NCBI GenBank assembly: GCA_934754375.1
Contig: CAKVHT010000002.1
Coordinates: 11,257 to 75,256 of the forward strand
Length of the DNA stretch: 64,000 nucleotides
Origin: an uncultured Clostridia bacterium
GTDB taxonomy: Bacteria > Bacillota > Clostridia > Christensenellales > UBA1242
Direction of reading: 5' to 3'
Part shown: positions 1 to 64,000 of the stretch, one piece after another
Layout of the letters: each line of letters begins with the position of its first letter
Position numbering within the stretch: position 1 is the stretch's first letter
Position numbers and translations under genes: made by a program
Notes under the pieces: generated by a model
Database searches by the model: none
Told to the model about the DNA's origin: nothing
Seen by the model: the letters and a program-made list of their open reading frames with translations, nothing else

Positions 1-2
1 TA

Positions 3-545
3 GATAACTTAAACAAACGTTTGCAAATGACAATCAATCCATATTTCTCTGGTGTTGAACTTTCAACAGATTTCACCAAATATCATGTAAATGACAAAGT
101 TATGCAAATACAAAACAACTATGAAATGGAATATGTCAAATACGAAGATAATGGAACAACTCAACAAGGGACAGGTGTGTTTAATGGCGACATCGGCTAC
201 ATTTCAAGGATAGATCCAGAAACAAGGGAAGTTACAATTAGGTTTGATGATGGAAAAATTTGCAGGTATGCTCAAACTGACCTTTATCAAATTACACTTG
301 CGTATGCAATTACAATTCACAAAAGCCAAGGCAGTGAATTTGATTGTGTCGTTATTCCTCTTGTGCCTGGCGCACCAATCATCATCACAAGGAACTTGCT
401 TTACACCGCAATCACACGTGCAAAGAAAACTGTTGTTCTGGTTGGCAGTAAACAAATTTTGGCAAGAATGATCCATAACAATTACACCGCTAAAAGATTT
501 ACACTTTTGAAAGATTTTATAATTGAAGAATTTCAAGACATGTAA
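3..545 (+). CDS. recD2: RecD2-like SF1 DNA helicase, C-terminal fragment (5' end outside window)
   Basis: Frame open from the window edge. C-terminal helicase motifs AYAITIHKSQGSEF and LLYTAITRAKK are typical of RecD/TraA-family helicases. TAA stop. Confidence 0.8.
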   Translation, partial: DNLNKRLQMTINPYFSGVELSTDFTKYHVNDKVMQIQNNYEMEYVKYEDNGTTQQGTGVFNGDIGYISRIDPETREVTIRFDDGKICRYAQTDLYQITLAYAITIHKSQGSEFDCVVIPLVPGAPIIITRNLLYTAITRAKKTVVLVGSKQILARMIHNNYTAKRFTLLKDFIIEEFQDM

Positions 546-743
546 AAAAATAAAATAATAACACTAAAAAATAATTTAAACATCTAAAATGCAATAAAAA
601 AATATTATTTTAAATAAAAAACATTATTTTAAATATTATTTTAATTAAATTTTTAAATATTTTTTAAATATTATTAAAAATATTAATTGTTTTACAGTTC
701 GCTTACATATAGTATTTTAAAAGCATTTAAAAATTTATTAAAC

Positions 744-775
744 AAAAAAGTGGCAGATTTATTACCACTTTTTTT
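744..775. terminator. Bidirectional hairpin terminator between convergent recD2 and comFC
   Basis: AAAAAAGTGG (744-753) pairs with CCACTTTTTT (765-774) around an 11-nt loop. The A-run and T-run allow function on both strands. Confidence 0.55.
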
Positions 776-845
776 ATTTGAAATAAATAAGTCAAATTTT
801 AATACATTAATAATTTAAAATATAATTAATTTTACAAGCATTTTA

Positions 846-1589
846 TTAGTATTTTTTATTAATATTAGTATGTGCAAAAGTAAGCACATAAATTTTTGAT
901 ACACCTGCTGTTTTCAAGATTTTGCTTACTTCGTTTGTTGTGGCGCCGGTTGTAAAAATATCATCAATCAACAAAACGGTTGAATCTTTCAATAAGTCTC
1001 TGTATTCTTTCTTTACTTTAAAGCAGCCTTTGACATTTTCTTGTCTGTCATGATAGTCCAAACTGGCCTGATTTAAATTTTCTTTTACCTTTTCCACAAC
1101 ACCTGCCACAGGGGCTGAAAAATGTGATGCAATATATTTTGCCAAAAGCTCAGCTTGATTAAAACCACGCTGTTTTTGCCTTTCCTTTGTCATAGGCACA
1201 TAACTTATCAAGTCAAGCTCAATACCCCAACTTGCCAGTGTTTCACACATATATTCGCCAATCGGTTCGTAAATTGGCTTGTTGCCATTGTATTTAAAAT
1301 CATGAACAGCATTTGCAACTTTGCCAGAATATTCAAAAACGGCAACAGCTTGCTCAAATTCATAATTTTTTGTTTTGCATTCAAAGCAAACACCCGTTTC
1401 GCCCTTATTCATAACATTGCCACATTTTGGGCATGCAGAATAAATAAACGGCAATTTGTCGGCACAATTTTCACATGTATCCTTATCGGCATTTTCATTC
1501 AATTCACCACCGCAAAAGATACACTTTATATGCCTTGGATAAAATATATCTAGCAACCACTCTTTAAAATTCTTTTTGTTTTTCATCAA
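846..1589 (-). CDS. comFC: ComF-family protein (ComFC-type, phosphoribosyltransferase-like)
   Basis: N-terminal Cys clusters (CIFCGGEL..CENC..CPKCG..CFEC) and a C-terminal PRTase motif VLLIDDIFTTGATTNE. 247 aa. The start overlaps the upstream stop (ATGA). Confidence 0.85.
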   Translation of the reverse strand: MMKNKKNFKEWLLDIFYPRHIKCIFCGGELNENADKDTCENCADKLPFIYSACPKCGNVMNKGETGVCFECKTKNYEFEQAVAVFEYSGKVANAVHDFKYNGNKPIYEPIGEYMCETLASWGIELDLISYVPMTKERQKQRGFNQAELLAKYIASHFSAPVAGVVEKVKENLNQASLDYHDRQENVKGCFKVKKEYRDLLKDSTVLLIDDIFTTGATTNEVSKILKTAGVSKIYVLTFAHTNINKKY

Positions 1590-1792
1590 TTTTCCAATCC
1601 GATTAGATAGTCGGCAGACACTTTAAAGAAAACGCACAAAGTAAATAAACTTTCAACATTTGGCACACGGATACCCTTTTCCCATCTATTTATACATGCC
1701 GCACTGAAACCAGTTTGCTCCGCAAGCTCATTTTGAGATAGGTTCATTTCTTCTCTTAATTCTTTAAGTCTTTCAGTAAATTTATTATTCAT
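1586..1792 (-). CDS. XRE-family helix-turn-helix transcriptional regulator (68 aa)
   Basis: HTH_3-like sequence LKELREEMNLSQNELAEQTGFSAACINRWEKGIRVP. SD AGGTGA upstream. The TGA stop overlaps the comFC ATG. Confidence 0.8.
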   Translation of the reverse strand: MNNKFTERLKELREEMNLSQNELAEQTGFSAACINRWEKGIRVPNVESLFTLCVFFKVSADYLIGLEN

Positions 1793-1820
1793 TTTTCACC
1801 TAGTTAAAGACTAAACCAAA

Positions 1821-1855
1821 TGGTAATAAAATTTATCAAACTTACCATACGGTAA
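1821..1855. promoter_or_regulatory. Inverted-repeat candidate operator upstream of the XRE-comFC unit
   Basis: TTACCATACGGTAA palindrome (1842-1855) plus a third half-site TGGTAA (1821-1826). It lies between a TTGACT-18-TATCAG promoter-like pair (1864-1893, minus) and the XRE start. Confidence 0.3.
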
Positions 1856-1941
1856 CAAATCAACTGATAAAACATAACCATTAAGTGAGTCAATAATTAT
1901 TATCTATTTATATAAATAAATCCAAATAAAAAAATTAAAAC

Positions 1942-1966
1942 AAAAAATACACTCTTACGAGCGTAT
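1942..1966 (-). terminator. Rho-independent terminator after rplL
   Basis: The minus strand reads ATACGCTC-GTAA-GAGTGTAT followed by TTTTTT, about 20 nt after the rplL stop. Confidence 0.7.
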
Positions 1967-1986
1967 TTTCCATTTGGCATAAAAGA

Positions 1987-2355
1987 TTATTTAAGTTCAA
2001 CAACAGCACCAGCATCTGTCAAAGCTTTTTCAAGAGCTTTAGCATCAGCAGTAGGAACGTTTTCCTTAATTGTAGCAGGAGCGCCTTCTACCATAGCTTT
2101 AGCTTCCATCAAGCCAAGACCTGTAGCTTCACGTACTGCTTTAATAACTGCAATTTTGTTTGCGCCAACTTCTTTAAGCACAACATTAAATTCAGTTTTT
2201 TCTTCTGCTGCTGGAGCAGCTTCGGCTGCAGCTGGACCTGCAACAACTGCTGCAGCTGCACTAACGCCAAATTCTTCTTCAATAGCTTTAACCAATTCGT
2301 TAAGTTCAACGACTGTCATAGCTTTAATTTCTTCAATGAATTTTTGTTTATCCAT
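1987..2355 (-). CDS. rplL: 50S ribosomal protein L7/L12
   Basis: 122 aa. Ala/Pro-rich hinge ([21 protein letters not shown]) and conserved C-terminal domain [32 protein letters not shown]. Confidence 0.97.
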
Positions 2356-2567
2356 AATTTTCTCCTTTTTAATTGATAATTGCTTGCAATTTAAGCAAGC
2401 TAAAAGGCAACTTTTATATCGCTAGATATAATTATCTCCTTTCCTATTGTGTGCCCAAATGTTTGACAAAATCAAACTTACAAATATTTGGCAGAGCACA
2501 AACCAAATTTTGTGGCTAAATGTGAATTTTCACAAAGCGATTTTATAACAATAAACTTGAATTAAGC

Positions 2568-3053
2568 TTATTCTTTTTCTGCGACCGCTTGTAATGCACG
2601 TGCCAAGCCAGACACTGGTGCATTGAGGACATATACCAACTGTGCAAGAAGTTGTTCTTTGCCTGGGATAGAAGCCAAAACTTTAACAGCACTTTCATCA
2701 AGCACTTTACCATCACAGTAACCAGCTTTGATTGAAAGAGTTGTGTAGTCTTTCATCGCATTTTTGATCAAGCGAGGAGCGACTGTTTCATCGTCCATAC
2801 CAAAAGCAAAAGCAGTTGTGCCATTAAGAGCTTCGTCAAAACCAGCAATACCAAGTTGTTCGCAAGCCTTTTTGAAGAGAGTGTTTTTGATAACTTTATA
2901 AGTTACGTTGTTTTCTCTTAAAGATTTACGCAATGCTGTATCGTCGCTAACTGTGATACCACGATAGTCAACCAATACAACTGATTTGCTTGAGCTGATT
3001 AAACTTTTGATTTCCTCTACCGCATTCTTTTTTGCTTCAAGATTTGCTGACAC
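2568..3053 (-). CDS. rplJ: 50S ribosomal protein L10
   Basis: 161 aa. Motif VVLVDYRGITVSDDTALRKSLRE. GTG start preceded by AGGAGG. Sits directly upstream of rplL. Confidence 0.95.
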   Translation of the reverse strand: MSANLEAKKNAVEEIKSLISSSKSVVLVDYRGITVSDDTALRKSLRENNVTYKVIKNTLFKKACEQLGIAGFDEALNGTTAFAFGMDDETVAPRLIKNAMKDYTTLSIKAGYCDGKVLDESAVKVLASIPGKEQLLAQLVYVLNAPVSGLARALQAVAEKE

Positions 3054-3215
3054 CTTATCCTCCTTTATGCCTTTTGAAGTTTATTTAAAAAATTCCTTTT
3101 GCCAAGACAAAAGGAATCAATACAATCGACATACTTTTCTCTCCTACACAAGCAGTTGCAAGCAACAATTATGTTTAAAAACACTTGTGGTCTTTGGCTC
3201 GAAATTTATTAAACT
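3054..3215 (-). promoter_or_regulatory. rplJ 5' leader (L10-leader-like autoregulatory region)
   Basis: An untranslated leader of about 160 nt lies between a consensus promoter and the rplJ RBS, and it contains a terminator-like hairpin. Firmicute rplJL operons are known to be controlled by an L10(L12)4-responsive leader. Homology to that leader was not verified. Confidence 0.5.
3086..3117 (-). terminator. Attenuator hairpin inside the rplJ leader
   Basis: Perfect 10-bp stem ATTCCTTTTG / CAAAAGGAAT (3092-3101 and 3108-3117) with a 6-nt loop. It is followed on the minus strand by TTTTT, about 30 nt before the rplJ start. Confidence 0.55.
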
Positions 3216-3221
3216 GTGTTT

Positions 3222-3250
3222 AGTATAACGCAATCGACACAGATTGTCAA
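3222..3250 (-). promoter_or_regulatory. Sigma-A-type promoter of rplJ-rplL
   Basis: The minus strand reads TTGACA (3245-3250), a 17-nt spacer, then TATACT (3222-3227). Confidence 0.7.
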
Positions 3251-3361
3251 CCGCTTTTTTTAAATTTTACATTAAATTTTTGGGTTTTTATTTTTAACTG
3301 ATACTTAATTTTTTGTTTGCAACATAAATCCACTCAAAATTTAATATCAATCATAATTTTG

Positions 3362-4441
3362 TTATTTTGTATTTTCATTTTTTATGTTGAACTCACGTTC
3401 GTATTCTCCTGCAATATAATCCCAAGTCATATTGTTGTCTGCAGTTTCAGCATTAAATGTTGTAGCACTTCTGATTTTGTTGATATTTACACTATCAACC
3501 TTGACACTGTTAATCATAAAATCAGCATAGGTTGAAAACACTACTGGTGCAACATAGGATTTTTGAGTAACTCCTTCATGTCCTTTTGTTGCATCTGTAC
3601 CCAAATAGAAAACATATCCATTATGCTTCTCTATTTCATAAGACTTAAATTCACTGATTGTTTCAGCAAACGCATAATCAACCAATTTTGCCTTTATCTC
3701 CCACCCAGTACTATGTTCATTTTTATAACCTGGACTTTTTTCAAAATAGTATTTCTCAAAATTATCATCACCCATAGCATCGTATAAAGTTCTGCCAATG
3801 TCATAATAAAAGTCGTAATCTGTTGCAACACTTGATATTGACAATATTTCAGGTTGATATAATTGAGAGATGATATCATTCACGAAGTAACTTACTTTAA
3901 AGTCATTTTGTTGCAACCAGAAATAATCTTCCATATCTCTGTTAGACAATTTATATTTTAAAAAATATGTATTATTTCTTTGGTCTTTATAACCAGTTTT
4001 AACGCTAACAACCATATAAAGATTGTTTGGTTCGTCATCATAAACAAATGCTGAAGTTTTACATTCCAATCCACCATTTTTGATTGAATCAATATCAAAA
4101 CCTTGTTGTGATAAAAATGCGTAAGGGTGTGGGTCTCTTCTGTTCAAAACATAATTTGCACTTTCATTATATAATTGATATTCTTTAACTTTGAGCATTA
4201 AAGGAGAATATTCTTTTTCTTCAACTGGTTGCACAATTTCACCATGAGATGGGTCATTTGGATTTGGTTTTGTTATGTTGTTTGCACAACCAACAAATGA
4301 CACACTAATTGCGCCAGCAAGCACAAGTGAAAATATTTTTTTATAAATTTTTGAGTTACGCATTTTGTTGTTAATACGCATAGCCACCCTAGCAAGTAAA
4401 CTTTCTTGCTTTGTTTCATCAGCTTGATTTTTATGTTCCAT
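3362..4441 (-). CDS. Hypothetical lipoprotein (359 aa)
   Basis: Strong SD AAAGGAGA 4 nt before the ATG. A charged N-terminal extension is followed by KKIFSLVLAGAISVSFVGC|ANN (lipobox). No recognisable domain. Confidence 0.7.
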   Translation of the reverse strand: MEHKNQADETKQESLLARVAMRINNKMRNSKIYKKIFSLVLAGAISVSFVGCANNITKPNPNDPSHGEIVQPVEEKEYSPLMLKVKEYQLYNESANYVLNRRDPHPYAFLSQQGFDIDSIKNGGLECKTSAFVYDDEPNNLYMVVSVKTGYKDQRNNTYFLKYKLSNRDMEDYFWLQQNDFKVSYFVNDIISQLYQPEILSISSVATDYDFYYDIGRTLYDAMGDDNFEKYYFEKSPGYKNEHSTGWEIKAKLVDYAFAETISEFKSYEIEKHNGYVFYLGTDATKGHEGVTQKSYVAPVVFSTYADFMINSVKVDSVNINKIRSATTFNAETADNNMTWDYIAGEYEREFNIKNENTK

Positions 4442-4519
4442 AAAATCTCCTTTTAGGGCACATGTATTAACTTGTTCATAATTTGGTGCTAAAAGCGCCC
4501 TTAAATATTAATTCAAATC

Positions 4520-4547
4520 ATTATACCATGAAGACGAAATTTGTCAA
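4520..4547 (-). promoter_or_regulatory. Sigma-A-type promoter of the 359-aa lipoprotein gene
   Basis: The minus strand reads TTGACA (4542-4547), a 16-nt spacer, then TGgTATAAT (extended -10, hexamer 4520-4525). Confidence 0.65.
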
Positions 4548-4611
4548 GTACAAATACATTAATACTTTTTCGCAAACAAAACCAAAAGTGAATGATAGCA
4601 CCACAAACAAT

Positions 4612-4639
4612 AAAAAAGAAAAGGAAGTTTAAAACTTCC
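4612..4639 (-). terminator. Rho-independent terminator of the giant gene
   Basis: GGAAGTT-TTA-AACTTCC hairpin (4623-4639) followed on the minus strand by TTTTCTTTTTT. It begins about 28 nt after the TAA at 4668. Confidence 0.75.
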
Positions 4640-4667
4640 ATTTCCTTTTAAGCGAATTGACACTTTA

Positions 4668-7600
4668 TTATTGAATTGTGATTGAGCCACCTTCTCCATT
4701 TCTAGATTTCATAACAACTGTAACAGCTTCACTGAATTTTGTTGAGTATCCGCCATTTTGTTGCAATAGATAGAATGTTTCTCCAGTATTAAATAATTTT
4801 TCACTGTAAAACGAGAATTTTTGAGTCTCTATTAATGGATTAGAAATCAATGCGTCAACCATATCAATAAACGCATTTGAATTACCAAATGTTATGCCTG
4901 AAATTTTTCCAAACAATCCAGAATCAAACATATATCTAGTATAGAATTTTATATCACCACTTATATTACAATATTTGTTATCGTTTATTTGATGATTTTC
5001 ATCTTTAACTGTCAAGATAACTTCATGAATAGTTTCAACATCACAACCTTCTTCGGCAGATAGAGTATATTTGCTGTCAATCCTATACATCACATATTTT
5101 GTTGCATTGATTTTGCCTTCGTCGTTAAATCCTTTTGTATAGGTTCCATTAATATATTCATTGCCGCCTTTTACGTTTATGTCTATTTTAATATACCCGA
5201 TAGAATCCACCTTCAATCTGTAATAGTCACAAAAATTATATCCGTCATACTCTAGTTTCTTAAATTCGTCAATAGACATACCTTTAATTGTAGATTTGTA
5301 ATTTATATCCCCTGTCGATGTATTTACATCATAGATGTCAGCTAAAGTCATTTTAGTACCATTGTCAAATTCTATTTGATAATCTACCAAACCATCAGAG
5401 AAATAGAAAGTCTCTGTTTTTACATCAGGTATCTTCCATTTCTTGTTACCATTGGTTGTCTTACTCCTATAGTTTGAGGCATATATTTCTTGATTGAAAA
5501 CGGTCATAACTTTATTATCTGATGTCAACTCGTAACCACCTTCCCAAAGATAGTATGACACCTGATATTTTACAACACCTGGATGATTTGCATCTGTTTG
5601 ATACTCATAAGTTTCATTATCTTTTGCATTGCCTGTGAACATTGAACTATAAGGATTTTTGAAACTATAAGGGTAAATATCCATATCTATGTAACGTTTA
5701 TCGCTATAAGCGGAATTCACATCATCTAACCCATTTTGGTCATCTGCTATATAAGAAATTTCATAACACGCTTCTGGAATTTCTGTTATAGATTGTCTAT
5801 ACCTTGTTTGGTATTCAGTTGGCAAGATAATATAATTGTCACCATCGTAATAATAATTACCTGCATTGTTTTGAGTGTAAGTTCCGTCAGGATTTTGAAC
5901 ATATCTAGTTTGATAAATCAAATCCAAAACATAATACCCAGATCCGTTTTTATAGTAGTTTGCTGTTTGATCCTCAATGTACTCGACTTTTTCAAATGTC
6001 CTGATAACATAATCGACATTTATTGTTTTGCCAGTGGAGTCATAATTTTCATTATACACAAATCTAGCACGTTTACTTGGCATTTTGTTATTACCTGCGA
6101 CTGCATAATAAGCCCCTTCAAAATAATCATAACCCAAAATCAATTTTGATTTCTTTTCTGAAGATAAAGTTGATTTGCTGTAAGACAATGTTTCAGTAAC
6201 CACAGGAGCAATTGAAGAAGCATTATTTGTCAACTCTACACGATTGAGACTATATATACCATTTGAGTATTCAACTTTGTTGCCGTCATCTCTATTTGTT
6301 GCAAAACTATATGTTCCTGTTGATGGATTGTATTCGCCATAAACATAAGCATAGTTGTTGAATGTTACATAAGGCATTTCTACACCTAAATTATTCGCAT
6401 AATATGAAGATTCAATCATATTTGCCTGAATTTCAGTTGTTGTTGCTGTGAAACTATGTTTCCAATAATAACCTTCGCTATAAACACAAGTTCTTAAGAT
6501 ATCAGTTGAACTTATGTTGCTATCAGCTCCCCACTTGTCTTTTAATGTTTGAATTATTGTATCCTGTGAGGTGTCCATACTAAAGAATTCTACCGCGCCA
6601 TTAGTTTTATTGATAACCATCCAATAATTTGAGTAATAATCCAAAGGCCTTGAACTTGAATACAAATGATATGGTTGTCCATCAATAACCTTTACTTTGT
6701 CAGCAACCGCTTTTGTTTCGTTATCCTTATCCAAACTGATGTCTCGATAATACATGTTAGATAGGTATCCGACTTCACCCTCAAGGTTTTGGACAATTGT
6801 GCCTGTATTGTAATAGGTCATCATTTGTTCTTTTGCAATAACATTAACACCATAACCTATTGCGAATGTGATTAAAAGTTTCTTTATTACTGTTGTTTTA
6901 AGAAGATTTTTCAAAGCACCTTTCAAGAAAGCTTTTGCAAATTCTTTTGCCCCCATTTTTGCCCCAATTTTTGCTGTAGCTGCTAGTCCAGCGCCCGCAA
7001 CACCAGTAGTACCACCAGAAACAATAGAACCAAGCAACCCTATTACCATAGCAGCATCTGCTGCAACAAGAAGACTTTGCCAAATTGCAAGTTTTATTCG
7101 TGCAGCCTCATCTTGTTTTGTTGCCAAAATACCCTTATAGTCACTGCTTCCGAAACCATTAACCTCAAATATTGAACCAGATTCAGCCTGCTTAGACTCC
7201 TGATATTTAACTTTATACTCGAAATAAATTTCGTCATACAATTTTTTGGAACCATATTTTGGGTTCTCTTGATCTGTTATGCTTTCATCAAGATAATAGA
7301 AATTTTTAATTGTAATATAAGACTCATTATATCCCTGTTTAAATTTAGTATCCGGTTTCACAATATTGCCATTCTCATTATGGAAGATTTGTCCCCAACC
7401 AAATTTGGTATAGATTGTTGGAACATTTTCATAATCTTCATAAATAGTGTACAGAATTTGACCTTTTTCGTCCTTTGTATAGCCAGAGCCTTCTTCTGTT
7501 ACAGATTTAACAGCATTAATCTTGCTTGCGTCATAAATTGATGCAATAGAATCCCATTCTGCACCATTATTCTTTTCCATTGGAATAAATCTTTGCATTG

Positions 7601-10600
7601 ACTTAAATCCAGTGTAACTTATATGCCAACCTGGGTGTGTATAATATAATTTTCCATCTGAAGCCTTAATCTTATCGCTGTATAATGGATTGTGATCCAA
7701 ATTATTAGTATTTTGCGATGGTGAAATCTCAAATTTATCTTTGTTTACATATCTTGCAATAGCATAAATTGTAACAGTGTTGTTTGTGCTGTCAGTAACT
7801 GCTTTGTATGTAGCGCCACCGTTATCGTAGTTCTGATTTTCAATTGTGTTGATTGTAAATGCCTTGTTGTGTTTACCTTTAACTGTGATTGTTTCTCCAC
7901 TTGTTGAAGTTACTTTAAGCATACCAACAAGACCACCAACATTTGTTACTGCGTCGCCTGAGAATTTGACATTTGTTGCATCTACATTATAAGTTGTTTC
8001 ACTGCCAACGGTTGTTACACCATTCATGTTACCTTCGAGCCTACCAACCAAACCACCGATATAGTATGAATTACCTGTGAAAATTGTAATATTTTCGTTT
8101 GTCGTTAAAGCATTGATATTTTCAACCACCTTACCAAACACACCGCCAACATACATACCTGAACCTGTAGGTTGAACAGACACATTGAAGTTTGGTTTGT
8201 ATTCAAATTCAAAGTTTGATGTTTGGCTATCTGATTTAAAGCAACCAATTGCACCACCGATATTGTATGCACCACTAACTGAAGTTTCTGCATCAAGCAC
8301 TGGCAATTCAATATTTAATTTGTCACCAGAAATTACTCTATAATAACCATAATGCAAACCGACATTCACACCCAAAGGTGCATTAATTGTCACATTAATA
8401 TGGTTAGTTGAAATGCTTCGGTTATCTTCAGAGCCATACAATGCAGTTTTGGTGCTTGTTGTACCAATCAAACCACCAACACCAGATTTGATATCATTAA
8501 ATTGAACATTGCCTTTTTTAGATGCTTCATCACTCAAACTCAAATCAAGGAAATTGATTTCATTTTTTGCTGATGCTGTCACTTTTGCAAACATAAAGTT
8601 GCTAACTGTTGAAATCACATTTGAACCTTGGTTTTTAACACGTCCTTCATTAAAGCCGTAAGAATTAATGCTTGCAGTTTCGCCTTCATTCACTGTTTCA
8701 ATTTTAGCCTTCACTATGCTATCTTCAATCCTTACTGTGTTAGCTTCTGTTGAGCCAATCAAACCACCAATGCTTGTTGGAAGCACATAGTATGAATCAA
8801 GGATTTCTGTACCATCAAATCGTTCAACATTAATTAAATTGAAGAATAAAATACCTTTTACATTTGCTTTTTCGTTTGTTGCATCGCTGTTTAATACACT
8901 GTTGTTTGTGACAACCGCACCATTTGCAGTAAGTCCAACAAGACCACCAACATTTGTGTTGCCTCTGACATCAGCCAAAACATCAACACCCCTAATTTGA
9001 GCATTTTCTGCAAGATAACCAACCGCACCACCAACATTGATTGTGCCGATGATTTTGTATCCTCCAACCAAACTTGTGCCGTAGCAAATGCTATCTTCGG
9101 TTAAACTTTCATAATCAGTGATAAGTTCATATTTATTGATTGCTTCGTTGAAAGTGTAATACTTAACGTTTTCGCCAATGTAAAGATCTTTAACTGAATA
9201 ACTATTGAACCCAACAAAGCCAGTTGCATAACCAACCAAACCACCAACAGATTGATAACCTTTAATGTTTGCTTGGTTTTCACAGCCTATAACAAATGAG
9301 CCTGCACCAGACATACCTGCAATACCACCAACATTGATTGGTTTTGTGCTGATAGTTATGTCTTCTTTTTCTGTTTCCTTGCCTGTTGTAAAGGTGTTAT
9401 AAGTTAATTCGTTATCATTATTATCTCTTTCGTTATCAAACAGATCTTGAACAATGATATCTGCCTTATTGATTGCACCAACAATTCTTCCGTCTGTGTA
9501 ACCAACAATACCGCCTATGTTTTTAAACAAACCGCTTCCGTCTTTATATAGACCTCTATCAAAAGTGATTTTATTAAAGTTGATAAAGCCATTGATTTCG
9601 CAATTTGCGCTTGCTTTACCAATCAAACCGCCCCAGTTGCCACCGTTTGTGACAAGAGTTGTAGATTTGATTGTTGCAAATGAATTTTTGTCTGCACCAG
9701 TTCCATCTCCTAAACCAGACATGAAACTCCAACCATCAATTGATGTGCACTCAATTGGAGCATCAGCAAAACCAATTGCACCACCAACATTGTAACTCCC
9801 TTGCAATGTGATGTTCCTTGGTTTTGGTATACCAATTGTTCCGCCTTTATAATAACCTATCAATCCACCAATATTGAATGAACTGCCTGTAACAATCAAT
9901 GTTGGTTGGAAATATGTTAAAGCATCTTTTTCAACGGTGATTCCACCTTTATCTGTAGTTGATAAATTACCAACCAAACTGCCAAAGCCTTGTGTTGTTT
10001 CATTTACTTGTGCTGCAGTTGTTGCTTGAATGATTAATTGGCTTCTTAATTCCAATTTGCCATTGAAATTCAATTTGCCTGAGCCAGTTATTTTGCCTGC
10101 CAATAAACCAAAGAATCTATTGTCACCATTAACAAAAGCAATAACAATACTTTGATCTTCAATTGTACATTGATTGATAGTTATTGTGTTGTTTACCACA
10201 CCAACAAAACCGCCAAATTGATTTGCCATAAATGTGTCGTTTTCAAATTTTACATGGAAATTTGAAACTGCCACACCATTTGTTGATTCGCTTGCAACTT
10301 CGCCAATCAAACCACCAAATACATCATAACTTGCTGAAGTGATAAATAATGTTGTTTTACCTTTTGATTCAATTGTTCCGTTTTCAACACTACCAACCAA
10401 ACCACCTGTTGTGGTATGATCTTCGGTTGATGCAACACCATTATCAAACTCATTTGTAATATGAATTTCTTCATCATAGATTGAAATTGTGCCCGCAATC
10501 ATTTTTGATAAAACAAAGCCATAATTACCTGAATGTGTTGCAATCAATTTTGACATGCCAGAACTATATTGAGTTGTACCAATAGTGTCAACACCTTTAA

Positions 10601-13600
10601 CTGTATTTTCATCAACAAAATCGCCAATTTGGATTGAACCTGCACGCATTGTTCCAAACAAAATTGAGACATCTGTGCCAGATACTGTTAAATCACCAAC
10701 ATCAACGTTTGTAACAAGAACTGTGCCATTAACTTCAACACCAAGTGCACCTGAACCGCTCATCCTTTCAAATAAGCCTTCAAACTTGATGTTGTTGTAA
10801 ACTGCATTTTTAATATTTGTGAACAAACCATTTACTGAAAGGTTTGAAATTGAATATGATTTAACTTTATTTGCACTGTCAAGATAACCTGCATCTATTG
10901 TTCCAGTAAACCCATTTGTTGAAGCAGCAAAGCCCAATGTTTCATCATTTACACCAACTGCATACCAGTTCACTGTGTCAACTTTGTTATGTTGTTCATA
11001 GATTCCACCGTCAATCTTGCGTGTGATTTTATAATATCTGTTTGCTCCAGTGTCGTTTGCTATCACACCTTGAATTGAATTTAACACACCCAAGTGTGGC
11101 ACTTCAAACCAATCATCGGTGTTGTTCAAACCACGTCCAGTTTGACGTGAATATTGTGTTACAAATGCTTTGTTTAAACTACCCTCAATCACACTTGTGT
11201 ATTGATTGAAATCATAAATAGGATAGTTGTAGTTGTAACCAAACATTGAACCGTCAGTCAAATCTAATTTTTTGCCTGAAATTGCTGTGTGCCAATTACC
11301 ATCAAGATTTGTTGCATTCATCAAATCAAATGTTGAACTCACTGTTAAGTTGGTTTTATTCAAATCTGCTTGATCAATGCCCGCATCTGAAGGTGTTGCA
11401 AGTTTATCAATAATATTGTTGCCACCATTATTTAAGTCCACACCCACGAATGAGGAGAAATTGATCTTGTCTATATTACCTGCTGAATAACAATTATAAA
11501 TATACGCATCGGACGACACATTTTCAGCAAATGCGTAGCCATATTTACTATTATTTTTAACTGTAATTGAACCAGTAAAATAGCTTGATACGATCGTTGC
11601 ATTATTGTTGAGAGCAATTGCACCAGTTTGATTTTGTGTTGTTGTATCTGCTGAATTGAAGCAGTAAGAAATCAAACCGTTGTTATCATTAACAATCAAA
11701 CCTGTACCTTTACCATCAGCAGATGTATTTGCAACACTGTTAATTGAACCAATGATTGAACAATTAAAGATTGTGCCAAAGTTTACATTTACCAATGGTC
11801 TTGTTACATCAAAGTTTTCATATTTAATATGAATATTTGAAATTGCAGAATTACCATTTGATGACGAACTATCGCCCAAATTGTTAATATAGAACGCATT
11901 CCCAGTTTTTATAACATTGCCATTGCCAACCGCAATACCTGTAAATGTGTTTGCAATGTTAAAGTTGTCGCCAACCAAATAATACATAACTTGGTCAGAA
12001 CCGGTATAAACACGTTTAGGATTTGCCACCAAACCACTCTTATAATCATCAGTTGCATTTTCAAAAATTTCAAACTGACGCATACTTGTGCGCATGCTTG
12101 TAATATAAGGAACATTAGATGTGTTTGAAGCAGTGTTTGACCATACACCAGACTCTAACACTTTGGTTTGATAACTCATTGAGTTAATAAGTGTGCCTGC
12201 AGATAAGTTTGTGCCCAACATTGTGTCTTCTGGTTGAAGAGCCATGTCAGTTGAGTAGAACAAATCAGATGTTAAACTGTTTTTATCTGCATTTGTTTGA
12301 TAGAAGTTGCTTGTGCTAGCTTCTCCCACAAACATATTGTAATTTGAACTTTGCCCAACTTTTGTTGAATTTATAAAGCCAAACAAAGCCCCCATCTTCC
12401 TAAATGTTGTTGTGTTATTTGCTGATGGCAAAACTTGTGTGATGGTTTCGCCCTTCAAGCCGTTTGCTAGTATTGATGATAGGCTGAATGAATAACTGCC
12501 TGTTGCCAGCACAACATTTTCAGTCGAACCTGCCAAGCCACCAATATAATAGTTTACGTTGCCTTCAGCTGAAGGTGTTATTTTGCCCAAATTGATTGAG
12601 TTTGACAAAATCAAACTGCCATCAACACGTCCAACCAAACCACCGATGTAAGCCGTTTCAGTTTCTTCACTTTGAAGCTTGCCAAATTTTGAAGAAATAT
12701 CAACACTTGATACTATTTGATCTAAATTAATTTTGGTTTTGCCTGTTGATTTATAAGCATAGCCAATTGTTCCACCAACATTGGCATTGCCAACTGTTGA
12801 TATTGAACCAGTGAACAAACATTGCTCAATATAAACATTGTTGACTGTTTCAACAAGTGCAATGCCTGCAGAAGCTGTTGTTGAACTTGCTGAACTTACT
12901 GTTGAAATGATATTTGAACTTACATCGCAATTTACAATTTTTCTGCCTGTATCTTCAGCACTTAACAAATATTTGCCAACAAGCCCTGCAAGATATAGGT
13001 TTGCATTTTTATTGCTTATGCCTGATTGTTCACTAACTTTGATAGTATGGAATGAAACATTGTCTTCAACATTACAATCTTCAACCACACCAATCATACC
13101 AGAAGCATACATTGAAACACTTACTGAATTTGTGAAATTGTTTAATACGATATTGAGATCAATATTTTTGCTTACAACTGAACTTGTTAAACTGCCAATG
13201 CTATTGCCTGAAACAGCTGTCATTTTAAGTGCACCAGCAAGCAAACCGACATCAAGTTGTTTGTTGCCACTTACTTTGAAATTAAACGATGTGTTTTGCA
13301 ACGTACCAACTGAACTGTTGATAATGCTCATTGTGTTTTCAATGTCTTCAATATCAGTATTACCATAACCAACCAGACCGCCGACAAAGTTCTCTGTTTT
13401 TGTGCTGTTTGTTAAATCTATATCAGCACTTACTTGTCCAGAGAATGATGAATTTAAGATGTTTGTGCCCAAAGCAGTTGTTATCAAGCCTGCAAATCCA
13501 GTGATTGAACTATATTGAACAGACTCATCTCTGCCTGCATGTGCAAACAATTCAACAGCATCTGTTTCTGTGCGGTTAATTCTGCCAACAGTAACCATAA

Positions 13601-16600
13601 TTGCACTGATTTTTGATTTTTCATCGTTGCCACTAAAACCTGCAAAGTTTTTAATTTTAACTTTGTTACCTTCGCCACCAACACCATATTTTTTCCAAGA
13701 AAATTCTATATTCCTAAATGTTGCATTGCTTGTTGCCCTGAACAAGCCCGCATCGGCATTATTTGGTGCTTTAACATTGAGGTTATACACAATAGGTGTT
13801 GAACCATCAGATTTTTCGCCAATCAATACACCAGAGAACTCAAAGTCAAACACAAAGTTTTCTCCACCTTTGTAGTTTGACATATTTACATCATCAGTGA
13901 TTTTGAAACTTCCTGTTGGATTGTTTTTGATTTTTTCAAAGTCTTGAGCATCTTTGATGATTTCATAGTTTTCATCGCGTTGGTCTGTTAAAAGTGGGAA
14001 ATATCTGCTGTGAGTATCCAAATTCCAATATTTTGTATCCCAAATTGAGAAGATTGAATTGTATGTTGAAAGTTGCACTTCTGGCACTTCCAAATTATAC
14101 AAATTTCTCATGCTTTTGATTGTTAAACCAGCAATATTTGAGTTGGCAACAATCAAATCACTGTAAGCAATTTCGCCAACATAAACTTGTGAAATTACAT
14201 GATTTGCAACTCTATCTTCGCCAATAAAGTTGTTTAATTTTACGTCTATTGTAATATTTTGATTTTCAAGATTTTGTTTGAATGTTTTATAAGCTTCATT
14301 TTCAAGCAAAATTGTTGAGAATGTGTAGTTTTGACTGTTGCCAGTTTTTGCACCCAAGTTTGTGTAAACCTGACCGAATGTTGCACTGCTTGCATCTTCA
14401 GCAATGCCAATCAAACCGCCAATTGTTTTGACAGTTTCCATATTGCCTTCAAAATTGATGAAAGGCACAGCATAGTTGAAGTTGTTATTTGAAAGTACAT
14501 CTACACCAATCAAACCACCTATGTTTTTGCCAGCATAGAAACTTGCTTTGCTATAACATGAGAAGATTGAACTGCCAACACTGATACCAATCAAACCTCC
14601 ACCATAGGTGTAAGATTCAATCAATCCAGCATTGCCAATATTTTCTTTATCCAAAGGTTTTGACATGTCAAGCACGTATTTTGCAAGAGTGCTGTCATAT
14701 TTAAATTGAGCTTCGTCAGTATCTAAAGCACTGACTTTAGATGCCTCCATAGTTGCACCAATGCTTGCACCATACAAACCGCCAGCAGAATATTGCCCGT
14801 CAATGCGGTTAGATGAGCCAACATTGAATGATACACGCACCGATTTTACGGATTTGCCAACGTAACCGGCAACACCACCAGCATAGTCTGCGGTTATTTT
14901 TAAATTATCGTTGACATCTACTGCGTTATCGTTGATGTAAATGTATGACAAGTTATATCCTTCGCCACCGCTTGAATATGAACGAGTTGTAACATCAATT
15001 ACACCTGCAATTCCACCAGCATAGGACACTGTTTGAGCATAACTATTATTTGCGCTGTTTGCATTTTTAGTTGATGAATAAAGTTCAGTTGTGCCAGACA
15101 AAATTGTTGACACACTCAAATTTGAAGAAATACCATAAATCAAACTTTGACCGTCAATCAAGCCTGCCAAGCCACCAACCATATTTGCACCCTGAATTGT
15201 TGTGTTAACACCATCAAGGCTAATGTTGATTATGACAGAATCTGTTATTTTACCTGCCAAGCCACCAGAATATATTGAGTTTGCAGTACTAAAATTGCCT
15301 GATGAGAAATGCAAATTCAAGTTTTTGATATAAGCACGATTGATTTTTGCAAACAAACCAACCATTTCTTCTTTATCTTCGCCAACATCAAGATAGATAT
15401 TGTTGATTGCCATACCGTTGCCGTCCAAGCTTGAGTAAGTTGTGTCGTTGGTATTGTTTTTGCTACCCAAAGTGAATTGTCTGCGTGTTGCAATTGCTGC
15501 TTTGTCGCTTGCAAAATCAATATCAGCAATCAATCTAACATATCCTGCAAAATTGTTTGATGTTCCATAGTTTGTGAACACATCATTAAACTCTTGAACC
15601 GAACTTATAATTTCAGGATTGTTTTTACTGCCAAGGCTGAATTTTGTTGCATAAGTATATTTACTTGTGCTATCTGCGTTGTCAGTATTGTTGCTTTCAT
15701 ATCTAAATGAATATGCAACATTATTTGCAATTGTAAGTTCTGGCAATTTAACAGCATTGCCACGATTATCATAGAATGACCAAATGCCTTGGTCACGGTC
15801 GTTTTTGCTGTTACTCAACACAAATACAAAATTAACTAAATTGTTTGTGTCTGCAAAATTTGTTGCATTCAAACCTGTTGCGGTTGGTTTTCCGTCAGTT
15901 TCTGCAACAACAAATTGTTGTTTATTTGTGTCTTTATACCAATAGCAATTTTCCAATTCCCCATTTGAAAGTGAGCCAGTTGTGTCTGCCCCAACAAACG
16001 GTTGTTCAGGTGTGATTTGCAAAGTTGTATCGCTGTTTGCATTTGCAAATGTGCAGGCTGAATAACATTGACTGACTTTTGCGCCTGAATTGTTGCGGAA
16101 CACAAAACCTGCCATAAACGCAGATTTTGAAACAAGTTCAATATTTGCAAAACTGTTATTGATATTTGCACCAGACATATTGTCGTAAACAAATCCGGCG
16201 ATATTACCATCTGCATGTGCTTCAATTTTTGCACCTGTTGAGAATGGATTTTCGTTTGTTATTGTTGTTTCAATGCCTTTTACATAACTATACGATATTT
16301 TGCCAGAGTTTTCAGCAACAAAACCTGCAAGTTTTGAATCACTGTTTGTTGAATATGTGTACAAACTTGTGTTTGCAACATACGAACTTGATATGGCACT
16401 GTTGCTTGAGTTGATGCCAACAAAACCACCTGTTATAGATTTAAACCCTTGACCTTGATTTAATGTGCGGTTGCCCAACACAAAGTTTAGAGGTTTAAAG
16501 TACTCTGTGTAACTTGTTTGAGAGTTGTCATTTGCAATAATTTTGGTAAATTCACTTGTGCCAACACGGCTGTTTGTGATTGTGCCGTTATTCACACCAA

Positions 16601-19600
16601 CCAAACCACCAAATGTAATGCTTGTTTCAGCATTATTGTTTATCAAGATATTAACAACTTTTGTGCTTGAACTGCTTGCGTTTATCACATCGCAGTTGTA
16701 AATCAAGCCATTGTTTACCGCTGCCAAACCACCAAACACCACATTATTTAAGTTTTCATAAGCAAGCACCAATTGTCCATTTTGACTTGCATTGAATTGT
16801 GAATAATCCACAACCAAATTGTAAAGCAATGTATTTTCACTTACTGTTGCAAACAATCCGTAATATCCAGCATTTTCAGAAGCATCGTTTGACACAACAA
16901 AGTTTTTGATAATAATCTTTTTGTTGTTGCCATCCAAACTTGCAATAGCGGTTGAAATTGGTTTTGCAATTTCAACAACAATATCATTTGTAAGCACATA
17001 GTTTTGCCCTTCACCTAATATGCAATTGCCGTCAGCATCAAACATTTGGTCTGCCTGGCTGATTGCAAAAGCATCTTGGCGAGTTGTTGCTGTGTAGAAA
17101 TTCATATCAAAATTGATTGTCAAAACATGTGGCAACATTGTTGTGTCTTGACTGCCAAACACTAGTTTGCAAACCCCAGTTGTTTCGTCATAAGCATAAT
17201 TATAGTTTATTTTGAATTGCACTGAAGTTTTAAATTTGCCTTTTGCTTTTATGCGCAAATTTGTAATGGCTTCACTGCCTGAACCATAGTTTGTTGTGAA
17301 CACTTCAAAATAATCATTTTCAACATCAAAACTGCTTGTTATGCCAGAGTCATCAACTTTATATGTAAACATCGACATCAGTTTTTGGAACACTTTTGTT
17401 TTAAGTTGTTCTTCTGTCAGTGTTTGATTTTCCGCTGATGCCAAAATTTGATTTTTGATATTTGATAAAATGACGTTATAAATTTCATTTGAGAAATCTA
17501 TATTGTTATCATTTGTTGCAAAATCAAATGTCAAATCACGTGCTTGATTGATTGCCAAATTTAATGTTGAGCCAAAATCAAATGATGTGTTATCTTTGTT
17601 CAAGATATAATCAGTTGGGAAGAAATTGATTGAACTATCTTCTGTTTTGATTTCCGTGTTAGAAATCAAGCTCATACCAACCACAACTTTGAATGGTTTT
17701 GAAAGGCTGTTTCTCAATGCAAGTTGCAATCTCATTGAATATGAACCGTCTGAATTCGCTTTAAGTTCACTATATTTATCCAACCATTGATAATCAACAT
17801 CAAGGCCAAGAGAATTGCCTTTCAAATCAGTGATATTTACCACTGGGTTTGCATTAAATTGGTAGCCGTAAATTTTCAATGTTACGATATTATTTGTTGT
17901 GTTTTGTTGAATCAAATATCCTTGAGTATCTTCGCCATTAACCTTTGCTGTGATTTTGTAATCTTCATCATAAGACAAATCCACACCAGGCAAATAATCT
18001 GTTACCAAAGATTTTGTTTTAACAATATGAGTATCGTCAGCATTTGTAACATCTAATGTTAAGCGGATTTCATCAGCCAAACCACTAAACTTTTTATCCA
18101 ACACAACATGAACATATATTGTGCCATCAAATGTGTAACTTACCCCATCAGTTGTTGCACTGGCAAGTTCTAAATAAACTCCCATGCCGTCTTCAGTTTG
18201 TGCGCAACTTGGGCTGATGCTGATATACTTGCCAAGCCCAGTGTGATAAACAATTTGTTCAAATCTAATTTTTACTTTTTCGTTAAGGCTTGGGACATAA
18301 AGTTCACTGCTCTTCAAAGAAACCTGTTTTATATGCGCATAACTTGGTTGCATACGGACTGTCAACACCCCACCATTTCCACCTGGAGTAATGTTGGCTG
18401 TTTCAACTTGACTTGAAGTGATTAAGTAAGTGTAATTGCCCATTGCTTCAGCAGATGATGCTGCATAGTTGTTTATTACGACACTGCTTGAAAGTGTTGA
18501 AGGCCTTATTGTCAATTGAACAGTTGTTCCGCCGTCAATTGATGGGTTTGTTTTTGCGTATATTTTTATTGCAAAACTGATTTCACTTGTCAAATATCTG
18601 GTGTTGTAACTGTTTTTAAGTTGCATTGCGATGTTGTATGTGTAAGTTTTGTTAGTTTCATTAAAGTTGTTGAACACTTCAATATCAAACAATTCTGGTA
18701 TTGTTGTTTTGCCTGATTGTTTAAGCAATCTTGAATATTCATCAGTGCCGTCAATCACACTGAAATTCATAATCAAACTGTCATGGTTTTCTTCATCAAA
18801 TTCAACAATATTGTTTGTTGAAACCGGCTTTACAAATGCGTCAACTTCTGGATTTTCACTGTCAACATAACCAGTTGTCAAAGTTGCAGTAACAACATAA
18901 GATTCACTTGATTCACCTTCCAAATGATCAGTGCTAAATTCAAGAGCGGTTGCCGTTTCACTGATATTTACATTTATTTGTTTTGTTGCCAATGTTAAAT
19001 ATTGATCAACCCCGTCTTGTTGAGGATAAATTTCTGTGCCAAAGAATTTTGTTAAATTGAATTTGGTTGTGAATATTATTGTTTCAGTTTTTGTTCCACT
19101 GATTTCTGTATCTGTGCTGTTCAAAACAAATCTGTTAAACAAATTTGGATTTTTGCTGATTGTCAATACTGATGATTCAGCATCTTGAATTGTTGCCAAG
19201 ATTTCCACAAATTCACTTATGTTATCAACATCAAAAAGTGACTTATAGTTTGTTGAATCGTTTTGTCTTGTGTTGATTGTGTCAAGGTCAATTTCCAAGT
19301 TTTGCACACCTTTGTAAGTTGAAAGCTGATAGGTTGTGTTGCCTGTACCAACTGCTTGAAGGTTGTCCGCTTCAAGCACAATGTCGCTATACCAATTTTG
19401 TGTGTAAATCAAGAAATAGTCACAAGCATCTGGATTGAACAAAGAATATGCTTTAATCAAAATATAATCTTGATTTGATGTGCCTTTAAAATAAATTTCG
19501 TTGTTATTTACAATAGACGCATAATCTGCACCTTTAATTATCTTATACACAATTGCACCAATGGTGTTTAGGCTATTTGGCACTTTTGTCAAATTAACCA

Positions 19601-22600
19601 AATCATCAATTATATGTGTATTTAAATTAATATTATTAAGAGGATTATTGATATCATTATAGTAATTTACTATTGCAGTTTCTGTTATGCCATGTTTAAT
19701 GATATTGTTAAGTTCATCTTTTTTGTCTGTATCTTCGTTCTTTGTGTAATCGCCAACATAAAGAGAATTGATATCCTTGATTGTTTGTTGATTTAATATT
19801 GTTGTGATATCAGTTGGGATTAATGTAAAGTTGTCAACAAGATAAGGCAAATAGAAAACATATCCATTTACGGCAAGAGTGTTAAATGACTGTTCAACCT
19901 TCCACATCTCGCCAGAAACACCTGTTTCAAGTTGGTTTTGTTCGGTTGTTGAAAGCCTGTCAAAGTCAACAGGATTATCGTTCACAAACAATGTGCTGTC
20001 GTCATAAACAGCAGTATAAACACTGCCAGTTGTTGCAATACGATTGCCAGAAAATCTTCCAATAAAATAACAATTTTCAGCCGTTGAGTTTGAAATCAAA
20101 TAACTTGTCACACTGCTATCAGCAGCTATATTTGCATTTATGTAAGATGTTTCAAGTTGCACTGAACTTGCACTTTCACTCACGCACACCAAACCATAAA
20201 CTTGTTTTGCTGTCAAACTGCTAAATGTTTTGTCTTTTACATAATTTTCAACACTGCTTAAACTGATTGTTGCAGAATTTGCATTTGCAACCAAACCTGC
20301 AACCACACCCAAGTTGTTTGAAATAATGCCGTATGCTTTGTTTTCGTCCAATTTTATGCCAGCATCAATGCCGTCTTCAAGTTTAAAAGACATAAATTTG
20401 ACACTGGTTAAAGTTGTTGCTGTTGCTTCGCCAACTGCACCAGCCAATTTTAAGTTTTGACTGCTTGCTGTCAAATTAACACCTAACATAACAATATCTA
20501 CAATTGTTGTGCTTGCTGATTTACCAACCAAACCTGACAAATATCCTGTTGCTTTCAAGCCATTAACATTGATTTGCCCCATGGTTACAAAGCCTTTAAT
20601 CACAGCATTTGAAGCGGATTCGCCAGCAATGCCACCTATCAAGACATTATTTTCAACCCTATTAACCAATGTAACATCAAGATCTGCATTTGTAACAGCA
20701 ATATCCATACCCACATTGTAAGCAAGTTTTTCTAAGTCTGATGCTTGACGATAACTGCCAACAATTGAGCCTGTCAATCTGCCTGCAACAGCACCAAGAT
20801 ACAAATATTTGTTTGTTGCGTTAAAGGCTGTGTAAACTGCACCTTTTGTTGTAACTTTTGAATTTGCAAGGTTAAAATTGTTTGCCATTTCGCCAGCCAC
20901 ACCGCCAAGATACACATCTGTGGAAATACTATTGCGACTGAATGTTAAACCAGAAAAGTCGATTTCAAATTGAACATTACTGATTTTTACATTTGATTCG
21001 ATAACACCAGCCAAACCACCAATGTACAATGATTTACCACTGTCGGTTGAGGTTGGTTTTAAATAATCTTCAAACTGAATATTCAAGTTCAGGTCTGTGA
21101 TAGACGCATTGCCAGTCAATTTTGTGAACAAGCCATAATAAACGTTATCCGTTGCAGTTGAAGACCTGCTGATTGTGACTGTTAAATTACGTTTTGTTTC
21201 AACCACACCACCGACATCATTAAATTGCACATATTTACCTGATATTGAACCAGAAAAACTATCAAATGTTGTGTGATTTGTAACAACAATATCTTTTGTT
21301 AAAACATAGTGAGCATTTAAATTGTTTGCAATATTTCTAAAATCATCAGCTGATGAAATTTTATATCTTGCTTTTGTTGAGCCGTCAGTGATTGTTATAA
21401 ACACATCTCTAAAGTTGGTATATTTATTTGTTGATTCATCATAAGAATCAAGCGCAACCAAGCGCAATTTAAACATACCTCCACCCAATGATTTGTTTGC
21501 ACCAATTGAAACCAAACCTGTGAGTTTGGTGATTGTTATATTCAATCTATTTTCTGCTTTGCTCAATTCAACAGCGGTATATTGTTTATTGCCATCTAAA
21601 ATTGGATTACCGTCTTCATCTTGCAAGATTTCATACAAAATATAATCTAAATCATCGTATTTTGTTGCAACCAATTGATTGTAAACTACTGTTGCATTGA
21701 AATTTGATGTTGCCACACCACCATCTGCCACATTTAAGAATGACATATTGATGTTGATTGTATTGTTTTCGCTTGTAAGAGCTTCACCACTTAAAGCGAT
21801 ATCATCTGATTGCACATAACTGCCAAAGTTGATTGTAATGGCTTTGGAAACTGCCAACTCTGTGCCAAAACTTACTGCTGTAAGATTGATTGTTACAAAT
21901 TGTTGAGATGTTTCAGGTTTCTTGATAAGTTTTACTGTCAAATTGCCTGTCAATGCAGAAAGATAAATTCTGTTACCATGTTCATCGACCGCGGTGCCAT
22001 TATTGTCTAACAAGATTTCATCAGAACCCAAATATATCTTTATTGAACGATAATCACCTGTAACAGACAATTTTAATTTGTTGATATCTTCAACTATTTC
22101 TTCATTGCCATTTGCACCAAATTTAACCGATTGTGAAGGTGTTGCAATGAAACTTTTTGAATCAAATTTTATTGTAGAACTAGCAGCAGATTCATAATAT
22201 CTATTGATATAAACAATTTCATTGCTACTGCCAGATGCAAAGTTCATATCAATGCTACTTATGCTATTATAAACAGCAATTTCAAACTCTTTGGTTACAC
22301 TTGTTGTTGAAATTACACCATTTTCTTGAACATAATAAATGATTGTTGCTGTGAAATGAGTTGTTTTACTGCCCTGCACACCCCAAATTTGATATTTATT
22401 GACACTGCCAGTTTTGCCAAGTGCAAGATAATCAACTGCTGATGCGGAAAAATCTGTACTATCGTCTTTGCCTGACCTTACAAGTTCTACATTTGCAATT
22501 GAGAATTGGTTAAATAAGCCAGAAACCATTTGACCAAAATGCAATTCGCTCTTTAAATTGTAGTTATTTACGATTGCATATCTATCCAACGATGTTTCGC

Positions 22601-24704
22601 TTTCTGAACTTATTTTGAAGATGTTTTGACCTTCTGTTCTCATCACAAACTCATCAGTTGAAGCAACATATACACTTTGCACTGTAAAACTTGATTCAAA
22701 CAACGCAGTGTTGCCAGTTTTGCCTGCAAAAATCGTTACCAATGCAGTATCTTTTGCCTGTGTTGCTTTAAGAGGAATACAATATGTCTCATAATATTCA
22801 CCATTTGAACCCACTGCAGTTTTGAATGCAACTTGTGAGATGCCTGCACTTGTAATATCTTTTTTCAAGTTAATGCTGGTTGCACCATTTTTAAATGCAA
22901 ATCTTGATGTTGTAGGCAATGTTAAGTCAATTGTATCGGTTGCCAAACTATTGCCAGTATAATAAATGCGCAAATAGAAATTTGTTTCATTTTCAGCATT
23001 TGTTAAAATAGTTTTATCAACAAAATTTTCAATACCTGTTGATGATGTTAAAACTTCAAATCTGTTTGCGGTTACCACTTTTTTAACATCTAAAGTATAA
23101 GCATCTACATATCCAGCGGTAGAATCGTCAACCTTTTTGTAAGTGGTAAAACTGATTGATTCGCCGTCAGCTGATTCAATAGAATTTTGCTTGAATGTTA
23201 CATTGATGTTGGAGCCATTCATCACAGCCATAGTGTAGGTTTTGCCAGCGATTGTTTGTGCTTGGCTCAACTGCATAATGCTTCTACCTGTAACATTAAG
23301 GTTTGAGGTTGCTGAAATAAGCACCAAATGGCTTTCGTTATCGTTAGGTGCAACATCAACCAATAGATTTAAGCCGTTTTGCGAAACACTGCTGTTTGCC
23401 GTAACAAAAATCTTGCCTTCCTTATATGTGTCGTTTGTTTCGCCATTAAGTGTAATGTCTTTAATAATACTGCGTTTTGTGATATTTAAACTTGCAGAAT
23501 AAAGTTGTTCATCTATAACATAATCCAAACCAAGAACTTTAAGTTCAAATCTAATTGTGTTCCTTGGATAGGTTAAATAAGATTTTTCGTCTGCAGTTAT
23601 TTCATACATAAATGCTTTGTCTTTTTCTGTTTGTAAAGGTTGAATGCGTATGCCATTGTAATCAGCATAACTATCCATATCAACCAATTTTTCGTCAACA
23701 TAAACATTTAAACCGTATTTAGCGGTGTCTCCGTTTGCGGTTGTAACACCTTTTATGTATTTACTTTCAATTGTACCAATGCCAACATCAACAACCAATT
23801 TATATTCTTTATTTTCGCTGTCATCGTTTACATACAAGGTTTTTTGTTCAAGCTTTGTTGTTTTGCCAGTTTCACTTACAACTGGTGCATCAACATTTGA
23901 AAGTGATTCAATAACATACACATCAAACGTTGTGCTTTTTTCGTTTTCATTTTTGTAGAATTTTGAAGTGGCTTTAAGTTTAACAACAGGGTTTGTATTT
24001 GCATCAAAATTACTTTTAATTGTCAAACTGCCGTCTTTTGCAAGTTCAACATATTGAAGGGCTGATGCTGAATTGCGTGTTTCTTTCCATTGTCCATTGT
24101 CATAATATCCAAGCCCAACAATGCTAAAATCCACAGCTGTTTGGTTAGTTCCAACAGGTGAGAACAACAATGCACTTTGACTTTCATTAGCTGAAGAAAG
24201 GTTGTTCAAGTTTACAGTTTTGCCAACTACAAGTGCAGGTTTAAAATCTGTATTTGTTGTTATGGTTTGCAAACTTTCAAAGATGTTTAATTTTAAGCTT
24301 GTTTCTTTGCCAGATTTGGTTTCGTAAATGCGAATAGAAGATTGCATTGCACCTTGAACTTTGATTGTAAACACTTTGTCCTGCTTCACAATTTGAGATG
24401 ATGAAGAATTGCTGTCGTAGATAATCAAATCATCAATATATTTTGCCTTAACATTTTTGATATTGATTTTAAACACAAGGTTGCTTTGCTTGTTTTGAAT
24501 TACCAGCTTATCCTGACTGTCGCCAAAATTCAATGAAAGATTTTGACCAGCATCATACCATTGGCCAATCACTCCTTTGTCGTCAGCAAACGCATACTGA
24601 ACTGAAAATTCCATGTCCTTGTATCTGTTGCCACATGCAGACAAAAATCCGCAGGACAAAACCACGATAAGAACCATAAGCATATTTAAAAATCTTTTCT
24701 TCAT
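4668..24704 (-). CDS. Giant surface lipoprotein (6,678 aa) with multiple GLUG-like repeat cassettes, an embedded TM/glycine-zipper region and a Tyr/Asn-rich C-terminal domain
   Basis: Single uninterrupted ORF. SD AAGGTGAGGGG. Signal MKKRFLNMLMVLIVVLSCGFLSAC|GN (lipobox). More than 45 G-G-[LIV]-[VIA]-G type repeats such as YIGGLAG, NVGGLVG and NIGGLIG. Hydrophobic segments at nt ~6835-7092. Has its own promoter and terminator. Confidence 0.9.
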   Translation of the reverse strand: MKKRFLNMLMVLIVVLSCGFLSACGNRYKDMEFSVQYAFADDKGVIGQWYDAGQNLSLNFGDSQDKLVIQNKQSNLVFKINIKNVKAKYIDDLIIYDSNSSSSQIVKQDKVFTIKVQGAMQSSIRIYETKSGKETSLKLNIFESLQTITTNTDFKPALVVGKTVNLNNLSSANESQSALLFSPVGTNQTAVDFSIVGLGYYDNGQWKETRNSASALQYVELAKDGSLTIKSNFDANTNPVVKLKATSKFYKNENEKSTTFDVYVIESLSNVDAPVVSETGKTTKLEQKTLYVNDDSENKEYKLVVDVGIGTIESKYIKGVTTANGDTAKYGLNVYVDEKLVDMDSYADYNGIRIQPLQTEKDKAFMYEITADEKSYLTYPRNTIRFELKVLGLDYVIDEQLYSASLNITKRSIIKDITLNGETNDTYKEGKIFVTANSSVSQNGLNLLVDVAPNDNESHLVLISATSNLNVTGRSIMQLSQAQTIAGKTYTMAVMNGSNINVTFKQNSIESADGESISFTTYKKVDDSTAGYVDAYTLDVKKVVTANRFEVLTSSTGIENFVDKTILTNAENETNFYLRIYYTGNSLATDTIDLTLPTTSRFAFKNGATSINLKKDITSAGISQVAFKTAVGSNGEYYETYCIPLKATQAKDTALVTIFAGKTGNTALFESSFTVQSVYVASTDEFVMRTEGQNIFKISSESETSLDRYAIVNNYNLKSELHFGQMVSGLFNQFSIANVELVRSGKDDSTDFSASAVDYLALGKTGSVNKYQIWGVQGSKTTHFTATIIYYVQENGVISTTSVTKEFEIAVYNSISSIDMNFASGSSNEIVYINRYYESAASSTIKFDSKSFIATPSQSVKFGANGNEEIVEDINKLKLSVTGDYRSIKIYLGSDEILLDNNGTAVDEHGNRIYLSALTGNLTVKLIKKPETSQQFVTINLTAVSFGTELAVSKAITINFGSYVQSDDIALSGEALTSENNTININMSFLNVADGGVATSNFNATVVYNQLVATKYDDLDYILYEILQDEDGNPILDGNKQYTAVELSKAENRLNITITKLTGLVSIGANKSLGGGMFKLRLVALDSYDESTNKYTNFRDVFITITDGSTKARYKISSADDFRNIANNLNAHYVLTKDIVVTNHTTFDSFSGSISGKYVQFNDVGGVVETKRNLTVTISRSSTATDNVYYGLFTKLTGNASITDLNLNIQFEDYLKPTSTDSGKSLYIGGLAGVIESNVKISNVQFEIDFSGLTFSRNSISTDVYLGGVAGEMANNFNLANSKVTTKGAVYTAFNATNKYLYLGAVAGRLTGSIVGSYRQASDLEKLAYNVGMDIAVTNADLDVTLVNRVENNVLIGGIAGESASNAVIKGFVTMGQINVNGLKATGYLSGLVGKSASTTIVDIVMLGVNLTASSQNLKLAGAVGEATATTLTSVKFMSFKLEDGIDAGIKLDENKAYGIISNNLGVVAGLVANANSATISLSSVENYVKDKTFSSLTAKQVYGLVCVSESASSVQLETSYINANIAADSSVTSYLISNSTAENCYFIGRFSGNRIATTGSVYTAVYDDSTLFVNDNPVDFDRLSTTEQNQLETGVSGEMWKVEQSFNTLAVNGYVFYLPYLVDNFTLIPTDITTILNQQTIKDINSLYVGDYTKNEDTDKKDELNNIIKHGITETAIVNYYNDINNPLNNINLNTHIIDDLVNLTKVPNSLNTIGAIVYKIIKGADYASIVNNNEIYFKGTSNQDYILIKAYSLFNPDACDYFLIYTQNWYSDIVLEADNLQAVGTGNTTYQLSTYKGVQNLEIDLDTINTRQNDSTNYKSLFDVDNISEFVEILATIQDAESSVLTISKNPNLFNRFVLNSTDTEISGTKTETIIFTTKFNLTKFFGTEIYPQQDGVDQYLTLATKQINVNISETATALEFSTDHLEGESSESYVVTATLTTGYVDSENPEVDAFVKPVSTNNIVEFDEENHDSLIMNFSVIDGTDEYSRLLKQSGKTTIPELFDIEVFNNFNETNKTYTYNIAMQLKNSYNTRYLTSEISFAIKIYAKTNPSIDGGTTVQLTIRPSTLSSSVVINNYAASSAEAMGNYTYLITSSQVETANITPGGNGGVLTVRMQPSYAHIKQVSLKSSELYVPSLNEKVKIRFEQIVYHTGLGKYISISPSCAQTEDGMGVYLELASATTDGVSYTFDGTIYVHVVLDKKFSGLADEIRLTLDVTNADDTHIVKTKSLVTDYLPGVDLSYDEDYKITAKVNGEDTQGYLIQQNTTNNIVTLKIYGYQFNANPVVNITDLKGNSLGLDVDYQWLDKYSELKANSDGSYSMRLQLALRNSLSKPFKVVVGMSLISNTEIKTEDSSINFFPTDYILNKDNTSFDFGSTLNLAINQARDLTFDFATNDNNIDFSNEIYNVILSNIKNQILASAENQTLTEEQLKTKVFQKLMSMFTYKVDDSGITSSFDVENDYFEVFTTNYGSGSEAITNLRIKAKGKFKTSVQFKINYNYAYDETTGVCKLVFGSQDTTMLPHVLTINFDMNFYTATTRQDAFAISQADQMFDADGNCILGEGQNYVLTNDIVVEIAKPISTAIASLDGNNKKIIIKNFVVSNDASENAGYYGLFATVSENTLLYNLVVDYSQFNASQNGQLVLAYENLNNVVFGGLAAVNNGLIYNCDVINASSSSTKVVNILINNNAETSITFGGLVGVNNGTITNSRVGTSEFTKIIANDNSQTSYTEYFKPLNFVLGNRTLNQGQGFKSITGGFVGINSSNSAISSSYVANTSLYTYSTNSDSKLAGFVAENSGKISYSYVKGIETTITNENPFSTGAKIEAHADGNIAGFVYDNMSGANINNSFANIELVSKSAFMAGFVFRNNSGAKVSQCYSACTFANANSDTTLQITPEQPFVGADTTGSLSNGELENCYWYKDTNKQQFVVAETDGKPTATGLNATNFADTNNLVNFVFVLSNSKNDRDQGIWSFYDNRGNAVKLPELTIANNVAYSFRYESNNTDNADSTSKYTYATKFSLGSKNNPEIISSVQEFNDVFTNYGTSNNFAGYVRLIADIDFASDKAAIATRRQFTLGSKNNTNDTTYSSLDGNGMAINNIYLDVGEDKEEMVGLFAKINRAYIKNLNLHFSSGNFSTANSIYSGGLAGKITDSVIINISLDGVNTTIQGANMVGGLAGLIDGQSLIYGISSNLSVSTILSGTTELYSSTKNANSANNSYAQTVSYAGGIAGVIDVTTRSYSSGGEGYNLSYIYINDNAVDVNDNLKITADYAGGVAGYVGKSVKSVRVSFNVGSSNRIDGQYSAGGLYGASIGATMEASKVSALDTDEAQFKYDSTLAKYVLDMSKPLDKENIGNAGLIESYTYGGGLIGISVGSSIFSCYSKASFYAGKNIGGLIGVDVLSNNNFNYAVPFINFEGNMETVKTIGGLIGIAEDASSATFGQVYTNLGAKTGNSQNYTFSTILLENEAYKTFKQNLENQNITIDVKLNNFIGEDRVANHVISQVYVGEIAYSDLIVANSNIAGLTIKSMRNLYNLEVPEVQLSTYNSIFSIWDTKYWNLDTHSRYFPLLTDQRDENYEIIKDAQDFEKIKNNPTGSFKITDDVNMSNYKGGENFVFDFEFSGVLIGEKSDGSTPIVYNLNVKAPNNADAGLFRATSNATFRNIEFSWKKYGVGGEGNKVKIKNFAGFSGNDEKSKISAIMVTVGRINRTETDAVELFAHAGRDESVQYSSITGFAGLITTALGTNILNSSFSGQVSADIDLTNSTKTENFVGGLVGYGNTDIEDIENTMSIINSSVGTLQNTSFNFKVSGNKQLDVGLLAGALKMTAVSGNSIGSLTSSVVSKNIDLNIVLNNFTNSVSVSMYASGMIGVVEDCNVEDNVSFHTIKVSEQSGISNKNANLYLAGLVGKYLLSAEDTGRKIVNCDVSSNIISTVSSASSTTASAGIALVETVNNVYIEQCLFTGSISTVGNANVGGTIGYAYKSTGKTKINLDQIVSSVDISSKFGKLQSEETETAYIGGLVGRVDGSLILSNSINLGKITPSAEGNVNYYIGGLAGSTENVVLATGSYSFSLSSILANGLKGETITQVLPSANNTTTFRKMGALFGFINSTKVGQSSNYNMFVGEASTSNFYQTNADKNSLTSDLFYSTDMALQPEDTMLGTNLSAGTLINSMSYQTKVLESGVWSNTASNTSNVPYITSMRTSMRQFEIFENATDDYKSGLVANPKRVYTGSDQVMYYLVGDNFNIANTFTGIAVGNGNVIKTGNAFYINNLGDSSSSNGNSAISNIHIKYENFDVTRPLVNVNFGTIFNCSIIGSINSVANTSADGKGTGLIVNDNNGLISYCFNSADTTTQNQTGAIALNNNATIVSSYFTGSITVKNNSKYGYAFAENVSSDAYIYNCYSAGNIDKINFSSFVGVDLNNGGNNIIDKLATPSDAGIDQADLNKTNLTVSSTFDLMNATNLDGNWHTAISGKKLDLTDGSMFGYNYNYPIYDFNQYTSVIEGSLNKAFVTQYSRQTGRGLNNTDDWFEVPHLGVLNSIQGVIANDTGANRYYKITRKIDGGIYEQHNKVDTVNWYAVGVNDETLGFAASTNGFTGTIDAGYLDSANKVKSYSISNLSVNGLFTNIKNAVYNNIKFEGLFERMSGSGALGVEVNGTVLVTNVDVGDLTVSGTDVSILFGTMRAGSIQIGDFVDENTVKGVDTIGTTQYSSGMSKLIATHSGNYGFVLSKMIAGTISIYDEEIHITNEFDNGVASTEDHTTTGGLVGSVENGTIESKGKTTLFITSASYDVFGGLIGEVASESTNGVAVSNFHVKFENDTFMANQFGGFVGVVNNTITINQCTIEDQSIVIAFVNGDNRFFGLLAGKITGSGKLNFNGKLELRSQLIIQATTAAQVNETTQGFGSLVGNLSTTDKGGITVEKDALTYFQPTLIVTGSSFNIGGLIGYYKGGTIGIPKPRNITLQGSYNVGGAIGFADAPIECTSIDGWSFMSGLGDGTGADKNSFATIKSTTLVTNGGNWGGLIGKASANCEINGFINFNKITFDRGLYKDGSGLFKNIGGIVGYTDGRIVGAINKADIIVQDLFDNERDNNDNELTYNTFTTGKETEKEDITISTKPINVGGIAGMSGAGSFVIGCENQANIKGYQSVGGLVGYATGFVGFNSYSVKDLYIGENVKYYTFNEAINKYELITDYESLTEDSICYGTSLVGGYKIIGTINVGGAVGYLAENAQIRGVDVLADVRGNTNVGGLVGLTANGAVVTNNSVLNSDATNEKANVKGILFFNLINVERFDGTEILDSYYVLPTSIGGLIGSTEANTVRIEDSIVKAKIETVNEGETASINSYGFNEGRVKNQGSNVISTVSNFMFAKVTASAKNEINFLDLSLSDEASKKGNVQFNDIKSGVGGLIGTTSTKTALYGSEDNRSISTNHINVTINAPLGVNVGLHYGYYRVISGDKLNIELPVLDAETSVSGAYNIGGAIGCFKSDSQTSNFEFEYKPNFNVSVQPTGSGMYVGGVFGKVVENINALTTNENITIFTGNSYYIGGLVGRLEGNMNGVTTVGSETTYNVDATNVKFSGDAVTNVGGLVGMLKVTSTSGETITVKGKHNKAFTINTIENQNYDNGGATYKAVTDSTNNTVTIYAIARYVNKDKFEISPSQNTNNLDHNPLYSDKIKASDGKLYYTHPGWHISYTGFKSMQRFIPMEKNNGAEWDSIASIYDASKINAVKSVTEEGSGYTKDEKGQILYTIYEDYENVPTIYTKFGWGQIFHNENGNIVKPDTKFKQGYNESYITIKNFYYLDESITDQENPKYGSKKLYDEIYFEYKVKYQESKQAESGSIFEVNGFGSSDYKGILATKQDEAARIKLAIWQSLLVAADAAMVIGLLGSIVSGGTTGVAGAGLAATAKIGAKMGAKEFAKAFLKGALKNLLKTTVIKKLLITFAIGYGVNVIAKEQMMTYYNTGTIVQNLEGEVGYLSNMYYRDISLDKDNETKAVADKVKVIDGQPYHLYSSSRPLDYYSNYWMVINKTNGAVEFFSMDTSQDTIIQTLKDKWGADSNISSTDILRTCVYSEGYYWKHSFTATTTEIQANMIESSYYANNLGVEMPYVTFNNYAYVYGEYNPSTGTYSFATNRDDGNKVEYSNGIYSLNRVELTNNASSIAPVVTETLSYSKSTLSSEKKSKLILGYDYFEGAYYAVAGNNKMPSKRARFVYNENYDSTGKTINVDYVIRTFEKVEYIEDQTANYYKNGSGYYVLDLIYQTRYVQNPDGTYTQNNAGNYYYDGDNYIILPTEYQTRYRQSITEIPEACYEISYIADDQNGLDDVNSAYSDKRYIDMDIYPYSFKNPYSSMFTGNAKDNETYEYQTDANHPGVVKYQVSYYLWEGGYELTSDNKVMTVFNQEIYASNYRSKTTNGNKKWKIPDVKTETFYFSDGLVDYQIEFDNGTKMTLADIYDVNTSTGDINYKSTIKGMSIDEFKKLEYDGYNFCDYYRLKVDSIGYIKIDINVKGGNEYINGTYTKGFNDEGKINATKYVMYRIDSKYTLSAEEGCDVETIHEVILTVKDENHQINDNKYCNISGDIKFYTRYMFDSGLFGKISGITFGNSNAFIDMVDALISNPLIETQKFSFYSEKLFNTGETFYLLQQNGGYSTKFSEAVTVVMKSRNGEGGSITIQ

Positions 24705-24750
24705 AACCCCTCACCTTAATTTGCTCTAATTCTACATAATTATTAATTTT

Positions 24751-24780
24751 ATTATATAAAATTATATAGGGATAAGTCAA
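24751..24780 (-). promoter_or_regulatory. Sigma-A-type promoter of the giant gene
   Basis: The minus strand reads TTGACT (24775-24780), an 18-nt spacer, then TATAAT (24751-24756). This lies about 45 nt upstream of the ATG. Confidence 0.55.
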
Positions 24781-24883
24781 ATAAATGAATTTAAATATAA
24801 TAAATTAAAAAATGTTACAAAAATCTATTTTTAAGTATTTTATAATTGGATTTAAAATTAAAAAATTATTAAAAAATCAATTA

Positions 24884-24957
24884 TTTTGCGATTTTTTATT
24901 GATTTTTTATGGATTTTTATCATATTTAATTTATTTTTTGTAAATTTATATTTTTTT
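24884..24957. repeat. Helically phased T-tract (minus-strand A-tract) array
   Basis: T3-T7 tracts start at 24884, 24892, 24903, 24914, 24925, 24934, 24945 and 24951. Spacing is mostly 9-11 bp. Confidence 0.7.
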
Positions 24958-25139
24958 ATTTAACATCTCACCTTATTGTTTTTTAAGATATAAAAAGTTT
25001 TCAGTTTAACAACTTACAAAAACAAGCGGTTGAACAGCACTATAATCGGCAAGCAGATACTGACAACAAAAAACAATTTTTTACAAATTTTGACATATTC
25101 CCACATCTTGGGCAATAGATTGAAGTTAAGGAGACAATC

Positions 25140-25442
25140 ATGAAAACTGAAATCTATTCTCGTCCAGTTGATTTAGCGAACTATTTGCTTGAACAACATA
25201 CTACTATACGTGCAACAGCAAAAGAATACGGGTTACCAAAAAGTACAGTACACCACGATTTAAGCACAAAGTTAAAGTATATAAATTATTCACTTTACCT
25301 AAAAGTAAAAAAATTGCTTGACGAAAATTTTAGCGTCAAACACTTACATGGGGGCGAAAGCACAAAACAAAAATATTTAGCATTAAAAAATCAACCAAAT
25401 AAAAATGATGAATTTGATTGTGAGAATGAATGCTTTTTATAA
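25140..25442 (+). CDS. spoIIID: Stage III sporulation protein D (SpoIIID-type HTH regulator)
   Basis: 100 aa. IRATAKEYGLPKSTVHHDL and VKHLHGGESTKQKY closely parallel the B. subtilis SpoIIID motifs (VSKSTVHKDL, IRHLRGGEATK). SD AAGGAGA. Confidence 0.9.
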   Translation: MKTEIYSRPVDLANYLLEQHTTIRATAKEYGLPKSTVHHDLSTKLKYINYSLYLKVKKLLDENFSVKHLHGGESTKQKYLALKNQPNKNDEFDCENECFL

Positions 25443-25772
25443 AAAACATATTTAACAACATACATCTAGCATAATTTAAAATAAGTTAAATAAACTCAAA
25501 TAATTATATGTAAAATTAAAGTAAAAAAATTATATATAATTAATTATTTGATTATTTTAAAATAAAATTTTAGTTCGCTAATATAAATTAATTTGCTTTC
25601 CAATTAATTGCAATAAAAAGTATTTTAAAATCTTAACAAAACCGTATGTTATAGTATTTTAAAATATTTTTTGTTTTTATATTGAAATTTTAAATAAATT
25701 TAAATAAATCATATAAACTTATATATTTTTTAACATTTATAATAATTTTATTAAATTATTTTTAATTTTTTA

Positions 25773-26690
25773 TTATTTCAAAAAGCCTTCGATTATTTTT
25801 TCTTCCGCTTGTTTTTCCGTCAAACCAAGTGTCATAAGTTTTACAATTTGCTCACTTGCAATTTTGCCAATTGCCGCTTCATGCGAAAGGCTTGCTCGAT
25901 TATCAAATGCCGAAACCTGTGGCAAAGATGATATCCTTGAATTGTCCAAAACGATGCCATCACACTCAACATGCCCAAAACAAAGATTTTTGCCAATCAT
26001 ATTTGATTTAAACAACTGTTCACTTTCTCCCCTTGCAACACTTCTTGAAATGATATTGCATTTGCTATCTTTGCCTTTTAATTGAACTGTGAAATTTGTT
26101 TTAGCAATTTGGAAGCGGTCGGTTAAAATCTTTTCATTTATAATTAAGGTAGCATTCTCGCCAACAATTGCTTTTGTGACTCTGTTGGCAGAATCCACTC
26201 CACCGATTTGTGTTGTGTTTAACGTAACAGTTGAATTTTTGCCAATTTTCAATATTGTTGTTGGGTTTAGAATTTTATGCTGACCTTTACCAAGCCCCAA
26301 ATGATTTTCAACGTAGTTTACTGTTGCATTCTTGCCAACATGAAAGGTGTGAATTCCGTCATGCCCCGCATTTCCAGTTGAATGCACACCACACCCAGCA
26401 ACGATTGTAACAACCGCACCATCTTCAATATAGAAGTCATTATACACCATATCAAAAAGATCATTTTGATTTACCACAACAGGGATATGGCAAGCCTCGC
26501 CTTGACAAGACGAATGAATATAAACATTTATGCCGGGGGTGTCTGTCTTGCGTTCAATCTCAATATTTGCACTTGATTTAAGCATTTCGCTTTTGCCATT
26601 AACCCTTATAGAAACCGCACCAGCAGGTATTTCATGCAAATTTGCCACTTGTGCCAAAATGTTTTTGGAAATATTATCTAGTTTCATCAT
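25773..26690 (-). CDS. SufB/SufD-family Fe-S cluster assembly protein (short form, ~305 aa)
   Basis: C-terminal SufBD-type sequence LSHEAAIGKIASEQIVKLMTLGLTEKQAEEKIIEGF. ATG at 26690 is preceded by GAGGAGG. The track start at 26702 is a TTG inside the RBS. Overlaps the sufC stop. Confidence 0.8.
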   Translation of the reverse strand: MMKLDNISKNILAQVANLHEIPAGAVSIRVNGKSEMLKSSANIEIERKTDTPGINVYIHSSCQGEACHIPVVVNQNDLFDMVYNDFYIEDGAVVTIVAGCGVHSTGNAGHDGIHTFHVGKNATVNYVENHLGLGKGQHKILNPTTILKIGKNSTVTLNTTQIGGVDSANRVTKAIVGENATLIINEKILTDRFQIAKTNFTVQLKGKDSKCNIISRSVARGESEQLFKSNMIGKNLCFGHVECDGIVLDNSRISSLPQVSAFDNRASLSHEAAIGKIASEQIVKLMTLGLTEKQAEEKIIEGFLK

Positions 26691-27390
26691 CTGCCTCCTC
26701 AATTTTGTTACATGTCAATTTGCCCATGTTTTTAAGCACTTCTTGGCTTGTGCCTGCGTCACTGATTTTGCCTTTGTTCATCACAATAATTTCATCTGCA
26801 CGTTCAAGCAACCTTGTTTGGTGGCTTACAACAATATATGATTTGTTTTTTTCAAAAACACTGCTTAATTTACCAAAACTCCAAAGGTCAATTCCTGCTT
26901 CAGGCTCATCAAAAATCACTGTATTGCCTTTTTTTGCCAGTGCAAGCGCCAATTCAACACGTTTTTGCTCGCCACCCGACAATGTTTTGTCAAAATCACG
27001 ATTAATATAATCTCTTGCACAAATGCCTACTTTTGAAAGATATTCACAAGCGGTTGGAATACTGTTATTGCATTGCGTTGCGATATCAATCATATCTTTA
27101 ATTGTAAGCCCTTTAAACACAACAGGTTGTTGAAAAGCATAATTTACTCCCAAATTTGCACGTTCATCAATCGTCAAATTTGTTATGTCCATGCCATTCA
27201 AAATCACTTTGCCAGATGTCGGTTTAACAATGCCCATGATTATTTTTGTCAATGTAGATTTCCCGCTGCCATTATGTCCCGTGATTGCTGTTATGCAGTT
27301 ATCTTTAAATGTGTATGAAAAATTGTCAAGAATGGTTTTCTTTTCTTTGCCATTTTTAACAATATAACTAATATTTTTAAGTTCCAGCAT
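26674..27390 (-). CDS. sufC: SufC-type ABC ATPase
   Basis: Walker A GHNGSGKST, signature LSGGEQKR, Walker B VIFDEPE. Paired with the SufBD-like gene. SD GAGGAGA. Confidence 0.88.
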   Translation of the reverse strand: MLELKNISYIVKNGKEKKTILDNFSYTFKDNCITAITGHNGSGKSTLTKIIMGIVKPTSGKVILNGMDITNLTIDERANLGVNYAFQQPVVFKGLTIKDMIDIATQCNNSIPTACEYLSKVGICARDYINRDFDKTLSGGEQKRVELALALAKKGNTVIFDEPEAGIDLWSFGKLSSVFEKNKSYIVVSHQTRLLERADEIIVMNKGKISDAGTSQEVLKNMGKLTCNKIEEADDETR

Positions 27391-27477
27391 TAAAATCTCC
27401 TCGTTTAAAGTGTAGCATAACCATATAAAAAAATCAATTTATTGCATCACACTTAAATCTGTTTATTATTACCACAA

Positions 27478-27507
27478 TAAAAAAAGGAATAGTTACAAAA
27501 CTATGCC
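27478..27507 (-). terminator. Rho-independent terminator ending the SipW operon
   Basis: The minus strand reads GGCATAGTT-TTGT-AACTATTCC (one mismatch) followed by TTTTTTT. The TAG stop of the 259-aa gene lies inside the stem. Confidence 0.7.
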
Positions 27508-28280
27508 CTTTCGAAATAAACATTGATTTCCATTGTGAAGTTATCAGTTGTTAAAGTCTCTTCGTACGCATTGTCTAGAACGACACCGTTGAATAAGTCT
27601 ATGCGTCTGCCACCAGCAATGGCTGAGTTGCTAACATACTTTCCGTCCTCGGTCGAATGGAACAAATCGTGATTGTATTCATAAGCAAAAGTGTTGTTAA
27701 GTTTTACACCTGCTTGGAAAACTTCAATTGTGAAATAAACGTTATAGTTGCCAGAAGAATGAATATCAATGTCTGTATCAATAAGATAGACCCTGTTGCC
27801 TTTCACACCAATTGGCGTACGGAACTTGTTCAACTGTTGACCGTCGACATAACAATCAGCAGACACGTTGCCATGCACTTTGATTTCGCAGTTATTAACC
27901 ATACGTTGAATACCAACGATAACCGCAATTGTTGTGATTGCCGCAACAAGCAAAATTATAAGAGTAATAATAACAAATCGGTTACGTGTAACACGGCTTC
28001 GATATTGTTTTAAGTTGTTTTCGTTGATAGTTTCCAAGTCATCAATACTGATGTTTGATGATTTTAAATGGTCTTTTGTTTTTTGTTTCTTTTTAGCAAT
28101 TGGCTTTTGTGCCTGGGTTTCACTTAAAGTGCTTTTTGGCACAATAGGTGTTTGCCTTGCTGAGATTGTTTCGCTTGGGGTTTGTGGTGGTACTGGTCTG
28201 CTAGCGGATGAAAAATTAGGCGCAGATGATTGCGTCGGTCTTGATTGTAAATTTGGTGAATTTATATCTTTTTCTGCCAT
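27501..28280 (-). CDS. Bitopic membrane protein (259 aa) with a Pro/Ser/Gln-rich N-terminal tail and a beta-rich C-terminal ectodomain
   Basis: SD GGGGAGA. About 100 aa of low complexity (SRPTQSSAPNFSSASRPVPPQTPSE), then a single TM FVIITLIILLVAAITTIAVIVGI, then ~140 aa. Last gene of the SipW operon. Confidence 0.65.
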   Translation of the reverse strand: MAEKDINSPNLQSRPTQSSAPNFSSASRPVPPQTPSETISARQTPIVPKSTLSETQAQKPIAKKKQKTKDHLKSSNISIDDLETINENNLKQYRSRVTRNRFVIITLIILLVAAITTIAVIVGIQRMVNNCEIKVHGNVSADCYVDGQQLNKFRTPIGVKGNRVYLIDTDIDIHSSGNYNVYFTIEVFQAGVKLNNTFAYEYNHDLFHSTEDGKYVSNSAIAGGRRIDLFNGVVLDNAYEETLTTDNFTMEINVYFERA

Positions 28281-28292
28281 AATCTCCCCTTT

Positions 28293-30047
28293 TTAAATGG
28301 TAACACTTTCAACCACAATTTCCATATAAATGCTGTTGCCACCCAAAAGATTTGCAACACTGCTGAATTCTATTGAAAATGACTGCATCAAATATTTGCT
28401 TGTGACTGCCGTACTGGTTGCAGGTTCAAACATCACATTTTGACCTGAACTGTTTTTGTAGTAATAGTAGCCGTCAGTTGAATTATATACAAAACCATTT
28501 GTTGAACTTGTTGGTGCTGTCATACCCGCAATTGATGATGTAAGTAAAACCTTGCCATTTAATGTTGTTGCATAGAAATTAACTTTGTATCTAATGCCAA
28601 AAGATGAACCTAAATCTTCATTTTTAAGCAACAATTTAAGTTGATTTTGAGTGCCTTCGCCCCCTGATGTAAATGTTCCAGTGCCAGCATTTGTATAAAA
28701 TTTGCTTTCCACAAGATCATACATGCCAACGGTTCCACTTCCATTTACACAAGCAACAAAATCTCTTATCAAAACATTGCTTGTGTTGTAAACTTTGACA
28801 CTTGAGGCATTCCAGTTTGCAGACCAAGCAGTATCTTGCCAACAGCCGAAAGAGACCACTTTTGTTGAAGTGTTAGGATTAACTTTCAACTTTAAATGTT
28901 TAAGTCCATTGTTTGTTAACTGGCTCTTTGTATAGTTTGTTGATAATACTGTGCCTGTTATTCCATTAAATACAATACCTTCAGAGCCTGCATAGATATA
29001 TGGTGCGGTTGGATAACTTGAAAACAACATAGGGTTATAAGTGGGATCCGTTGTAAATTCTATTTCACACTCCAACATACCAACATTTTTCCACTCCACA
29101 CCTGTGTTTATACTTGCAGTTTTTGTTGAAGCCTCCCCATGATTTGCCGTCACATAGTTAATTGAGTTGTATCCTGTTGGCAAATCATTTAATGTAACCT
29201 TGTTGTTTGTTTTGTTTGTTGTGTTATATGCTAGGCTAACACCTGCGCCTGAAATTTGTTCCGCACCAGCTGTAAATGTTCCTGTGCCTTGGTTGGTGTA
29301 AAATTTATCTTCAACTAAATCATACATACCAATCGTTCCACTTGAATTTTTGGCTGGAACAAGATTTCGCACCAAGATACCATTATTATATATCTTGAAA
29401 TTATACAACTTCATACATGACTCATTGCCCAGTCCTGAAAATATACCATTTGAGTAAGATTGATATGACATAAATAAAATCATTGGTTTGGCAGTAAAAG
29501 TAGATACTGAAACTCCTGTGTTATATTCCTTTTCATTTAAAGTCGCCAAATCCACTTGATTCCTAAATCGGTATCTTGTTTTTGTTTTGACAGTTAAATT
29601 GGTGGTTATTTGTCTATTGTTATAATCCACCCTAATTGTATCAGGAAGAACAAAGGCTGTGAAACTATTTGAATTCATACTTGTGCGAGAACAATATAAT
29701 GCTTGATTTTTTGATACAGTAAACATAAAATCCATATCAATTGATGTGCTGCCGTTTGCTGTATAACCTGTATCAATATACTGCGTGCCAGTGGACTCAA
29801 TATACTCAAGTTGAGTGTAGCCGGTTGGAAGAGACTTTGAAAGCAGTGTTTGTGTGCCGGCGGAATCTTCTTGATAAACATTTAGGTTGGCCTCACCTGT
29901 TTTGATAACTGTGTTGATTGTCTTTTTATCCGCACTGCTATCTGTGAACCATGCCCCTGTAACATTCACAATAGAAAACAAAAGACTTATCAGTAAAACA
30001 AATACTGATAAGATCATAATCAAGTTCGACCCCTTTTTGTTTATCAT
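28293..30047 (-). CDS. Secreted protein (584 aa) with a SipW-class signal peptide and two tandem LPTGY...GMYDLV..KFYTN.GTGTF modules
   Basis: ATG at 30047 is preceded by AGGAGA. Signal MINKKGSNLIMILSVFVLLISLLFSIVNVTGA|WFTDSS. Internal duplication at aa 73-261 and 289-462. The track start at 30128 overlaps the upstream gene and was rejected. Confidence 0.8.
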   Translation of the reverse strand: MINKKGSNLIMILSVFVLLISLLFSIVNVTGAWFTDSSADKKTINTVIKTGEANLNVYQEDSAGTQTLLSKSLPTGYTQLEYIESTGTQYIDTGYTANGSTSIDMDFMFTVSKNQALYCSRTSMNSNSFTAFVLPDTIRVDYNNRQITTNLTVKTKTRYRFRNQVDLATLNEKEYNTGVSVSTFTAKPMILFMSYQSYSNGIFSGLGNESCMKLYNFKIYNNGILVRNLVPAKNSSGTIGMYDLVEDKFYTNQGTGTFTAGAEQISGAGVSLAYNTTNKTNNKVTLNDLPTGYNSINYVTANHGEASTKTASINTGVEWKNVGMLECEIEFTTDPTYNPMLFSSYPTAPYIYAGSEGIVFNGITGTVLSTNYTKSQLTNNGLKHLKLKVNPNTSTKVVSFGCWQDTAWSANWNASSVKVYNTSNVLIRDFVACVNGSGTVGMYDLVESKFYTNAGTGTFTSGGEGTQNQLKLLLKNEDLGSSFGIRYKVNFYATTLNGKVLLTSSIAGMTAPTSSTNGFVYNSTDGYYYYKNSSGQNVMFEPATSTAVTSKYLMQSFSIEFSSVANLLGGNSIYMEIVVESVTI

Positions 30048-30054
30048 TGCTCTC

Positions 30055-30714
30055 CTATGGAAGCAAACCAGCCGCAGTGCTACCCCATAAGGCTGTAACA
30101 GCGGTTTTGTTTGCTTGGACAGCCTCATAACTGATTGTTATTTTAAGATAACTATCTGTTAAATCTGCTGGTGCAGAAATTGAAATTGTTGCGCCTGTTG
30201 CGAAGTCATAACAATCGGCTGAAGCTGAAATAACTGATTGAATATAATAGTAACCATCAGTATCAGTAACAACTGATGATGTTTTTGTTAAAATGATATA
30301 ACTGCCATAATTTGTGGTGTCTGATGAAGCTGTGTAACTATTGCCAGATTTTTCCATTTTGTAAGCATTTACTTTGAAACGAACATAGCCGTCACAATTG
30401 TTCACATTTGGCATAATTCCCAAACTTGTGATTGTTTGTGTGCCATCGCTGGTTTTAAACCCGAAAGACACACCACGCAATAAGTTGACTGTGTCTGGAT
30501 TAACTGTAAATTCAGTTTCCCCAGTTGATGTTGCCTGATTATTGCCAGATGTTTTATAACCAAATGTATATTTCATTTCATAAAAAGTTAAACCGCCCTC
30601 CACTGTTGCACGTGCTGTAAAATAAGCATAAACAACATTGAAACCACACAAAAACACAAATACTAACATGAGTATTTTGCCAAATATATTAATTGTTTTG
30701 TTGGTTTTTTTCAT
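30055..30714 (-). CDS. TasA/camelysin-like secreted protein (219 aa) with a SipW-class signal peptide
   Basis: Signal MKKTNKTINIFGKILMLVFVFLCGFNVVYA|YFTARAT. Size and position next to sipW match TasA-family subunits. SD AAAGGAA. The fold was not verified. Confidence 0.7.
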   Translation of the reverse strand: MKKTNKTINIFGKILMLVFVFLCGFNVVYAYFTARATVEGGLTFYEMKYTFGYKTSGNNQATSTGETEFTVNPDTVNLLRGVSFGFKTSDGTQTITSLGIMPNVNNCDGYVRFKVNAYKMEKSGNSYTASSDTTNYGSYIILTKTSSVVTDTDGYYYIQSVISASADCYDFATGATISISAPADLTDSYLKITISYEAVQANKTAVTALWGSTAAGLLP

Positions 30715-30731
30715 GGCAATTCCTTTTATGA

Positions 30732-33107
30732 TTATCTATACAATGCCTGATAGTTTGCAAGCACTGCTGTTGGCCAACCTGCAGTTGTCAATTCTGCACT
30801 TGAAATAAGCATACCAGTTGTGTCTTCAATTGTGCTTGCTGAAATAACTGTGTCAGTTGCTGTGACTGAAACTGGAATAATTTGACCTGGACGAATAAGC
30901 CCTGCGAAATATGAATATCCAGCATTTGTGAAGAAATAACCATTGCTATCTGTAACTGTGCCATTGAAGCGCAAATAATATGACTTTGTTGTTGAATTGT
31001 TGATAAAATATGCCTCACCTGTTGTTTCATTCACAAATTGAACATCTGCGACACTGCTTTCAACCGTGCCTGTTAATGTGTAGTTACTGAAATCGTAAAT
31101 TTGTGCTGATGTAACAGTCATTGTGCCCATCAAAACTTTTTCACCCGGATTGATTTGGCTTGAAATTGTTTTGGTTGTTGGGTTTGCGGCAGTTTGCCAG
31201 CCCGCAAATATGTAATATTTTGTGCTTGAACTCCATGCTGAATTTGTGTTTTGAACATAGTTTGAGCCATTATAGATGTAATATTTCCAATAGTTTCTAT
31301 CCCAATTTGCTGGGGCTGTTGTTTGATTGTTACCTGAAAATTCAGTCATGCCCAATTGGGTGCTATAATAATTATAACTAACCGACAAGCTTAAACCAGA
31401 AAGAACGTTTGTGGAAAGATTTTTTGCATACAATTTTGCTGTTGTACCTGAAATTTCAGTTTCCAAAACCAATTGGCTATCATCAGCGGTTGAAGTTGTG
31501 GCTGTGATTGTTGGCACAAGTTCAATCCAAACGTCACTGCCTGCATAGGCTGAATTTGCAGCGACAATATCAGCCAAAAGACCATTGGCAATTTGGAACC
31601 TTGTGCAGATTGTCATTGCTGAATATGGTGCAATGATTTGACCGCTGTTTTTGCTTCCGCCTGTAGGTATTGTAACCCTTGTGGTTGACGTGAACACATC
31701 ACGAGCCCAGTGTGTTGAATTAGCAAAGTCATAAATTTTCCCGTATTCCGCTGTTGCATTACCATTGCTGATATAAACTTTGATTGCATAACTAGCACTC
31801 ACTGAAAGTTTGTTTGCAGTGTTGTTTACCACACGAATTTGTGTTTTGAATGTTTCAGCACCTGTTGCTGTTGATTGATACAATGCAGCATCGTATTTTG
31901 AAGTGTTTATAACTGAATAACTGCTTGTTGGCATTGTTGCTGTGATTGAACTATCTGTGATTGTTGTGATTGTTGCTGTACCGATGCCATTTCTTGTTGT
32001 GATATTGCCCAATTCGTTGAGATTGACAATTGTTTCAATATGGAAGTTTGAATAATCTGCATTTGAATAATAACCACGTGTTACAACTTCAACCGAATCC
32101 AAAATATCCACATACACCGCGGTGTGTGCTGGAATAATGTAACTATAAGTCCTTATCTCTTGCACTTGGGTGTTATCGCTTGGATATGTTTCATTTGTCC
32201 AGTTGTCAGCAAAGTCATATTTGATTGTGTTGTTTACAACATGGACGTCACTTGGCGAAGTCGAACCTGAGTCAGCAACCCAGTTGCCAACTGCACGAGC
32301 TTTGATTTTTACTGTGCTTGCACCTGTTATAATATAAGCACCAACGCCAACATAATTTTTGTTGCCAAATATCTTTTTGATTGCTGTTGTTGTTGCCTCG
32401 CTGTTGCCTTGTTCAAGATTGGTTACACTGCCAGATCTGAATGCTGTTTTACCCTCTGGCGCTTTTGGTTTATAACTGCCTTTATCTGTTTGATTGTACA
32501 TCACAACAAAAGCATCCGTGCCTGTGTAACTGCTTGCTTTTCTAGCTTGATATTCCGCATAAGCTGAACCCGCTGTGCCAGATTGGTCAAGAGTTTCACT
32601 TTCTTTTACAATTTTAACATTTGTGATATTGATTTTTAACGATTTGTTGTTATAAGTTTCATCATAACAATCAACAAAGTTAACACCAACAATGATTGGC
32701 AGTTTACCTGTGCCTTTTTGAACTGTATCACGATAATATATCCTGCCGTTATCCACAATCCAAGCATTTCTATTTGAAAAGTTCAATATTACATTAGAGC
32801 TATCTAAACCGCCTGTCCATTCAAGACTATATTCAACATAAAATTTAAAGTTGTAATCATAAGAATATTGTAAAGCAATTTCATATTCTTTTGCACCATC
32901 GCCGAATGGTATGCCGTTTGGCAAACTATCATTGACAATTTGATAACTTTGATTTGGCAAATACATTCCTGTTGCGTAGCCTGAATTGTGGCTTTTGCTC
33001 CAACTAAATGCCGCATAAACGACACTGGTTGTAAATGCAAAAACTGCGCCCAATAAGACGCATAGTATTTTTATTAGATTGCCTTGTTTTTTCTTTTTTG
33101 CAATCAT
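30732..33107 (-). CDS. Large secreted protein (791 aa): SipW-class signal peptide, TasA-like N-terminal module, ~600-aa Thr/Ser/Asn-rich extension
   Basis: Signal MIAKKKKQGNLIKILCVLLGAVFAFTTSVVYA|AFSWS. SD AGGGGG. Sits 39 nt downstream of sipW. Confidence 0.8.
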   Translation of the reverse strand: MIAKKKKQGNLIKILCVLLGAVFAFTTSVVYAAFSWSKSHNSGYATGMYLPNQSYQIVNDSLPNGIPFGDGAKEYEIALQYSYDYNFKFYVEYSLEWTGGLDSSNVILNFSNRNAWIVDNGRIYYRDTVQKGTGKLPIIVGVNFVDCYDETYNNKSLKINITNVKIVKESETLDQSGTAGSAYAEYQARKASSYTGTDAFVVMYNQTDKGSYKPKAPEGKTAFRSGSVTNLEQGNSEATTTAIKKIFGNKNYVGVGAYIITGASTVKIKARAVGNWVADSGSTSPSDVHVVNNTIKYDFADNWTNETYPSDNTQVQEIRTYSYIIPAHTAVYVDILDSVEVVTRGYYSNADYSNFHIETIVNLNELGNITTRNGIGTATITTITDSSITATMPTSSYSVINTSKYDAALYQSTATGAETFKTQIRVVNNTANKLSVSASYAIKVYISNGNATAEYGKIYDFANSTHWARDVFTSTTRVTIPTGGSKNSGQIIAPYSAMTICTRFQIANGLLADIVAANSAYAGSDVWIELVPTITATTSTADDSQLVLETEISGTTAKLYAKNLSTNVLSGLSLSVSYNYYSTQLGMTEFSGNNQTTAPANWDRNYWKYYIYNGSNYVQNTNSAWSSSTKYYIFAGWQTAANPTTKTISSQINPGEKVLMGTMTVTSAQIYDFSNYTLTGTVESSVADVQFVNETTGEAYFINNSTTKSYYLRFNGTVTDSNGYFFTNAGYSYFAGLIRPGQIIPVSVTATDTVISASTIEDTTGMLISSAELTTAGWPTAVLANYQALYR

Positions 33108-33146
33108 GCTAAAAACCCCCTGTTTTTGCTTTCATTCTGTTTGATA

Positions 33147-33764
33147 TTAATATACCAGCCTTTTTGCATTGCGCATTTCAATTTCGTTTTGCGCAACATA
33201 AGTGAAGCACCACAAACCTAAAATGATTGTGATAAACAACATTTTATGTTCGGCTATAAAATCCACATAACTGCCATAATTTGCAATGTTGGTTACAACT
33301 TTGCCTTCTATTTGATTTGCTGATACATATTGATACAATGCTGATGCTTCTGTCCTGACTTGTCCCAAAGACTTATCTTTAATTGCGTCAGCTTCTTGTT
33401 GCCATGTCCAGCCATCTTCTGCTGAACCATATTGGAAACCTACATTGTCGCCATGACAGATATACACATCATCTTTGATTGCAATAAGGCGGTGAACTGT
33501 TGGCAAGTTACCTGAACCAGTTTGGTCAAATTTAAGCACATCGCCAACTTTATACTCTTTTGCAGAGTGCACAACCACCATGTCCCCAACTTTGATTTCT
33601 GGCTCCATACTGCCAGTTAAAACTTTGTATGGCCTAAAGTGAAAGGCATATACAAATATAAGGCAAATTGCCAAAATAATCACAATACCAATTGCAAGAT
33701 TATATATAAGTTGTTTTGTAAATTTAAATGCTTTATTTTCTAAAATCTGATCGTTGTAATTCAT
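33147..33764 (-). CDS. sipW: Signal peptidase I, SipW (ER/archaeal) type
   Basis: 205 aa. N-terminal TM, Ser box TGSMEPEIKVGD, His box PTVHRLIA (a Ser/His rather than Ser/Lys enzyme), HGDN, and an extra C-terminal TM MLFITIILGLWCFTYVA as in SipW. Its SD overlaps the stop of the 3,012-aa gene. Confidence 0.88.
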   Translation of the reverse strand: MNYNDQILENKAFKFTKQLIYNLAIGIVIILAICLIFVYAFHFRPYKVLTGSMEPEIKVGDMVVVHSAKEYKVGDVLKFDQTGSGNLPTVHRLIAIKDDVYICHGDNVGFQYGSAEDGWTWQQEADAIKDKSLGQVRTEASALYQYVSANQIEGKVVTNIANYGSYVDFIAEHKMLFITIILGLWCFTYVAQNEIEMRNAKRLVY

Positions 33765-33772
33765 ATTTCCCC

Positions 33773-36700
33773 TTAATCAATTTGTGTACAACCAGTTGGA
33801 TTGTAATTATTTTGGCTTGATCCGCCATAAATACCCATCAATTCAACAGATTTATAATCTGAACTGAATTGTGTTTTGTTTGTGAATGTTTGATTGATTT
33901 TGCAATTTGATATGCTTGCCATCGTGCCATTGTTTGATGTAACATACCCTGTCACAAAACCGATATATAATTTGTTGCTGTTTGAAATTGACAAATTGAA
34001 TTGCAATTTGATTGTGCAATCATCAATTGAGCCACCTTGCATTTGTCCAACCAATCCACCAAGATTTGTTGTTTCAAGTGCTGTGTGATTGAATGCACCC
34101 AGCACTGTGCAACCAGTGATATTTACATTGATTGCATCGCCAACCAAACCACCAAAGTTATCTGCGTAGATATTTGTTGTTTGGCTGATTGTTGATGTTG
34201 CATTGCTGATTTCTGCAGTTGTTGAGCCGTTGTTTGCCATATAACCAGCCACACCACCAATTGCTTTAAACCTGCGATTTGTGTTGCTTTGTGTTACTGA
34301 CAATGACACACTTGTTGCCCTTGACACACTGCTTGCAACTTTGACACCTTTTGCATAAGCGGAGATGCCACCAACATATACACTGCCTGAAGTTGAAACG
34401 AAATCTGCTTGTACTTCAACATTAAGATTAACTATACAACCTTCAAAAGTTGTATTGACAGCTTCGCCAACCAAACCTGCAATATAGGCATTGCTTAACA
34501 ACGCATAATTGCCAGCAAGTTGAATTGTTGCATTGACAACACTAATATTTGACAATGTTGCATTGGTTGAATCCATTGCTATCAATGATGATTTTAACAC
34601 ATTTGTCTGTCTTTGTGCAAATGTATTGACGAATTTTGTTGGATTATTGTCAGTTTCCGCAATATTTAAGTTTTTAATTGTTGCATTTTCAAGTTGTCTA
34701 AACAACGAGATACCTGCAAAGTTAGAAACTTGACTATTTGAGACATCAACATTTGTCATGCCAAACAATGAGAAATCTTTACCATCAAGCACACCAGTAA
34801 ATTTGTTTGCAATGATTGCACCATTTGCGTTGATTTGTTTTGCCATATCAACTGATGACATATTAATGGCTTGTACAAGTTCAAAATGTTTATTTGGTTT
34901 TAATGTAATGTTAAGCAATTGACTTGCATTTGCTATGCCATAAGGTGTGGTTTCACTGCCGTCACCTGATGCAAAATAATTGAAGTCAATGTCTGCGTAA
35001 GGTGTCGCAACTGATGTTAAACTATCTTTACGAACCACACTTACTGATAATTGTGTATATTTACCAGCTGTTGTCAACGGATAAACATAATAGATTTTTC
35101 CTTCAATCTCTTGCATATAGTTTGTGTCGCCATTGTTGATTTCAACAACTTCCACAGTTGAATCTCCCAAACTGCTACCTGCACCATTGAAGGTGTATTT
35201 TGCAATGTTATAAGAAATCCTTAACTTATCGTTTGTTTTGAAGTCTTCGGCAATTGGGATATACAAACTTAAATTTGTTTCATCAAATCTAATTTCGCCA
35301 ACCGGTTGAGGACGTTCATTTGAACCTGTGAAAACATAAACCCCGCCATTGAACACCTTGCCAGTGTCAACACCAACTGCTTGAATTTTGATGGTGTAAC
35401 TGCCTGTCAATTGTTCTGGTGCAACACATTTTAATTCTTGAGTTGCCAAAACAGTTTGTTCACTTGTTGATTCTGCCCCTGAACTGTCTGTCCACTCAAA
35501 TGTCACTTTATAACCTTGAGCATTTTCAACTGCTTGCCAGCTTATATAGTCATCTTTTTCTGTCGCACCTGTAACTGTTGCAAGTTTTGTAAAGCCTGTA
35601 GCACTATTAGATTGCATTGATGATATATAGTCTGCGCCAACAGCTTTTATCACAATTGAATAACTGCCAGTTTCAAGCAAATTGCCATAATTATCTGCTG
35701 TAATTGTAAAATCAATTTGAGGATTAACTGTTGTAAACGTGTAGGTTTTTGCACCTGTCAACACAACAATATATTGATTGATGTGTGCTTGGTCTAAATG
35801 CTCCCAAACAAGCACACCGTTATTGGAAACAATAACATCAGGTGAAACCTTGCTAAGCCTTACCATATCTTGAGCATCAGTATAATTGCTGTTCAAAATT
35901 TCAATGTCGTTTGTGCTATCATATTTGCCAAGTGTCAACAATTTGATTGTGTAATTGCCCGCATTGATTTTGCTTTTGCCAATGCCGTCAATACATGTAT
36001 ATTCGTTGTCACTGATTTCGTAGTAATAATACTCTGCACCATCAAACTCTTTTTTAAGAGTTCTATCTTTGGTAATGGTTTCTTCAATAACTCTGCCATC
36101 TTCAAATTCTATTCTAATGACTGTGCCGTTGTAATTTGCTTCGTCCTTAACTCGCCATACAATCACACCTTGTTTTATGCCAACATAATCAAGGCCTTTT
36201 GATTTTTCAATATTTGTAACTTTATCTTCATCATTGGTTTTCACAAAGGTTGCATTCAAAATGCCTGTATCTTTTTCTTCTGTTTGAATGGCACGCACTT
36301 TGATACCAAATTTTTTGCCGTTAATCAAACTGATTTTTTCTATAACATTTTGTTCGCCATCAACACGAGTTGCTTCAACAGTTTCAGGCAAAACATAAGT
36401 TAAAACATTGTTTGATATTGACACACCTTCACTGTATTGATTGATTTTAAAATTATATTCACTTGTTGAACCTGCATTGTTAAGGTCTTTAACGACAAAT
36501 TCATAATCAGTGATGTAAGTTTTAATTTTATCGTTAAGCACATAAGCAAGGTCAAATTGCAGTTTGCCTGAATTTACTTGCAAGTATGTGTTTGATAAAC
36601 GTTTAAACGGATAACTTGTGCTAGGCACACGTGCATTTAACAAATATCTTGAATCAAGATTTTCAGTTCCAACACCAGCAAGAGTTCGAATTTTTATCGA

Positions 36701-44606: not shown

Positions 44607-44656
44607 TCGGTATGTTTTACCTTGCCCAAATTGTCACAATCAACATATATTGAATT

Positions 44657-45793
44657 ATGGATAAAAAAATATGTGTTTACGCAATAGCAAAAAATGAAAT
44701 TAAATTTATAGATAGATGGTATAATTCGGTGAAAGAAGCAGACTATATTTGTGTTTTAGACACAGGTAGCAGTGACGGAAGTTTTGAAAAGTTTTTATCG
44801 TTGGGTATAAAATGCAAACAAAAAACATATAAAAAATTTCGATTTGACAAAGCAAGAAATGACAGTCTAACCTTAATCCCAAAGGACACTGACATTTGCG
44901 TTTGCGTTGATATTGATGAGTTTTTTGAGCCAGGCTGGTCCAACATCTTACGCAATAATTGGAATGATATGGTTGGCAGAGCAAGATATCGCTACACCTG
45001 GAATTTTAATCCAGACGGAAGCGAAGGCACAGTGTTTATGGCAGACAAAATACACAAATACGGCTTATATTATTGGACCCACCCAGTTCATGAAATCTTG
45101 AAAGAAACCAAACCAACAAAATTAAAAACAATAGACCTGCCAAACATTCAGTTAAACCACCAAGCGGACAATACAAAATCCCGTGCAAGTTATTTGCCAC
45201 TTTTAGAATTGTCTGTAAAAGAAAATCCAGCCGATGACCGAAACACACACTATCTCGCAAGGGAATACATGTTTCATGGACAATACACAAAAGCCATCAA
45301 TATGTTCAAAAAACACCTGAACCTAGCTAGCGCAACTTGGCAAAATGAAAGAAGTGCCAGTTTTAGATATATGGCAAATTGCTACAAACAGTTGGCTATA
45401 TCAAAACAGAAAGATAATACAAAAACTAAATCAAATTATTATTTCACAAAGCAGATTGAATGTTTAAAATTTGCCATTCTAGCATGCAACACTTCACGTG
45501 AGGCCTACTACGATTTAGCAGTAACATATTTTGAACACCAGGATTTTTTGTCAAGTGCATTGTGGTTTAATGAAATGTTTAAAATAACCACAAGAGAATT
45601 GAATTATATCTCAAACCCCATCTGCTGGGGCTCTCAACCACACGATTACCTTTCTATATGCTATTACAATCTTGGGGATTTTGAAAATGCCTATGTTTGC
45701 GTAAGCAACGCATTAAGGTATTCCAGTGAAGAAAGGCTTAAAAACAATCAAAAAATCTTTGCTGATTTGATAAATGCTAAAAATATAAAATAA
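44657..45793 (+). CDS. GT-A (family 2-like) glycosyltransferase with a C-terminal TPR-like helical region
   Basis: N-terminal VYAIAKNEIKFIDRWYNSV..ADYICVLDTGSSDGS, FDKARNDSL and VCVDIDEFF (DxD) match the GT2+TPR pattern. The C-terminal half is helical with YLAREY/YDLAVTYF-type repeats. Confidence 0.7.
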   Translation: MDKKICVYAIAKNEIKFIDRWYNSVKEADYICVLDTGSSDGSFEKFLSLGIKCKQKTYKKFRFDKARNDSLTLIPKDTDICVCVDIDEFFEPGWSNILRNNWNDMVGRARYRYTWNFNPDGSEGTVFMADKIHKYGLYYWTHPVHEILKETKPTKLKTIDLPNIQLNHQADNTKSRASYLPLLELSVKENPADDRNTHYLAREYMFHGQYTKAINMFKKHLNLASATWQNERSASFRYMANCYKQLAISKQKDNTKTKSNYYFTKQIECLKFAILACNTSREAYYDLAVTYFEHQDFLSSALWFNEMFKITTRELNYISNPICWGSQPHDYLSICYYNLGDFENAYVCVSNALRYSSEERLKNNQKIFADLINAKNIK

Positions 45794-45886
45794 TCGTACC
45801 GGTTAACTCAATACAAACTCTAAACAATCTGCATAATTTTAATTACTTTGGTAAGCCAAAACAAATCAACAAGGTGTTATAAAAGC

Positions 45887-45913
45887 AAAAAAACTGCAAC
45901 GTTGCAGTTTTTT
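45887..45913. terminator. Bidirectional terminator between the GT-TPR gene and the ABC transporter gene
   Basis: AAAAAAACTGCA-ACGT-TGCAGTTTTTT. The T-run overlaps the TAA of the minus-strand ABC gene. Confidence 0.7.
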
Positions 45914-47666
45914 AATTTCCAAATTGAGAATTAAACAATTCCGCATAGAAACCGGCTTTTTCAAGCAATTCTTGATGCGTGCCTGTTTCAACAATTTGTC
46001 CTTTATTCATAACCAAAATCTTATCAGCATTTTCAATTGTTGACAATCTGTGTGCTATTATAAAGCAGGTTCTGCCCTCCATTATTTTGTCAAGTGCAGA
46101 TTGAATTATCATTTCAGTACGAGTGTCAATATTACTTGTTGCCTCATCTAAAATCAACATTGGTGGTTTTAAAAGCATTATTCTTGCGATGCAAAGCAAC
46201 TGCTTTTGCCCCGCAGAAATATTGTCACCACGTTCACTGATTATTGTATCATAACCCTGTGGCAGTTTTTGAATGAAATCATGGGCATTTGCAAGTTTGC
46301 AAGCCTCTACAATTTCGTCCATTGAAGCATCTGGTTTTGCATAAGCAACATTGTCTTTTACACTTGCATTATAAAGCCAACTTTCCTGCAAAACCATGCC
46401 ATAAAATTGCCTAAAAGAGTTTCGTTTAACTTTTCTTACATCTTTGTTGCTTACTTTTATTGAACCAGCATCAACATCGTAAAACCTCATCAACAAATTA
46501 ATAAGAGTGCTTTTACCACAACCAGTTGGCCCAACAATAGCAATTCTGTTTCCTTTTTCAACTTCTAAATTAAAATCTTCAATCAATTTAAATGCTTTGG
46601 AATAACTAAAATCAACATGCTTAATACTTACATTACCATTGCACTTTTTAAGTTCTGGCAAATCTTCATCACTTATTTCATCTTGTTCATCAAGCAAATT
46701 AAATACACGATTTGCACTGGCAACCGCAACATGCAAATCTGCAAATATGCCAGCAACCTCATTGAATGGTTTTGTAAAATTTTCACTATAACTTAAAAAC
46801 GAGCTGATTTTACCAATTGATATACCACCATTAATAGCCATCACCCCGCCAACAACACCAACAACAGCATACAGAATATTATTAACCATACGGCTTGCAG
46901 GATGCGCAAGTGAAGCATAATACAAAGACTTCTCACTAGATGTGTACAACTGTTGATTTATGTCTTCAAATTTTTTGTTTACTGCTTTTTCATTATTAAA
47001 AGCCTTAATGATTTTCATATTAGTTATCATTTCTTCAGCATAACCACTCATTGCCCCCTGTTCATTCACACGTTTGCGATACAATTCTTTGCTCTTTTTT
47101 GTAATTTTAATCGCAACCCAAAGTGAAACAGGCGCCATGACAACAACAATCAAAGCCAAAGTCCAGTTAAGGACAAACATCATCACAAGCACGATAGCAA
47201 CTTGGAAAATACCACACATTATTGCCTTAAAACCCTCAAGGAAACCATCTGTAACATTTTCCACATCAACAACCATTGTGTTCATAATGTCTCCATGCGA
47301 TTTATTGTCGATGTATTTTATTGGCACAGTGTTGAGTTTTTTGTATATTGAGTTTCTTATTGATTGTGCTGTTAAATAAGTAAGTTTATTCATATAGACA
47401 CTGCCCAGCCAATCAAACAGTGAATTTACTGCTGTTAATATAAAAATTGTAACACACATGATAATCAGCAACTCAAAATTAACCCTGCCAGCTGTCAGCA
47501 TGCAATCTATCGCTTTACCTGTGCATATAGGTATAAGCATATTTAGCAAAATTGCTATAAAATCAAACAAAACAGAAAAGAAAAAGGTTACCCTATGAGG
47601 TTTTACATAAGGCATCAAGCGAGATAAAAATTGTTTATAGCCTGATTTCTTCTTTTCTTTTTTCAT
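45912..47666 (-). CDS. ABC exporter, fused permease/ATPase subunit (heterodimer partner 2)
   Basis: 584 aa. Six-TM N-terminal half, Walker A GPTGCGKST, signature ISAGQKQLL, Walker B LILDEATS. SD AAAGGAAAA. Confidence 0.9.
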   Translation of the reverse strand: MKKEKKKSGYKQFLSRLMPYVKPHRVTFFFSVLFDFIAILLNMLIPICTGKAIDCMLTAGRVNFELLIIMCVTIFILTAVNSLFDWLGSVYMNKLTYLTAQSIRNSIYKKLNTVPIKYIDNKSHGDIMNTMVVDVENVTDGFLEGFKAIMCGIFQVAIVLVMMFVLNWTLALIVVVMAPVSLWVAIKITKKSKELYRKRVNEQGAMSGYAEEMITNMKIIKAFNNEKAVNKKFEDINQQLYTSSEKSLYYASLAHPASRMVNNILYAVVGVVGGVMAINGGISIGKISSFLSYSENFTKPFNEVAGIFADLHVAVASANRVFNLLDEQDEISDEDLPELKKCNGNVSIKHVDFSYSKAFKLIEDFNLEVEKGNRIAIVGPTGCGKSTLINLLMRFYDVDAGSIKVSNKDVRKVKRNSFRQFYGMVLQESWLYNASVKDNVAYAKPDASMDEIVEACKLANAHDFIQKLPQGYDTIISERGDNISAGQKQLLCIARIMLLKPPMLILDEATSNIDTRTEMIIQSALDKIMEGRTCFIIAHRLSTIENADKILVMNKGQIVETGTHQELLEKAGFYAELFNSQFGN

Positions 47667-47678
47667 CTTTTTCCTTTT

Positions 47679-49397
47679 TTATTTTGATTGAGATTCATAT
47701 ATCTCACGATAGATATCACAATTTTTCATTAGTTCATTATGTTTACCCATACCAACAACATCGCCGTTATCAAGCACAATAATCAAATCACATGACTTAA
47801 TTGATGTTGCACGTTGAGAAATCAAAACCGTAGTTGTGTTAAGCCCTTTAATAGCCTTGCGTAACTTACTGTCGGTTAAAAAGTCAAGCGCACTGCTACT
47901 ATCATCCAATATCAGCATTTCGGGTTTACCTATAAGTGCTCTTGCAATAGTCAATCTCTGCATTTGACCGCCACTTACATTTTTACCACCAGCCATGATT
48001 TGATAATCAAGGATGTTTCTCCATTCACTCACAAACGGCCATGCCTGAGCAATTTTAAGAGCCTCTATGATTTCTTCATCAGTTGCGTTATTGTCACGAA
48101 TTTGCATGTTTTGGCGCAAACTTCCACTGAACAAAGTACTCCTTTGTTGCACAATGCTGATATCTTTACGCAATTGTTCAATAGTAAAATCTTTGATATT
48201 TTTGCCTTTGAACAAAATTTGACCAGATGTCACGTCATAAAAACGTGTCATCAAACTTGCAATAGTTGATTTGCCACTGCCTGTACCACCGATAATGCCT
48301 ATCGTTTGATGAGGATAAATTTTAAACGACAAATTTTTGATAAATGATTGAGTTTGATTGTCTAAATTATAGTTAAATGACACATTGTCAAACTCCATCA
48401 AAGCATCATACTCAAGTTTTTTGTATGCTTTTGCATTAGGTTCATTTTTTATAACTGGGACTGTGTCCAAAACCTCTTGAATTCTGTGCCAACTTGCAAC
48501 TGTCCTTACAAATAAAATGATACCTTGTGAAATTACCAATAATGAAATTGTAATGGTTGAAACATAATCTATAAGAGCAATCACATTACCTTGTGTTAAC
48601 GTCCCAACATTTATTTGATAGCCACCAACAAGCAAAATAACTATAGTTGCAACATCAACTACCAAGAATATAACCGGATTGAGAAGAGCGGCAATTTTTG
48701 AAATTTTTAAACTTGTGTCGGTATAGTCCTGACTGACGGATTTAAAACGTTCTGTTTCGTTTTCCTGTTTGTTGAATGCACGTATAACACGTGTGCCGTC
48801 CAAATTTTCTTTCGTTACTTGACTTATTTTATCCAATTTTTTTCTAACAATATTAAAATATGGCACTGTCTTTTTTGTAAATATCCACAAAATCAACAAC
48901 ACGATAGGTATCAAAACCAAGAAAACCAAAGACATCTTTTTGTCAATGCTTAAACTTAATGCAAAAGCACCTATCAAAAGCGCCGGAACACGAATAATCA
49001 ATCTCATGAACATACTGACAGCATCTTCAACTTGATCCACATCGTCTGTCATACGGTTAATCAAACTTGCCGTTCCAAATTTATCAAGTTCATGATGCGA
49101 AAATGTTGAAACATGTTCAAACACCCCAGCACGCAATTCTTTTGCCACACCAGAACTTGTTAAACTTACAAACTTTTGACTTATAGCACTTAAACCAAAC
49201 GCAATAACATTTATCACAAGCAAAATCAGCCCAACTTTTAAAATGTAATTTACGTTCCCTGTTGTTATACCAACGTCAACAATCTTTGCAACTAAAAGTG
49301 GATTAAGCAATTCAAAAATCGCTTCAATCAATTTCATGATTGAACCAAATATTGCTTTCCATTTATACTTTTTAAAATATGCAAGGAATTTTTTCAT
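47679..49397 (-). CDS. ABC exporter, fused permease/ATPase subunit (heterodimer partner 1)
   Basis: 572 aa. TM half, Walker A GGTGSGKST, signature VSGGQMQRL, Walker B LILDDSSS. Ends 12 nt upstream of its partner gene. Confidence 0.9.
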   Translation of the reverse strand: MKKFLAYFKKYKWKAIFGSIMKLIEAIFELLNPLLVAKIVDVGITTGNVNYILKVGLILLVINVIAFGLSAISQKFVSLTSSGVAKELRAGVFEHVSTFSHHELDKFGTASLINRMTDDVDQVEDAVSMFMRLIIRVPALLIGAFALSLSIDKKMSLVFLVLIPIVLLILWIFTKKTVPYFNIVRKKLDKISQVTKENLDGTRVIRAFNKQENETERFKSVSQDYTDTSLKISKIAALLNPVIFLVVDVATIVILLVGGYQINVGTLTQGNVIALIDYVSTITISLLVISQGIILFVRTVASWHRIQEVLDTVPVIKNEPNAKAYKKLEYDALMEFDNVSFNYNLDNQTQSFIKNLSFKIYPHQTIGIIGGTGSGKSTIASLMTRFYDVTSGQILFKGKNIKDFTIEQLRKDISIVQQRSTLFSGSLRQNMQIRDNNATDEEIIEALKIAQAWPFVSEWRNILDYQIMAGGKNVSGGQMQRLTIARALIGKPEMLILDDSSSALDFLTDSKLRKAIKGLNTTTVLISQRATSIKSCDLIIVLDNGDVVGMGKHNELMKNCDIYREIYESQSK

Positions 49398-49404
49398 TTT
49401 TAAA

Positions 49405-49433
49405 ATTATAATAAATACAAGTTAAAAAAACAA
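49405..49433 (-). promoter_or_regulatory. Candidate promoter abutting the ABC-operon ATG (leaderless configuration)
   Basis: The minus strand reads TTGTTT (49428-49433), a 17-nt spacer, TATAAT (49405-49410), 7 nt, then ATG (49397). No SD. An alternative TTGACT-18-TAAATC promoter lies at 49443-49472. Confidence 0.4.
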
Positions 49434-49581
49434 ACAAAATTTGATTTAACACACAAAAAGATGTAAAGTCAAATTAAACCTTTATATGCTTTTAGTTTTG
49501 CAAAAAATTATTCTCTAAAATATTAATAAAAAATCATATATTTAAATTCCTGTTTTTTACGTTTAAAAATTCATAAAGTAA

Positions 49582-49611
49582 AGAAAAATAAAAAGGAGTG
49601 GTTTACTCCTT
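49582..49611 (-). terminator. Rho-independent terminator of the M1 peptidase gene
   Basis: The minus strand reads AAGGAGT-AAACC-ACTCCTT followed by TTTTATTTTTCTT. Confidence 0.65.
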
Positions 49612-49640
49612 ATATTTTAAAAAAATTATAAAAAAATTAA

Positions 49641-49713
49641 TTTTTTCTTATTTTTTATGATTTTTTTCAATATTTTTATAAAATTTTTTAATTTTTATTT
49701 ATTATAATTTTTT
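49641..49713. repeat. Helically phased T-tract array
   Basis: T5-T7 tracts start at 49641, 49651, 49661, 49673, 49684, 49692 and 49708. The array lies between the peptidase stop and its terminator. Confidence 0.6.
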
Positions 49714-49731
49714 CAATGTCCTTTAATTGAT

Positions 49732-51258
49732 TTATTTAATAATGGTCTTACCTTTTATCCAACTGTCAAAAAACGACTGCATATCATTGCCTGTTGTTTT
49801 AGTAAAAGCCTCTATCAATTCATCAGCGGTGACATTTTTAAACTTGTTTGTTTGATAATAATTTTGCAAAGATTTTATAAACTTTTTCTCCCCAACAAGA
49901 GAATACAAACTTTCATACATCAGCACACCTTTAACATAAGTGCAGTAGGTATATTCCGGCTCAGTGTTATATTTATCAACCGCTCTCATACTGGTATCAA
50001 TACTGCCCAAAACATCTTCATAAACTGTTATAAACAATGTGTAATTCTCTTTGTTTGCTTTAACAATTTTTTGATGTGTCAGGTTATAATCTTCATTATA
50101 ATCGTAGAATAATGCTGTAGAAAATTCCGTCAAAGCCTCATCAAGCCAAGGCAGGGTGTATTCGTCATTTCCAACCAAAACATACCACCACTGATGTGCT
50201 GTTTCATGTACAATGACATTCAGATAATCGTCCAAAGAATCAATATCATCGCTTATCATCACAAGGTTTGGATATTCCATACCCCCTTGCAAAAAATCAC
50301 ACTTGACAACCGAGAATGTTGTGTAAGGATATTGTCCAAATTTTTGAGAGAATGTTTTTATAGCATCAACTGCCGTTTTAACTGCCAAATCCGCATTACC
50401 GTCATTATAAAAATAATAGTTAACTTCCACATTGTTTGCTTGTGCGGTTTTAACCTCAAATTTTTCACTTATAACACAAGCAAAATCTCTTACAACTTTG
50501 GCTTTAAACTGTGTTGTTGTTTTGCCCGACTTTTGACTAAATTCATGTTGTTCGCCTGTTCCTGCAACAGTAAGCATACTATCCAATGTTAAATTTACAT
50601 TGTAGTTTGCCATGTCGCTGTAAAATGGGTCGCCATTCGCATTATAAGGATTTGTAACAAAGCCTCCGTTTTCATACACGCAAGCAATTGGATAAAAATT
50701 TGCAAGATTTATTGTATCATCGCCATAACCAAAGCGATGTTCACAATTTGGCAATTTTATGTAATATTCTAAGTACACGTCAACACGTTCAGTTGGCATC
50801 AAAGAATTTGTCAAATCAACATTCAAAATGTTGTTATAATCACCTTCTAGAACAACAGCAATCTCGGTATCTGCAAGTTTAAGTTTTGTTATTTCAAATT
50901 CACAGTAGCTCATGCCGTGCCTATAACAATTATTCATTTTTGTTTGGCTTACGATTTTGTCTGTCGCCCCTTGTTTAAAAAATTGTGGATATAAATGAAA
51001 TTTGATTTGCTTCAGCACTGTATCAGTATTGTTGACATAATTTACTTTTTGTTTTGCGGTTAAAGATTTTGTTGAGTTATCAAATTCAATTGAAATGTCA
51101 TAATTTGATAAGCCCGTGCTTATTTTTGACAAATCATCTGTTTTCTTACCACAAGCAGAAAACGAAACGAGAGCAAAACACAAAAACAAAACAGCAATGA
51201 AGCCCGACCAACACCTTTTATCTTTGCAATGAGAATTTTTGACATTTAAATTTTTCAT
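49732..51258 (-). CDS. M1-family zinc metallopeptidase, lipoprotein
   Basis: HETAHQWW followed 18 residues later by E (WLDEALTEF), i.e. HExxH-x18-E. Signal FIAVLFLCFALVSFSAC|GKK (lipobox). Confidence 0.85.
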   Translation of the reverse strand: MKNLNVKNSHCKDKRCWSGFIAVLFLCFALVSFSACGKKTDDLSKISTGLSNYDISIEFDNSTKSLTAKQKVNYVNNTDTVLKQIKFHLYPQFFKQGATDKIVSQTKMNNCYRHGMSYCEFEITKLKLADTEIAVVLEGDYNNILNVDLTNSLMPTERVDVYLEYYIKLPNCEHRFGYGDDTINLANFYPIACVYENGGFVTNPYNANGDPFYSDMANYNVNLTLDSMLTVAGTGEQHEFSQKSGKTTTQFKAKVVRDFACVISEKFEVKTAQANNVEVNYYFYNDGNADLAVKTAVDAIKTFSQKFGQYPYTTFSVVKCDFLQGGMEYPNLVMISDDIDSLDDYLNVIVHETAHQWWYVLVGNDEYTLPWLDEALTEFSTALFYDYNEDYNLTHQKIVKANKENYTLFITVYEDVLGSIDTSMRAVDKYNTEPEYTYCTYVKGVLMYESLYSLVGEKKFIKSLQNYYQTNKFKNVTADELIEAFTKTTGNDMQSFFDSWIKGKTIIK

Positions 51259-51349
51259 ATTCTAACTTATGAGCCTGTCCTAAAAAAAAGAACAAGCGGA
51301 AATTTTGACAATTTACACAAAAATTCACTTACACACACAAAAACAAAAG

Positions 51350-51403
51350 TTATCCACAATAAAACCCTAAAATTGTGGATAACTGGGGTGAAATTGTGGA
51401 TAA
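51350..51403. promoter_or_regulatory. Cluster of three perfect DnaA boxes (TTATCCACA)
   Basis: TTATCCACA at 51350-51358 on the plus strand. TGTGGATAA at 51374-51382 and 51395-51403, each inside the direct repeat AAATTGTGGATAACT with a 21-bp period. Confidence 0.8.
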
Positions 51404-51426
51404 CTCCCTTTGTTTTGACAAAAATA

Positions 51427-51437
51427 TGTGTTAAAAT
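51427..51437 (+). promoter_or_regulatory. TRTG-extended -10 element of the dnaB/D-like operon
   Basis: TGTG-T-TAAAAT ends 6 nt before the ATG at 51444. No SD is present. A TTGACA at 51415-51420 sits only 11 nt upstream. Confidence 0.45.
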
Positions 51438-51443
51438 AGCAAT

Positions 51444-52880
51444 ATGAGTTTTTGTAAATTTAGTCCTGGTTACGTTTCAAACAATAAAACAATAATAGAT
51501 AACACGTTTATAAACGAATATTTGCCAAAAGCACCAGACCTTTGCGTTAAAGCCTATATTTTAGGTTTGAGCAAATGCTCTTCTGCTGACGACAATGATA
51601 ATTCGCTTGAATTTTTTTCAAACACACTCAAAGTATGCGAAGATGATGTAATATCCCTTTTTAAATATTGGGAGGAAATGGGGCTTGTTCAAGTGCTTTC
51701 AACCAATCCGGTTGAAGTGAGATATCTTCCTATTATTTCAAATGCTGGAAGTGTGAAGAGATATAAAGTTGATAAATATGCCGACTTTAATATTCAATTG
51801 CAGGAATGTTTTAGCGAACGCATGCTTACACCAAATGAAATGACCGAATTTTATGACCTTATGGAACACAAACACATTGCTCAACCAGCACTTATAGATA
51901 TTGTAAAATACTGCACTGAAAATAAAGGGTTTGGCATCAGCCCAAACTATTGCTTAACCGTTGCAAAAGACTGGATTCATCAAGGAATATTATCACAAGC
52001 ACAAGTTCAAGCAAAAATTGAAGAATTAGGCATTGTTGATGACCAAATGGGGTTGATTTTGTCTGCCATGGGAAGCAAACGCAAAATTCAAATTGAAGAC
52101 AAGGAATTGTTAAACAAATGGCTAAAATCATTCGGTTTTGAACTTAACACAATTATTTATGTGGTCAAAACATTGAAGAACAAAAAACGCAGACTCGATG
52201 TAAATGTTTTAGATGAATATTTAACCAAATATTTCGAAATGAGATTAACCTCTATCCCAGAAATTGAAAATTATGAAAATGACAAAGAAAACCTTTTAAA
52301 TCTTGCCATTGCCATAAACAAAGAATTGGGCATCTACTACGAAGATGTTACAAAGGAAATTGATTTATATGTGGTTGGTTGGCTCAACATGGGCTTTGAC
52401 CAACAAATGCTTTTAACCGTTGCTGACAACTGCTTTAAATCATCAATCCGCACATTGGAAGGATACAACAACATTTTGCTTAAACTTTTCCGTTTGGGTA
52501 TAGTAAACCTTATATCCTACAATCAATATTTAAACGACAATTTGGCTCAAGACCAAAAAGTGAAAGAAGTTTTAACACATCTCAATCTTGCAAGGAACGT
52601 GAACAATGCAGATAGAAGTTTCTATTCAGTTTGGACAAATGATTGGGGTTTTGGGCATGATATTGTGTTATATGGTGCAGATTTATCTGCTGGCAAAACA
52701 AATGCTTTGCAATATTTAAACAAAATCCTTTCAAACTGGAATACCGCAGGCTTAAAAACACTTGAAAAAGTTAAACTTACAAAAATCGAAGACAATGACA
52801 AGGCTGACTTTATACATAACAATTATACAAAAGAACAAATTGCAAGTTTTATAACCAACCTTGATGAAGTGGAGGTGTAA
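51444..52880 (+). CDS. DnaB/DnaD-family replication initiation and membrane-attachment protein (Firmicute DnaB type, not the helicase)
   Basis: 478 aa, similar in size to B. subtilis DnaB. N-terminal IIDNTFINEYLPKAPDLCVKAYILGL is DnaD-family-like. Directly followed by dnaI, as in the dnaB-dnaI operon. Confidence 0.75.
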   Translation: MSFCKFSPGYVSNNKTIIDNTFINEYLPKAPDLCVKAYILGLSKCSSADDNDNSLEFFSNTLKVCEDDVISLFKYWEEMGLVQVLSTNPVEVRYLPIISNAGSVKRYKVDKYADFNIQLQECFSERMLTPNEMTEFYDLMEHKHIAQPALIDIVKYCTENKGFGISPNYCLTVAKDWIHQGILSQAQVQAKIEELGIVDDQMGLILSAMGSKRKIQIEDKELLNKWLKSFGFELNTIIYVVKTLKNKKRRLDVNVLDEYLTKYFEMRLTSIPEIENYENDKENLLNLAIAINKELGIYYEDVTKEIDLYVVGWLNMGFDQQMLLTVADNCFKSSIRTLEGYNNILLKLFRLGIVNLISYNQYLNDNLAQDQKVKEVLTHLNLARNVNNADRSFYSVWTNDWGFGHDIVLYGADLSAGKTNALQYLNKILSNWNTAGLKTLEKVKLTKIEDNDKADFIHNNYTKEQIASFITNLDEVEV

Positions 52881-52881
52881 G

Positions 52882-53790
52882 ATGAATAAGCGCAAAATTA
52901 TTGACGATGTTAAGCAACAATTTATGTTGAAAAGAATCAAAGCACAAGAAAAAGCCGATGACTACATTATGTCATTGCGCCAAAACCCTGAATTTGACAA
53001 ACTCTACTCCACTTACGCAAAAACCAAACTTGAATATTTAAAAAGCAAATATGAGCAAGAAAATTTAACTTTAAAATATGACTTGCAAGAATTAAAAGGC
53101 AAAATCAATCAGTACTTAAAACTGCATGATGTAAATCCTGCTGATTTGTTGCCTCAATACGATTGCCCAATTTGCAATGACACTGGTGTGGTTGGTGGTA
53201 GGATTTGCAATTGCCTGCAACAAGCATTAAACAAAAAATTATCAATGCAAGTGAGCAGTCAAAACCAATTTAAATCTTTTGAAAATTGCGATTTGAATAT
53301 AATGAGCACAGATGATAAAAAAACCTGTCAAATTTTAAAAGCATGGTGTGACAAGTTTCCAAATGTAAGCAAAATTAACATCTGCTTAATAGGTGGCGCT
53401 GGTTCTGGCAAGACTTTTATGCTTGAATGTGTTGCAACTGAAATGTTAAAACATAACCAAGTTGTTTGTTTTAAAACGGCATTCGAACTCAATGAACTTG
53501 CAAGATTATATCACATTGGCAAATCATACGATTTTGCCGATTGTTTAAATGCCGACATTCTTTTGATTGATGACCTTGGCACTGAACCAATTTTAAAAAA
53601 TGTCACAAAAGAATATTTGTACAACATAATTAACACACGTCAAGTCAACAATCTTCCAACTTTCATCTCAACCAATTTAAGTCAAGAACAATTACTTGAC
53701 CGTTATGACGAAAGGATTTATAGCCGTCTTGCAAATAAAAACTTAAGTTTAAACATTCAACTCACAAGCTCAGACAAACGCATTAAATAG
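52882..53790 (+). CDS. dnaI: Helicase loader DnaI (DnaC/IstB-like AAA+)
   Basis: ATG at 52882 after GGAGGTG. Zn motif CPICNDTGVVGGRICNC, Walker A GGAGSGKTF, Walker B LLIDDLG. The track start at 52861 (TTG) was rejected. Confidence 0.85.
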   Translation: MNKRKIIDDVKQQFMLKRIKAQEKADDYIMSLRQNPEFDKLYSTYAKTKLEYLKSKYEQENLTLKYDLQELKGKINQYLKLHDVNPADLLPQYDCPICNDTGVVGGRICNCLQQALNKKLSMQVSSQNQFKSFENCDLNIMSTDDKKTCQILKAWCDKFPNVSKINICLIGGAGSGKTFMLECVATEMLKHNQVVCFKTAFELNELARLYHIGKSYDFADCLNADILLIDDLGTEPILKNVTKEYLYNIINTRQVNNLPTFISTNLSQEQLLDRYDERIYSRLANKNLSLNIQLTSSDKRIK

Positions 53791-53842
53791 TGCTTACTAA
53801 TTATAGAATACTCAATATTTTGTTGTGACCAAAAGTTTTCAC

Positions 53843-53873
53843 AAAAAAAACTCACAGTGATTGTGAGTTTTTT
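53843..53873. terminator. Bidirectional terminator between dnaI and tilS
   Basis: AAAAAAAACTCACA-GTGAT-TGTGAGTTTTTT. Confidence 0.75.
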
Positions 53874-53885
53874 GTTTGTTTTTTA

Positions 53886-55232
53886 TTAAACCAAATCTTT
53901 TTCATAATTGATTTTATAAAGTTGTTTTGTTTCATCAGTAACTTTAAGGCTATCCGCAATTTCAATATCTGCAACAGCCAAAATTTGATTGCCAACCGCC
54001 AACACTGGGATATCATCTCTCATGCGTTGTGGGATTTTTTTATCAATGAAATATTCTTTCAATTTCTTTGTTCCACCCAAACCCAATGGAGAGAAAACAT
54101 CGCCTTCTTGTCTAAAGCGCCATACCGCACCAGCTGGCAACTTGTCTGCATCAATAACGTGTTGATGCAATTTTTGTTCGTTTTTAACCTTGCTTGCTGT
54201 TGTTCGGATTGTTCCGTAACCGTCAATTTTTAATTTTCCGTTTCTAAATGGATATTCACCGATTACAATATCTCTCTTTTTGATATTACCAACAACTATG
54301 TAATCATACTCTTTGCTAACTTTGATTTTGAAAGGCAAGCTGATGATTGCGCCATTGTTTGCTTCCAAAGCAAATTCCCTAACCATATTGATGTGGCGAC
54401 TTTCAATATCTTGTTTTGAAAATCTTGACAAAACTTTTTTTAATATACGATTGACAATGGCCTTATCTTGATAGAAATATGCAAACGGAATTTTTGTAAC
54501 TTCTGCTGTCTCAATGATAGTGCCATAATCAATTTGGCTATTGATATAATCATCATCTTGAGCACAAATCTTGCTGAAATTGATAATGTTTTTGTCAACA
54601 CCTTTAAATCTCTTTCTCAATGCAGGCATAACAATGTTGCGTATATAATTACGGCTAAATTCAGTATCATTGTTTGTTTCATCATCAACATATTCAAGCC
54701 CATTTTCATCAATATAAGACATAATTTCTTCACGAGGAGTTTCAAGCAAAGGTCTAATATAAACACCATCACGAACAGGCTCCATGCCACGTGCTCCAGA
54801 AAGACCTGCACCACGGATAATGTTAAGCAAAACAGTTTCGGCTTGGTCATTCAAATGATGTGCCAAAGCAATTTTGTCAACCAAACCACGTTGCATAACA
54901 GTTTCAAAAACACCATAACGAACTTTGCGTGCAGCTTGTTCAATTGTCAATTTTTCATCTTTTGCAACTTTTAAAGCTTCAACTTTAAATTTGTACGCCC
55001 TAATGTTGTGTTCTTTGCAAAACTTCATTACAAATTCTGTATCAAAAGCACTGCTAGGTCTTATGCCATGGTCAACATTAACGGCAACCACTTCACAATC
55101 CAATTCTGCCTTAACTGAATTTAAATAATGCAACAATGTAATACTGTCACGTCCGCCAGAACATGCTACACCAATAATTTCGCCAGGTTTTATCATATTA
55201 TTTTTTTTAATAAATTCAAGCACATTTTCCAT
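53886..55232 (-). CDS. tilS: tRNA(Ile)-lysidine synthetase
   Basis: PP-loop GVACSGGRDS at the N-terminus. 448 aa. Lies downstream of spoIIE as in Bacillus. SD AAAGGAAA. Confidence 0.92.
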   Translation of the reverse strand: MENVLEFIKKNNMIKPGEIIGVACSGGRDSITLLHYLNSVKAELDCEVVAVNVDHGIRPSSAFDTEFVMKFCKEHNIRAYKFKVEALKVAKDEKLTIEQAARKVRYGVFETVMQRGLVDKIALAHHLNDQAETVLLNIIRGAGLSGARGMEPVRDGVYIRPLLETPREEIMSYIDENGLEYVDDETNNDTEFSRNYIRNIVMPALRKRFKGVDKNIINFSKICAQDDDYINSQIDYGTIIETAEVTKIPFAYFYQDKAIVNRILKKVLSRFSKQDIESRHINMVREFALEANNGAIISLPFKIKVSKEYDYIVVGNIKKRDIVIGEYPFRNGKLKIDGYGTIRTTASKVKNEQKLHQHVIDADKLPAGAVWRFRQEGDVFSPLGLGGTKKLKEYFIDKKIPQRMRDDIPVLAVGNQILAVADIEIADSLKVTDETKQLYKINYEKDLV

Positions 55233-55285
55233 AAAAATATTTCCTTTTTTGCAAAAAATTTGAATAATTTTTTAAAATCTTCTTG

Positions 55286-55314
55286 ATTATACAACAATTT
55301 ACCTTGTTTTGCAA
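55286..55314 (-). promoter_or_regulatory. Sigma-A-type promoter of tilS
   Basis: The minus strand reads TTGCAA (55309-55314), a 17-nt spacer, then TATAAT (55286-55291). Confidence 0.6.
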
Positions 55315-55398
55315 TACTATTTAAAAAAATTTTGTGGATTTGTTGTCAATATTAATTTGTTAAATCGAAAAATATTTTTACTGATAACTAGTCGTTTT

Positions 55399-57690
55399 TT
55401 AACTTTTAAGATATGTCCTAGCAACCAAAACTGTCATGTCGTCTTTTGCTGAATTTTTATTTAGCCTCAAGGCCTCGTTTAAAATTGTCTCTGCCAGGAC
55501 TTGTGGATTGGTGCTAACTAATTTTGAAACAAAATCTTTTAAATTTTCAGCCGTTTCAAAAGCATCTGTTATTCCGTCAGTTGCCAAAATTACAATATCC
55601 TTTGTTGAGATGGTTGTTTTGTATATTGTCGGATTAATATTATCAAGTGCACCTATTGGCAATGCTCCACCTTCAACAAACTCAAGCCCGTCATTGTGTT
55701 TTATCAAACCAAACGGCGCACCAACTTTGATAAAGTCAGCCAATTGATTTTCCAAATCCAAAAGGCACACATCAAGCGTGGAATAGTTTTCTTGATTGTT
55801 TATCGCCAACAACTTATTAACACTTTCAAGGATAATCTCATTATCAAAACCAACTTTATAAAAGTTTTCTATCAAACTCAAAGTCATCGCACTCATTTGA
55901 TGTGCTGAACTGCCTGCGCCCATACCATCGCAAAGTGCCAATAAAAACTTATCTTTTGCCAAACGGATAATACTATGGCAATCCCCAGATTCCGTGTTGC
56001 CCGCTTTGCAACAGTTTGCCAACCCAAAAGCACAATCATATTTGCTTTGCCTTTGCAATGTGACCGCATTAAATCCAGATTCTTCCATTGGCTTTATATT
56101 AGAAATTTGCATAGGCATTTTTAAAACTTCAGTTAAGGTTTTTTGCATCAAATCTAAATCTTTTTCTGTGTTTTTAACAATCAAAAGTGCTTTCATGTCT
56201 TGATTTTTTTCAGTGTAGAGCAACACTTCTTTACATTCAACATTATGGTTTAACAGTTTAGTGATAATTTTATTCTCTCGTGCAATATCAAAACTAACAT
56301 TTGTGTCAATTTCATCGCCAATATCAAGCAATAACTGTGACACAGCTCCCATTTGGTCTGCCAACAAATATTTAACATTGTTTACATCTGCAACCATGCC
56401 TTTATATTGCCTATACTCGTCCGCAAGTCTATTGACAAGCGAAATAAGATTATTGATTTTTCCACATCTGTTTGTCAATCCTGCAGGAATATCAAGCAAA
56501 CTCACTTTGCCTTTTTTCAATGCAACTTCAATAATTGTTTGCAAATTGCTGATGTTGTCCGTTCCGAGTGAACGTGTGCAACGATTTTTATCCAAGCAAT
56601 CTTTGCAACAAGTTGAAACCAATTCACGTGTAAGCATGGCTACCAATTCTGCATGTGTTAAATCTTTTTTTATCATGTTTAAATGAATTTGTTTCATCTC
56701 TAAAAACACATTGCTCAATTCACTCATGCGTTTATGAATGTTTTTGCGTGTAGTGTTGATAAGGTTTCTGCTTGTTAATTCACTCTTTTTAACATAAATT
56801 ATATCTGCCAAACTGTTTAATCCTTTGCTTGGTATTATTAAAAACACAAACACGGCACTGAAAATTGGCAACAAATTATACAAGGTGTTCCAATCCATTC
56901 CAATAAAATACAATTCTATAAATGTTGCTCCCAAAACACTTGCAAATGCAATTTTAAATTTGTTTGGCGCACTAAACATACTGGCGAGCATACTTATAAT
57001 TGCAAATTCAGCAACCGGCAACAAACTGGCTGTAAAAATAGAAACACCTAATCCAAAAGACAAAGTCAACGCAAAAGTTAGCACTGGACTTCCAACGCAG
57101 ACAGAAACAAAGATTGTTAGCATCAAAACAAGTTTGTACAATTCAAAACCATAAACATTAACTGGTGCAACTCCTAACCCCAAAATCGCAATTGCAAACA
57201 AAAAGCAAATAGATTCGTCCAGTGTTAATTTAAAGCAGTTTCGCCTTAAAATCATCACTTGACACACAACAATAAAAACCCATAAGGCAATAAAACCCAG
57301 CACTAAATAAACTGCAAGGTTTACAATATTTGAGAAGTTATAATATATGTAAGTGGCAAGTGAAAGCAAATATACACAAAATATTGTGGCAAGTTTAATT
57401 TTCCTTTTGATTAACCTGTGAATGTAATAATTCACCAAACACACAGCCACAACTGTTATAGACGTCAAAAATGATTGCAAACTGAAATCCACTATCACAC
57501 TTGATGCCAAGCAAAACACTGACATCAGTTTTTCATCTGCACCAACAAAAACTGATGCAAATAAAAATGCAAATAAAAATGGACTGATATCATTAACTGA
57601 CGCATTTGCAAAAACAAGGCAAGCAAAAAATAAAGCAAGATAACCAATAAATTTATTGTAACTGAATTTTTTAACTTCAACATTTTCCAT
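55399..57690 (-). CDS. spoIIE: Stage II sporulation protein E (polytopic membrane PP2C phosphatase)
   Basis: 763 aa. About 10 N-terminal TM segments and a C-terminal PPM/PP2C domain (GDCHSII..LCDGMGAGSSA..TLDVCLLDL..ILATDGITDAF). Confidence 0.85.
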   Translation of the reverse strand: MENVEVKKFSYNKFIGYLALFFACLVFANASVNDISPFLFAFLFASVFVGADEKLMSVFCLASSVIVDFSLQSFLTSITVVAVCLVNYYIHRLIKRKIKLATIFCVYLLSLATYIYYNFSNIVNLAVYLVLGFIALWVFIVVCQVMILRRNCFKLTLDESICFLFAIAILGLGVAPVNVYGFELYKLVLMLTIFVSVCVGSPVLTFALTLSFGLGVSIFTASLLPVAEFAIISMLASMFSAPNKFKIAFASVLGATFIELYFIGMDWNTLYNLLPIFSAVFVFLIIPSKGLNSLADIIYVKKSELTSRNLINTTRKNIHKRMSELSNVFLEMKQIHLNMIKKDLTHAELVAMLTRELVSTCCKDCLDKNRCTRSLGTDNISNLQTIIEVALKKGKVSLLDIPAGLTNRCGKINNLISLVNRLADEYRQYKGMVADVNNVKYLLADQMGAVSQLLLDIGDEIDTNVSFDIARENKIITKLLNHNVECKEVLLYTEKNQDMKALLIVKNTEKDLDLMQKTLTEVLKMPMQISNIKPMEESGFNAVTLQRQSKYDCAFGLANCCKAGNTESGDCHSIIRLAKDKFLLALCDGMGAGSSAHQMSAMTLSLIENFYKVGFDNEIILESVNKLLAINNQENYSTLDVCLLDLENQLADFIKVGAPFGLIKHNDGLEFVEGGALPIGALDNINPTIYKTTISTKDIVILATDGITDAFETAENLKDFVSKLVSTNPQVLAETILNEALRLNKNSAKDDMTVLVARTYLKS

Positions 57691-57912
57691 GCTTTGATCA
57701 TATCAAAATCAAAAATTAAACGAATTGAAAAATTATTGCTAAAAACAACTTATTTTGTTTTGTTTGCTCTAAATTTGGGTAATTTTAAAAAATACGATTT
57801 TTTTAAGCAATAAAAATACAAAATCCCAATTATTATTCTATTATCATTAGAGTTTGCTTCTTTTCGATAGTTTTAAAGTAACTAACTTTAGAATTTATTT
57901 TTTAAATTCGTT

Positions 57913-57940
57913 TTGAAAAATTTGTCGTTTTTACTATAAT
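57913..57940 (+). promoter_or_regulatory. Candidate sigma-A promoter of the GT2-acyltransferase operon
   Basis: TTGAAA (57913-57918), a 16-nt spacer, then TATAAT (57935-57940). This lies about 130 nt upstream of the ATG at 58073. Confidence 0.4.
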
Positions 57941-58072
57941 GTTTTTACAAAAAGGTTAAATTTGATAACAAATTTTTAAAATAGTCAACTATTTTATATC
58001 TTAAAAACAAACCTTTTTAAAATTCCACAAACGATAATTGCCAATTGCTAATTGGTTAAACAAGGACGGATT

Positions 58073-59341
58073 ATGAATTTTTTACAAATTATTATGGTAA
58101 CCTATCTTGCTGTATCAATTTTAATTTTGCTGTTGTATATACCAAAAATTATATGCTGGATATACGGGTTTAAAACACAACAAAAGTTGACCAACCCAAA
58201 ACAAAATAAAATCGCTTTGGTTATACCTGCAAAAAACGAAAGCGAATGTATTGGCATGCTGTTAGATTCGATCAACAAACAAACCTACGATCGAAACAAC
58301 TATGATATTTATATTGTAGTGGATCGAGAAGATGACCCCACCTTGCAAATTGCAAAAGAAAAACTTGGCGATTATGAATACATTGTTGAGCCAAATCAAA
58401 AATGTAAAGCTGATGCATTAGATAGTTTGTTTAAACACATGTTAGCCACAAAAGGCAATGCTTATGATGCTTATATCATTTTAGATGCAGATAGTTATCT
58501 TGATAAACATTTTGTTGAAGAAATGAACAACGCATTGGTAACAGATGCTGATGTTGTTATTGGCAAAAAGTTAATTAAAAACTGGGAAACAGGCAACAAA
58601 AAGCATCGCACTCTGTACGCAAATTTAAGTGCTTTGACTTACACTGGCGTAGACACAATGGGCAATAAGTATAAATCAGACCATGGTCAAGCCCTTGCCA
58701 TGTGCGGACAGGGTATGCTTTTAAGCAAAAGATTTTTAGAAAAATTTCAAGGATTTCCTTTTAAATCTTTGTGCGAAGATGTTGAGGTTGGCATTCATGC
58801 CATATTGAACGATTTTAAAGAAGTGTATTACGAACATGCTTTAAGTTATTCAGAAGAACCTATATCTCACAAAGAATATAACAAACGCCGATATCGTTGG
58901 CTTAAAGGATATTTTGCAAACAATCAAAAGTATCGCAAAATGTTGGTTAATAAAACATTCAAACAAGGAAAAATTGTTCACGCAAATTTAAGATATTTAT
59001 ATGAACTTACACCTGTTATAATGTTTATTGCAGTAACAGCCATAACATTCTTGGCTTTTATTATTAGTGGCATAGTTTTGGCATGCAGACATTCAAATTT
59101 AACGGCAAGTGCATTTATTTATGCTCTCATAATGGTATGCTTGATTTACCTTATCCTTGCAATTTTCAATTTAATCACTATTGTTGCAGACCACAAAACC
59201 AACAAAATGACTTTTGGTGAAAAACTTGCAGTTATTTTTGTTGGACCATTTGTAACTTTTGAATATGTGAATATTTTCTTAAAAACTATAAACAAAAAAT
59301 ACAAAGTCAATTGGGATCATGTTGAAAGGATAAAGATGTAA
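58073..59341 (+). CDS. Membrane-embedded family 2 glycosyltransferase (processive-type architecture)
   Basis: ATG at 58073 after AAGGACGG. N-terminal TM, ALVIPAKNE, ILDADS (DxD), RRYRWLKG (QxxRW-like), and C-terminal TM helices. Confidence 0.8.
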   Translation: MNFLQIIMVTYLAVSILILLLYIPKIICWIYGFKTQQKLTNPKQNKIALVIPAKNESECIGMLLDSINKQTYDRNNYDIYIVVDREDDPTLQIAKEKLGDYEYIVEPNQKCKADALDSLFKHMLATKGNAYDAYIILDADSYLDKHFVEEMNNALVTDADVVIGKKLIKNWETGNKKHRTLYANLSALTYTGVDTMGNKYKSDHGQALAMCGQGMLLSKRFLEKFQGFPFKSLCEDVEVGIHAILNDFKEVYYEHALSYSEEPISHKEYNKRRYRWLKGYFANNQKYRKMLVNKTFKQGKIVHANLRYLYELTPVIMFIAVTAITFLAFIISGIVLACRHSNLTASAFIYALIMVCLIYLILAIFNLITIVADHKTNKMTFGEKLAVIFVGPFVTFEYVNIFLKTINKKYKVNWDHVERIKM

Positions 59342-60162
59342 TGAAAAAAGCAGAACTCCTTAAAACAATCGAACAACATGAACGTGCTGGCGATTTTAAC
59401 AGCCATGTTCAACCACCAAACACCCACATTAAAAAAATTACACCCAAATATGACTATCTTAGAAAAGGATTTTTCAATCAATTTGGCACAATTTTAACTT
59501 TGCCTATCTTTAATTTCGCAGGTTTGTTGGTTGGTGCGCATTTCAAGCTTAAAATCAAAGGTAAAGAAAACCTTAAACTTGTCAAAGGAAAAGGTGCGAT
59601 TGTAACAACCAATCATATTCATAATTTTGATAGTGCTTTGATGAAACATGCGCTTTCAGGTAGACGATTATATATCACTGTTGGCGAATTTAATAATTAC
59701 CATGGCTTGTTCGGCTCTATGTTACGAGCTGCCGGCACTCTTCCATTTAGTGACAGTCCAAAATGTATGGGTAATTTGACAAAATCCATGGAAACACTGC
59801 TAAACAAAAACAAACTTATCCTGTTCTACCCTGAAGGTGCTTTGTGGTGGTGTTACGAAAAGCCTCGCAGATTAATGTCTGGGGCTTACCACTACGCAAG
59901 CAAATTCAACGTGCCAATTTTGCCCACATTCTTCACTTTTAAGAATTTGAAAAAACGCAAGAACGGAACATATAAAAAGCAATTTATCCTTCATATTGGC
60001 AAACCTATCTATCCTAAACAAGAACTCAATTTAAAAGAAAATATGGCTTACCTTTTAAATGAAAATTTTGAATTTAATAAACAGACTTATGAAAATTTTT
60101 ACAACAGAAAGTTGGAATACCTTTGTGAGACTGAATCTTCAACCGAAACTGAACAAAGATAG
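59341..60162 (+). CDS. Lysophospholipid (PlsC-like) acyltransferase
   Basis: HX4D motif NHIHNFD, YPEGA motif, and an N-terminal hydrophobic segment. The ATG overlaps the TAA of the GT2 gene by 1 nt. Confidence 0.78.
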   Translation: MKKAELLKTIEQHERAGDFNSHVQPPNTHIKKITPKYDYLRKGFFNQFGTILTLPIFNFAGLLVGAHFKLKIKGKENLKLVKGKGAIVTTNHIHNFDSALMKHALSGRRLYITVGEFNNYHGLFGSMLRAAGTLPFSDSPKCMGNLTKSMETLLNKNKLILFYPEGALWWCYEKPRRLMSGAYHYASKFNVPILPTFFTFKNLKKRKNGTYKKQFILHIGKPIYPKQELNLKENMAYLLNENFEFNKQTYENFYNRKLEYLCETESSTETEQR

Positions 60163-60163
60163 C

Positions 60164-60192
60164 AAAAAGCAGACTTAAATGTCTGCTTTTTT
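60164..60192. terminator. Bidirectional terminator between the acyltransferase and thioesterase genes
   Basis: AAAAAGCAGAC-TTAAAT-GTCTGCTTTTTT. Confidence 0.75.
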
Positions 60193-60212
60193 CATTGCTT
60201 TAGATTTTTAAA

Positions 60213-60944
60213 TTATTTTGCACAAGCAGTAAATTTAAGTTCTTCATCCACATAGCCAGATACAAGCATTTCATCTTCAACTTTTTCAACATAAAGTTTT
60301 ATTTTATCACCCAACTTGCATTCTGAAATGTAGTTTAATTGAAGATGAGATAAATCATCAGTTTTCAATGCGTTAAACACATAAGTTGCATAATGGACAT
60401 TGTTTAAATGTTTGTTGTGGTCAATTTCATTAAACTCAACTACATGCTCGTAATCAGCATCTTGTTTTTGCTGTATGCTTGGGGTTTTTGCAAATTTTTC
60501 TTGATAATTAATTTCAGTTTCATACTCCAAATCTTTTGGGTATTCAACCGCAGTTGGCAAAACAAATTTGCGTGTTTCAGTCGATATAACACACCATTTG
60601 CTTGTGCCTTTTATCAAAACATTGCCAGACATATCTGTTATTAAATAATCACGGTCAAAATCAACTCTGCCTTTTATGTGAGGCCAAGTTTTAAGCACTA
60701 CTTGTTGGTATGGTTTTGGTTGAACAATTACATCATATTTTGTACGAATCAAAACCCAATACAAACCTTTGCTTAACATTTTTTCAAATCCAACACCTAT
60801 CAACTCGCCATGAATGCTGGCAATATCTTGAAACAACCCCATGATTGCAGTTGGTGAAAGGCGGTCATTCAAATCAAATTGACTTGGAAGCAGTTTGACA
60901 ATTTCGCTATAACTTAATTTTTTATTTTTGTTTTCTTCTATCAT
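60213..60944 (-). CDS. Acyl-ACP thioesterase
   Basis: 243 aa double hot-dog pattern: GLFQDIASIHGE, LYWVLIRTKYDV, WPH..GRVDFDRDYLI, and a second half HVVEFNEIDHNKHLNNVHY. Confidence 0.82.
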   Translation of the reverse strand: MIEENKNKKLSYSEIVKLLPSQFDLNDRLSPTAIMGLFQDIASIHGELIGVGFEKMLSKGLYWVLIRTKYDVIVQPKPYQQVVLKTWPHIKGRVDFDRDYLITDMSGNVLIKGTSKWCVISTETRKFVLPTAVEYPKDLEYETEINYQEKFAKTPSIQQKQDADYEHVVEFNEIDHNKHLNNVHYATYVFNALKTDDLSHLQLNYISECKLGDKIKLYVEKVEDEMLVSGYVDEELKFTACAK

Positions 60945-60950
60945 ACTTTT

Positions 60951-60979
60951 ATGATATAAATTGTGATTGTTTTAGTCAA
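60951..60979 (-). promoter_or_regulatory. Sigma-A promoter abutting the thioesterase ATG (leaderless configuration)
   Basis: The minus strand reads TTGACT (60974-60979), a 17-nt spacer, TATCAT (60951-60956), 6 nt, then ATG (60944). No SD. Confidence 0.5.
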
Positions 60980-61122
60980 ATTAAATTGTTTAAATTATCA
61001 TTATATTTAAGTTTACGTCTTGCAAAAAGTTAATAAACAAAACTTATAACAAATATAAATTTCTTGTGTTTTACATTGTCAATAACGTGATTTATAATTG
61101 TTCTATCAAAAAGGAGAAATTT

Positions 61123-61650
61123 ATGAAAAGTTTGCAAAAATCAGAAAACAATCATTTTAGGGTTATTCAAGATTGCCTTTACAACCAAAGACTGCAGGTG
61201 TTGGTTGATGGAGAATGGAAAACTATTAACTTTGCCATTGACCAAGATGATGCTGTAGATTTTTATCCATCAGGTGCATTGCTAGAAAATCGTCACAACA
61301 ATTCAATTCACATTATGTTCGTGAAAAATAATGGCGAAATTTTGTTTGAAGAAAATCATGTTGATTTAGACGATATCGGTGCTGTTATAAACGATGTCAA
61401 TGCAACAGTTTATGAGTCTGGTGTTTTGGTTGATTTGTATTACCATGGAGACACTCATCATTTTTATTACAACACTTATGTTGGCTCATATTTTCACGAA
61501 AGAAATTATGGCGAACTTATTAAAAAGGTGAACATGTATGAGCAAGCGATTGCTCCGAAATATATGTATAAAAACAATTTGCCTCACAACAAATGCGCTC
61601 AACATCTTTTCAACTGTTTAAATGATGATAATCAAAATTTACAAATTTAG
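61123..61650 (+). CDS. Hypothetical protein (175 aa)
   Basis: ATG at 61123 preceded by AAGGAGA. The track start at 61066 was rejected. No recognisable motif. Confidence 0.6.
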   Translation: MKSLQKSENNHFRVIQDCLYNQRLQVLVDGEWKTINFAIDQDDAVDFYPSGALLENRHNNSIHIMFVKNNGEILFEENHVDLDDIGAVINDVNATVYESGVLVDLYYHGDTHHFYYNTYVGSYFHERNYGELIKKVNMYEQAIAPKYMYKNNLPHNKCAQHLFNCLNDDNQNLQI

Positions 61651-61766
61651 TCCAATTATAACAACATATAATTTTATTATGTTTCTGGCAAAAAATGTGA
61701 TTTGTCTTCATCAAAATAAACCAATTGCTTCTCTAATCAGATAAATTAGGTTTGTTGTATTAACAA

Positions 61767-61804
61767 TAAAAAATATTGGATATCAAAAGTCCAATATTTT
61801 TTTA
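61767..61804. terminator. Bidirectional terminator between the hypothetical gene and the LysR gene
   Basis: AATATTGGA (61772-61780) pairs with TCCAATATT (61790-61798) around a 9-nt loop, flanked by an A-run and a T-run. Confidence 0.75.
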
Positions 61805-61822
61805 TCTAAAGATTATAAAATA

Positions 61823-62710
61823 TTATTGCTTGTCGCTATTGATAATTTCAACCAATTTTATCAAAGCGGGATTTGCTTGATCAACATTTGTCAAACAAAC
61901 TATTTCACGGGCACAAATTGAAAAGTTTGGAAAAATAACAAAAACTTCTCCACTTTCAACTGCTTGTTTATAATATTCTTTGTTCACAAAAGCCATGCCA
62001 AAGCCTTTTTTCACAAACTCATAAAGCAATATGTAGTTATCCAATTCATACTTTGGCAAAAGTTGTATATTGTGTTTTGCAAAAAAATTTTCAATTGTGA
62101 TGCGTGAATTATTATTCACACTTGGCAACATCAAATCGTCAACTGGAAATGAAGATAAATCAATGTCATCACCAGCAAATTTTTGCTTATATTGCAGATT
62201 GCCAATCAATTGATAGTTTACATTGAATTGTTTGATTAAATTGAATTGGTCAATTTTTTCAGTTTTATCAATAAATATCATATCCAAATTATTATCTTTC
62301 AATTGTTCAATCAGTTGTTCCTTACTGCCACGGTGCATAACAATTTGAATATTTGGATATTTGCTTGCAAATTCAGCCAAATAATTTAACACCACTTGAT
62401 TAACATTTGATGTGCAAGCACCAATACGGACAATGCCTTCTTCCAGTTTACCAAACCTTTTTGCCAAAATTTCAGCTTGTTCAAATTTATCAACACTATC
62501 TTTTATTGTTTGATATAACATTTTGCCAAAGGTGGTAAGTTCAACCCCTTTGCTTTTTCTAATAAACAATTGTTGACCTAATTCTTGCTCCAATTCCCTG
62601 ATTGAAAAAGAAACAGCTGGTTGTGAAACATATAGTTTTTCACTTGCTTTTGAGATGTTTTTTTCTTCTGCAACAGTGCAAAAGAATTTGTAAAGATTAT
62701 AGTTTGTCAT
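61823..62710 (-). CDS. LysR-family transcriptional regulator
   Basis: N-terminal wHTH FFCTVAEEKNISKASEKLYVSQPAVSFSIRELEQELGQQLF plus a substrate-binding-type C-terminal domain. 295 aa. Confidence 0.9.
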   Translation of the reverse strand: MTNYNLYKFFCTVAEEKNISKASEKLYVSQPAVSFSIRELEQELGQQLFIRKSKGVELTTFGKMLYQTIKDSVDKFEQAEILAKRFGKLEEGIVRIGACTSNVNQVVLNYLAEFASKYPNIQIVMHRGSKEQLIEQLKDNNLDMIFIDKTEKIDQFNLIKQFNVNYQLIGNLQYKQKFAGDDIDLSSFPVDDLMLPSVNNNSRITIENFFAKHNIQLLPKYELDNYILLYEFVKKGFGMAFVNKEYYKQAVESGEVFVIFPNFSICAREIVCLTNVDQANPALIKLVEIINSDKQ

Positions 62711-62804
62711 AATTTAATTTTATTATCTCCATTATTTGATATTAACACTGATTATACCACTATTTGTCCAAAAATCAATAGTTTTTGAAAGAAATATATA
62801 AAAA

Positions 62805-63296
62805 TTAATCAATCAAACAACTTACATGGCATACATGAACATTTGGCAACATTTTAATGGTGGCACGCATAACACCATGGTCATCTTCAAACATAAAAAT
62901 CTCACTTTTGCTGTCTATAAAAGATTTAATACGGTTAGGTTTTAGGTTATCTTTGGTTTTTGGTGTATATGATTCATTATTCAAAACAATAATGTTTATA
63001 TCTTCTGGTTTTATAAAGCTTGCATGTTGTTTTAGCCAACTGATTTTGTCTGCCCGTTGTTCATCAAAATAGCAATTTGACAAAATCTTTACAGTTACGT
63101 TTTTTGTTTTTGATAATTTTTTCATCTTTTTCAAAATAGAATACAATGGACGTTTGTTGATGAAAAAATCTGGTTCATTTGCTAAAAGTTTTGGCCTTTC
63201 ATTTACGCCATATTCCACACACGTTCCGTCCATATCAAAAAAGCAAATCACCTTTTTATCTTTTGCCAAATTCATTATATCTTTTATAACGTTCAT
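62805..63296 (-). CDS. HAD-superfamily phosphatase (5'-nucleotidase-like)
   Basis: DxDxT motif FFDMDGTCVEY. ATG at 63296 after AGGGG. The track TTG start at 63311 was rejected. Confidence 0.65.
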   Translation of the reverse strand: MNVIKDIMNLAKDKKVICFFDMDGTCVEYGVNERPKLLANEPDFFINKRPLYSILKKMKKLSKTKNVTVKILSNCYFDEQRADKISWLKQHASFIKPEDINIIVLNNESYTPKTKDNLKPNRIKSFIDSKSEIFMFEDDHGVMRATIKMLPNVHVCHVSCLID

Positions 63297-63515
63297 ATTT
63301 ACCCCTAACAAATTCTAATATTATAATAGCACATGGGGGCAGGTTTTCAAACCAAAATTGAAATTATTAAATCAGAAAACAATTTTAACAGACTTGTTTT
63401 GTTGTTTATATAATCACATTTTATTTCAGTGATTTTACTTCTGCAAAATTTAAGTGAACTAAAAACATAAAAAAATGAACCACAACATCAAACGTTGCAA
63501 TTCACTTTTAAATTT

Positions 63516-63604
63516 TGGCGCAGAGAATGGGATTTGAACCCATGGATGCTGTTCACATCACACGATTTCCAATCGTGCTCGTTCGACCACTCCGACACCT
63601 CTGC
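63516..63604 (-). tRNA. tRNA-Ser (anticodon GGA), CCA encoded
   Basis: The minus strand reads GCAGAGG..CACGA-TTGGAAA-TCGTG..(long variable arm GATG..CATC)..ATGGG-TTCAAAT-CCCAT-TCTCTGC-G-CCA. Cloverleaf folded by hand. Class II tRNA. Confidence 0.88.
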
Positions 63605-63705
63605 TTATAAAGTCGCTTTATTGCAAAGCAACTTAAATTATTAATAGGTAAATTTGTTTTTAAACAAATCAATCTCATTATATTAATTTTTAAAATTTTG
63701 TCAAG

Positions 63706-64000
63706 TTAAACCACAATGTTAAAAATCCTGCCTGGTACATAAATGATTTTTTTGTAACCATTTGTTAAATAATTTGCAACTTCTTTTACTGCAAGAGATT
63801 TAATTTCATCTTCTGTAGCAGTTTTTTCGACTGTGATTTTTCCACGGAACTTGCCATTAACTTGAATTGGGATTTCAATTGTATTAACAACCATTTTGCC
63901 CTCATCATAACTTGGCCATGGTTCGTATGCAATTGTGTTGTTATGCCCCAAGTCTTGCCATAATTCTTCTGTTATACATGGGCAAATTGGATTAAGCAAT
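63706..64000 (-). CDS. leuS: Leucyl-tRNA synthetase, C-terminal fragment (5' end outside window)
   Basis: ITEELWQDLGH..WPSYDE..IEIPIQVNGKFRGKITV matches the LeuS C-terminal anticodon-binding region. The frame stays open to the window edge. Confidence 0.9.
   Translation of the reverse strand, partial: LLNPICPCITEELWQDLGHNNTIAYEPWPSYDEGKMVVNTIEIPIQVNGKFRGKITVEKTATEDEIKSLAVKEVANYLTNGYKKIIYVPGRIFNIVV

Follow-up and report, generated by a model that had tools for sequence, protein, structure and literature searches.

Closest described systems

The IgA1 protease IgA1P has a beta-helix as its N-terminal domain and is defined as an enzyme by its catalytic residues, H1604/E1605/H1608 (PMC7695701). 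The GLUG/M26 IgA1 proteases of S. pneumoniae and Gemella (6xjb, 7uvk) and BACOVA_03286 of B. ovatus (3n6z) have coils of the form G-G-[LIV]-x-G ... [ILV]-x-N in common with a giant protein encoded in the window, the 64,000-nucleotide stretch of DNA analysed here. The IgA1-protease domain and the giant protein also share the opening I-S-[ST]-x-x-[DEQ]-F ... Y-x-L-x-x-D-I ... F-x-G-x-[LF]-D-G and a predicted right-handed beta-helix, with homology at the profile level. Unlike the proteases, the giant protein lacks an M26 catalytic domain and G5, carries five beta-helix domains in series instead of one, reaches PF07581 and PF05342 only below threshold, and has a lipobox and a membrane hairpin as its putative anchors. 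An M26 protease was rejected, since there is no HExxH anywhere in its 6,678 aa and no Peptidase_M26_C match; LPXTG is likewise absent by motif search, as a preliminary description of the sequence had stated.

A second group comprises large GLUG exoproteins from other gut bacteria, such as the ~3,000-aa TPS proteins of Phascolarctobacterium with a filamentous hemagglutinin N-terminal domain, GLUG proteins sorted by T9SS in Bacteroidota and pilin-like ones in Lachnospiraceae. They share a GLUG-type domain of ~420 aa with the giant protein at 20-30% identity and are long surface or secreted fibres, as the giant protein is predicted to be. [quoted passage not shown]

Firmicutes are known to make giant fibrillar surface proteins that carry an export signal at the N-terminus and a membrane anchor at the C-terminus, an example being Ebh of Staphylococcus aureus. 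Ebh-type proteins resemble the giant protein in that a Sec signal precedes thousands of extracellular residues and the chain spans the membrane close to its C-terminal end, and the beta-solenoid of the L. reuteri SRRP binding region (5nxk) is among the structural neighbours of cassette 3 of the giant protein, but neither Ebh nor SRRP is known to be related to it in sequence beyond fold class. In contrast to the Ebh type, the giant protein would also be lipid-anchored at its N-terminus, has a hairpin instead of a single span, and probably has an extracellular tail. The giant proteins that Omnitrophota encode are 10,000-85,000 aa long and contain SecA-like domains besides numerous transmembrane segments (bioRxiv 10.1101/2023.11.21.568195). 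Common to them and to the protein described here are a very large gene in a small genome, predicted extracellular and beta-helix regions, and a proposed role in cell attachment; the latter protein, from a Firmicute, differs in having 6.7k aa, one lipobox, one hairpin and no SecA-like domain.

The host is a relative of Candidatus Onthoplasma (Christensenellales, family UBA1242). UBA1242/Onthoplasma genomes measure 0.76-0.92 Mb, are without most biosynthesis and standard transporters, and unexpectedly keep sporulation genes; their owners are widespread in the guts of humans, chickens, rabbits, sheep and cattle and were proposed to be obligate symbionts or parasites that obtain metabolites from other cells, through intercellular connections according to the same authors (PMC12306168). 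In chickens, UBA1242/Onthoplasma bacteria are negatively associated with body weight (PMC13155120). One of the related loci analysed here, L026, belongs to a MAG of PMC12306168. The giant gene takes up ~2% of a genome of <1 Mb. A length of 6.7k aa is not exceptional for bacteria in absolute terms, and it is the small genome that makes the size of the gene remarkable.

An intact and conserved giant gene

The giant ORF occupies 4668..24704 of the minus strand, a strand that the preliminary description did not give, and runs, as reported there, uninterrupted through 6,678 codons to a single TAA at its end. At the 33.5% GC of the window ~7.4% of random codons would be stops, so that a frame of this length would stay open by chance with a probability of ~1e-222. 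Shine-Dalgarno sequence, lipobox, promoter and terminator were each recovered by sequence inspection or scans, in agreement with the earlier reading (Table 1). The -35, -10, 5'UTR and Shine-Dalgarno sequences are invariant in three species, whereas the remaining intergenic DNA has diverged. A terminator scan of the region returned three sites (a palindromic hairpin on both strands and one other) against 0.1 expected from shuffles. With a promoter and a terminator of its own, the gene, previously called monocistronic, is indeed a monocistronic-looking gene for a predicted exported lipoprotein. Simple-sequence repeats of the kind associated with phase variation are absent from within and upstream of it.

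Table 1. Features of the giant gene and its neighbour u359 in window coordinates; aa positions refer to the giant protein.
Feature	Coordinates	Strand	Evidence or remark
u359, conserved lipoprotein (lipobox ...SFVGC)	3362..4441	-	own perfect extended -10 promoter at 4547-4520
Intrinsic terminator, hairpin GGAAGTTTTAAACTTCC then T-run	4623..4639	-	terminator scan
C-terminal Tyr-rich domain, aa 5979-6678, 11% Tyr	4671..6770	-	lineage-specific, fastest-evolving part of the protein
Hydrophobic two-helix hairpin, aa 5852-5978	6771..7151	-	hydropathy; pattern kept in orthologues
Pre-hairpin block, aa 5628-5851	7152..7823	-	conservation profile, invariant columns
Cassette 6, aa 4535-5627, long GLUG-type coil run	7824..11102	-	about three domain-equivalents, ~17 coils
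aa 4228-4534, formerly "cassette 5"	11103..12023	-	unsupported: hhalign to cassettes 1/3 E 0.33-0.38
Cassette 4, aa 3580-4227, GLUG-type	12024..13967	-	hhalign to cassette 1 = 1e-6; Glug 10.1 bits
Cassette 3, aa 3029-3579, best-defined GLUG-type beta-helix	13968..15620	-	Glug 15.9 bits, AF2, Foldseek
Cassette 2, aa 2544-3028, divergent GLUG-type, AGFV-type coils	15621..17075	-	opening motif
Middle spacer, aa 1591-2543, without recognisable domain	17076..19934	-	dN/dS 0.08-0.10
Cassette 1, aa 1116-1590, GLUG-type beta-helix with opening cap motif	19935..21359	-	opening motif, profile
N-terminal region, aa 25-1115, without recognisable domain	21360..24632	-	68-81% identity to P0121
Signal peptide and lipobox, aa 1-24 (MKKRF...FLSAC)	24633..24704	-	translation; predicted lipidated residue Cys24
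Shine-Dalgarno AAGGTGAGGGG	24707..24717	-	4 nt 5' of ATG at 24704; kept in L038 and L039
Promoter TTGACT-18-TATAAT, sigma-70/sigmaA-type	24751..24780	-	consensus scan, 11/12 matches

Giant repetitive genes often break or mis-join assemblies, and the preliminary description had raised the possibility of a chimera; a decaying pseudogene still open by chance is a related concern. In the nearest relative MAG the gene is indeed split over contigs of 5.8 kb and 14.8 kb, and in one relative (L002) an in-frame TAA splits it. However, two independent assemblies from separate runs carry collinear orthologues of 6,624 and 6,620 aa at the same locus, so that a length of ~6,600-6,700 aa is kept in three complete sequences, whose full-length alignment has no gap longer than 24 columns. 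In ~25 further MAG loci, from species-level genomes, the frame is open for at least 5,350-6,595 aa, up to the edge of the fetched DNA. Moreover, the internal repeats are too divergent to have caused mis-assembly, and dN/dS lies far below 1 over the whole gene (0.05-0.32), with 0.05-0.13 for aa 1275-4915 and 0.12-0.32 for the C-terminal 1,800 aa. Pervasive positive selection was not detected anywhere along the gene, as window-averaged dN/dS stays below 0.35 throughout. The giant gene is under purifying selection over its entire length and, taken with the chance of the open frame, an artefact is effectively refuted.

The window and both full-length orthologue contigs share the gene order sufC-sufBD-spoIIID-giant-u359-rplJ-rplL-comF, in which spoIIID lies divergently upstream of the giant gene; another gene lies between the two in L039. 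The window also encodes SpoIIE. Identity among orthologues declines along the protein: it is 70-87% in the N-terminal part but 28-50% towards the C-terminus.

Export signal and beta-helix cassettes

The protein begins with MKKRFLNMLMVLIVVLSCGFLSAC followed by GN, and its N-terminal layout is MKKRF-LNMLMVLIVVLSCGF-LSAC, with a hydrophobic segment at aa 3-27 and the lipobox L-S-A-C. Lipoproteins were recognised by a basic n-region, a hydrophobic h-region and a lipobox [LVI][ASTVI][GAS]C in the first ~35 residues, and all three features are present, making the protein a predicted signal peptidase II substrate. The two full-length orthologues, P0121 and P0124, both keep an FLTAC (L-T-A-C) lipobox. 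N+S+T+Y make up 34-36% of the body of the protein, compared with 23% in cytoplasmic proteins, and we infer that it is displayed on the cell surface.

Strict GG[LIV][VIA]G turns occur in 26 copies, against 0.18 expected by shuffling; relaxed coil patterns give 29-34 copies and a profile of the coil unit 35, so that the earlier count of more than 45 was too high. A clear opening motif stands at aa ~1116, 2549, 3031, 3580 and ~4560-4620, and profile-profile comparison (hhalign) links cassettes 1, 2, 3, 4 and 6 with E values of 1e-6 to 6e-4. Thus, five of the six cassettes first proposed stand, and "cassette 5" does not: its E of ~0.3 is like that of negative controls, and aa 4228-4534 contain no coil-profile matches. 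The cassette 3 profile matches cassette 1 at aa 1120-1544 (E 2.6e-22; hhalign between the two 1.3e-5) and cassette 6 at aa 4759-5073, 5079-5285 and 5311-5627, and the GG..G columns of cassette 6 are invariant in 25 orthologues. Cassette 2 is linked to cassette 1 at 9.3e-5, and the opening of cassette 4, as nowhere else in the protein, resembles Peptidase_M26_N below threshold (PF05342, 19.5 bits against a cutoff of 27.7). Self-BLAST for internal repeats found essentially nothing, so the cassettes are visible with profiles only.

The GLUG and beta-solenoid reading of the preliminary description holds at the profile and fold level but not at the Pfam gathering threshold, since PF07581 (20.5 bits) was not reached by the best scores of 15.9, 10.1 and 9.8 bits in cassettes 3, 4 and 2. 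Pfam and NCBIfam searches with halves of the protein gave nothing at E<=0.01, and a PDB sequence search with the whole protein gave chance-level matches only. A profile of this region from 25 orthologues, by comparison, matched 941 proteins at E<=1e-3, many of them PF07581, PF05342 or TPS proteins, including a "GLUG motif-containing protein" at E 3.5e-27; for PF07581/PF05342 proteins, hundreds of matches had E values of 1e-15 to 1e-37. The cassette 3 profile aligned over ~400 aa with ~38 GLUG-type proteins, outlining a domain of ~420 aa. An AF2 model of cassette 3 (pTM 0.64, mean pLDDT 55, with residues 1-170 at pLDDT 70-88) resembles, at moderate confidence, the beta-helices of IgA1-protease type, which is the solenoid fold that structure prediction had been expected to reveal. 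Its top Foldseek matches were 3n6z (E 1.9e-4), 7uvk and 6xjb, and all remaining matches were right-handed beta-helices, including the L. reuteri SRRP adhesin, with low TM-scores of 0.19-0.26 to the beta-helix structures. These profile and model comparisons show homology of the cassettes to GLUG beta-helices.

The five domains in series are accompanied by ~2,000 aa of spacers without detectable repeats or known stalk domains. For the N-terminal region, Pfam, NCBIfam and PDB searches gave no match, the orthologue profile against the PDB was empty, and hhalign self-comparison found no internal repeats; for the middle spacer, the only Pfam match was at chance level, NCBIfam and the PDB yielded no relative, and hhalign against the cassettes was negative. 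Big families were not matched by Pfam even at E<=10. Ig-like stretches, which had been suggested for aa 26-1115 and 1590-2540, thus find no support in the Pfam, PDB-profile and repeat searches.

Predicted membrane hairpin, C-terminal module and u359

Within the C-terminal third, conservation is highest in the pre-hairpin block, which has the motifs H-x-YAFTINTIEN-x-NY ... GW..YTGFK..QR.IP ... WDSI..YDA ... SGSIF.V.G and no relative in Pfam or the PDB. Behind it, at 88% of the length of the protein, hydropathy places two hydrophobic segments (aa 5870-5957), close to where a transmembrane region had been read by eye, followed by a tail of ~700 aa. The order is helix 1, a G/A/S/T turn, a Lys-rich loop (net +6) and helix 2. 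Loop charge is +3 to +11 in 16 of the 25 orthologues; in the other nine, either a hydrophobic stretch of 45-60 residues contains a Pro/Gly turn, or the loop is basic and the second helix weaker. AF2 prediction of aa 5600-6678 from a 16-row MSA was uninterpretable (pLDDT 40, pTM 0.32), with two long helices at the hairpin at low confidence. The hairpin probably acts as a second anchor besides the lipobox, a putative two-anchor topology, deduced from hydropathy and charge rules, that the preliminary description missed.

Also missed was the nature of the C-terminal module, which is lineage-specific, fast-evolving and paired with a conserved adjoining lipoprotein. An exhaustive search of 1.84 billion protein representatives returned only 14 relatives of this module, which has 28-42% identity to P0121, dN/dS of 0.12-0.32 and a composition like that of exported sequence; Pfam, NCBIfam and the PDB yielded no relative for it. 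Divergence rises gradually towards an extreme C-terminus (...EGGSIxI) that is conserved and alignable in all orthologues; on this basis, and with no toxin or pretoxin domains found, assignment to polymorphic toxin/CDI systems was rejected.

The adjoining lipoprotein, u359, lies directly downstream of the giant gene in ~23 of 29 related loci, in most genomes in convergent orientation. Its lipobox Cys is invariant (24/24), and its identity is 34% where that of RplJ is 95%; u359 and the C-terminal end of the giant protein are the fastest-evolving parts of the locus. Pfam searches with each member, a PDB profile search and NCBIfam gave no match for u359, and profile comparison found no relation between it and the C-terminal module. 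The two may interact.

Discussion

Adhesion, or attachment to a partner, is the best-supported candidate function of the giant protein. We consider it somewhat probable (roughly 0.55) that this surface protein is the signature envelope protein of the genome-reduced UBA1242 lineage and its main attachment device. Its share of the genome, conservation, purifying selection and fast lineage-specific end make it the obvious candidate for the contact device, and such a role would explain why a genome of this size keeps so much of its length for one gene. The gene would be transcribed from its own housekeeping-type promoter. Sec would export the protein and signal peptidase II would cleave it, with Cys24 carrying the lipid anchor. 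Outside the cell, ~5,800 residues would then form a long fibre of mostly beta structure, in which five right-handed beta-helix domains of GLUG type are interspersed with beta-rich regions specific to the lineage. At aa ~5852-5978 the hairpin would re-enter the producer's own membrane with its Lys-rich loop in the cytoplasm, which would bring the last ~700 Tyr-rich residues back outside, beside the membrane, where they would probably work with u359. The fibre would bind a partner cell or a host-derived surface. The preliminary description had likewise proposed a lipid-anchored fibrillar adhesin; its adhesin part we infer, as no known adhesive, lectin or ligand-binding domain was found anywhere in the giant protein with Pfam, NCBIfam or the PDB.

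Were both ends anchored, the conserved middle and not the variable C-terminus would be farthest from the cell, which is unusual for an adhesin with a ligand-adapting tip and counts against attachment. The same two-anchor topology, suggested by the lipobox and the conserved hairpin, would suit a structural scaffold, in which a giant protein tethered at both ends lies along the cell surface as an S-layer-like coat, protective or shape-giving, with u359 and the C-terminal domain forming its membrane attachment. Strong purifying selection over most of the length, with the middle as the most conserved part, the conserved housekeeping-type promoter and the lack of an adhesive domain are all compatible with a coat. 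However, the coat and S-layer proteins known so far are abundant, assemble by themselves and have a far smaller size, coat or S-layer domains such as SLH were not found in the giant protein, and GLUG beta-helix modules otherwise occur in proteases, TPS exoproteins and fibres that are secreted or lie on the surface. Moreover, the rate at which u359 and the C-terminal end evolve is high, which better fits an interaction surface under external pressure, and we regard a coat as rather unlikely. A place on the spore surface or in the mother-cell membrane is extremely unlikely: the divergent spoIIID, present here and on both contigs with full-length orthologues, SpoIIE in the window and the retention of sporulation genes by UBA1242 (PMC12306168) point that way, but the conserved promoter is near-consensus sigmaA-type instead of a sporulation-sigma type, the spoIIID adjacency is part of a general gene order with suf and ribosomal genes that is interrupted in L039, and no similarity to coat or exosporium proteins was found.

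The proposed acquisition of metabolites via intercellular connections (PMC12306168) would also accommodate a contact-dependent delivery or membrane-insertion device, whose fibre holds out the C-terminal module to an adjacent cell and whose hairpin inserts in the target membrane in the manner of colicins, T3SS translocators or CDI, for nutrient extraction or effector delivery, with u359 as a protective, immunity-like partner. The hairpin is distant from the N-terminus and its lipid anchor; evolution is fastest in the C-terminal third and the next gene downstream, as in toxin/immunity pairs; TPS/filamentous-haemagglutinin proteins are among the relatives of the coil region; and there is a lone weak match to an SseC-type translocator (E 0.0035). 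However, that match occurs in only one of 25 orthologues, and a hairpin this hydrophobic should be caught by stop-transfer on its way through Sec and stay in the producer's own membrane. In addition, divergence is gradual up to the conserved extreme C-terminus, without the sharp boundary of swapped toxin cassettes; searches of the giant protein turned up no toxin, pretoxin, LXG, TPS or VENN-type module; and u359, an exported lipoprotein of ~350 aa whose gene is mostly convergent, is atypical for an immunity protein. Delivery therefore seems highly unlikely.

The giant protein also shows that a predicted lipoprotein-plus-hairpin chassis can carry GLUG-type beta-helix modules. Such giant genes come out fragmented in MAGs, and protein databases under-represent them. 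A more far-reaching proposal, which we regard as quite unlikely, is that the giant lipoprotein, its membrane-active hairpin, the Tyr-rich module and u359 together form an apparatus with which a Firmicute that depends obligately on a partner tethers or connects itself to another cell. If true, this apparatus would be the Sec/lipobox-based equivalent, so far unrecognised, of the organelles with which Patescibacteria and mycoplasmas attach, and its variable C-terminal end may set partner specificity or insert in the partner membrane for metabolite uptake.

A single intact gene at a conserved locus

The giant predicted lipoprotein is encoded on the minus strand by one uninterrupted frame ending in a single TAA. 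On that strand also lie the Shine-Dalgarno sequence, lipobox, promoter and hairpin terminator that the preliminary description had proposed; beyond the terminator, the next gene has a perfect promoter of its own. By our own calculation, the chance of an open frame this long is ~1e-222, with stops making up ~7.4% of random codons at 33.5% GC.

Coordinates of features in the window and, where a locus is named, in related genomes
Feature	Position	Strand	Details
Giant ORF	4668..24704	minus	6,678 codons, single terminal TAA
Giant Shine-Dalgarno	4 nt before ATG	minus	AAGGTGAGGGG
Giant N-terminus			MKKRFLNMLMVLIVVLSCGFLSAC|GN; lipobox L-S-A-C
Giant promoter	24780-24751	minus	TTGACT-18-TATAAT
Giant terminator	4639-4623	minus	hairpin + T-run
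Ribosomal protein L10 leader	3077-3215	minus	RF00557, 54.5 bits; upstream of rplJ-rplL, directly after u359
SpoIIID gene	25140-25442	plus	PF12116, 88.8 bits; divergent from giant
Exported-protein cluster	27501-33764	minus	u611, u219, u791 and TM protein u259
Second giant lipoprotein (predicted)	33773-42811	minus	3,012 aa; N-terminus MKKKSLIICLLVAVFSLLFAGC|EQK
SpoIIE gene	55399-57690	minus	
In-frame TAA in giant orthologue	L002 6705-6719		ORFs of 2,234+ and 2,171 aa; ATG 9 nt after the stop
Longer giant orthologue	L018 2-19786		sheep rectum MAG
Longer giant orthologue	L029 2-17533		
GLUG/M26_N-like protein	L001 15580-18792		
GLUG/M26_N-like protein	L038 31214-33778		
GLUG/M26_N-like protein	L002 14804-19171		

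When 1.84 billion representative proteins were searched exhaustively with HMMER, only 14 relatives of aa 5600-6678 emerged, two of them full-length orthologues (P0121, 6,624 aa; P0124, 6,620 aa). Both open with a conserved lipobox (...FLTAC) and can be aligned with the window protein over its whole length, the longest gap spanning no more than 24 columns; the three complete sequences measure 6,620-6,678 aa. P0121 and P0124 lie on contigs from separate sequencing runs, and both contigs share the gene order of the window, sufC-sufBD-spoIIID(divergent)-giant-u359-rplJ-rplL-comF, where u359 is another lipoprotein gene. Scanning one genome per GTDB species gave 35 giant-related loci; ~25 of them had the whole 10 kb of upstream flank, and there the frame runs on without a stop to the limit of the retrieved DNA (at least 5,350-6,595 aa). 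The -35, -10, 5'UTR and Shine-Dalgarno sequence are invariant across three species, while the remaining intergenic sequence has diverged. Compared with Ca. Onthoplasma sp. CM_BacOnt1327.26, the closest relative (two fragments, 98% and 89% amino acid identity), dN/dS is 0.05-0.13 over aa 1275-4915 and 0.12-0.32 over the last 1,800 aa. Because of the full-length orthologues, the open frames in relatives, the low dN/dS and the invariant upstream signals, the giant is a real gene, and a pseudogene is excluded; an assembly chimera, a concern raised at the outset, is likewise excluded by collinear orthologues at the same locus in independent runs, leaving a negligible chance of artefact. The L10 leader beside u359 confirms an ordinary chromosomal, non-mobile context.

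Several observations concern variation within the family. One orthologue (L002) is broken by a single in-frame TAA inside homologous sequence, the sole such case among ~30 loci; a nonsense allele, an error in sequencing and a true split of the gene are all conceivable. Downstream of the conserved-match start, L018 and L029 are ~1,200 and ~440 aa longer than the window protein, their 5' ends falling outside the fetched DNA, and some family members may thus exceed 7,000 aa. In CM_BacOnt1327.26 the gene is broken over 5.8-kb and 14.8-kb contigs (L003, L006), and a search of a 5.8-billion-cluster protein database returned no orthologue >2,952 aa; assemblies break up the giant genes of this family, and protein catalogues contain too few of them. 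Along the gene, synonymous divergence from the same relative spans a 25-fold range, with dS 0.02 at aa 2475-2774 and 0.50 at aa 6374-6673, which suggests a recombination mosaic within it.

GLUG-type beta-helix cassettes

The strict GG[LIV][VIA]G turn occurs 26 times in the giant versus 0.18 expected; relaxed patterns give 29-34 copies and a profile of the repeat unit 35 coils, so the motif reported earlier is real and very strongly enriched, but its count of more than 45 was too high. Of the six cassettes originally delineated, 1, 2, 3, 4 and 6 are linked by profile-profile tests (E 1e-6 to 6e-4), whereas the proposed fifth, like the negative controls, did not match them. Formal family assignment fell short: searches against Pfam and NCBIfam returned nothing at E<=0.01, Glug (PF07581) reached only 9.8-15.9 bits in the tiled protein versus a threshold of 20.5, and Peptidase_M26_N at the start of cassette 4 scored 19.5 bits against a cutoff of 27.7. 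When a profile was built from the final ~2,200 aa of 25 orthologues, it retrieved 941 proteins, many annotated as GLUG, M26_N or TPS/filamentous-haemagglutinin (E 1e-15 to 1e-37), and a profile grown from cassette 3 aligned over ~400 aa with ~38 proteins of the GLUG, M26_N and TPS types and matched cassette 1 at E 2.6e-22. The AF2 model of cassette 3 (pTM 0.64; pLDDT 70-88 over the first 170 residues) is a regular series of short strands. Its top Foldseek match is a putative IgA1 protease of B. ovatus (3n6z, E 1.9e-4), followed by IgA1 proteases of Gemella and pneumococcus and then exclusively by right-handed beta-helices, among them the SRRP adhesin of L. reuteri, all at low TM-scores; the N-terminal domain of IgA1P is itself a beta-helix (PMC7695701). 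The cassettes are homologous to GLUG/IgA1-protease-type beta-helices by profile and fold, although the giant stays below the formal Pfam threshold. It is clearly not an M26-family protease, since it has no HExxH and, in agreement with the preliminary description, no LPXTG. For the N-terminal (aa 25-1115) and middle (aa 1591-2543) regions, which the preliminary description read as Ig-like, even orthologue profiles brought up no relative in Pfam or PDB, and internal repeats were likewise absent.

A putative membrane hairpin and a fast-evolving end

The best-conserved stretch in the C-terminal third (aa ~5610-5850), which has no known relative, precedes a hydrophobic region of two segments (aa 5870-5903 and 5939-5957). 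The loop between them carries a net charge of +3 to +11 in 16 of 25 orthologues; the remaining nine show one of two patterns, a hydrophobic stretch of 45-60 residues that includes a Pro/Gly turn, or a basic loop with a weaker second helix. The region fits a putative two-helix hairpin in all 25, an arrangement in which the domains before and after it would share one side of the membrane. The last ~700 aa contain 11% Tyr, and the N+S+T+Y content of this C-terminal domain (36%) matches that of the exported body (34%), unlike that of cytoplasmic proteins (23%); AF2 modelled the region at pLDDT 40.

The giant is 70-87% identical to P0121 in its first ~3,700 aa but only 28-50% in its final ~2,000 aa, and P0124 shows the same gradient. 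Between the window and the P0121 genome, the giant (62%) and above all u359 (34%) are less conserved than RplJ (95%), RplL (86%), SufBD (84%), SufC (81%), SpoIIID (79%) and ComF (73%). The u359 product is a predicted lipoprotein, its lipobox Cys invariant in 24/24 orthologues, and its gene lies directly downstream of the giant in ~23/29 loci; it has no known domain and no relationship to the giant's C-terminal domain. A polymorphic-toxin architecture was rejected because divergence rises gradually and the extreme C-terminus is conserved.

Neighbouring surface and sporulation genes

Genes for surface proteins, namely both giants and an exported-protein cluster, occupy ~35 kb of the 64-kb window. 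The cluster is unannotatable; after the hydrophobic core, the N-termini of u611, u219 and u791 end in ...GAWFTD, ...AYFTA and ...AAFSW, and an adjoining signal peptidase scores above the archaeal/SipW-type model cutoff (TIGR02228, 53.1 bits versus 51.85). The arrangement resembles a TasA/camelysin-like fibre operon dependent on SipW. The second giant has no Pfam match, and its C-terminus (aa ~2616-2972) is a GLUG-type cassette resembling cassette 4. In L001, L038 and L002, further GLUG/M26_N-like proteins of 1,069-1,456+ aa lie a few genes beyond comF/recD2, indicating that the lineage possesses a modest set of paralogous surface proteins with beta-helices. The divergent SpoIIID arrangement is conserved in L038 and L039, and SpoIIID and SpoIIE together indicate that sporulation genes are retained in a lineage with genomes <1 Mb, as reported previously (PMC12306168).

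Proposed function and host lifestyle

We favor, with a probability of about 0.55, a lipid-anchored extracellular GLUG-type fibre with the membrane hairpin as second anchor and attachment as its function. The protein would be exported by Sec and lipid-anchored at Cys24; ~5,800 residues would form the fibre, with five GLUG-type beta-helix domains and lineage-specific beta-rich regions between them, working like other long beta-helical surface fibres. The hairpin would enter the producer's own membrane, keeping the Tyr-rich domain outside the cell and close to the membrane, probably alongside u359.

An envelope or coat scaffold is possible but rather unlikely. We regard as improbable a device for contact-dependent membrane insertion or delivery. 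In its favor are the distal position of the hairpin, the rapid evolution of the C-terminal end and its partner gene, and a single weak SseC-like match; against it are the lack of toxin modules and the stop-transfer expected of Sec. Still more doubtful is a sporulation-linked protein: adjacency to spoIIID is conserved, but the giant's promoter is sigmaA-like.

We found no description in the searchable literature of a protein that combines a lipobox at the N-terminus with five GLUG domains in series, a conserved block ahead of a membrane hairpin, the hairpin itself, a Tyr-rich domain restricted to the lineage and a co-conserved lipoprotein partner, at 6,620-6,678 aa in three complete sequences and in ~35 species-level genomes <1 Mb. 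Size alone is unremarkable, since bacterial proteins >30,000 aa exist (bioRxiv 10.1101/2023.11.21.568195).

All giant-related loci come from uncultured gut MAGs (human, rabbit, chicken and sheep) labelled Ca. Onthoplasma, uncultured Clostridia or Christensenellaceae, one of them (L026) from a study of Onthoplasma (PMC12306168). Onthoplasma (Christensenellales family UBA1242) has genomes of 0.76-0.92 Mb that lack amino acid, nucleotide and lipid biosynthesis, complete glycolysis, ATP synthase and standard transporters yet still keep sporulation genes, and the authors of that study proposed an obligate symbiotic or parasitic lifestyle on metabolites from other cells (PMC12306168). In genomes of this size, the 20-kb gene takes up ~2%. 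Given this cost and the proposed dependence on partners, the best-supported function of the giant is attachment, either to a partner cell or to a surface of the host; this function, surface display and the topology outlined here are all inferred.

Follow-up and report, generated by a model that had tools for sequence, protein, structure and literature searches.

A giant gene on this contig raises the question of why a surface protein should carry a hydrophobic, strongly basic module about 800 residues short of its end. The window (the whole stretch of DNA analysed here, 64,000 nucleotides) comes from Candidatus Onthoplasma, family UBA1242, a group with genomes of <1 Mb that is widespread across animal guts (PMC12306168; PMC13155120). 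[quoted passage not shown] The gene occupies about 2.2-2.7% of a 0.75-0.92 Mb genome (genome sizes from PMC12306168). It adjoins rplJ, the gene and its synteny are conserved within the lineage, and a full-length orthologue (P0002) of 6,624 aa is 63% identical to the window protein. A promoter-like site upstream agrees with the consensus at 11/12 positions (consensus scan; a pattern match only), and the terminator-like hairpin that follows the gene is also seen after the giant gene in L002. The genomic surroundings are those of a spore-former-type Firmicute, with SpoIIE, SpoVG, and DnaD/DnaI-like genes close by.

Table 1. Features of the giant gene, its product and its flanks (nucleotide positions are those of the window; aa, residues of the giant protein)
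Feature	Position	Strand	Residues	Basis or remark
Giant gene	4668..24704	(-)	6,678 aa	ORF list and translation
Promoter-like site TTGACT-18-TATAAT	24751..24780	(-)		~47 nt upstream of start codon
Lipoprotein signal peptide	24633..24704	(-)	aa 1-24	sequence MKKRFLNMLMVLIVVLSCGFLSAC, followed by G
Pre-hairpin juxtamembrane region	7092..7607	(-)	about aa 5700-5871	Tyr and variability profiles
TM1	7020..7091	(-)	aa 5872-5895	LAIWQSLLVAADAAMVIGLLGSIV; KD19 2.11
Gly/Ala/Thr-rich linker	6972..7019	(-)	aa 5896-5911	SGGTTGVAGAGLAATA; sequence
Poly-Lys tetrad repeat	6879..6971	(-)	aa 5912-5942	Lys at i, i+4..., 7 repeats
TM2 / internal export signal, putative	6834..6878	(-)	aa 5943-5957	LLITFAIGYGVNVIA; hydropathy
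C-terminal domain	4671..6833	(-)	aa 5958-6678, 721 aa (718 from aa 5961)	composition
Strain-variable block	5145..5624	(-)	aa 6361-6520	variability profile
Second variable block	4785..4904	(-)	aa 6601-6640	variability profile
Terminator-like hairpin	4623..4639	(-)		29 nt past stop codon; consensus scan
Neighbouring small lipoprotein gene	3362..4441	(-)	359 aa	conserved

The N-terminus is readily classified. Its lipobox, L-S-A-C24, matches the pattern [LVI]-[ASTG]-[GA]-C, P0002 has LTAC at the equivalent position, and the signal peptide is the most hydrophobic segment in the giant protein. The protein fits the class of bacterial lipoproteins (Lgt/LspA substrates), and its lipidation is predicted. 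Beyond this, it appears to be a surface lipoprotein devoid of recognisable domains, whose function we infer. The whole protein has no match in Pfam, NCBIfam, or PDB, and relaxing the Pfam search to E <= 10 adds only two chance-level hits. Along its length there is no Pfam match to the FIVAR, GA, or DUF1542 repeat families, nor at E <= 10 to GLUG or Peptidase_M26_N, despite 29 GG[LIVF]xG motifs in the ectodomain. BLAST detects no internal repeats, and the sole similarity of the ectodomain is a weak one to a neighbouring 3,012-aa lipoprotein (E 3e-4). A regex search finds [LIV]PxTG absent from the protein, with a sole LPxT[GASN] match at aa 596; its only VENN string lies at aa 1350.

The module itself was first described in an earlier note as three elements in a row, and the strings quoted there are exact, at aa 5872-5911 (nt 6972-7091), 5912-5942, and 5943-5957. 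A Kyte-Doolittle threshold of 1.6 over 19 aa is exceeded only by the signal peptide, TM1, and TM2 (1.61). Past the signal peptide, these two neighbouring segments are the sole hydrophobic ones among 6,678 aa, and the protein's most basic stretch lies between them. TM1 measures 23-24 aa in five sequences. Its Trp5875 and Asp5883 are invariant between the window protein and P0002, and TM1 of L003 also includes an Asp. Two low-confidence AF2 models agree that SGGTTG, the first part of the linker, breaks the helix, but one makes the remainder coil and the other helix. The 40-residue stretch of TM1 and linker holds 7 Gly and 10 Ala, and the "glycine zipper" proposed for it has to be withdrawn: GxxxGxxxG is absent in all four orthologues checked, and GxxxG occurs at most once in each. 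TM2 is 13-15 aa long in all sequences, its 15-mer ranks third in hydrophobicity within the protein, and its core is preceded by KK or KR and resembles that of a signal peptide. It includes Asn5954, ends in V-I-A directly before KEQ, and is 100% identical in L002 and L004; in P0002 it is hydrophobic yet only 20% identical.

The Lys repeat between them has a net charge of +8, the highest in the giant protein. Its period-4 register is found in four orthologues, the pattern is unique within the six-frame translation of the window, and its start is encoded by a 12-nt tandem repeat at 6945-6974. The stretch had been called strongly amphipathic, a description that does not hold up. Its hydrophobic moment at 100 degrees (0.40) is not above that of shuffles (mean 0.36, p about 0.3), and the moment instead peaks at 85-90 degrees (p < 0.01) because Lys recurs exactly every four residues. 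The Ala/Lys tract of L003 scored 17 bits against a type III secretion translocon model with a curated cut-off of 540, a low-complexity match that we rejected.

For a protein this long, the single features of the module are within chance: 60% of shuffles contain a KD19 window of at least 2.11, and 23% contain a 31-aa window of +8. This speaks for an alternative with no membrane element, in which the hydrophobic segments would be helices packed into the core of a soluble extracellular domain and the Lys tract would be a surface linker binding a polyanion such as teichoic acid. The positive approximate insertion energies (see below) also lend this reading something. We nevertheless regard it as very improbable. 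The joint layout of hydrophobic segment, most basic window, and hydrophobic segment occurs in 0/5000 shuffles, and hydrophobic runs are avoided elsewhere in the protein, with 2 segments observed where shuffles contain 7.2. The hairpin module is not a chance feature. In addition, a 40-residue stretch with one charge and an uncharged 15-residue stretch are conserved in character and not in sequence.

This conservation extends to every orthologue that covers the module (4/4: L002, L004, P0002, and L003), none of which lacks the segment, and the layout is retained in L003 at 25% identity. Through the module, the alignment of the window protein with P0002 has no gap in the 145 aa taken from the window protein and shows 39% identity, with the Trp and Asp of TM1, six Lys in register, and the Asn of TM2 invariant. 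The physicochemical character of the module is conserved despite low sequence identity. Sequence and profile searches of the hairpin against Pfam, NCBIfam, PHROGs, and PDB returned nothing above noise.

The charge distribution is also shared. In five sequences, the loop contains 9-13 Lys/Arg (net +8 to +11), while the outer flanks of the hairpin carry 0 to +2 on the N-terminal side and -2 to 0 on the C-terminal side, a pattern that fits the positive-inside rule in all five. From the segments, their charge pattern and conservation, and the homology and rapid divergence of the C-terminal domain described below, we infer a topology, a Sec mechanism, and any role in attachment. In the reading we favour, and to which we give an even chance, the module would form a hairpin in the producer's own membrane, tethering both ends of the protein and placing the C-terminal domain outside. 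Sec would export the giant protein as a lipoprotein, Cys24 would be lipidated, and about 5,850 residues would be threaded to the outside before TM1 and the strongly basic loop stop translocation. The 47-aa loop, comprising the Gly/Ala linker and seven K-x-x-x repeats, would remain cytoplasmic, probably lying against anionic lipid head groups. Translocation would then resume at the short TM2, which follows KK and would serve as an N-in/C-out export signal for the 721-aa Tyr-rich domain. The outcome would be a membrane tether at both ends, with a strain-variable extracytoplasmic C-terminal domain beside the membrane.

Several observations weigh against this reading. TM2 is short for a membrane span. 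Approximate insertion energies, taken as a position-independent Hessa-type sum, are positive for both segments: TM1 comes to +2.7, owing to Asp5883, and a TM2-centred 19-mer to +5.6. AF2 yields no confident model or helix packing: pLDDT is 32 for the hairpin plus C-terminal domain (four-sequence alignment) and 42 for the hairpin alone, and the models are therefore too poor for a fold search. A membrane-proximal site under the cell wall would be odd for the part of the protein that varies most among strains, and a simple positive-inside loop needs no exact period-4 Lys register.

The marginal hydropathy and shortness of TM2 are compatible with TM1 crossing alone, which would leave everything from the Lys stretch onward, TM2 and the 721-aa domain included, in the cytoplasm. 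Intracellular domains beyond a C-terminal TM anchor have precedents among giant proteins (bioRxiv 10.1101/2023.11.21.568195), and such a topology here would be similar to the tail of Ebh or to the C-terminal regions predicted to lie inside the cell in the Omnitrophota Dockerin-type giants. We consider it highly improbable, however, as TM2 is hydrophobic in all five sequences, including P0002, where identity is about 20%, and the C-terminal flank is neutral to acidic. The C-terminal domain bears on the same choice. Its Tyr content is 11.1% versus 5.1% upstream, and this Tyr-rich composition runs on from the exported side: Tyr already reaches 10% in the pre-hairpin region, whose final ~30 residues differ among strains. 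The Tyr-rich character starts about 170 aa before the hairpin, which suggests that both flanks lie on the same side. An extracellular-versus-cytoplasmic log-likelihood score built from the window's own proteins gives the domain +0.073 bits per residue, compared with a range of -0.035 to -0.19 for cytoplasmic proteins and of +0.10 to +0.21 for extracellular proteins; omitting Tyr leaves it near neutral at +0.018. The composition of the domain thus leans extracellular, and a strain-level divergence hotspot with variable blocks would be unusual for a cytoplasmic domain.

The earlier note had described some 718 Tyr-rich residues with no recognisable motif, and both parts of that description are borne out. 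The domain is predicted to be mostly beta and has no 15-mer with hydrophobicity above 0.82. Sequence and profile searches against Pfam, NCBIfam, PDB, and PHROG found no match, to wall-binding domains or any other family. An exhaustive HMMER search recovered only four matches among 1.84 billion representative proteins. Word-indexed homology searches with the C-terminal module, the domain profile, and an ectodomain piece returned no matches; these nulls are uninformative because they missed relatives found by the exhaustive search. No paralogue or repeat of the domain was detected within the domain itself, the ectodomain, or the six-frame window. Three other readings were rejected: an outer-membrane beta-barrel or autotransporter (C-termini lacking an aromatic terminal residue; Firmicute context), RHS/YD repeats suggested by "Y..TRY" strings (no Pfam support), and independent translation of the domain from Met5917 (just a weak GGGG 5 nt upstream).

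The domain evolves quickly. Its dN is 0.187 versus 0-0.05 in neighbouring genes, and its C-terminal third shares 71% identity with L007, compared with 94-100% for neighbouring genes. Its dS is raised too, at 0.35-0.61 versus 0.02-0.35 in the genes nearby, with diversifying selection and imported alleles as candidate causes. At three evolutionary distances, no part of the protein evolves faster than the C-terminal ~1,000 aa. Within the domain, the block at aa 6361-6520 falls to a mean identity to close strains of 0.44-0.76 per 40-aa window. With a dN/dS of 0.21-0.31, the domain is both a strain-level divergence hotspot and under purifying selection, and 55 columns, mostly Tyr, Gly, Asp, and Pro, are invariant across sequences at 25-85% identity. 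Such divergence with discrete variable blocks is typical of exposed surface regions.

The earlier note had raised an analogy with polymorphic toxins and the prospect of a C-terminal domain swapped between strains, neither of which is supported by comparison with the relatives. The domain aligns end to end in L002, L004, P0002, L003, P0004, and P0001, and identity declines gradually, without a sharp junction. Judged by these alignments, it is homologous in all relatives and is therefore not a swapped toxin cassette. The gene downstream encodes a conserved lipoprotein at three loci, on either strand, with its own promoter after the terminator (at 4520-4547 in the window, a perfect consensus match); L003 (E 3e-32) and L005 (E 6e-19) have homologues of it beside the giant gene, in both cases on the opposite strand. 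On these features, it is not a variable immunity gene. The other proposal of the earlier note, that a lipid anchor and a distal hairpin tether both ends and re-export the C-terminal domain, is favoured by charge, conservation, composition, Tyr profile, and variability, short of being established.

A variant with the same topology would have TM2 act as an internal signal peptide, cut by signal peptidase I between V-I-A and KEQ. The Tyr-rich domain would then be released from the membrane; it might be free, or associate non-covalently with the pre-hairpin region, itself Tyr-rich. Such an arrangement could be left over from a fusion that joined a giant lipoprotein, anchored at its C-terminus, to a secreted protein downstream. 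TM2 has the proportions of a signal peptide (basic n-region, 13-15 aa core, small residue at -1), and release would explain the surface exposure of the strain-variable domain. Sites compatible with the (-3,-1) rule are present in all sequences, with VIA before K in the window protein, L002, and L004, LQA before Q in P0002, and SAG before T in L003. The rule is very loose, however, and the L003 site is not conserved in sequence (YSA, with Tyr at -3). The reading frame is moreover unbroken in 5/5 sequences, and no convincing internal ribosome-binding site was found. On this balance we think cleavage unlikely.

The hairpin could alternatively be destined for another cell's membrane. A lipid-held but wholly secreted protein would insert its hairpin and poly-Lys stretch into the anionic membrane of a partner, whose surface the variable domain would recognise. 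Colicins and the diphtheria T domain, toxins that insert into membranes, carry hydrophobic Gly/Ala-rich hairpins beside basic helices. The conserved Asp of TM1 and the marginal TM2 weaken the predicted stop-transfer strength, and rapid evolution of the C-terminal ~1,000 aa would suit contact with a partner, as would the <1 Mb genomes, missing transporters, and proposed partner dependence of UBA1242 (PMC12306168). Against this, a charge of +8 behind a hydrophobic stretch is the classic make-up of a stop-transfer signal, and unarrested passage through SecYEG is therefore unlikely. The protein has no homology to pore-forming or translocon families, amphipathic helices that would shield the hairpin in a soluble form do not surround it, and the Lys repeat shows no amphipathicity with the period of a helix. 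Insertion into a partner cell is accordingly a distinctly unlikely reading. A bolder version, which we rate as improbable, casts the C-terminal ~1,000 residues as the partner-contact tether or "harpoon" of an obligately partner-dependent, genome-reduced Firmicute, in which the hairpin and the period-4 poly-Lys segment would clamp the anionic partner membrane or insert into it and the hypervariable domain confer strain-specific recognition; if true, this would be previously undescribed and could underlie metabolite scavenging.

The locus is notable in that a single gene takes 2-3% of a reduced genome, matches no known family, and encodes an unusual two-anchor layout. If the favoured topology, with the hairpin in the producer's own membrane, is true, the protein would clearly exemplify how both ends of a giant bacterial surface protein can be pinned while a domain that varies among strains is re-exported, and it would be a concrete candidate for Onthoplasma attachment machinery. 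The conserved period-4 Lys loop and the polar residues within both hydrophobic segments are specific features that could be mutated. The practical value of these observations is that of a lead and not of an established mechanism.

Comparison with known systems reveals partial likenesses. Polymorphic toxins (CdiA, Rhs/YD, LXG, MafB) similarly combine a very long N-terminal filament with a distinct, faster-diverging C-terminal region, but the same homologous C-terminal domain is found in every relative here, with no sharp junction, and it has no Pfam or NCBIfam match to toxin, pre-toxin, or RHS domains (E <= 10 or 1). A hydrophobic Gly/Ala-rich stretch of ~40 residues beside a basic segment recalls membrane-inserting toxins, as colicin pore domains, the diphtheria T domain, and the TcdA/TcdB delivery region all have such hairpins beside basic helices. 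Pfam, NCBIfam, and PDB searches found no homology to pore-forming colicin, diphtheria T, or clostridial toxin delivery domains, however; unlike those toxins, the giant protein has no amphipathic helix bundle around the hairpin, and its charge fits a cis positive-inside hairpin. LPXTG-type sorting signals share the principle of a hydrophobic stretch followed by a basic cluster that arrests export, but here no such motif precedes the element, 720 residues separate it from the C-terminus, and it is succeeded by another hydrophobic segment and a large domain.

Closer parallels are found among giant surface proteins. The gliding proteins Gli349 and Gli521 of Mycoplasma mobile likewise belong to a genome-reduced bacterium, with a TM anchor that is N-terminal in Gli349 and C-terminal in Gli521 (PMC7052211). 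Each has one anchor, in contrast to the lipobox and hairpin found here, and neither has a post-TM domain or similarity to the giant protein. [quoted passage not shown] The Onthoplasma protein belongs to another phylum and shares no sequence similarity with them; the family was compared by description, and no Pfam match to SecA-like, dockerin, or discoidin domains was found. The two also differ in that an outside location is favoured here for the post-hairpin region.

The layout can finally be set beside that of Ebh, which has one TM and is not known to have a large re-exported domain. Ebh is a giant surface protein with a membrane anchor near its C-terminus (PMC4856396). In both Ebh of Staphylococcus aureus and Embp of S. 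epidermidis the anchor is a TM in the C-terminal region and not an LPXTG signal, and truncations lacking the TM lose anchoring (PMC4856396; PMC5031765). Ebh has an ordinary secretion signal where the giant protein has a lipobox, and no Pfam match to the Ebh repeat families was detected. Common to Ebh, Embp, and the giant protein is a very large exported ectodomain. The hydropathy and charge of the giant protein fit a membrane anchor near the C-terminus, which would be built here, unlike the plain Ebh-type layout, as a two-segment hairpin followed by 721 aa.

The giant gene encodes a protein that begins with the lipoprotein signal MKKRFLNMLMVLIVVLSCGFLSAC24, and inspection of this N-terminal sequence shows a lipobox. 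With a promoter-like site before it and a terminator hairpin after it, the gene looks monocistronic. The three sequence strings quoted in an earlier note each lie exactly at their place in the product, and the Tyr-rich C-terminal region described there was confirmed. Kyte-Doolittle hydrophobicity over 19 aa is 2.11 for TM1 and 1.61 for TM2, the sole hydrophobic segments besides the signal peptide. TM2 is the third-ranked 15-mer in the whole protein, no 15-mer of the C-terminal domain exceeds 0.82, and the Lys stretch is the highest-charge 31-aa window (+8; runner-up +5).

Features of the giant gene, its 3' module and the adjoining small lipoprotein gene (window nucleotides unless a related locus is named)
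Feature	Amino acids	Nucleotides	Strand	Remark
Giant ORF		4668..24704	-	6,678 aa; ORF list and translation
TM1 and linker	5872-5911	6972-7091	-
Lys-rich loop	5912-5942	6879-6971	-
TM2	5943-5957	6834-6878	-
C-terminal domain		4671-6833	-	721 residues; 11.1% Tyr vs 5.1% upstream
Promoter-like site			-	47 nt upstream of giant gene; pattern scan
Terminator hairpin			-	just 3' of giant gene stop codon; pattern scan
Variable block, close strains	5841-5920			pre-TM1 flank, TM1, linker
Variable block, close strains	6361-6520			within C-terminal domain
Variable block, close strains	6601-6640			within C-terminal domain
Small lipoprotein, window		3362-4441	-
Small lipoprotein, L003		12465-13448	-
Small lipoprotein, L005		1990-3012	-
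Small lipoprotein, L007		1255-2337	+

A hydrophobicity as high as that of TM1 arises in 60% of shuffled giant proteins and a +8 window in 23%, so neither is beyond chance alone. Their joint arrangement does exceed chance: the most basic window flanked by hydrophobic segments, all inside ~100 aa, appeared in 0 of 5000 shuffles, and the real protein has two hydrophobic segments vs a shuffled mean of 7.2. Conservation is the stronger argument for a real module. The layout is kept in every relative covering the region, namely loci L002 and L004 (~85% identical to the window), the more distant L003 (25%) and the full-length orthologue P0002 (6,624 aa; 38% in the module region), and no homologue lacking the hairpin was found among them. 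The module noticed in the earlier note is genuine and conserved. Within the window's 145-aa segment the alignment to P0002 is gapless, with Trp5875, Asp5883, six lysines in register and Asn5954 invariant despite identities of only 28% in TM1 and 20% in TM2.

Two labels attached to this region did not survive. The GxxxGxxxG of a glycine zipper was sought in all orthologues and is absent from every one, and the Lys stretch is not the strongly amphipathic helix it was taken for, its moment at 100 degrees being no better than that of shuffles. Instead, exactly every fourth residue is a lysine, seven times in succession, in 4/4 orthologues (moment peak 85-90 degrees), a pattern found nowhere else in a six-frame translation of the window. 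The opening 2.5 Lys tetrads coincide with a 12-nt tandem repeat (window 6945-6974; 2.5 copies, 94% match, encoding AKIGAKMGAK). With an L003 loop longer by 7 aa, the tetrad array may grow and shrink via slippage.

Sequence searches of Pfam, NCBIfam, PHROGs and the PDB matched no part of the giant protein, and the C-terminal module drew no match in profile searches either, in keeping with the remark that the C-terminal domain holds no recognisable motif. An exhaustive HMMER scan of the last 839 aa against 1.84 billion representative proteins returned four, all unnamed orthologues or orthologue fragments. Judged by its alignments, the C-terminal domain is nonetheless a genuine domain: 55 columns, chiefly Tyr, Gly, Asp, Pro, Asn and Arg, stay invariant between sequences that share 25-85% identity, and dN/dS is 0.21-0.31.

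Identity to P0002 is 70-84% over aa 1-3750 and then declines gradually, reaching 31-42% in the C-terminal domain; L002 and L004 (95-97% to 81-87%) and L003 (45-48% to 20-29%) give a like gradient. Since none of these comparisons contains a sharp junction or a replacement by an unrelated domain, a polymorphic-toxin cassette is ruled out, and the suggested toxin analogy finds no support. Against L004, the C-terminal domain has a dS of 0.35, the ectodomain one of 0.15 and the downstream gene one of 0.20; in the comparison with strain L007, identity over the final 321 aa is 71% (dN 0.187, dS 0.61) vs 94-100% (dN 0-0.033) for L10, L7/L12, RecD2, MscL and ComF. These comparisons mark the 3' end of the gene as a divergence hotspot. 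Conservation among close strains is 89-99% in aa 5921-6360, which take in the Lys repeat, TM2 and the initial 400 aa of the C-terminal domain, and likewise in the final 38 aa. Over window 4671-5624, dS against L004, L002 and L007 is 0.35-0.61, vs 0.12-0.15 in the ectodomain and 0.02-0.35 in most flanking genes. The excess suggests older or imported alleles, and relaxed selection alone seems a less apt explanation than recombination or long-maintained alleles.

The anatomy, charge pattern, conservation and evolutionary pattern of the module are observed; its topology and export pathway we infer. Five sequences agree in their charges: 9-13 Lys/Arg and a net +8 to +11 in the loop between TM1 and TM2, but a net charge of 0 to +2 over the 20 residues preceding TM1 and of -2 to 0 over the 22 that follow TM2. 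By the positive-inside rule, under which basic loops stay cytoplasmic, such a pattern would have the loop inside the cell and its two flanks on the exterior. A composition score (log-likelihood in bits per residue, trained on the window's own cytoplasmic and exported proteins) gives the C-terminal domain +0.073, vs -0.035 to -0.19 for cytoplasmic and +0.10 to +0.21 for exported proteins, falling to only +0.018 without Tyr; the Tyr-rich character begins already ~170 aa ahead of the hairpin, in the certainly exported part. It is improbable that TM1 alone spans the membrane and leaves the C-terminal domain cytoplasmic, an arrangement with a precedent in Omnitrophota giants, given this composition, the hypervariability and the conserved hydrophobicity of TM2.

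A double tether, with TM1 as stop-transfer segment, a cytoplasmic loop and a re-exporting TM2, is the likeliest mechanism, and we hold it with about even confidence. Sec would export the lipoprotein, Cys24 would be lipidated, and ~5,850 residues would pass outward until TM1 plus the +8 loop halted transfer; the Lys loop would remain at the cytoplasmic face while TM2 resumed export of the C-terminal domain, leaving both ends tethered and a strain-variable domain outside beside the membrane. The lipid anchor plus distal hairpin first offered by the earlier note is thus the best-supported reading, though unproven, and it sits poorly with the protein's most variable region lying close to the membrane, an odd place. 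A re-exporting role would fit the signal-peptide proportions of TM2 (KK or KR n-region, 13-15 aa hydrophobic core, small end residue). That TM2 is cleaved after VIA|KEQ, setting the C-terminal domain free, is rated unlikely: each sequence offers a compatible site, yet the (-3,-1) rule itself is loose. A Hessa-type insertion sum (crude and position-independent) is positive for TM1 and TM2, mainly via Asp5883, and AF2 models give helices at low confidence only; both count against the proposed topology, yet that the module is no membrane element whatsoever strikes us as very improbable.

The identical contig is found among Logan assemblies, from run ERR7745787. A GTDB scan found the closest relatives in MAGs of Candidatus Onthoplasma, placed in Christensenellaceae by NCBI and in family UBA1242 by GTDB. 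UBA1242 genomes measure ~0.75-0.92 Mb. Missing from them are the standard uptake transporters for sugars, amino acids and peptides and most of biosynthesis; these bacteria unexpectedly retain sporulation genes and have been proposed to need partner organisms (PMC12306168; also PMC13155120). At such sizes the giant gene takes up ~2.2-2.7% of the genome. Such a way of life, an Asp inside TM1 and the rapid evolution of the C-terminal end would all suit a module that is secreted and then inserts into a partner cell membrane, a reading we consider doubtful, slightly more so than cleavage, since the charges resemble a stop-transfer signal and searches gave no homology to pore formers. The window also encodes SpoIIE, DnaD/DnaI-like genes, TilS and an L10 leader. 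SpoIIE (N-terminal and phosphatase domains; window 55399-57690, -) and SpoVG (L001, the window's own locus, 20688-21038) in a lineage with <1 Mb genomes agree with the retention of sporulation genes (PMC12306168).

The giant gene is chromosomal and syntenic, followed in the window, L005 and L007 by a small lipoprotein gene and rplJ-rplL-comF-like-recD2-mscL. The L10 leader (Rfam RF00557, 54.5 bits; window 3077-3215, -) upstream of rplJ (2568..3053), itself ordinary, confirms this core chromosomal context. The small lipoprotein (327-360 aa; no match in a Pfam search) is always the giant gene's 3' neighbour, in the same orientation in the window and L007 and convergently in L003 and L005. A perfect promoter, TTGACA-16-TG-TATAAT, precedes it at window 4520-4547, and it evolves faster than its housekeeping neighbours (89% vs 94-100% identity against L007). 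Just past the giant gene of L003, from a more distant Onthoplasma MAG, lies a 2,077-aa protein with a single N-terminal TM (13689-19922, +), for which BLAST against the window (E <= 1e-3) gave no similarity.

The ectodomain (window 7092-21257) contains 29 GG[LIVF]xG motifs, clustered at aa 1229-1357, 2699-2759, 3147-3429, 3775-4055 and 4767-5590, that are reminiscent of GLUG-type beta-helix rungs; a search for Pfam GLUG found no match. Three of these clusters show the ectodomain's sole similarity, a weak one (E 3e-4 to 7e-3), to the C-terminal end of a further giant lipoprotein (33773..42811, -; 3,012 aa, lipobox FAGC). Directly downstream of the latter are an ER/archaeal-type (SipW-class) signal peptidase (33147..33764, -; TIGR02228, 53.1 bits vs a cut-off of 51.85) and three unannotated proteins. 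Past the hydrophobic core their N-termini read A-Y/A/W-F-T/S (VVYAAFS, VVYAYFTA, TGAWFT), which we take to resemble the TasA/camelysin SipW-dependent signal, and window 27501-42811 (-) may be a surface-fibre operon. Two mechanical ORF calls here (28293-30128 and 30055-30714, -) share 74 nt, and the 611-aa ORF, whose TM begins at aa 31, has a long N-terminal extension that suggests a true start further downstream.

Although any function for it is putative, the giant protein is a promising starting point for work on the cell surface of a gut lineage that is unstudied and has reduced genomes. It failed the defining tests of an LPXTG protein and of a pore-forming toxin domain, sequence and profile searches for the latter being negative. 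In working it is likest to the C-terminal membrane anchors of the giant surface proteins Ebh, Gli521 and the Omnitrophota Dockerin-type giants, but it belongs to none of these families, since every domain-level test failed. It combines an unusual, predicted lipid-plus-hairpin double anchor with a C-terminal domain predicted to be re-exported and matching no database entry, and with a conserved period-4 lysine loop.

Follow-up and report, generated by a model that had tools for sequence, protein, structure and literature searches.

The locus described here raises the question of whether the replication initiator DnaA could directly control the genes of its own helicase-loading partners. It lies in a 64,000-nucleotide stretch of DNA (the window) from an uncultured gut Clostridia bacterium, a host known solely from metagenome-assembled genomes.

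A predicted array of four DnaA boxes

We located three perfect TTATCCACA boxes at 51350, 51374 and 51395 (Table 1), at the positions and on the strands that a preliminary description of this DNA had given for them, as well as the 15-nt direct repeat AAATTGTGGATAACT in which it had placed boxes 2 and 3, whose copies at 51370 and 51391 are offset by 21 bp from start to start. The same description held that the 64 kb contain no further box besides a 7/9 look-alike near 55330; the look-alike is present (TGTGGATTT), but two boxes had been overlooked, namely an 8/9 box (box 0), which precedes box 1 by 21 bp, and a perfect plus-strand box (32749-32757) inside an ORF, where a single box is at chance level. 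Boxes 0 to 3 are predicted to form a 75-bp array (51329-51403) with the orientation →→←← and spacings of 21, 24 and 21 bp, and none of them overlaps the core promoter of the loader operon. An extended context of 13 to 15 nt is common to all three perfect copies, and a perfect 13-nt inverted repeat, AGTTATCCACAAT-N11-ATTGTGGATAACT, has its arms at 51348-51360 and 51372-51384.

Table 1. Features of the loader locus, in window coordinates; box centres are given relative to the predicted transcription start site (TSS).
Feature	Position	Strand	Remarks
M1-family peptidase gene	49732-51258	-	Divergent; common 185-bp intergenic region; box 0 is 71 bp from its ATG
Box 0 (predicted)	51329-51337	+	TTACACACA, 8/9 match to TTATNCACA; centre -111
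Box 1 (predicted)	51350-51358	+	Perfect TTATCCACA; centre -90
Box 2 (predicted)	51374-51382	-	Perfect TTATCCACA; centre -66; within first 15-nt repeat copy (51370-51384)
Box 3 (predicted)	51395-51403	-	Perfect TTATCCACA; centre -45; within second 15-nt repeat copy (51391-51405); abuts -35 position
Weak -35 region	51409-51415	+	TTTGTT with 17-nt spacer, or TTGTTT with 16
TTGACA	51415-51420	+	-35 of the preliminary description; 11 nt from -10 hexamer; unconserved in sister species
Extended -10, TGTG-T-TAAAAT (TGTGTTAAAAT)	51427-51437	+	Ends 6 nt before ATG 51444; 10/11 columns invariant in clade
DnaD/DnaB-family gene	51444-52880	+	478 aa; two DnaB_2/DDBH2 stretches; Pfam DnaB_2
In-ORF site at F-I-H-N codons	52810-52818	+	Degenerate TTATACATA in window; ~72 nt before loader start
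DnaI/DnaC-like AAA+ helicase-loader gene	52882-53790	+	302 aa; SD GGAGG 52871-52875 inside upstream ORF, translationally coupled

Perfect boxes occur four times in the window against 1.04 expected, and three boxes within 54 bp are expected 2.9e-7 times per 64 kb, or 1.3e-5 times per 3 Mb (Markov-1, analytic estimate). Under the criterion of Ishikawa 2007, four successive boxes with at most one mismatch to TTATNCACA are scored by A, the sum of their affinities divided by their mean spacing, and a site is taken as stable if A > 0.3. The array reaches A = 13/14 = 0.93 and the next best region in the window 0.10, on a criterion and a box consensus that derive from B. subtilis and may not be the consensus of the host's own DnaA. 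This value is about that of the B. subtilis rpmH-dnaA oriC cluster (0.94), i.e., of oriC grade. The array lies above the empirical B. subtilis threshold for stable DnaA binding and is far beyond chance. We infer that DnaA of the host recognises TTATCCACA, because domain IV of DnaA is conserved in Firmicutes, Clostridia included (PMC7561715).

The downstream genes form a conserved chromosomal pair

Immediately downstream, a DnaD/DnaB-family gene is followed by the gene for a DnaI/DnaC-like helicase loader. The start of the latter had been assigned to a TTG at 52861; we place it at ATG 52882, which is preceded by GGAGG. The best PDB matches of the loader protein are DnaI, and no relative of the DnaD-like protein turned up when its sequence was searched against solved structures. 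When compared to B. subtilis dnaB-dnaI, the pair has the same Pfam domain and gene order, and the similarity of the DnaD-like protein to B. subtilis DnaB is marginal (BLASTP E = 0.012), with only the DnaB_2 domain in common. The pair also fits the pattern of Clostridia, where a single DnaD-family protein and a DnaI-like loader replace the DnaD, DnaB and DnaI trio of Bacilli, as with C. difficile CD3653 (DnaD-like) and CD3654 (helicase loader) (PMC7561715). The literature covered describes no DnaA-box regulation of CD3653/CD3654, and no report of DnaA boxes ahead of dnaD-type genes in other Firmicutes emerged from a literature search.

Since DnaA-box clusters define origins, the array could in principle be part of oriC or of a secondary origin; alternatively, it could belong to an integrated phage or plasmid module with its own DnaD-like and DnaC-like proteins, given that such pairs are common in phage replication modules and that PHROG families were matched through shared domains. 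We regard either version as extremely unlikely. An adjacent dnaA-dnaN in the full genome would, in the preliminary description, have made the boxes part of the origin; the window contains no dnaA, dnaN, rpmH or gyrB, its GC skew is negative throughout with no switch, and neither a DnaA-trio nor an AT-rich unwinding element lies beside the boxes; an oriC or secondary origin was rejected on these grounds. A prophage replication module was rejected on synteny: 44-45 of 47 species, with protein identities as low as 35%, retain the order of peptidase, DnaD-like and loader genes (44 of 47 for the divergent pair), the operon is flanked in the window by tilS and spoIIE, and there is no integrase. A Pfam search of the giant ORFs gave no matches. 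The operon, whose orientation is opposite to that of the majority of genes and to the skew, is a conserved chromosomal DnaD-family and DnaI-like pair, neither oriC nor prophage.

A weak -35 and a predicted leaderless start

The preliminary description had assigned to the operon a promoter consisting of TTGACA and an extended -10 located 6 nt from the ATG. Both elements are present as placed, but TTGACA is probably not the -35, because it lies 11 nt from the -10 hexamer and varies among the sister species, where it reads atgaca, ttggca, aaggca, aataca or ttagca; a scan of the plus strand likewise found no promoter using it. The hexamer orthologous to the weak -35 listed in Table 1 is TAGACA in box-free species, whose promoter reads TAGACA-17-TGTGnTAATAT, and TTTACA in other box-bearing clades, and the weakest -35 is found in the clade with the strongest cluster.

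Quantification over 42 Onthoplasma-group loci revealed that in 36 of them exactly 6 nt separate the end of the extended -10 from the ATG and that an SD before the dnaD-like ATG is absent in all 42. This combination fixes the predicted TSS at the A of ATG 51444 and implies that the mRNA is leaderless. In the distant orthologs (6/6) a normal SD precedes the same M-x-F-C start, and four of the six (L036, L040, L043 and L044) carry a -10-like element 17-26 nt upstream. A role of the array region at the RNA level is unlikely, because two divergent start codons, both of probably leaderless genes, flank the region, which is itself probably untranscribed.

The boxes are conserved within clades and turn over between them

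In an alignment of the clade (seven sequences, i.e., the window and six sister species), 2 of 27 box columns vary as against 21 of 39 spacer columns (Fisher p = 7.5e-5). Invariant columns number 7/9 in box 0, 9/9 in box 1, and 8/9 in boxes 2 and 3, and box 0 is kept as TTAC[A/G]CACA in six of the seven clade members. Judged by this alignment, the boxes are under purifying selection relative to the spacers.

We then compared 47 species of the Ca. Onthoplasma group (Christensenellales), plus six distant orthologs. The density of perfect boxes in the 250 bp upstream of the 47 orthologs is 24 times that of the rest of the same loci. At least two boxes lie upstream in 21 of the 47 species and none in the remaining species, indicating that the sites turn over; A exceeds 0.3 in just 9 of the 47. 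Beyond this genus-level group, L036 is the only one of the six distant orthologs with boxes, and the boxes are thus not conserved across the whole genus or family. Conservation upstream of orthologous operons, on which the preliminary description had made its proposal depend, is therefore strong within clades but missing in about half of the congeners. Lineages with and without boxes are interleaved, and because some box-free ones are nested inside box-bearing clades and about half of the congeners are without a cluster, any control exerted by the array would be dispensable or replaceable.

Among box-bearing species the architectures differ while the 9-mer is identical, and the variants are the known box variants TTGTCCACA and TTATGCACA. 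These differences bear on whether the repeats are instead the operator of another dimeric regulator acting on the inverted repeat, with the likeness to DnaA boxes being coincidental. A perfect 13-nt inverted repeat and a 13- to 15-nt context around three copies would be in keeping with such an operator, yet we consider it very unlikely: all three copies have a core that matches the highest-affinity DnaA box at 9/9 positions, and dimeric HTH operators rarely have a centre-to-centre distance of 24 bp. In other clades the 9-mer persists but its number, orientation and spacing change (e.g., two tandem plus-strand boxes 2 bp apart and one minus-strand box), which suits binding of a monomer to each box and not a fixed palindromic operator, and the substitutions (position 5 free; TTGTCCACA) fit the known tolerance of DnaA boxes.

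In all 21 species the boxes are confined to one 80-bp slot that directly precedes the -35 of the loader promoter. Over 11 architectures the box centres fall at -45, -56, -66, -79/80, -90, -100, -111 and -122, and their helical phasing gives Rayleigh p values of ~5e-5 (period 11) and 2e-3 (period 10.5), to be read with the period having been picked post hoc and the positions sharing ancestry. This phasing is to the TSS of the loader operon, which argues against the array mainly regulating the divergent M1-family peptidase gene, or both divergent genes. That arrangement, which we consider quite improbable, would be consistent with the 185-bp intergenic region common to both genes and with the synteny of the divergent pair in 44 of 47 loci; moreover, in L016-type loci, where the intergenic region is ~105 bp, the first box (TTATGCACA) overlaps the presumed peptidase -10, ~8 nt from the ATG. 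A minus-strand promoter-like TTGTCA-17-CACAAT overlaps box 3 in the window, but such matches are at chance level (1 found vs. 1.7 expected). Box 3 abuts the loader -35, but the peptidase ATG is 71 bp away from its nearest box and at least 92 bp from any perfect one, and we know of no functional link between DnaA and an M1 peptidase.

A second kind of site appears within the dnaD-like ORF, ahead of the loader gene. Of the species without the upstream cluster, 13/18 have a perfect TTATCCACA at the in-ORF site, which is degenerate in the window, as against 0/18 of those with the cluster, and this box is written into synonymous positions of the F-I-H-N codons. The appearance of this box where the upstream cluster is missing points to a role specific to the locus.

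Comparison with known DnaA-box clusters

Control of dnaB-dnaI by DnaA, which had been thought unrecorded, does have a precedent, although a weak one: Ishikawa 2007 (PMC2533591) cites Goranov 2005, where ChIP and expression data led to the conclusion that B. subtilis dnaB is negatively regulated by promoter-bound DnaA. There, DnaA is associated with the promoter region of an operon for a DnaB_2 co-loader and DnaI, and here the corresponding region carries predicted DnaA boxes; moreover, the operon is on the lagging strand in B. subtilis (PMC9825946) as it is here. The resemblance does not extend to the boxes. In a B. subtilis-group genome (L048; CP024921.1, nrdR-dnaB-dnaI) we found no box content comparable to that of the array, with no perfect box, scattered one-mismatch boxes and A = 0.03 vs. 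0.93 here. Neither the eight sites of stable binding in vivo nor the direct targets listed later include B. subtilis dnaB, and the supplements of Smith & Grossman name dnaB only as the dnaB(Ts) strain that supplied genomic DNA. The B. subtilis gene follows nrdR and has a conventional leader, in contrast to the locus here, which is predicted to be leaderless and is divergent from a peptidase gene.

A further likeness is to the B. subtilis clusters outside oriC (sda, ywlC, yydA, gcp-ydiF, ywcI-vpr and thdF-jag; Ishikawa 2007, Okumura 2012), which have at least four close boxes including TTATCCACA, are intergenic beside a promoter, and are conserved in some relatives and species-specific in others. 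Their A values range from 0.36 to 1.64, as compared to 0.93 here, and the three highest-affinity boxes of the array are matched in B. subtilis only by gcp-ydiF. The array differs from them in its symmetric →→←← layout with 21-bp spacing and in adjoining a loader operon, whereas none of the six lies beside a gene for replication initiation, dnaA excepted. Among the B. subtilis genes that DnaA binds and regulates are dnaB, sda, ywlC and yydA (PMC2533591; PMC4447404). At sda, as here, several boxes lie upstream of the promoter and not over it, and binding is required for sda expression (PMC2533591; PMC4447404); sda, however, encodes a sporulation checkpoint protein, unlike the loader operon, for which activation is a proposal.

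Proposed control of the loader operon by DnaA

Taken as a whole, the array is probably a real regulatory or titration site of the kind known from Bacillus subtilis. The preliminary description had suggested DnaA feedback or DnaA titration, and what supports that suggestion is a non-random, selectively maintained array that abuts the loader-operon promoter and is not oriC; both readings are viable and mutually compatible, but the -35 proposed along with them is not supported. On balance, we favour the view that 51329-51403 is a genuine high-affinity four-box DnaA cluster just upstream of the leaderless core promoter of the loader operon, which would make its transcription respond to the level or activity of DnaA. 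DnaA bound at the four boxes, in helically phased slots at -45, -66, -90 and -111 relative to the inferred TSS, would then alter transcription of the dnaD-family/dnaI-like operon.

The effect could be of either sign. If stimulatory, DnaA would lift an extended -10 promoter poor in its -35, as at B. subtilis sda, in a feed-forward manner whereby active DnaA raises the supply of helicase-loading partners. If repressive, it would act as reported for B. subtilis dnaB. DnaA is mostly a repressor in B. subtilis (PMC2533591), and repression is the only direct precedent for a dnaB-type gene. A pointer to activation is that the weakest -35 belongs to the clade whose cluster is strongest, while box-free species have TAGACA-17-TGTGnTAATAT. 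We lean slightly towards stimulation.

A bound cluster of such strength would also be expected to titrate DnaA, as B. subtilis clusters do. The array might even serve titration alone, in the manner of B. subtilis clusters or E. coli datA, delaying initiation with no meaningful effect on the adjacent promoters, its place beside the loader operon being incidental. With its convergent →→←← layout the array looks like a self-contained DnaA complex, and its evolutionary lability is what species-specific clusters typically show. The neighbouring spoIIE and tilS are located close to oriC in B. subtilis, which would agree with the tendency of such clusters to be oriC-proximal. The A value also matches those of B. 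subtilis clusters whose combined deletion gives early initiation (PMC3245932, PMC13220808). Nevertheless, we consider titration alone unlikely, as it needs no fixed 80-bp slot in helical register with one promoter in 21 species; furthermore, -35 strength co-varies with the cluster, and it is in species without the upstream cluster that the in-ORF box precedes the loader gene.

A broader version of DnaA control, which we put forward as doubtful, is that DnaA input to the loader operon is required throughout the Ca. Onthoplasma group and is kept by site turnover, either as a phased upstream cluster or as the in-ORF TTATCCACA. In the clade of the window, DnaA would then be a face-of-helix activator of a -35-poor leaderless promoter, and loader supply would follow initiator activity by feed-forward. 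In B. subtilis, DnaD is brought to sites occupied by DnaA and inhibits the cooperative binding of DnaA; were the DnaD-family protein of this locus to act in a similar way, its feedback could close the loop at its own promoter.

No new principle is involved, as both DnaA-box clusters and the function of DnaA as a transcription factor are well established; judged by its sequence, the locus is an unusually strong example of a DnaA-regulated promoter or of a DnaA-box cluster. If DnaA governs this promoter, no case at the sequence level would show more clearly that the initiator directly controls the genes of its immediate helicase-loading partners, a link from initiator to loader genes that is weakly supported in B. 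subtilis. Sister species whose leaderless promoter is otherwise conserved but whose clusters are strong, weak or absent constitute a compact natural experiment, and such a set of species could help to dissect how box number, orientation and helical phase translate into transcriptional output. DnaA control of this promoter, if real, would also give a first view of how replication initiation is regulated in the Christensenellales, an uncultured but common gut lineage.

DnaA boxes upstream of the loader operon

As the preliminary description had claimed, a scan of the window located three perfect DnaA boxes (boxes 1–3) 5' of the DnaD-like gene, the last two of them each inside one copy of a perfect 15-nt direct repeat, AAATTGTGGATAACT, with its copies offset by 21 bp. 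The 13-mer AGTTATCCACAAT is common to all three, and a perfect inverted repeat of 13 nt is made up by boxes 1 and 2 together. When the region was aligned with six sister species, a fourth, conserved box (box 0) emerged, starting 21 bp 5' of box 1. The observation is confirmed and extended: the array is laid out → → ← ←, with start-to-start distances of 21, 24, and 21 bp. Triples of perfect boxes within ≤54 bp are expected 2.9e-7 times per 64 kb and 1.3e-5 times per 3 Mb (first-order Markov estimate). It had also been noted that no further such box was seen in the 64 kb; one perfect box had been overlooked, bringing the window to 4 observed vs. 1.04 expected, and this isolated box is consistent with chance level (~1 per 64 kb).

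Coordinates of features in the window
Feature	Position	Strand	Detail
Box 0	51329-51337	+	TTACACACA, 8/9 to TTATNCACA
Box 1	51350-51358	+	perfect TTATCCACA
Box 2	51374-51382	-	perfect TTATCCACA; in first repeat copy (51370)
Box 3	51395-51403	-	perfect TTATCCACA; in second repeat copy (51391)
Isolated box	32749-32757	+	perfect TTATCCACA; inside Pfam-less ORF 30732-33107 (-)
In-ORF site	52810-52818		degenerate, TTATACATA
TTGACA	51415-51420		
-10 hexamer	51432-51437		TAAAAT
Loader operon	51444-53790	+	
Loader Shine-Dalgarno	52871-52875		GGAGG
M1-family peptidase gene	49732-51258	-	
Promoter-like match	51393-51421	-	TTGTCA-17-CACAAT
(A/T)AGAAC(A/T) motif	~51283-51300		
ORFs with TAnnnT, no Shine-Dalgarno	43138, 44657, 47679-49397(-), 49732-51258(-), 51444, 55399-57690(-), 60213-60944(-), 61823-62710(-), 62805-63311(-)		
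Giant ORF	4668-24704	-	6678 aa
Giant ORF	33773-42811	-	3012 aa
S26 signal peptidase gene	33147-33764		

In Bacillus subtilis, a cluster score A above the threshold of 0.3 is found at all eight DnaA sites that are stable in vivo and nowhere else (Ishikawa 2007; PMC2533591); A adds up the affinities of four successive boxes and divides the sum by the mean spacing between them. The cluster at 51329-51403 scored 0.93 (13/14), the second-best region of the window 0.10, and the rpmH-dnaA oriC cluster of B. subtilis is given as 0.94 (PMC2533591). In the seven-sequence clade alignment (window and sister species), 2 of 27 box columns were variable vs. 21 of 39 spacer columns (Fisher p = 7.5e-5), a pattern left by selection acting on the 9-mers as such. 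Across 47 species-representative loci, perfect-box density was 24-fold higher in the 250 bp 5' of the ortholog than in the rest of the loci. Box variants among these loci were TTATGCACA, TTGTCCACA, and ATATCCACA, the second of which is the actinobacterial consensus box. The DnaA-box consensus, TTATNCACA, leaves position 5 free (PMC7561715, PMC2533591). Box number, orientation, and spacing change between clades while the 9-mer persists, which fits a protein binding each box singly and speaks against some other regulator with a fixed palindromic operator.

Genomic setting

The first operon gene codes for a DnaD/DnaB-family protein of 478 aa in which DnaB_2 occurs as two stretches. The second codes for a DnaI/DnaC-like AAA+ loader; among solved structures, its best relatives are the DnaI proteins of Geobacillus, Streptococcus, and B. 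subtilis. Comparison of orthologs placed the loader start at ATG 52882, one base past the DnaD-like stop, and ruled out TTG 52861, the mechanical ORF call. Its Shine-Dalgarno sequence lies inside the upstream ORF, encoded in the conserved C-terminal LDEVEV, indicating translational coupling. The peptidase gene is divergent across a common 185-bp intergenic region, and tilS and spoIIE lie 3' of the operon. Although the operon proteins matched PHROG families through their shared domains, a prophage replication module was ruled out since 44–45 of the 47 species, with protein identity as low as 35%, keep the order peptidase, DnaD-like, loader. The organism is a member of the uncultured genus Candidatus Onthoplasma (Christensenellales), and its closest genome is 98% identical at the protein level. 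The cluster is not oriC, since the 64-kb window holds no dnaA, dnaN, rpmH, or gyrB, GC skew is negative throughout, and no DnaA-trio run was found beside the boxes. The operon opposes this skew and most window genes and so probably lies on the lagging strand, which is also where B. subtilis has its dnaB-dnaI operon (PMC9825946).

Elsewhere in the window, no Pfam match at E ≤ 1e-5 was obtained for the 3012-aa protein or for the first 3000 aa of the 6678-aa protein; both may be novel giant surface proteins. The S26 signal peptidase gene and four Pfam-less ORFs lie between their genes.

A predicted leaderless promoter

The extended -10 proposed earlier proved to be a conserved element: 36 of 42 loci of the Onthoplasma group carry T[G/A]TGnTAnnnT with its end exactly 6 nt 5' of the ATG. 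The TTGACA proposed as its -35 had to be discarded, being only 11 nt from the -10 hexamer and variable among sister species; a promoter scan found no canonical plus-strand promoter. No Shine-Dalgarno sequence precedes the DnaD-like ATG in the 42 loci, whereas all 6 distant orthologs (L036, L040, L042-L045) carry an AAGGAG-type one before the same M-x-F-C start, with a -10-like element 17–26 nt away in 4 of them (L036, L040, L043, L044). The transcript is thus very probably leaderless in the Onthoplasma lineage, and its +1 is predicted to fall on the A of ATG 51444. Groups differ in the hexamer that occupies the -35 position: box-free species have TAGACA, other box-bearing clades have TTTACA, and in the window's clade it is degenerate (TTTGTT, TTGGCT, TTTGAA, TTGGCG, TTGTCA), such that the strongest cluster pairs with the weakest -35 and box-free species have a near-consensus promoter.

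From this +1, the window boxes are centered at -45, -66, -90, and -111. Over 11 distinct architectures, minus-oriented boxes were centered at -45, -56, and -66 and plus-oriented boxes at -79/80, -90, -100, -111, and -122, a lattice of ~10.5–11 bp (Rayleigh p ~5e-5 at period 11, 2e-3 at 10.5) that is no more than suggestive of helical phasing, since the period was picked post hoc and the positions are related by ancestry. In no architecture does a cluster box overlap the core promoter; the closest call, in L018, is a single 1-mismatch match centered at -34.

We also observed TAnnnT ending 5–8 nt before the start codon, with no Shine-Dalgarno sequence, in 9 of 28 long window ORFs, including spoIIE and the M1 peptidase gene, and AAGGAG-type sequences on operon-internal genes; leaderless transcription may be common for operon-first genes in this Christensenellales lineage. 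The minus-strand promoter-like match, overlapping box 3 and facing the peptidase gene, is not significant (1 found vs. 1.7 expected in shuffles). The (A/T)AGAAC(A/T) motif recurs in this intergenic region in nearly all Onthoplasma-group loci (L002-L041), with or without DnaA boxes, and lies between plus and minus boxes in L016-type loci.

Turnover of the cluster and a box inside the DnaD-like ORF

Nearly invariant within the clade and enriched across loci, the boxes are patchy in relatives: 21 of 47 species have at least 2 boxes within 130 bp 5', and 9 of 47 have A > 0.3. On a neighbor-joining tree built from DnaD-like proteins, clusters occur in at least two clades and in outgroup L036 (48% identity), box-free clades are interleaved, and two box-free species, L009 and L032, fall within a box-bearing clade; boxes are absent in 5 of the 6 most distant orthologs. 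We read this distribution as binding-site turnover, as Ishikawa 2007 noted for several B. subtilis clusters (PMC2533591). Site turnover, the probable leaderless promoter, and the suggested box phasing are secondary features of the locus.

In 13 loci (L006, L009, L012, L021, L027-L034, L041), the F-I-H-N codons TTT ATC CAC AAy spell a perfect TTATCCACA at +1357 to +1387 of the DnaD-like ORF, 69 nt before its end and ~72 nt 5' of the loader ATG. This box was present in 13 of 18 species without the upstream cluster and 0 of 18 with it (Fisher's exact p = 7e-6, uncorrected for phylogeny). Codon usage of the same genes predicts the combination at 9%, giving P ~2e-10 with species taken as independent, or ~1e-5 as 6 of 8 clades, counted on the tree by eye. 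The in-ORF site may be a synonymous-site-constrained DnaA box ahead of the loader start.

Comparison with B. subtilis dnaB and the predicted regulation

The preliminary description did not count DnaA control of dnaB-dnaI as an established circuit; a precedent is on record, since promoter-bound DnaA negatively regulates B. subtilis dnaB according to the summary of Goranov 2005 in PMC2533591. The link is nevertheless weak there. The nrdR-dnaB-dnaI locus of a B. subtilis-group genome (L048, CP024921.1) has no perfect box: one 1-mismatch box lies 72 bp 5' of dnaB, with a few others within the nrdR and dnaB genes (A = 0.03). The dnaB gene is not among the eight stable sites (PMC2533591), is missing from the Smith & Grossman list of direct targets (PMC4447404), and is not named in their in-vitro DnaA binding supplement. 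In the L048 genome dnaI is split into three gene calls (5476-6327; 116, 66, and 108 aa), probably by frameshift errors in the deposit. Compared with dnaB, the window cluster is a much stronger instance (A 0.93 vs. 0.03) of a weakly documented link, and the DnaD-like protein is distantly related to B. subtilis DnaB (BLASTP E = 0.012). No report of DnaA boxes 5' of dnaD-type genes, whether from Clostridia or from other Firmicutes, was found in the literature searched.

The proposal of DnaA feedback or titration is partly supported: the cluster at the loader promoter is unusually strong, non-random, and conserved within its clade, as a DnaA-regulated promoter would have it, and its patchiness across the 47 species counts against. 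Repression is pointed to by the dnaB precedent and by the general behavior of DnaA in B. subtilis, as described in PMC2533591, and sda of B. subtilis provides an arrangement in which DnaA activates the promoter (PMC2533591, PMC4447404). Since the boxes lie strictly upstream, appear helically phased, and are strongest where the -35 is weakest, the arrangement here looks more sda-like, and we lean slightly towards stimulation. A DnaA-responsive loader promoter is the best-supported reading of the sequence: DnaA binding to the array would make the loader operon promoter DnaA-responsive, and a complex of such strength would also titrate DnaA. The complementary pattern of in-ORF and upstream boxes suggests that DnaA input to the operon may be more widely retained than one would judge from the upstream cluster by itself.
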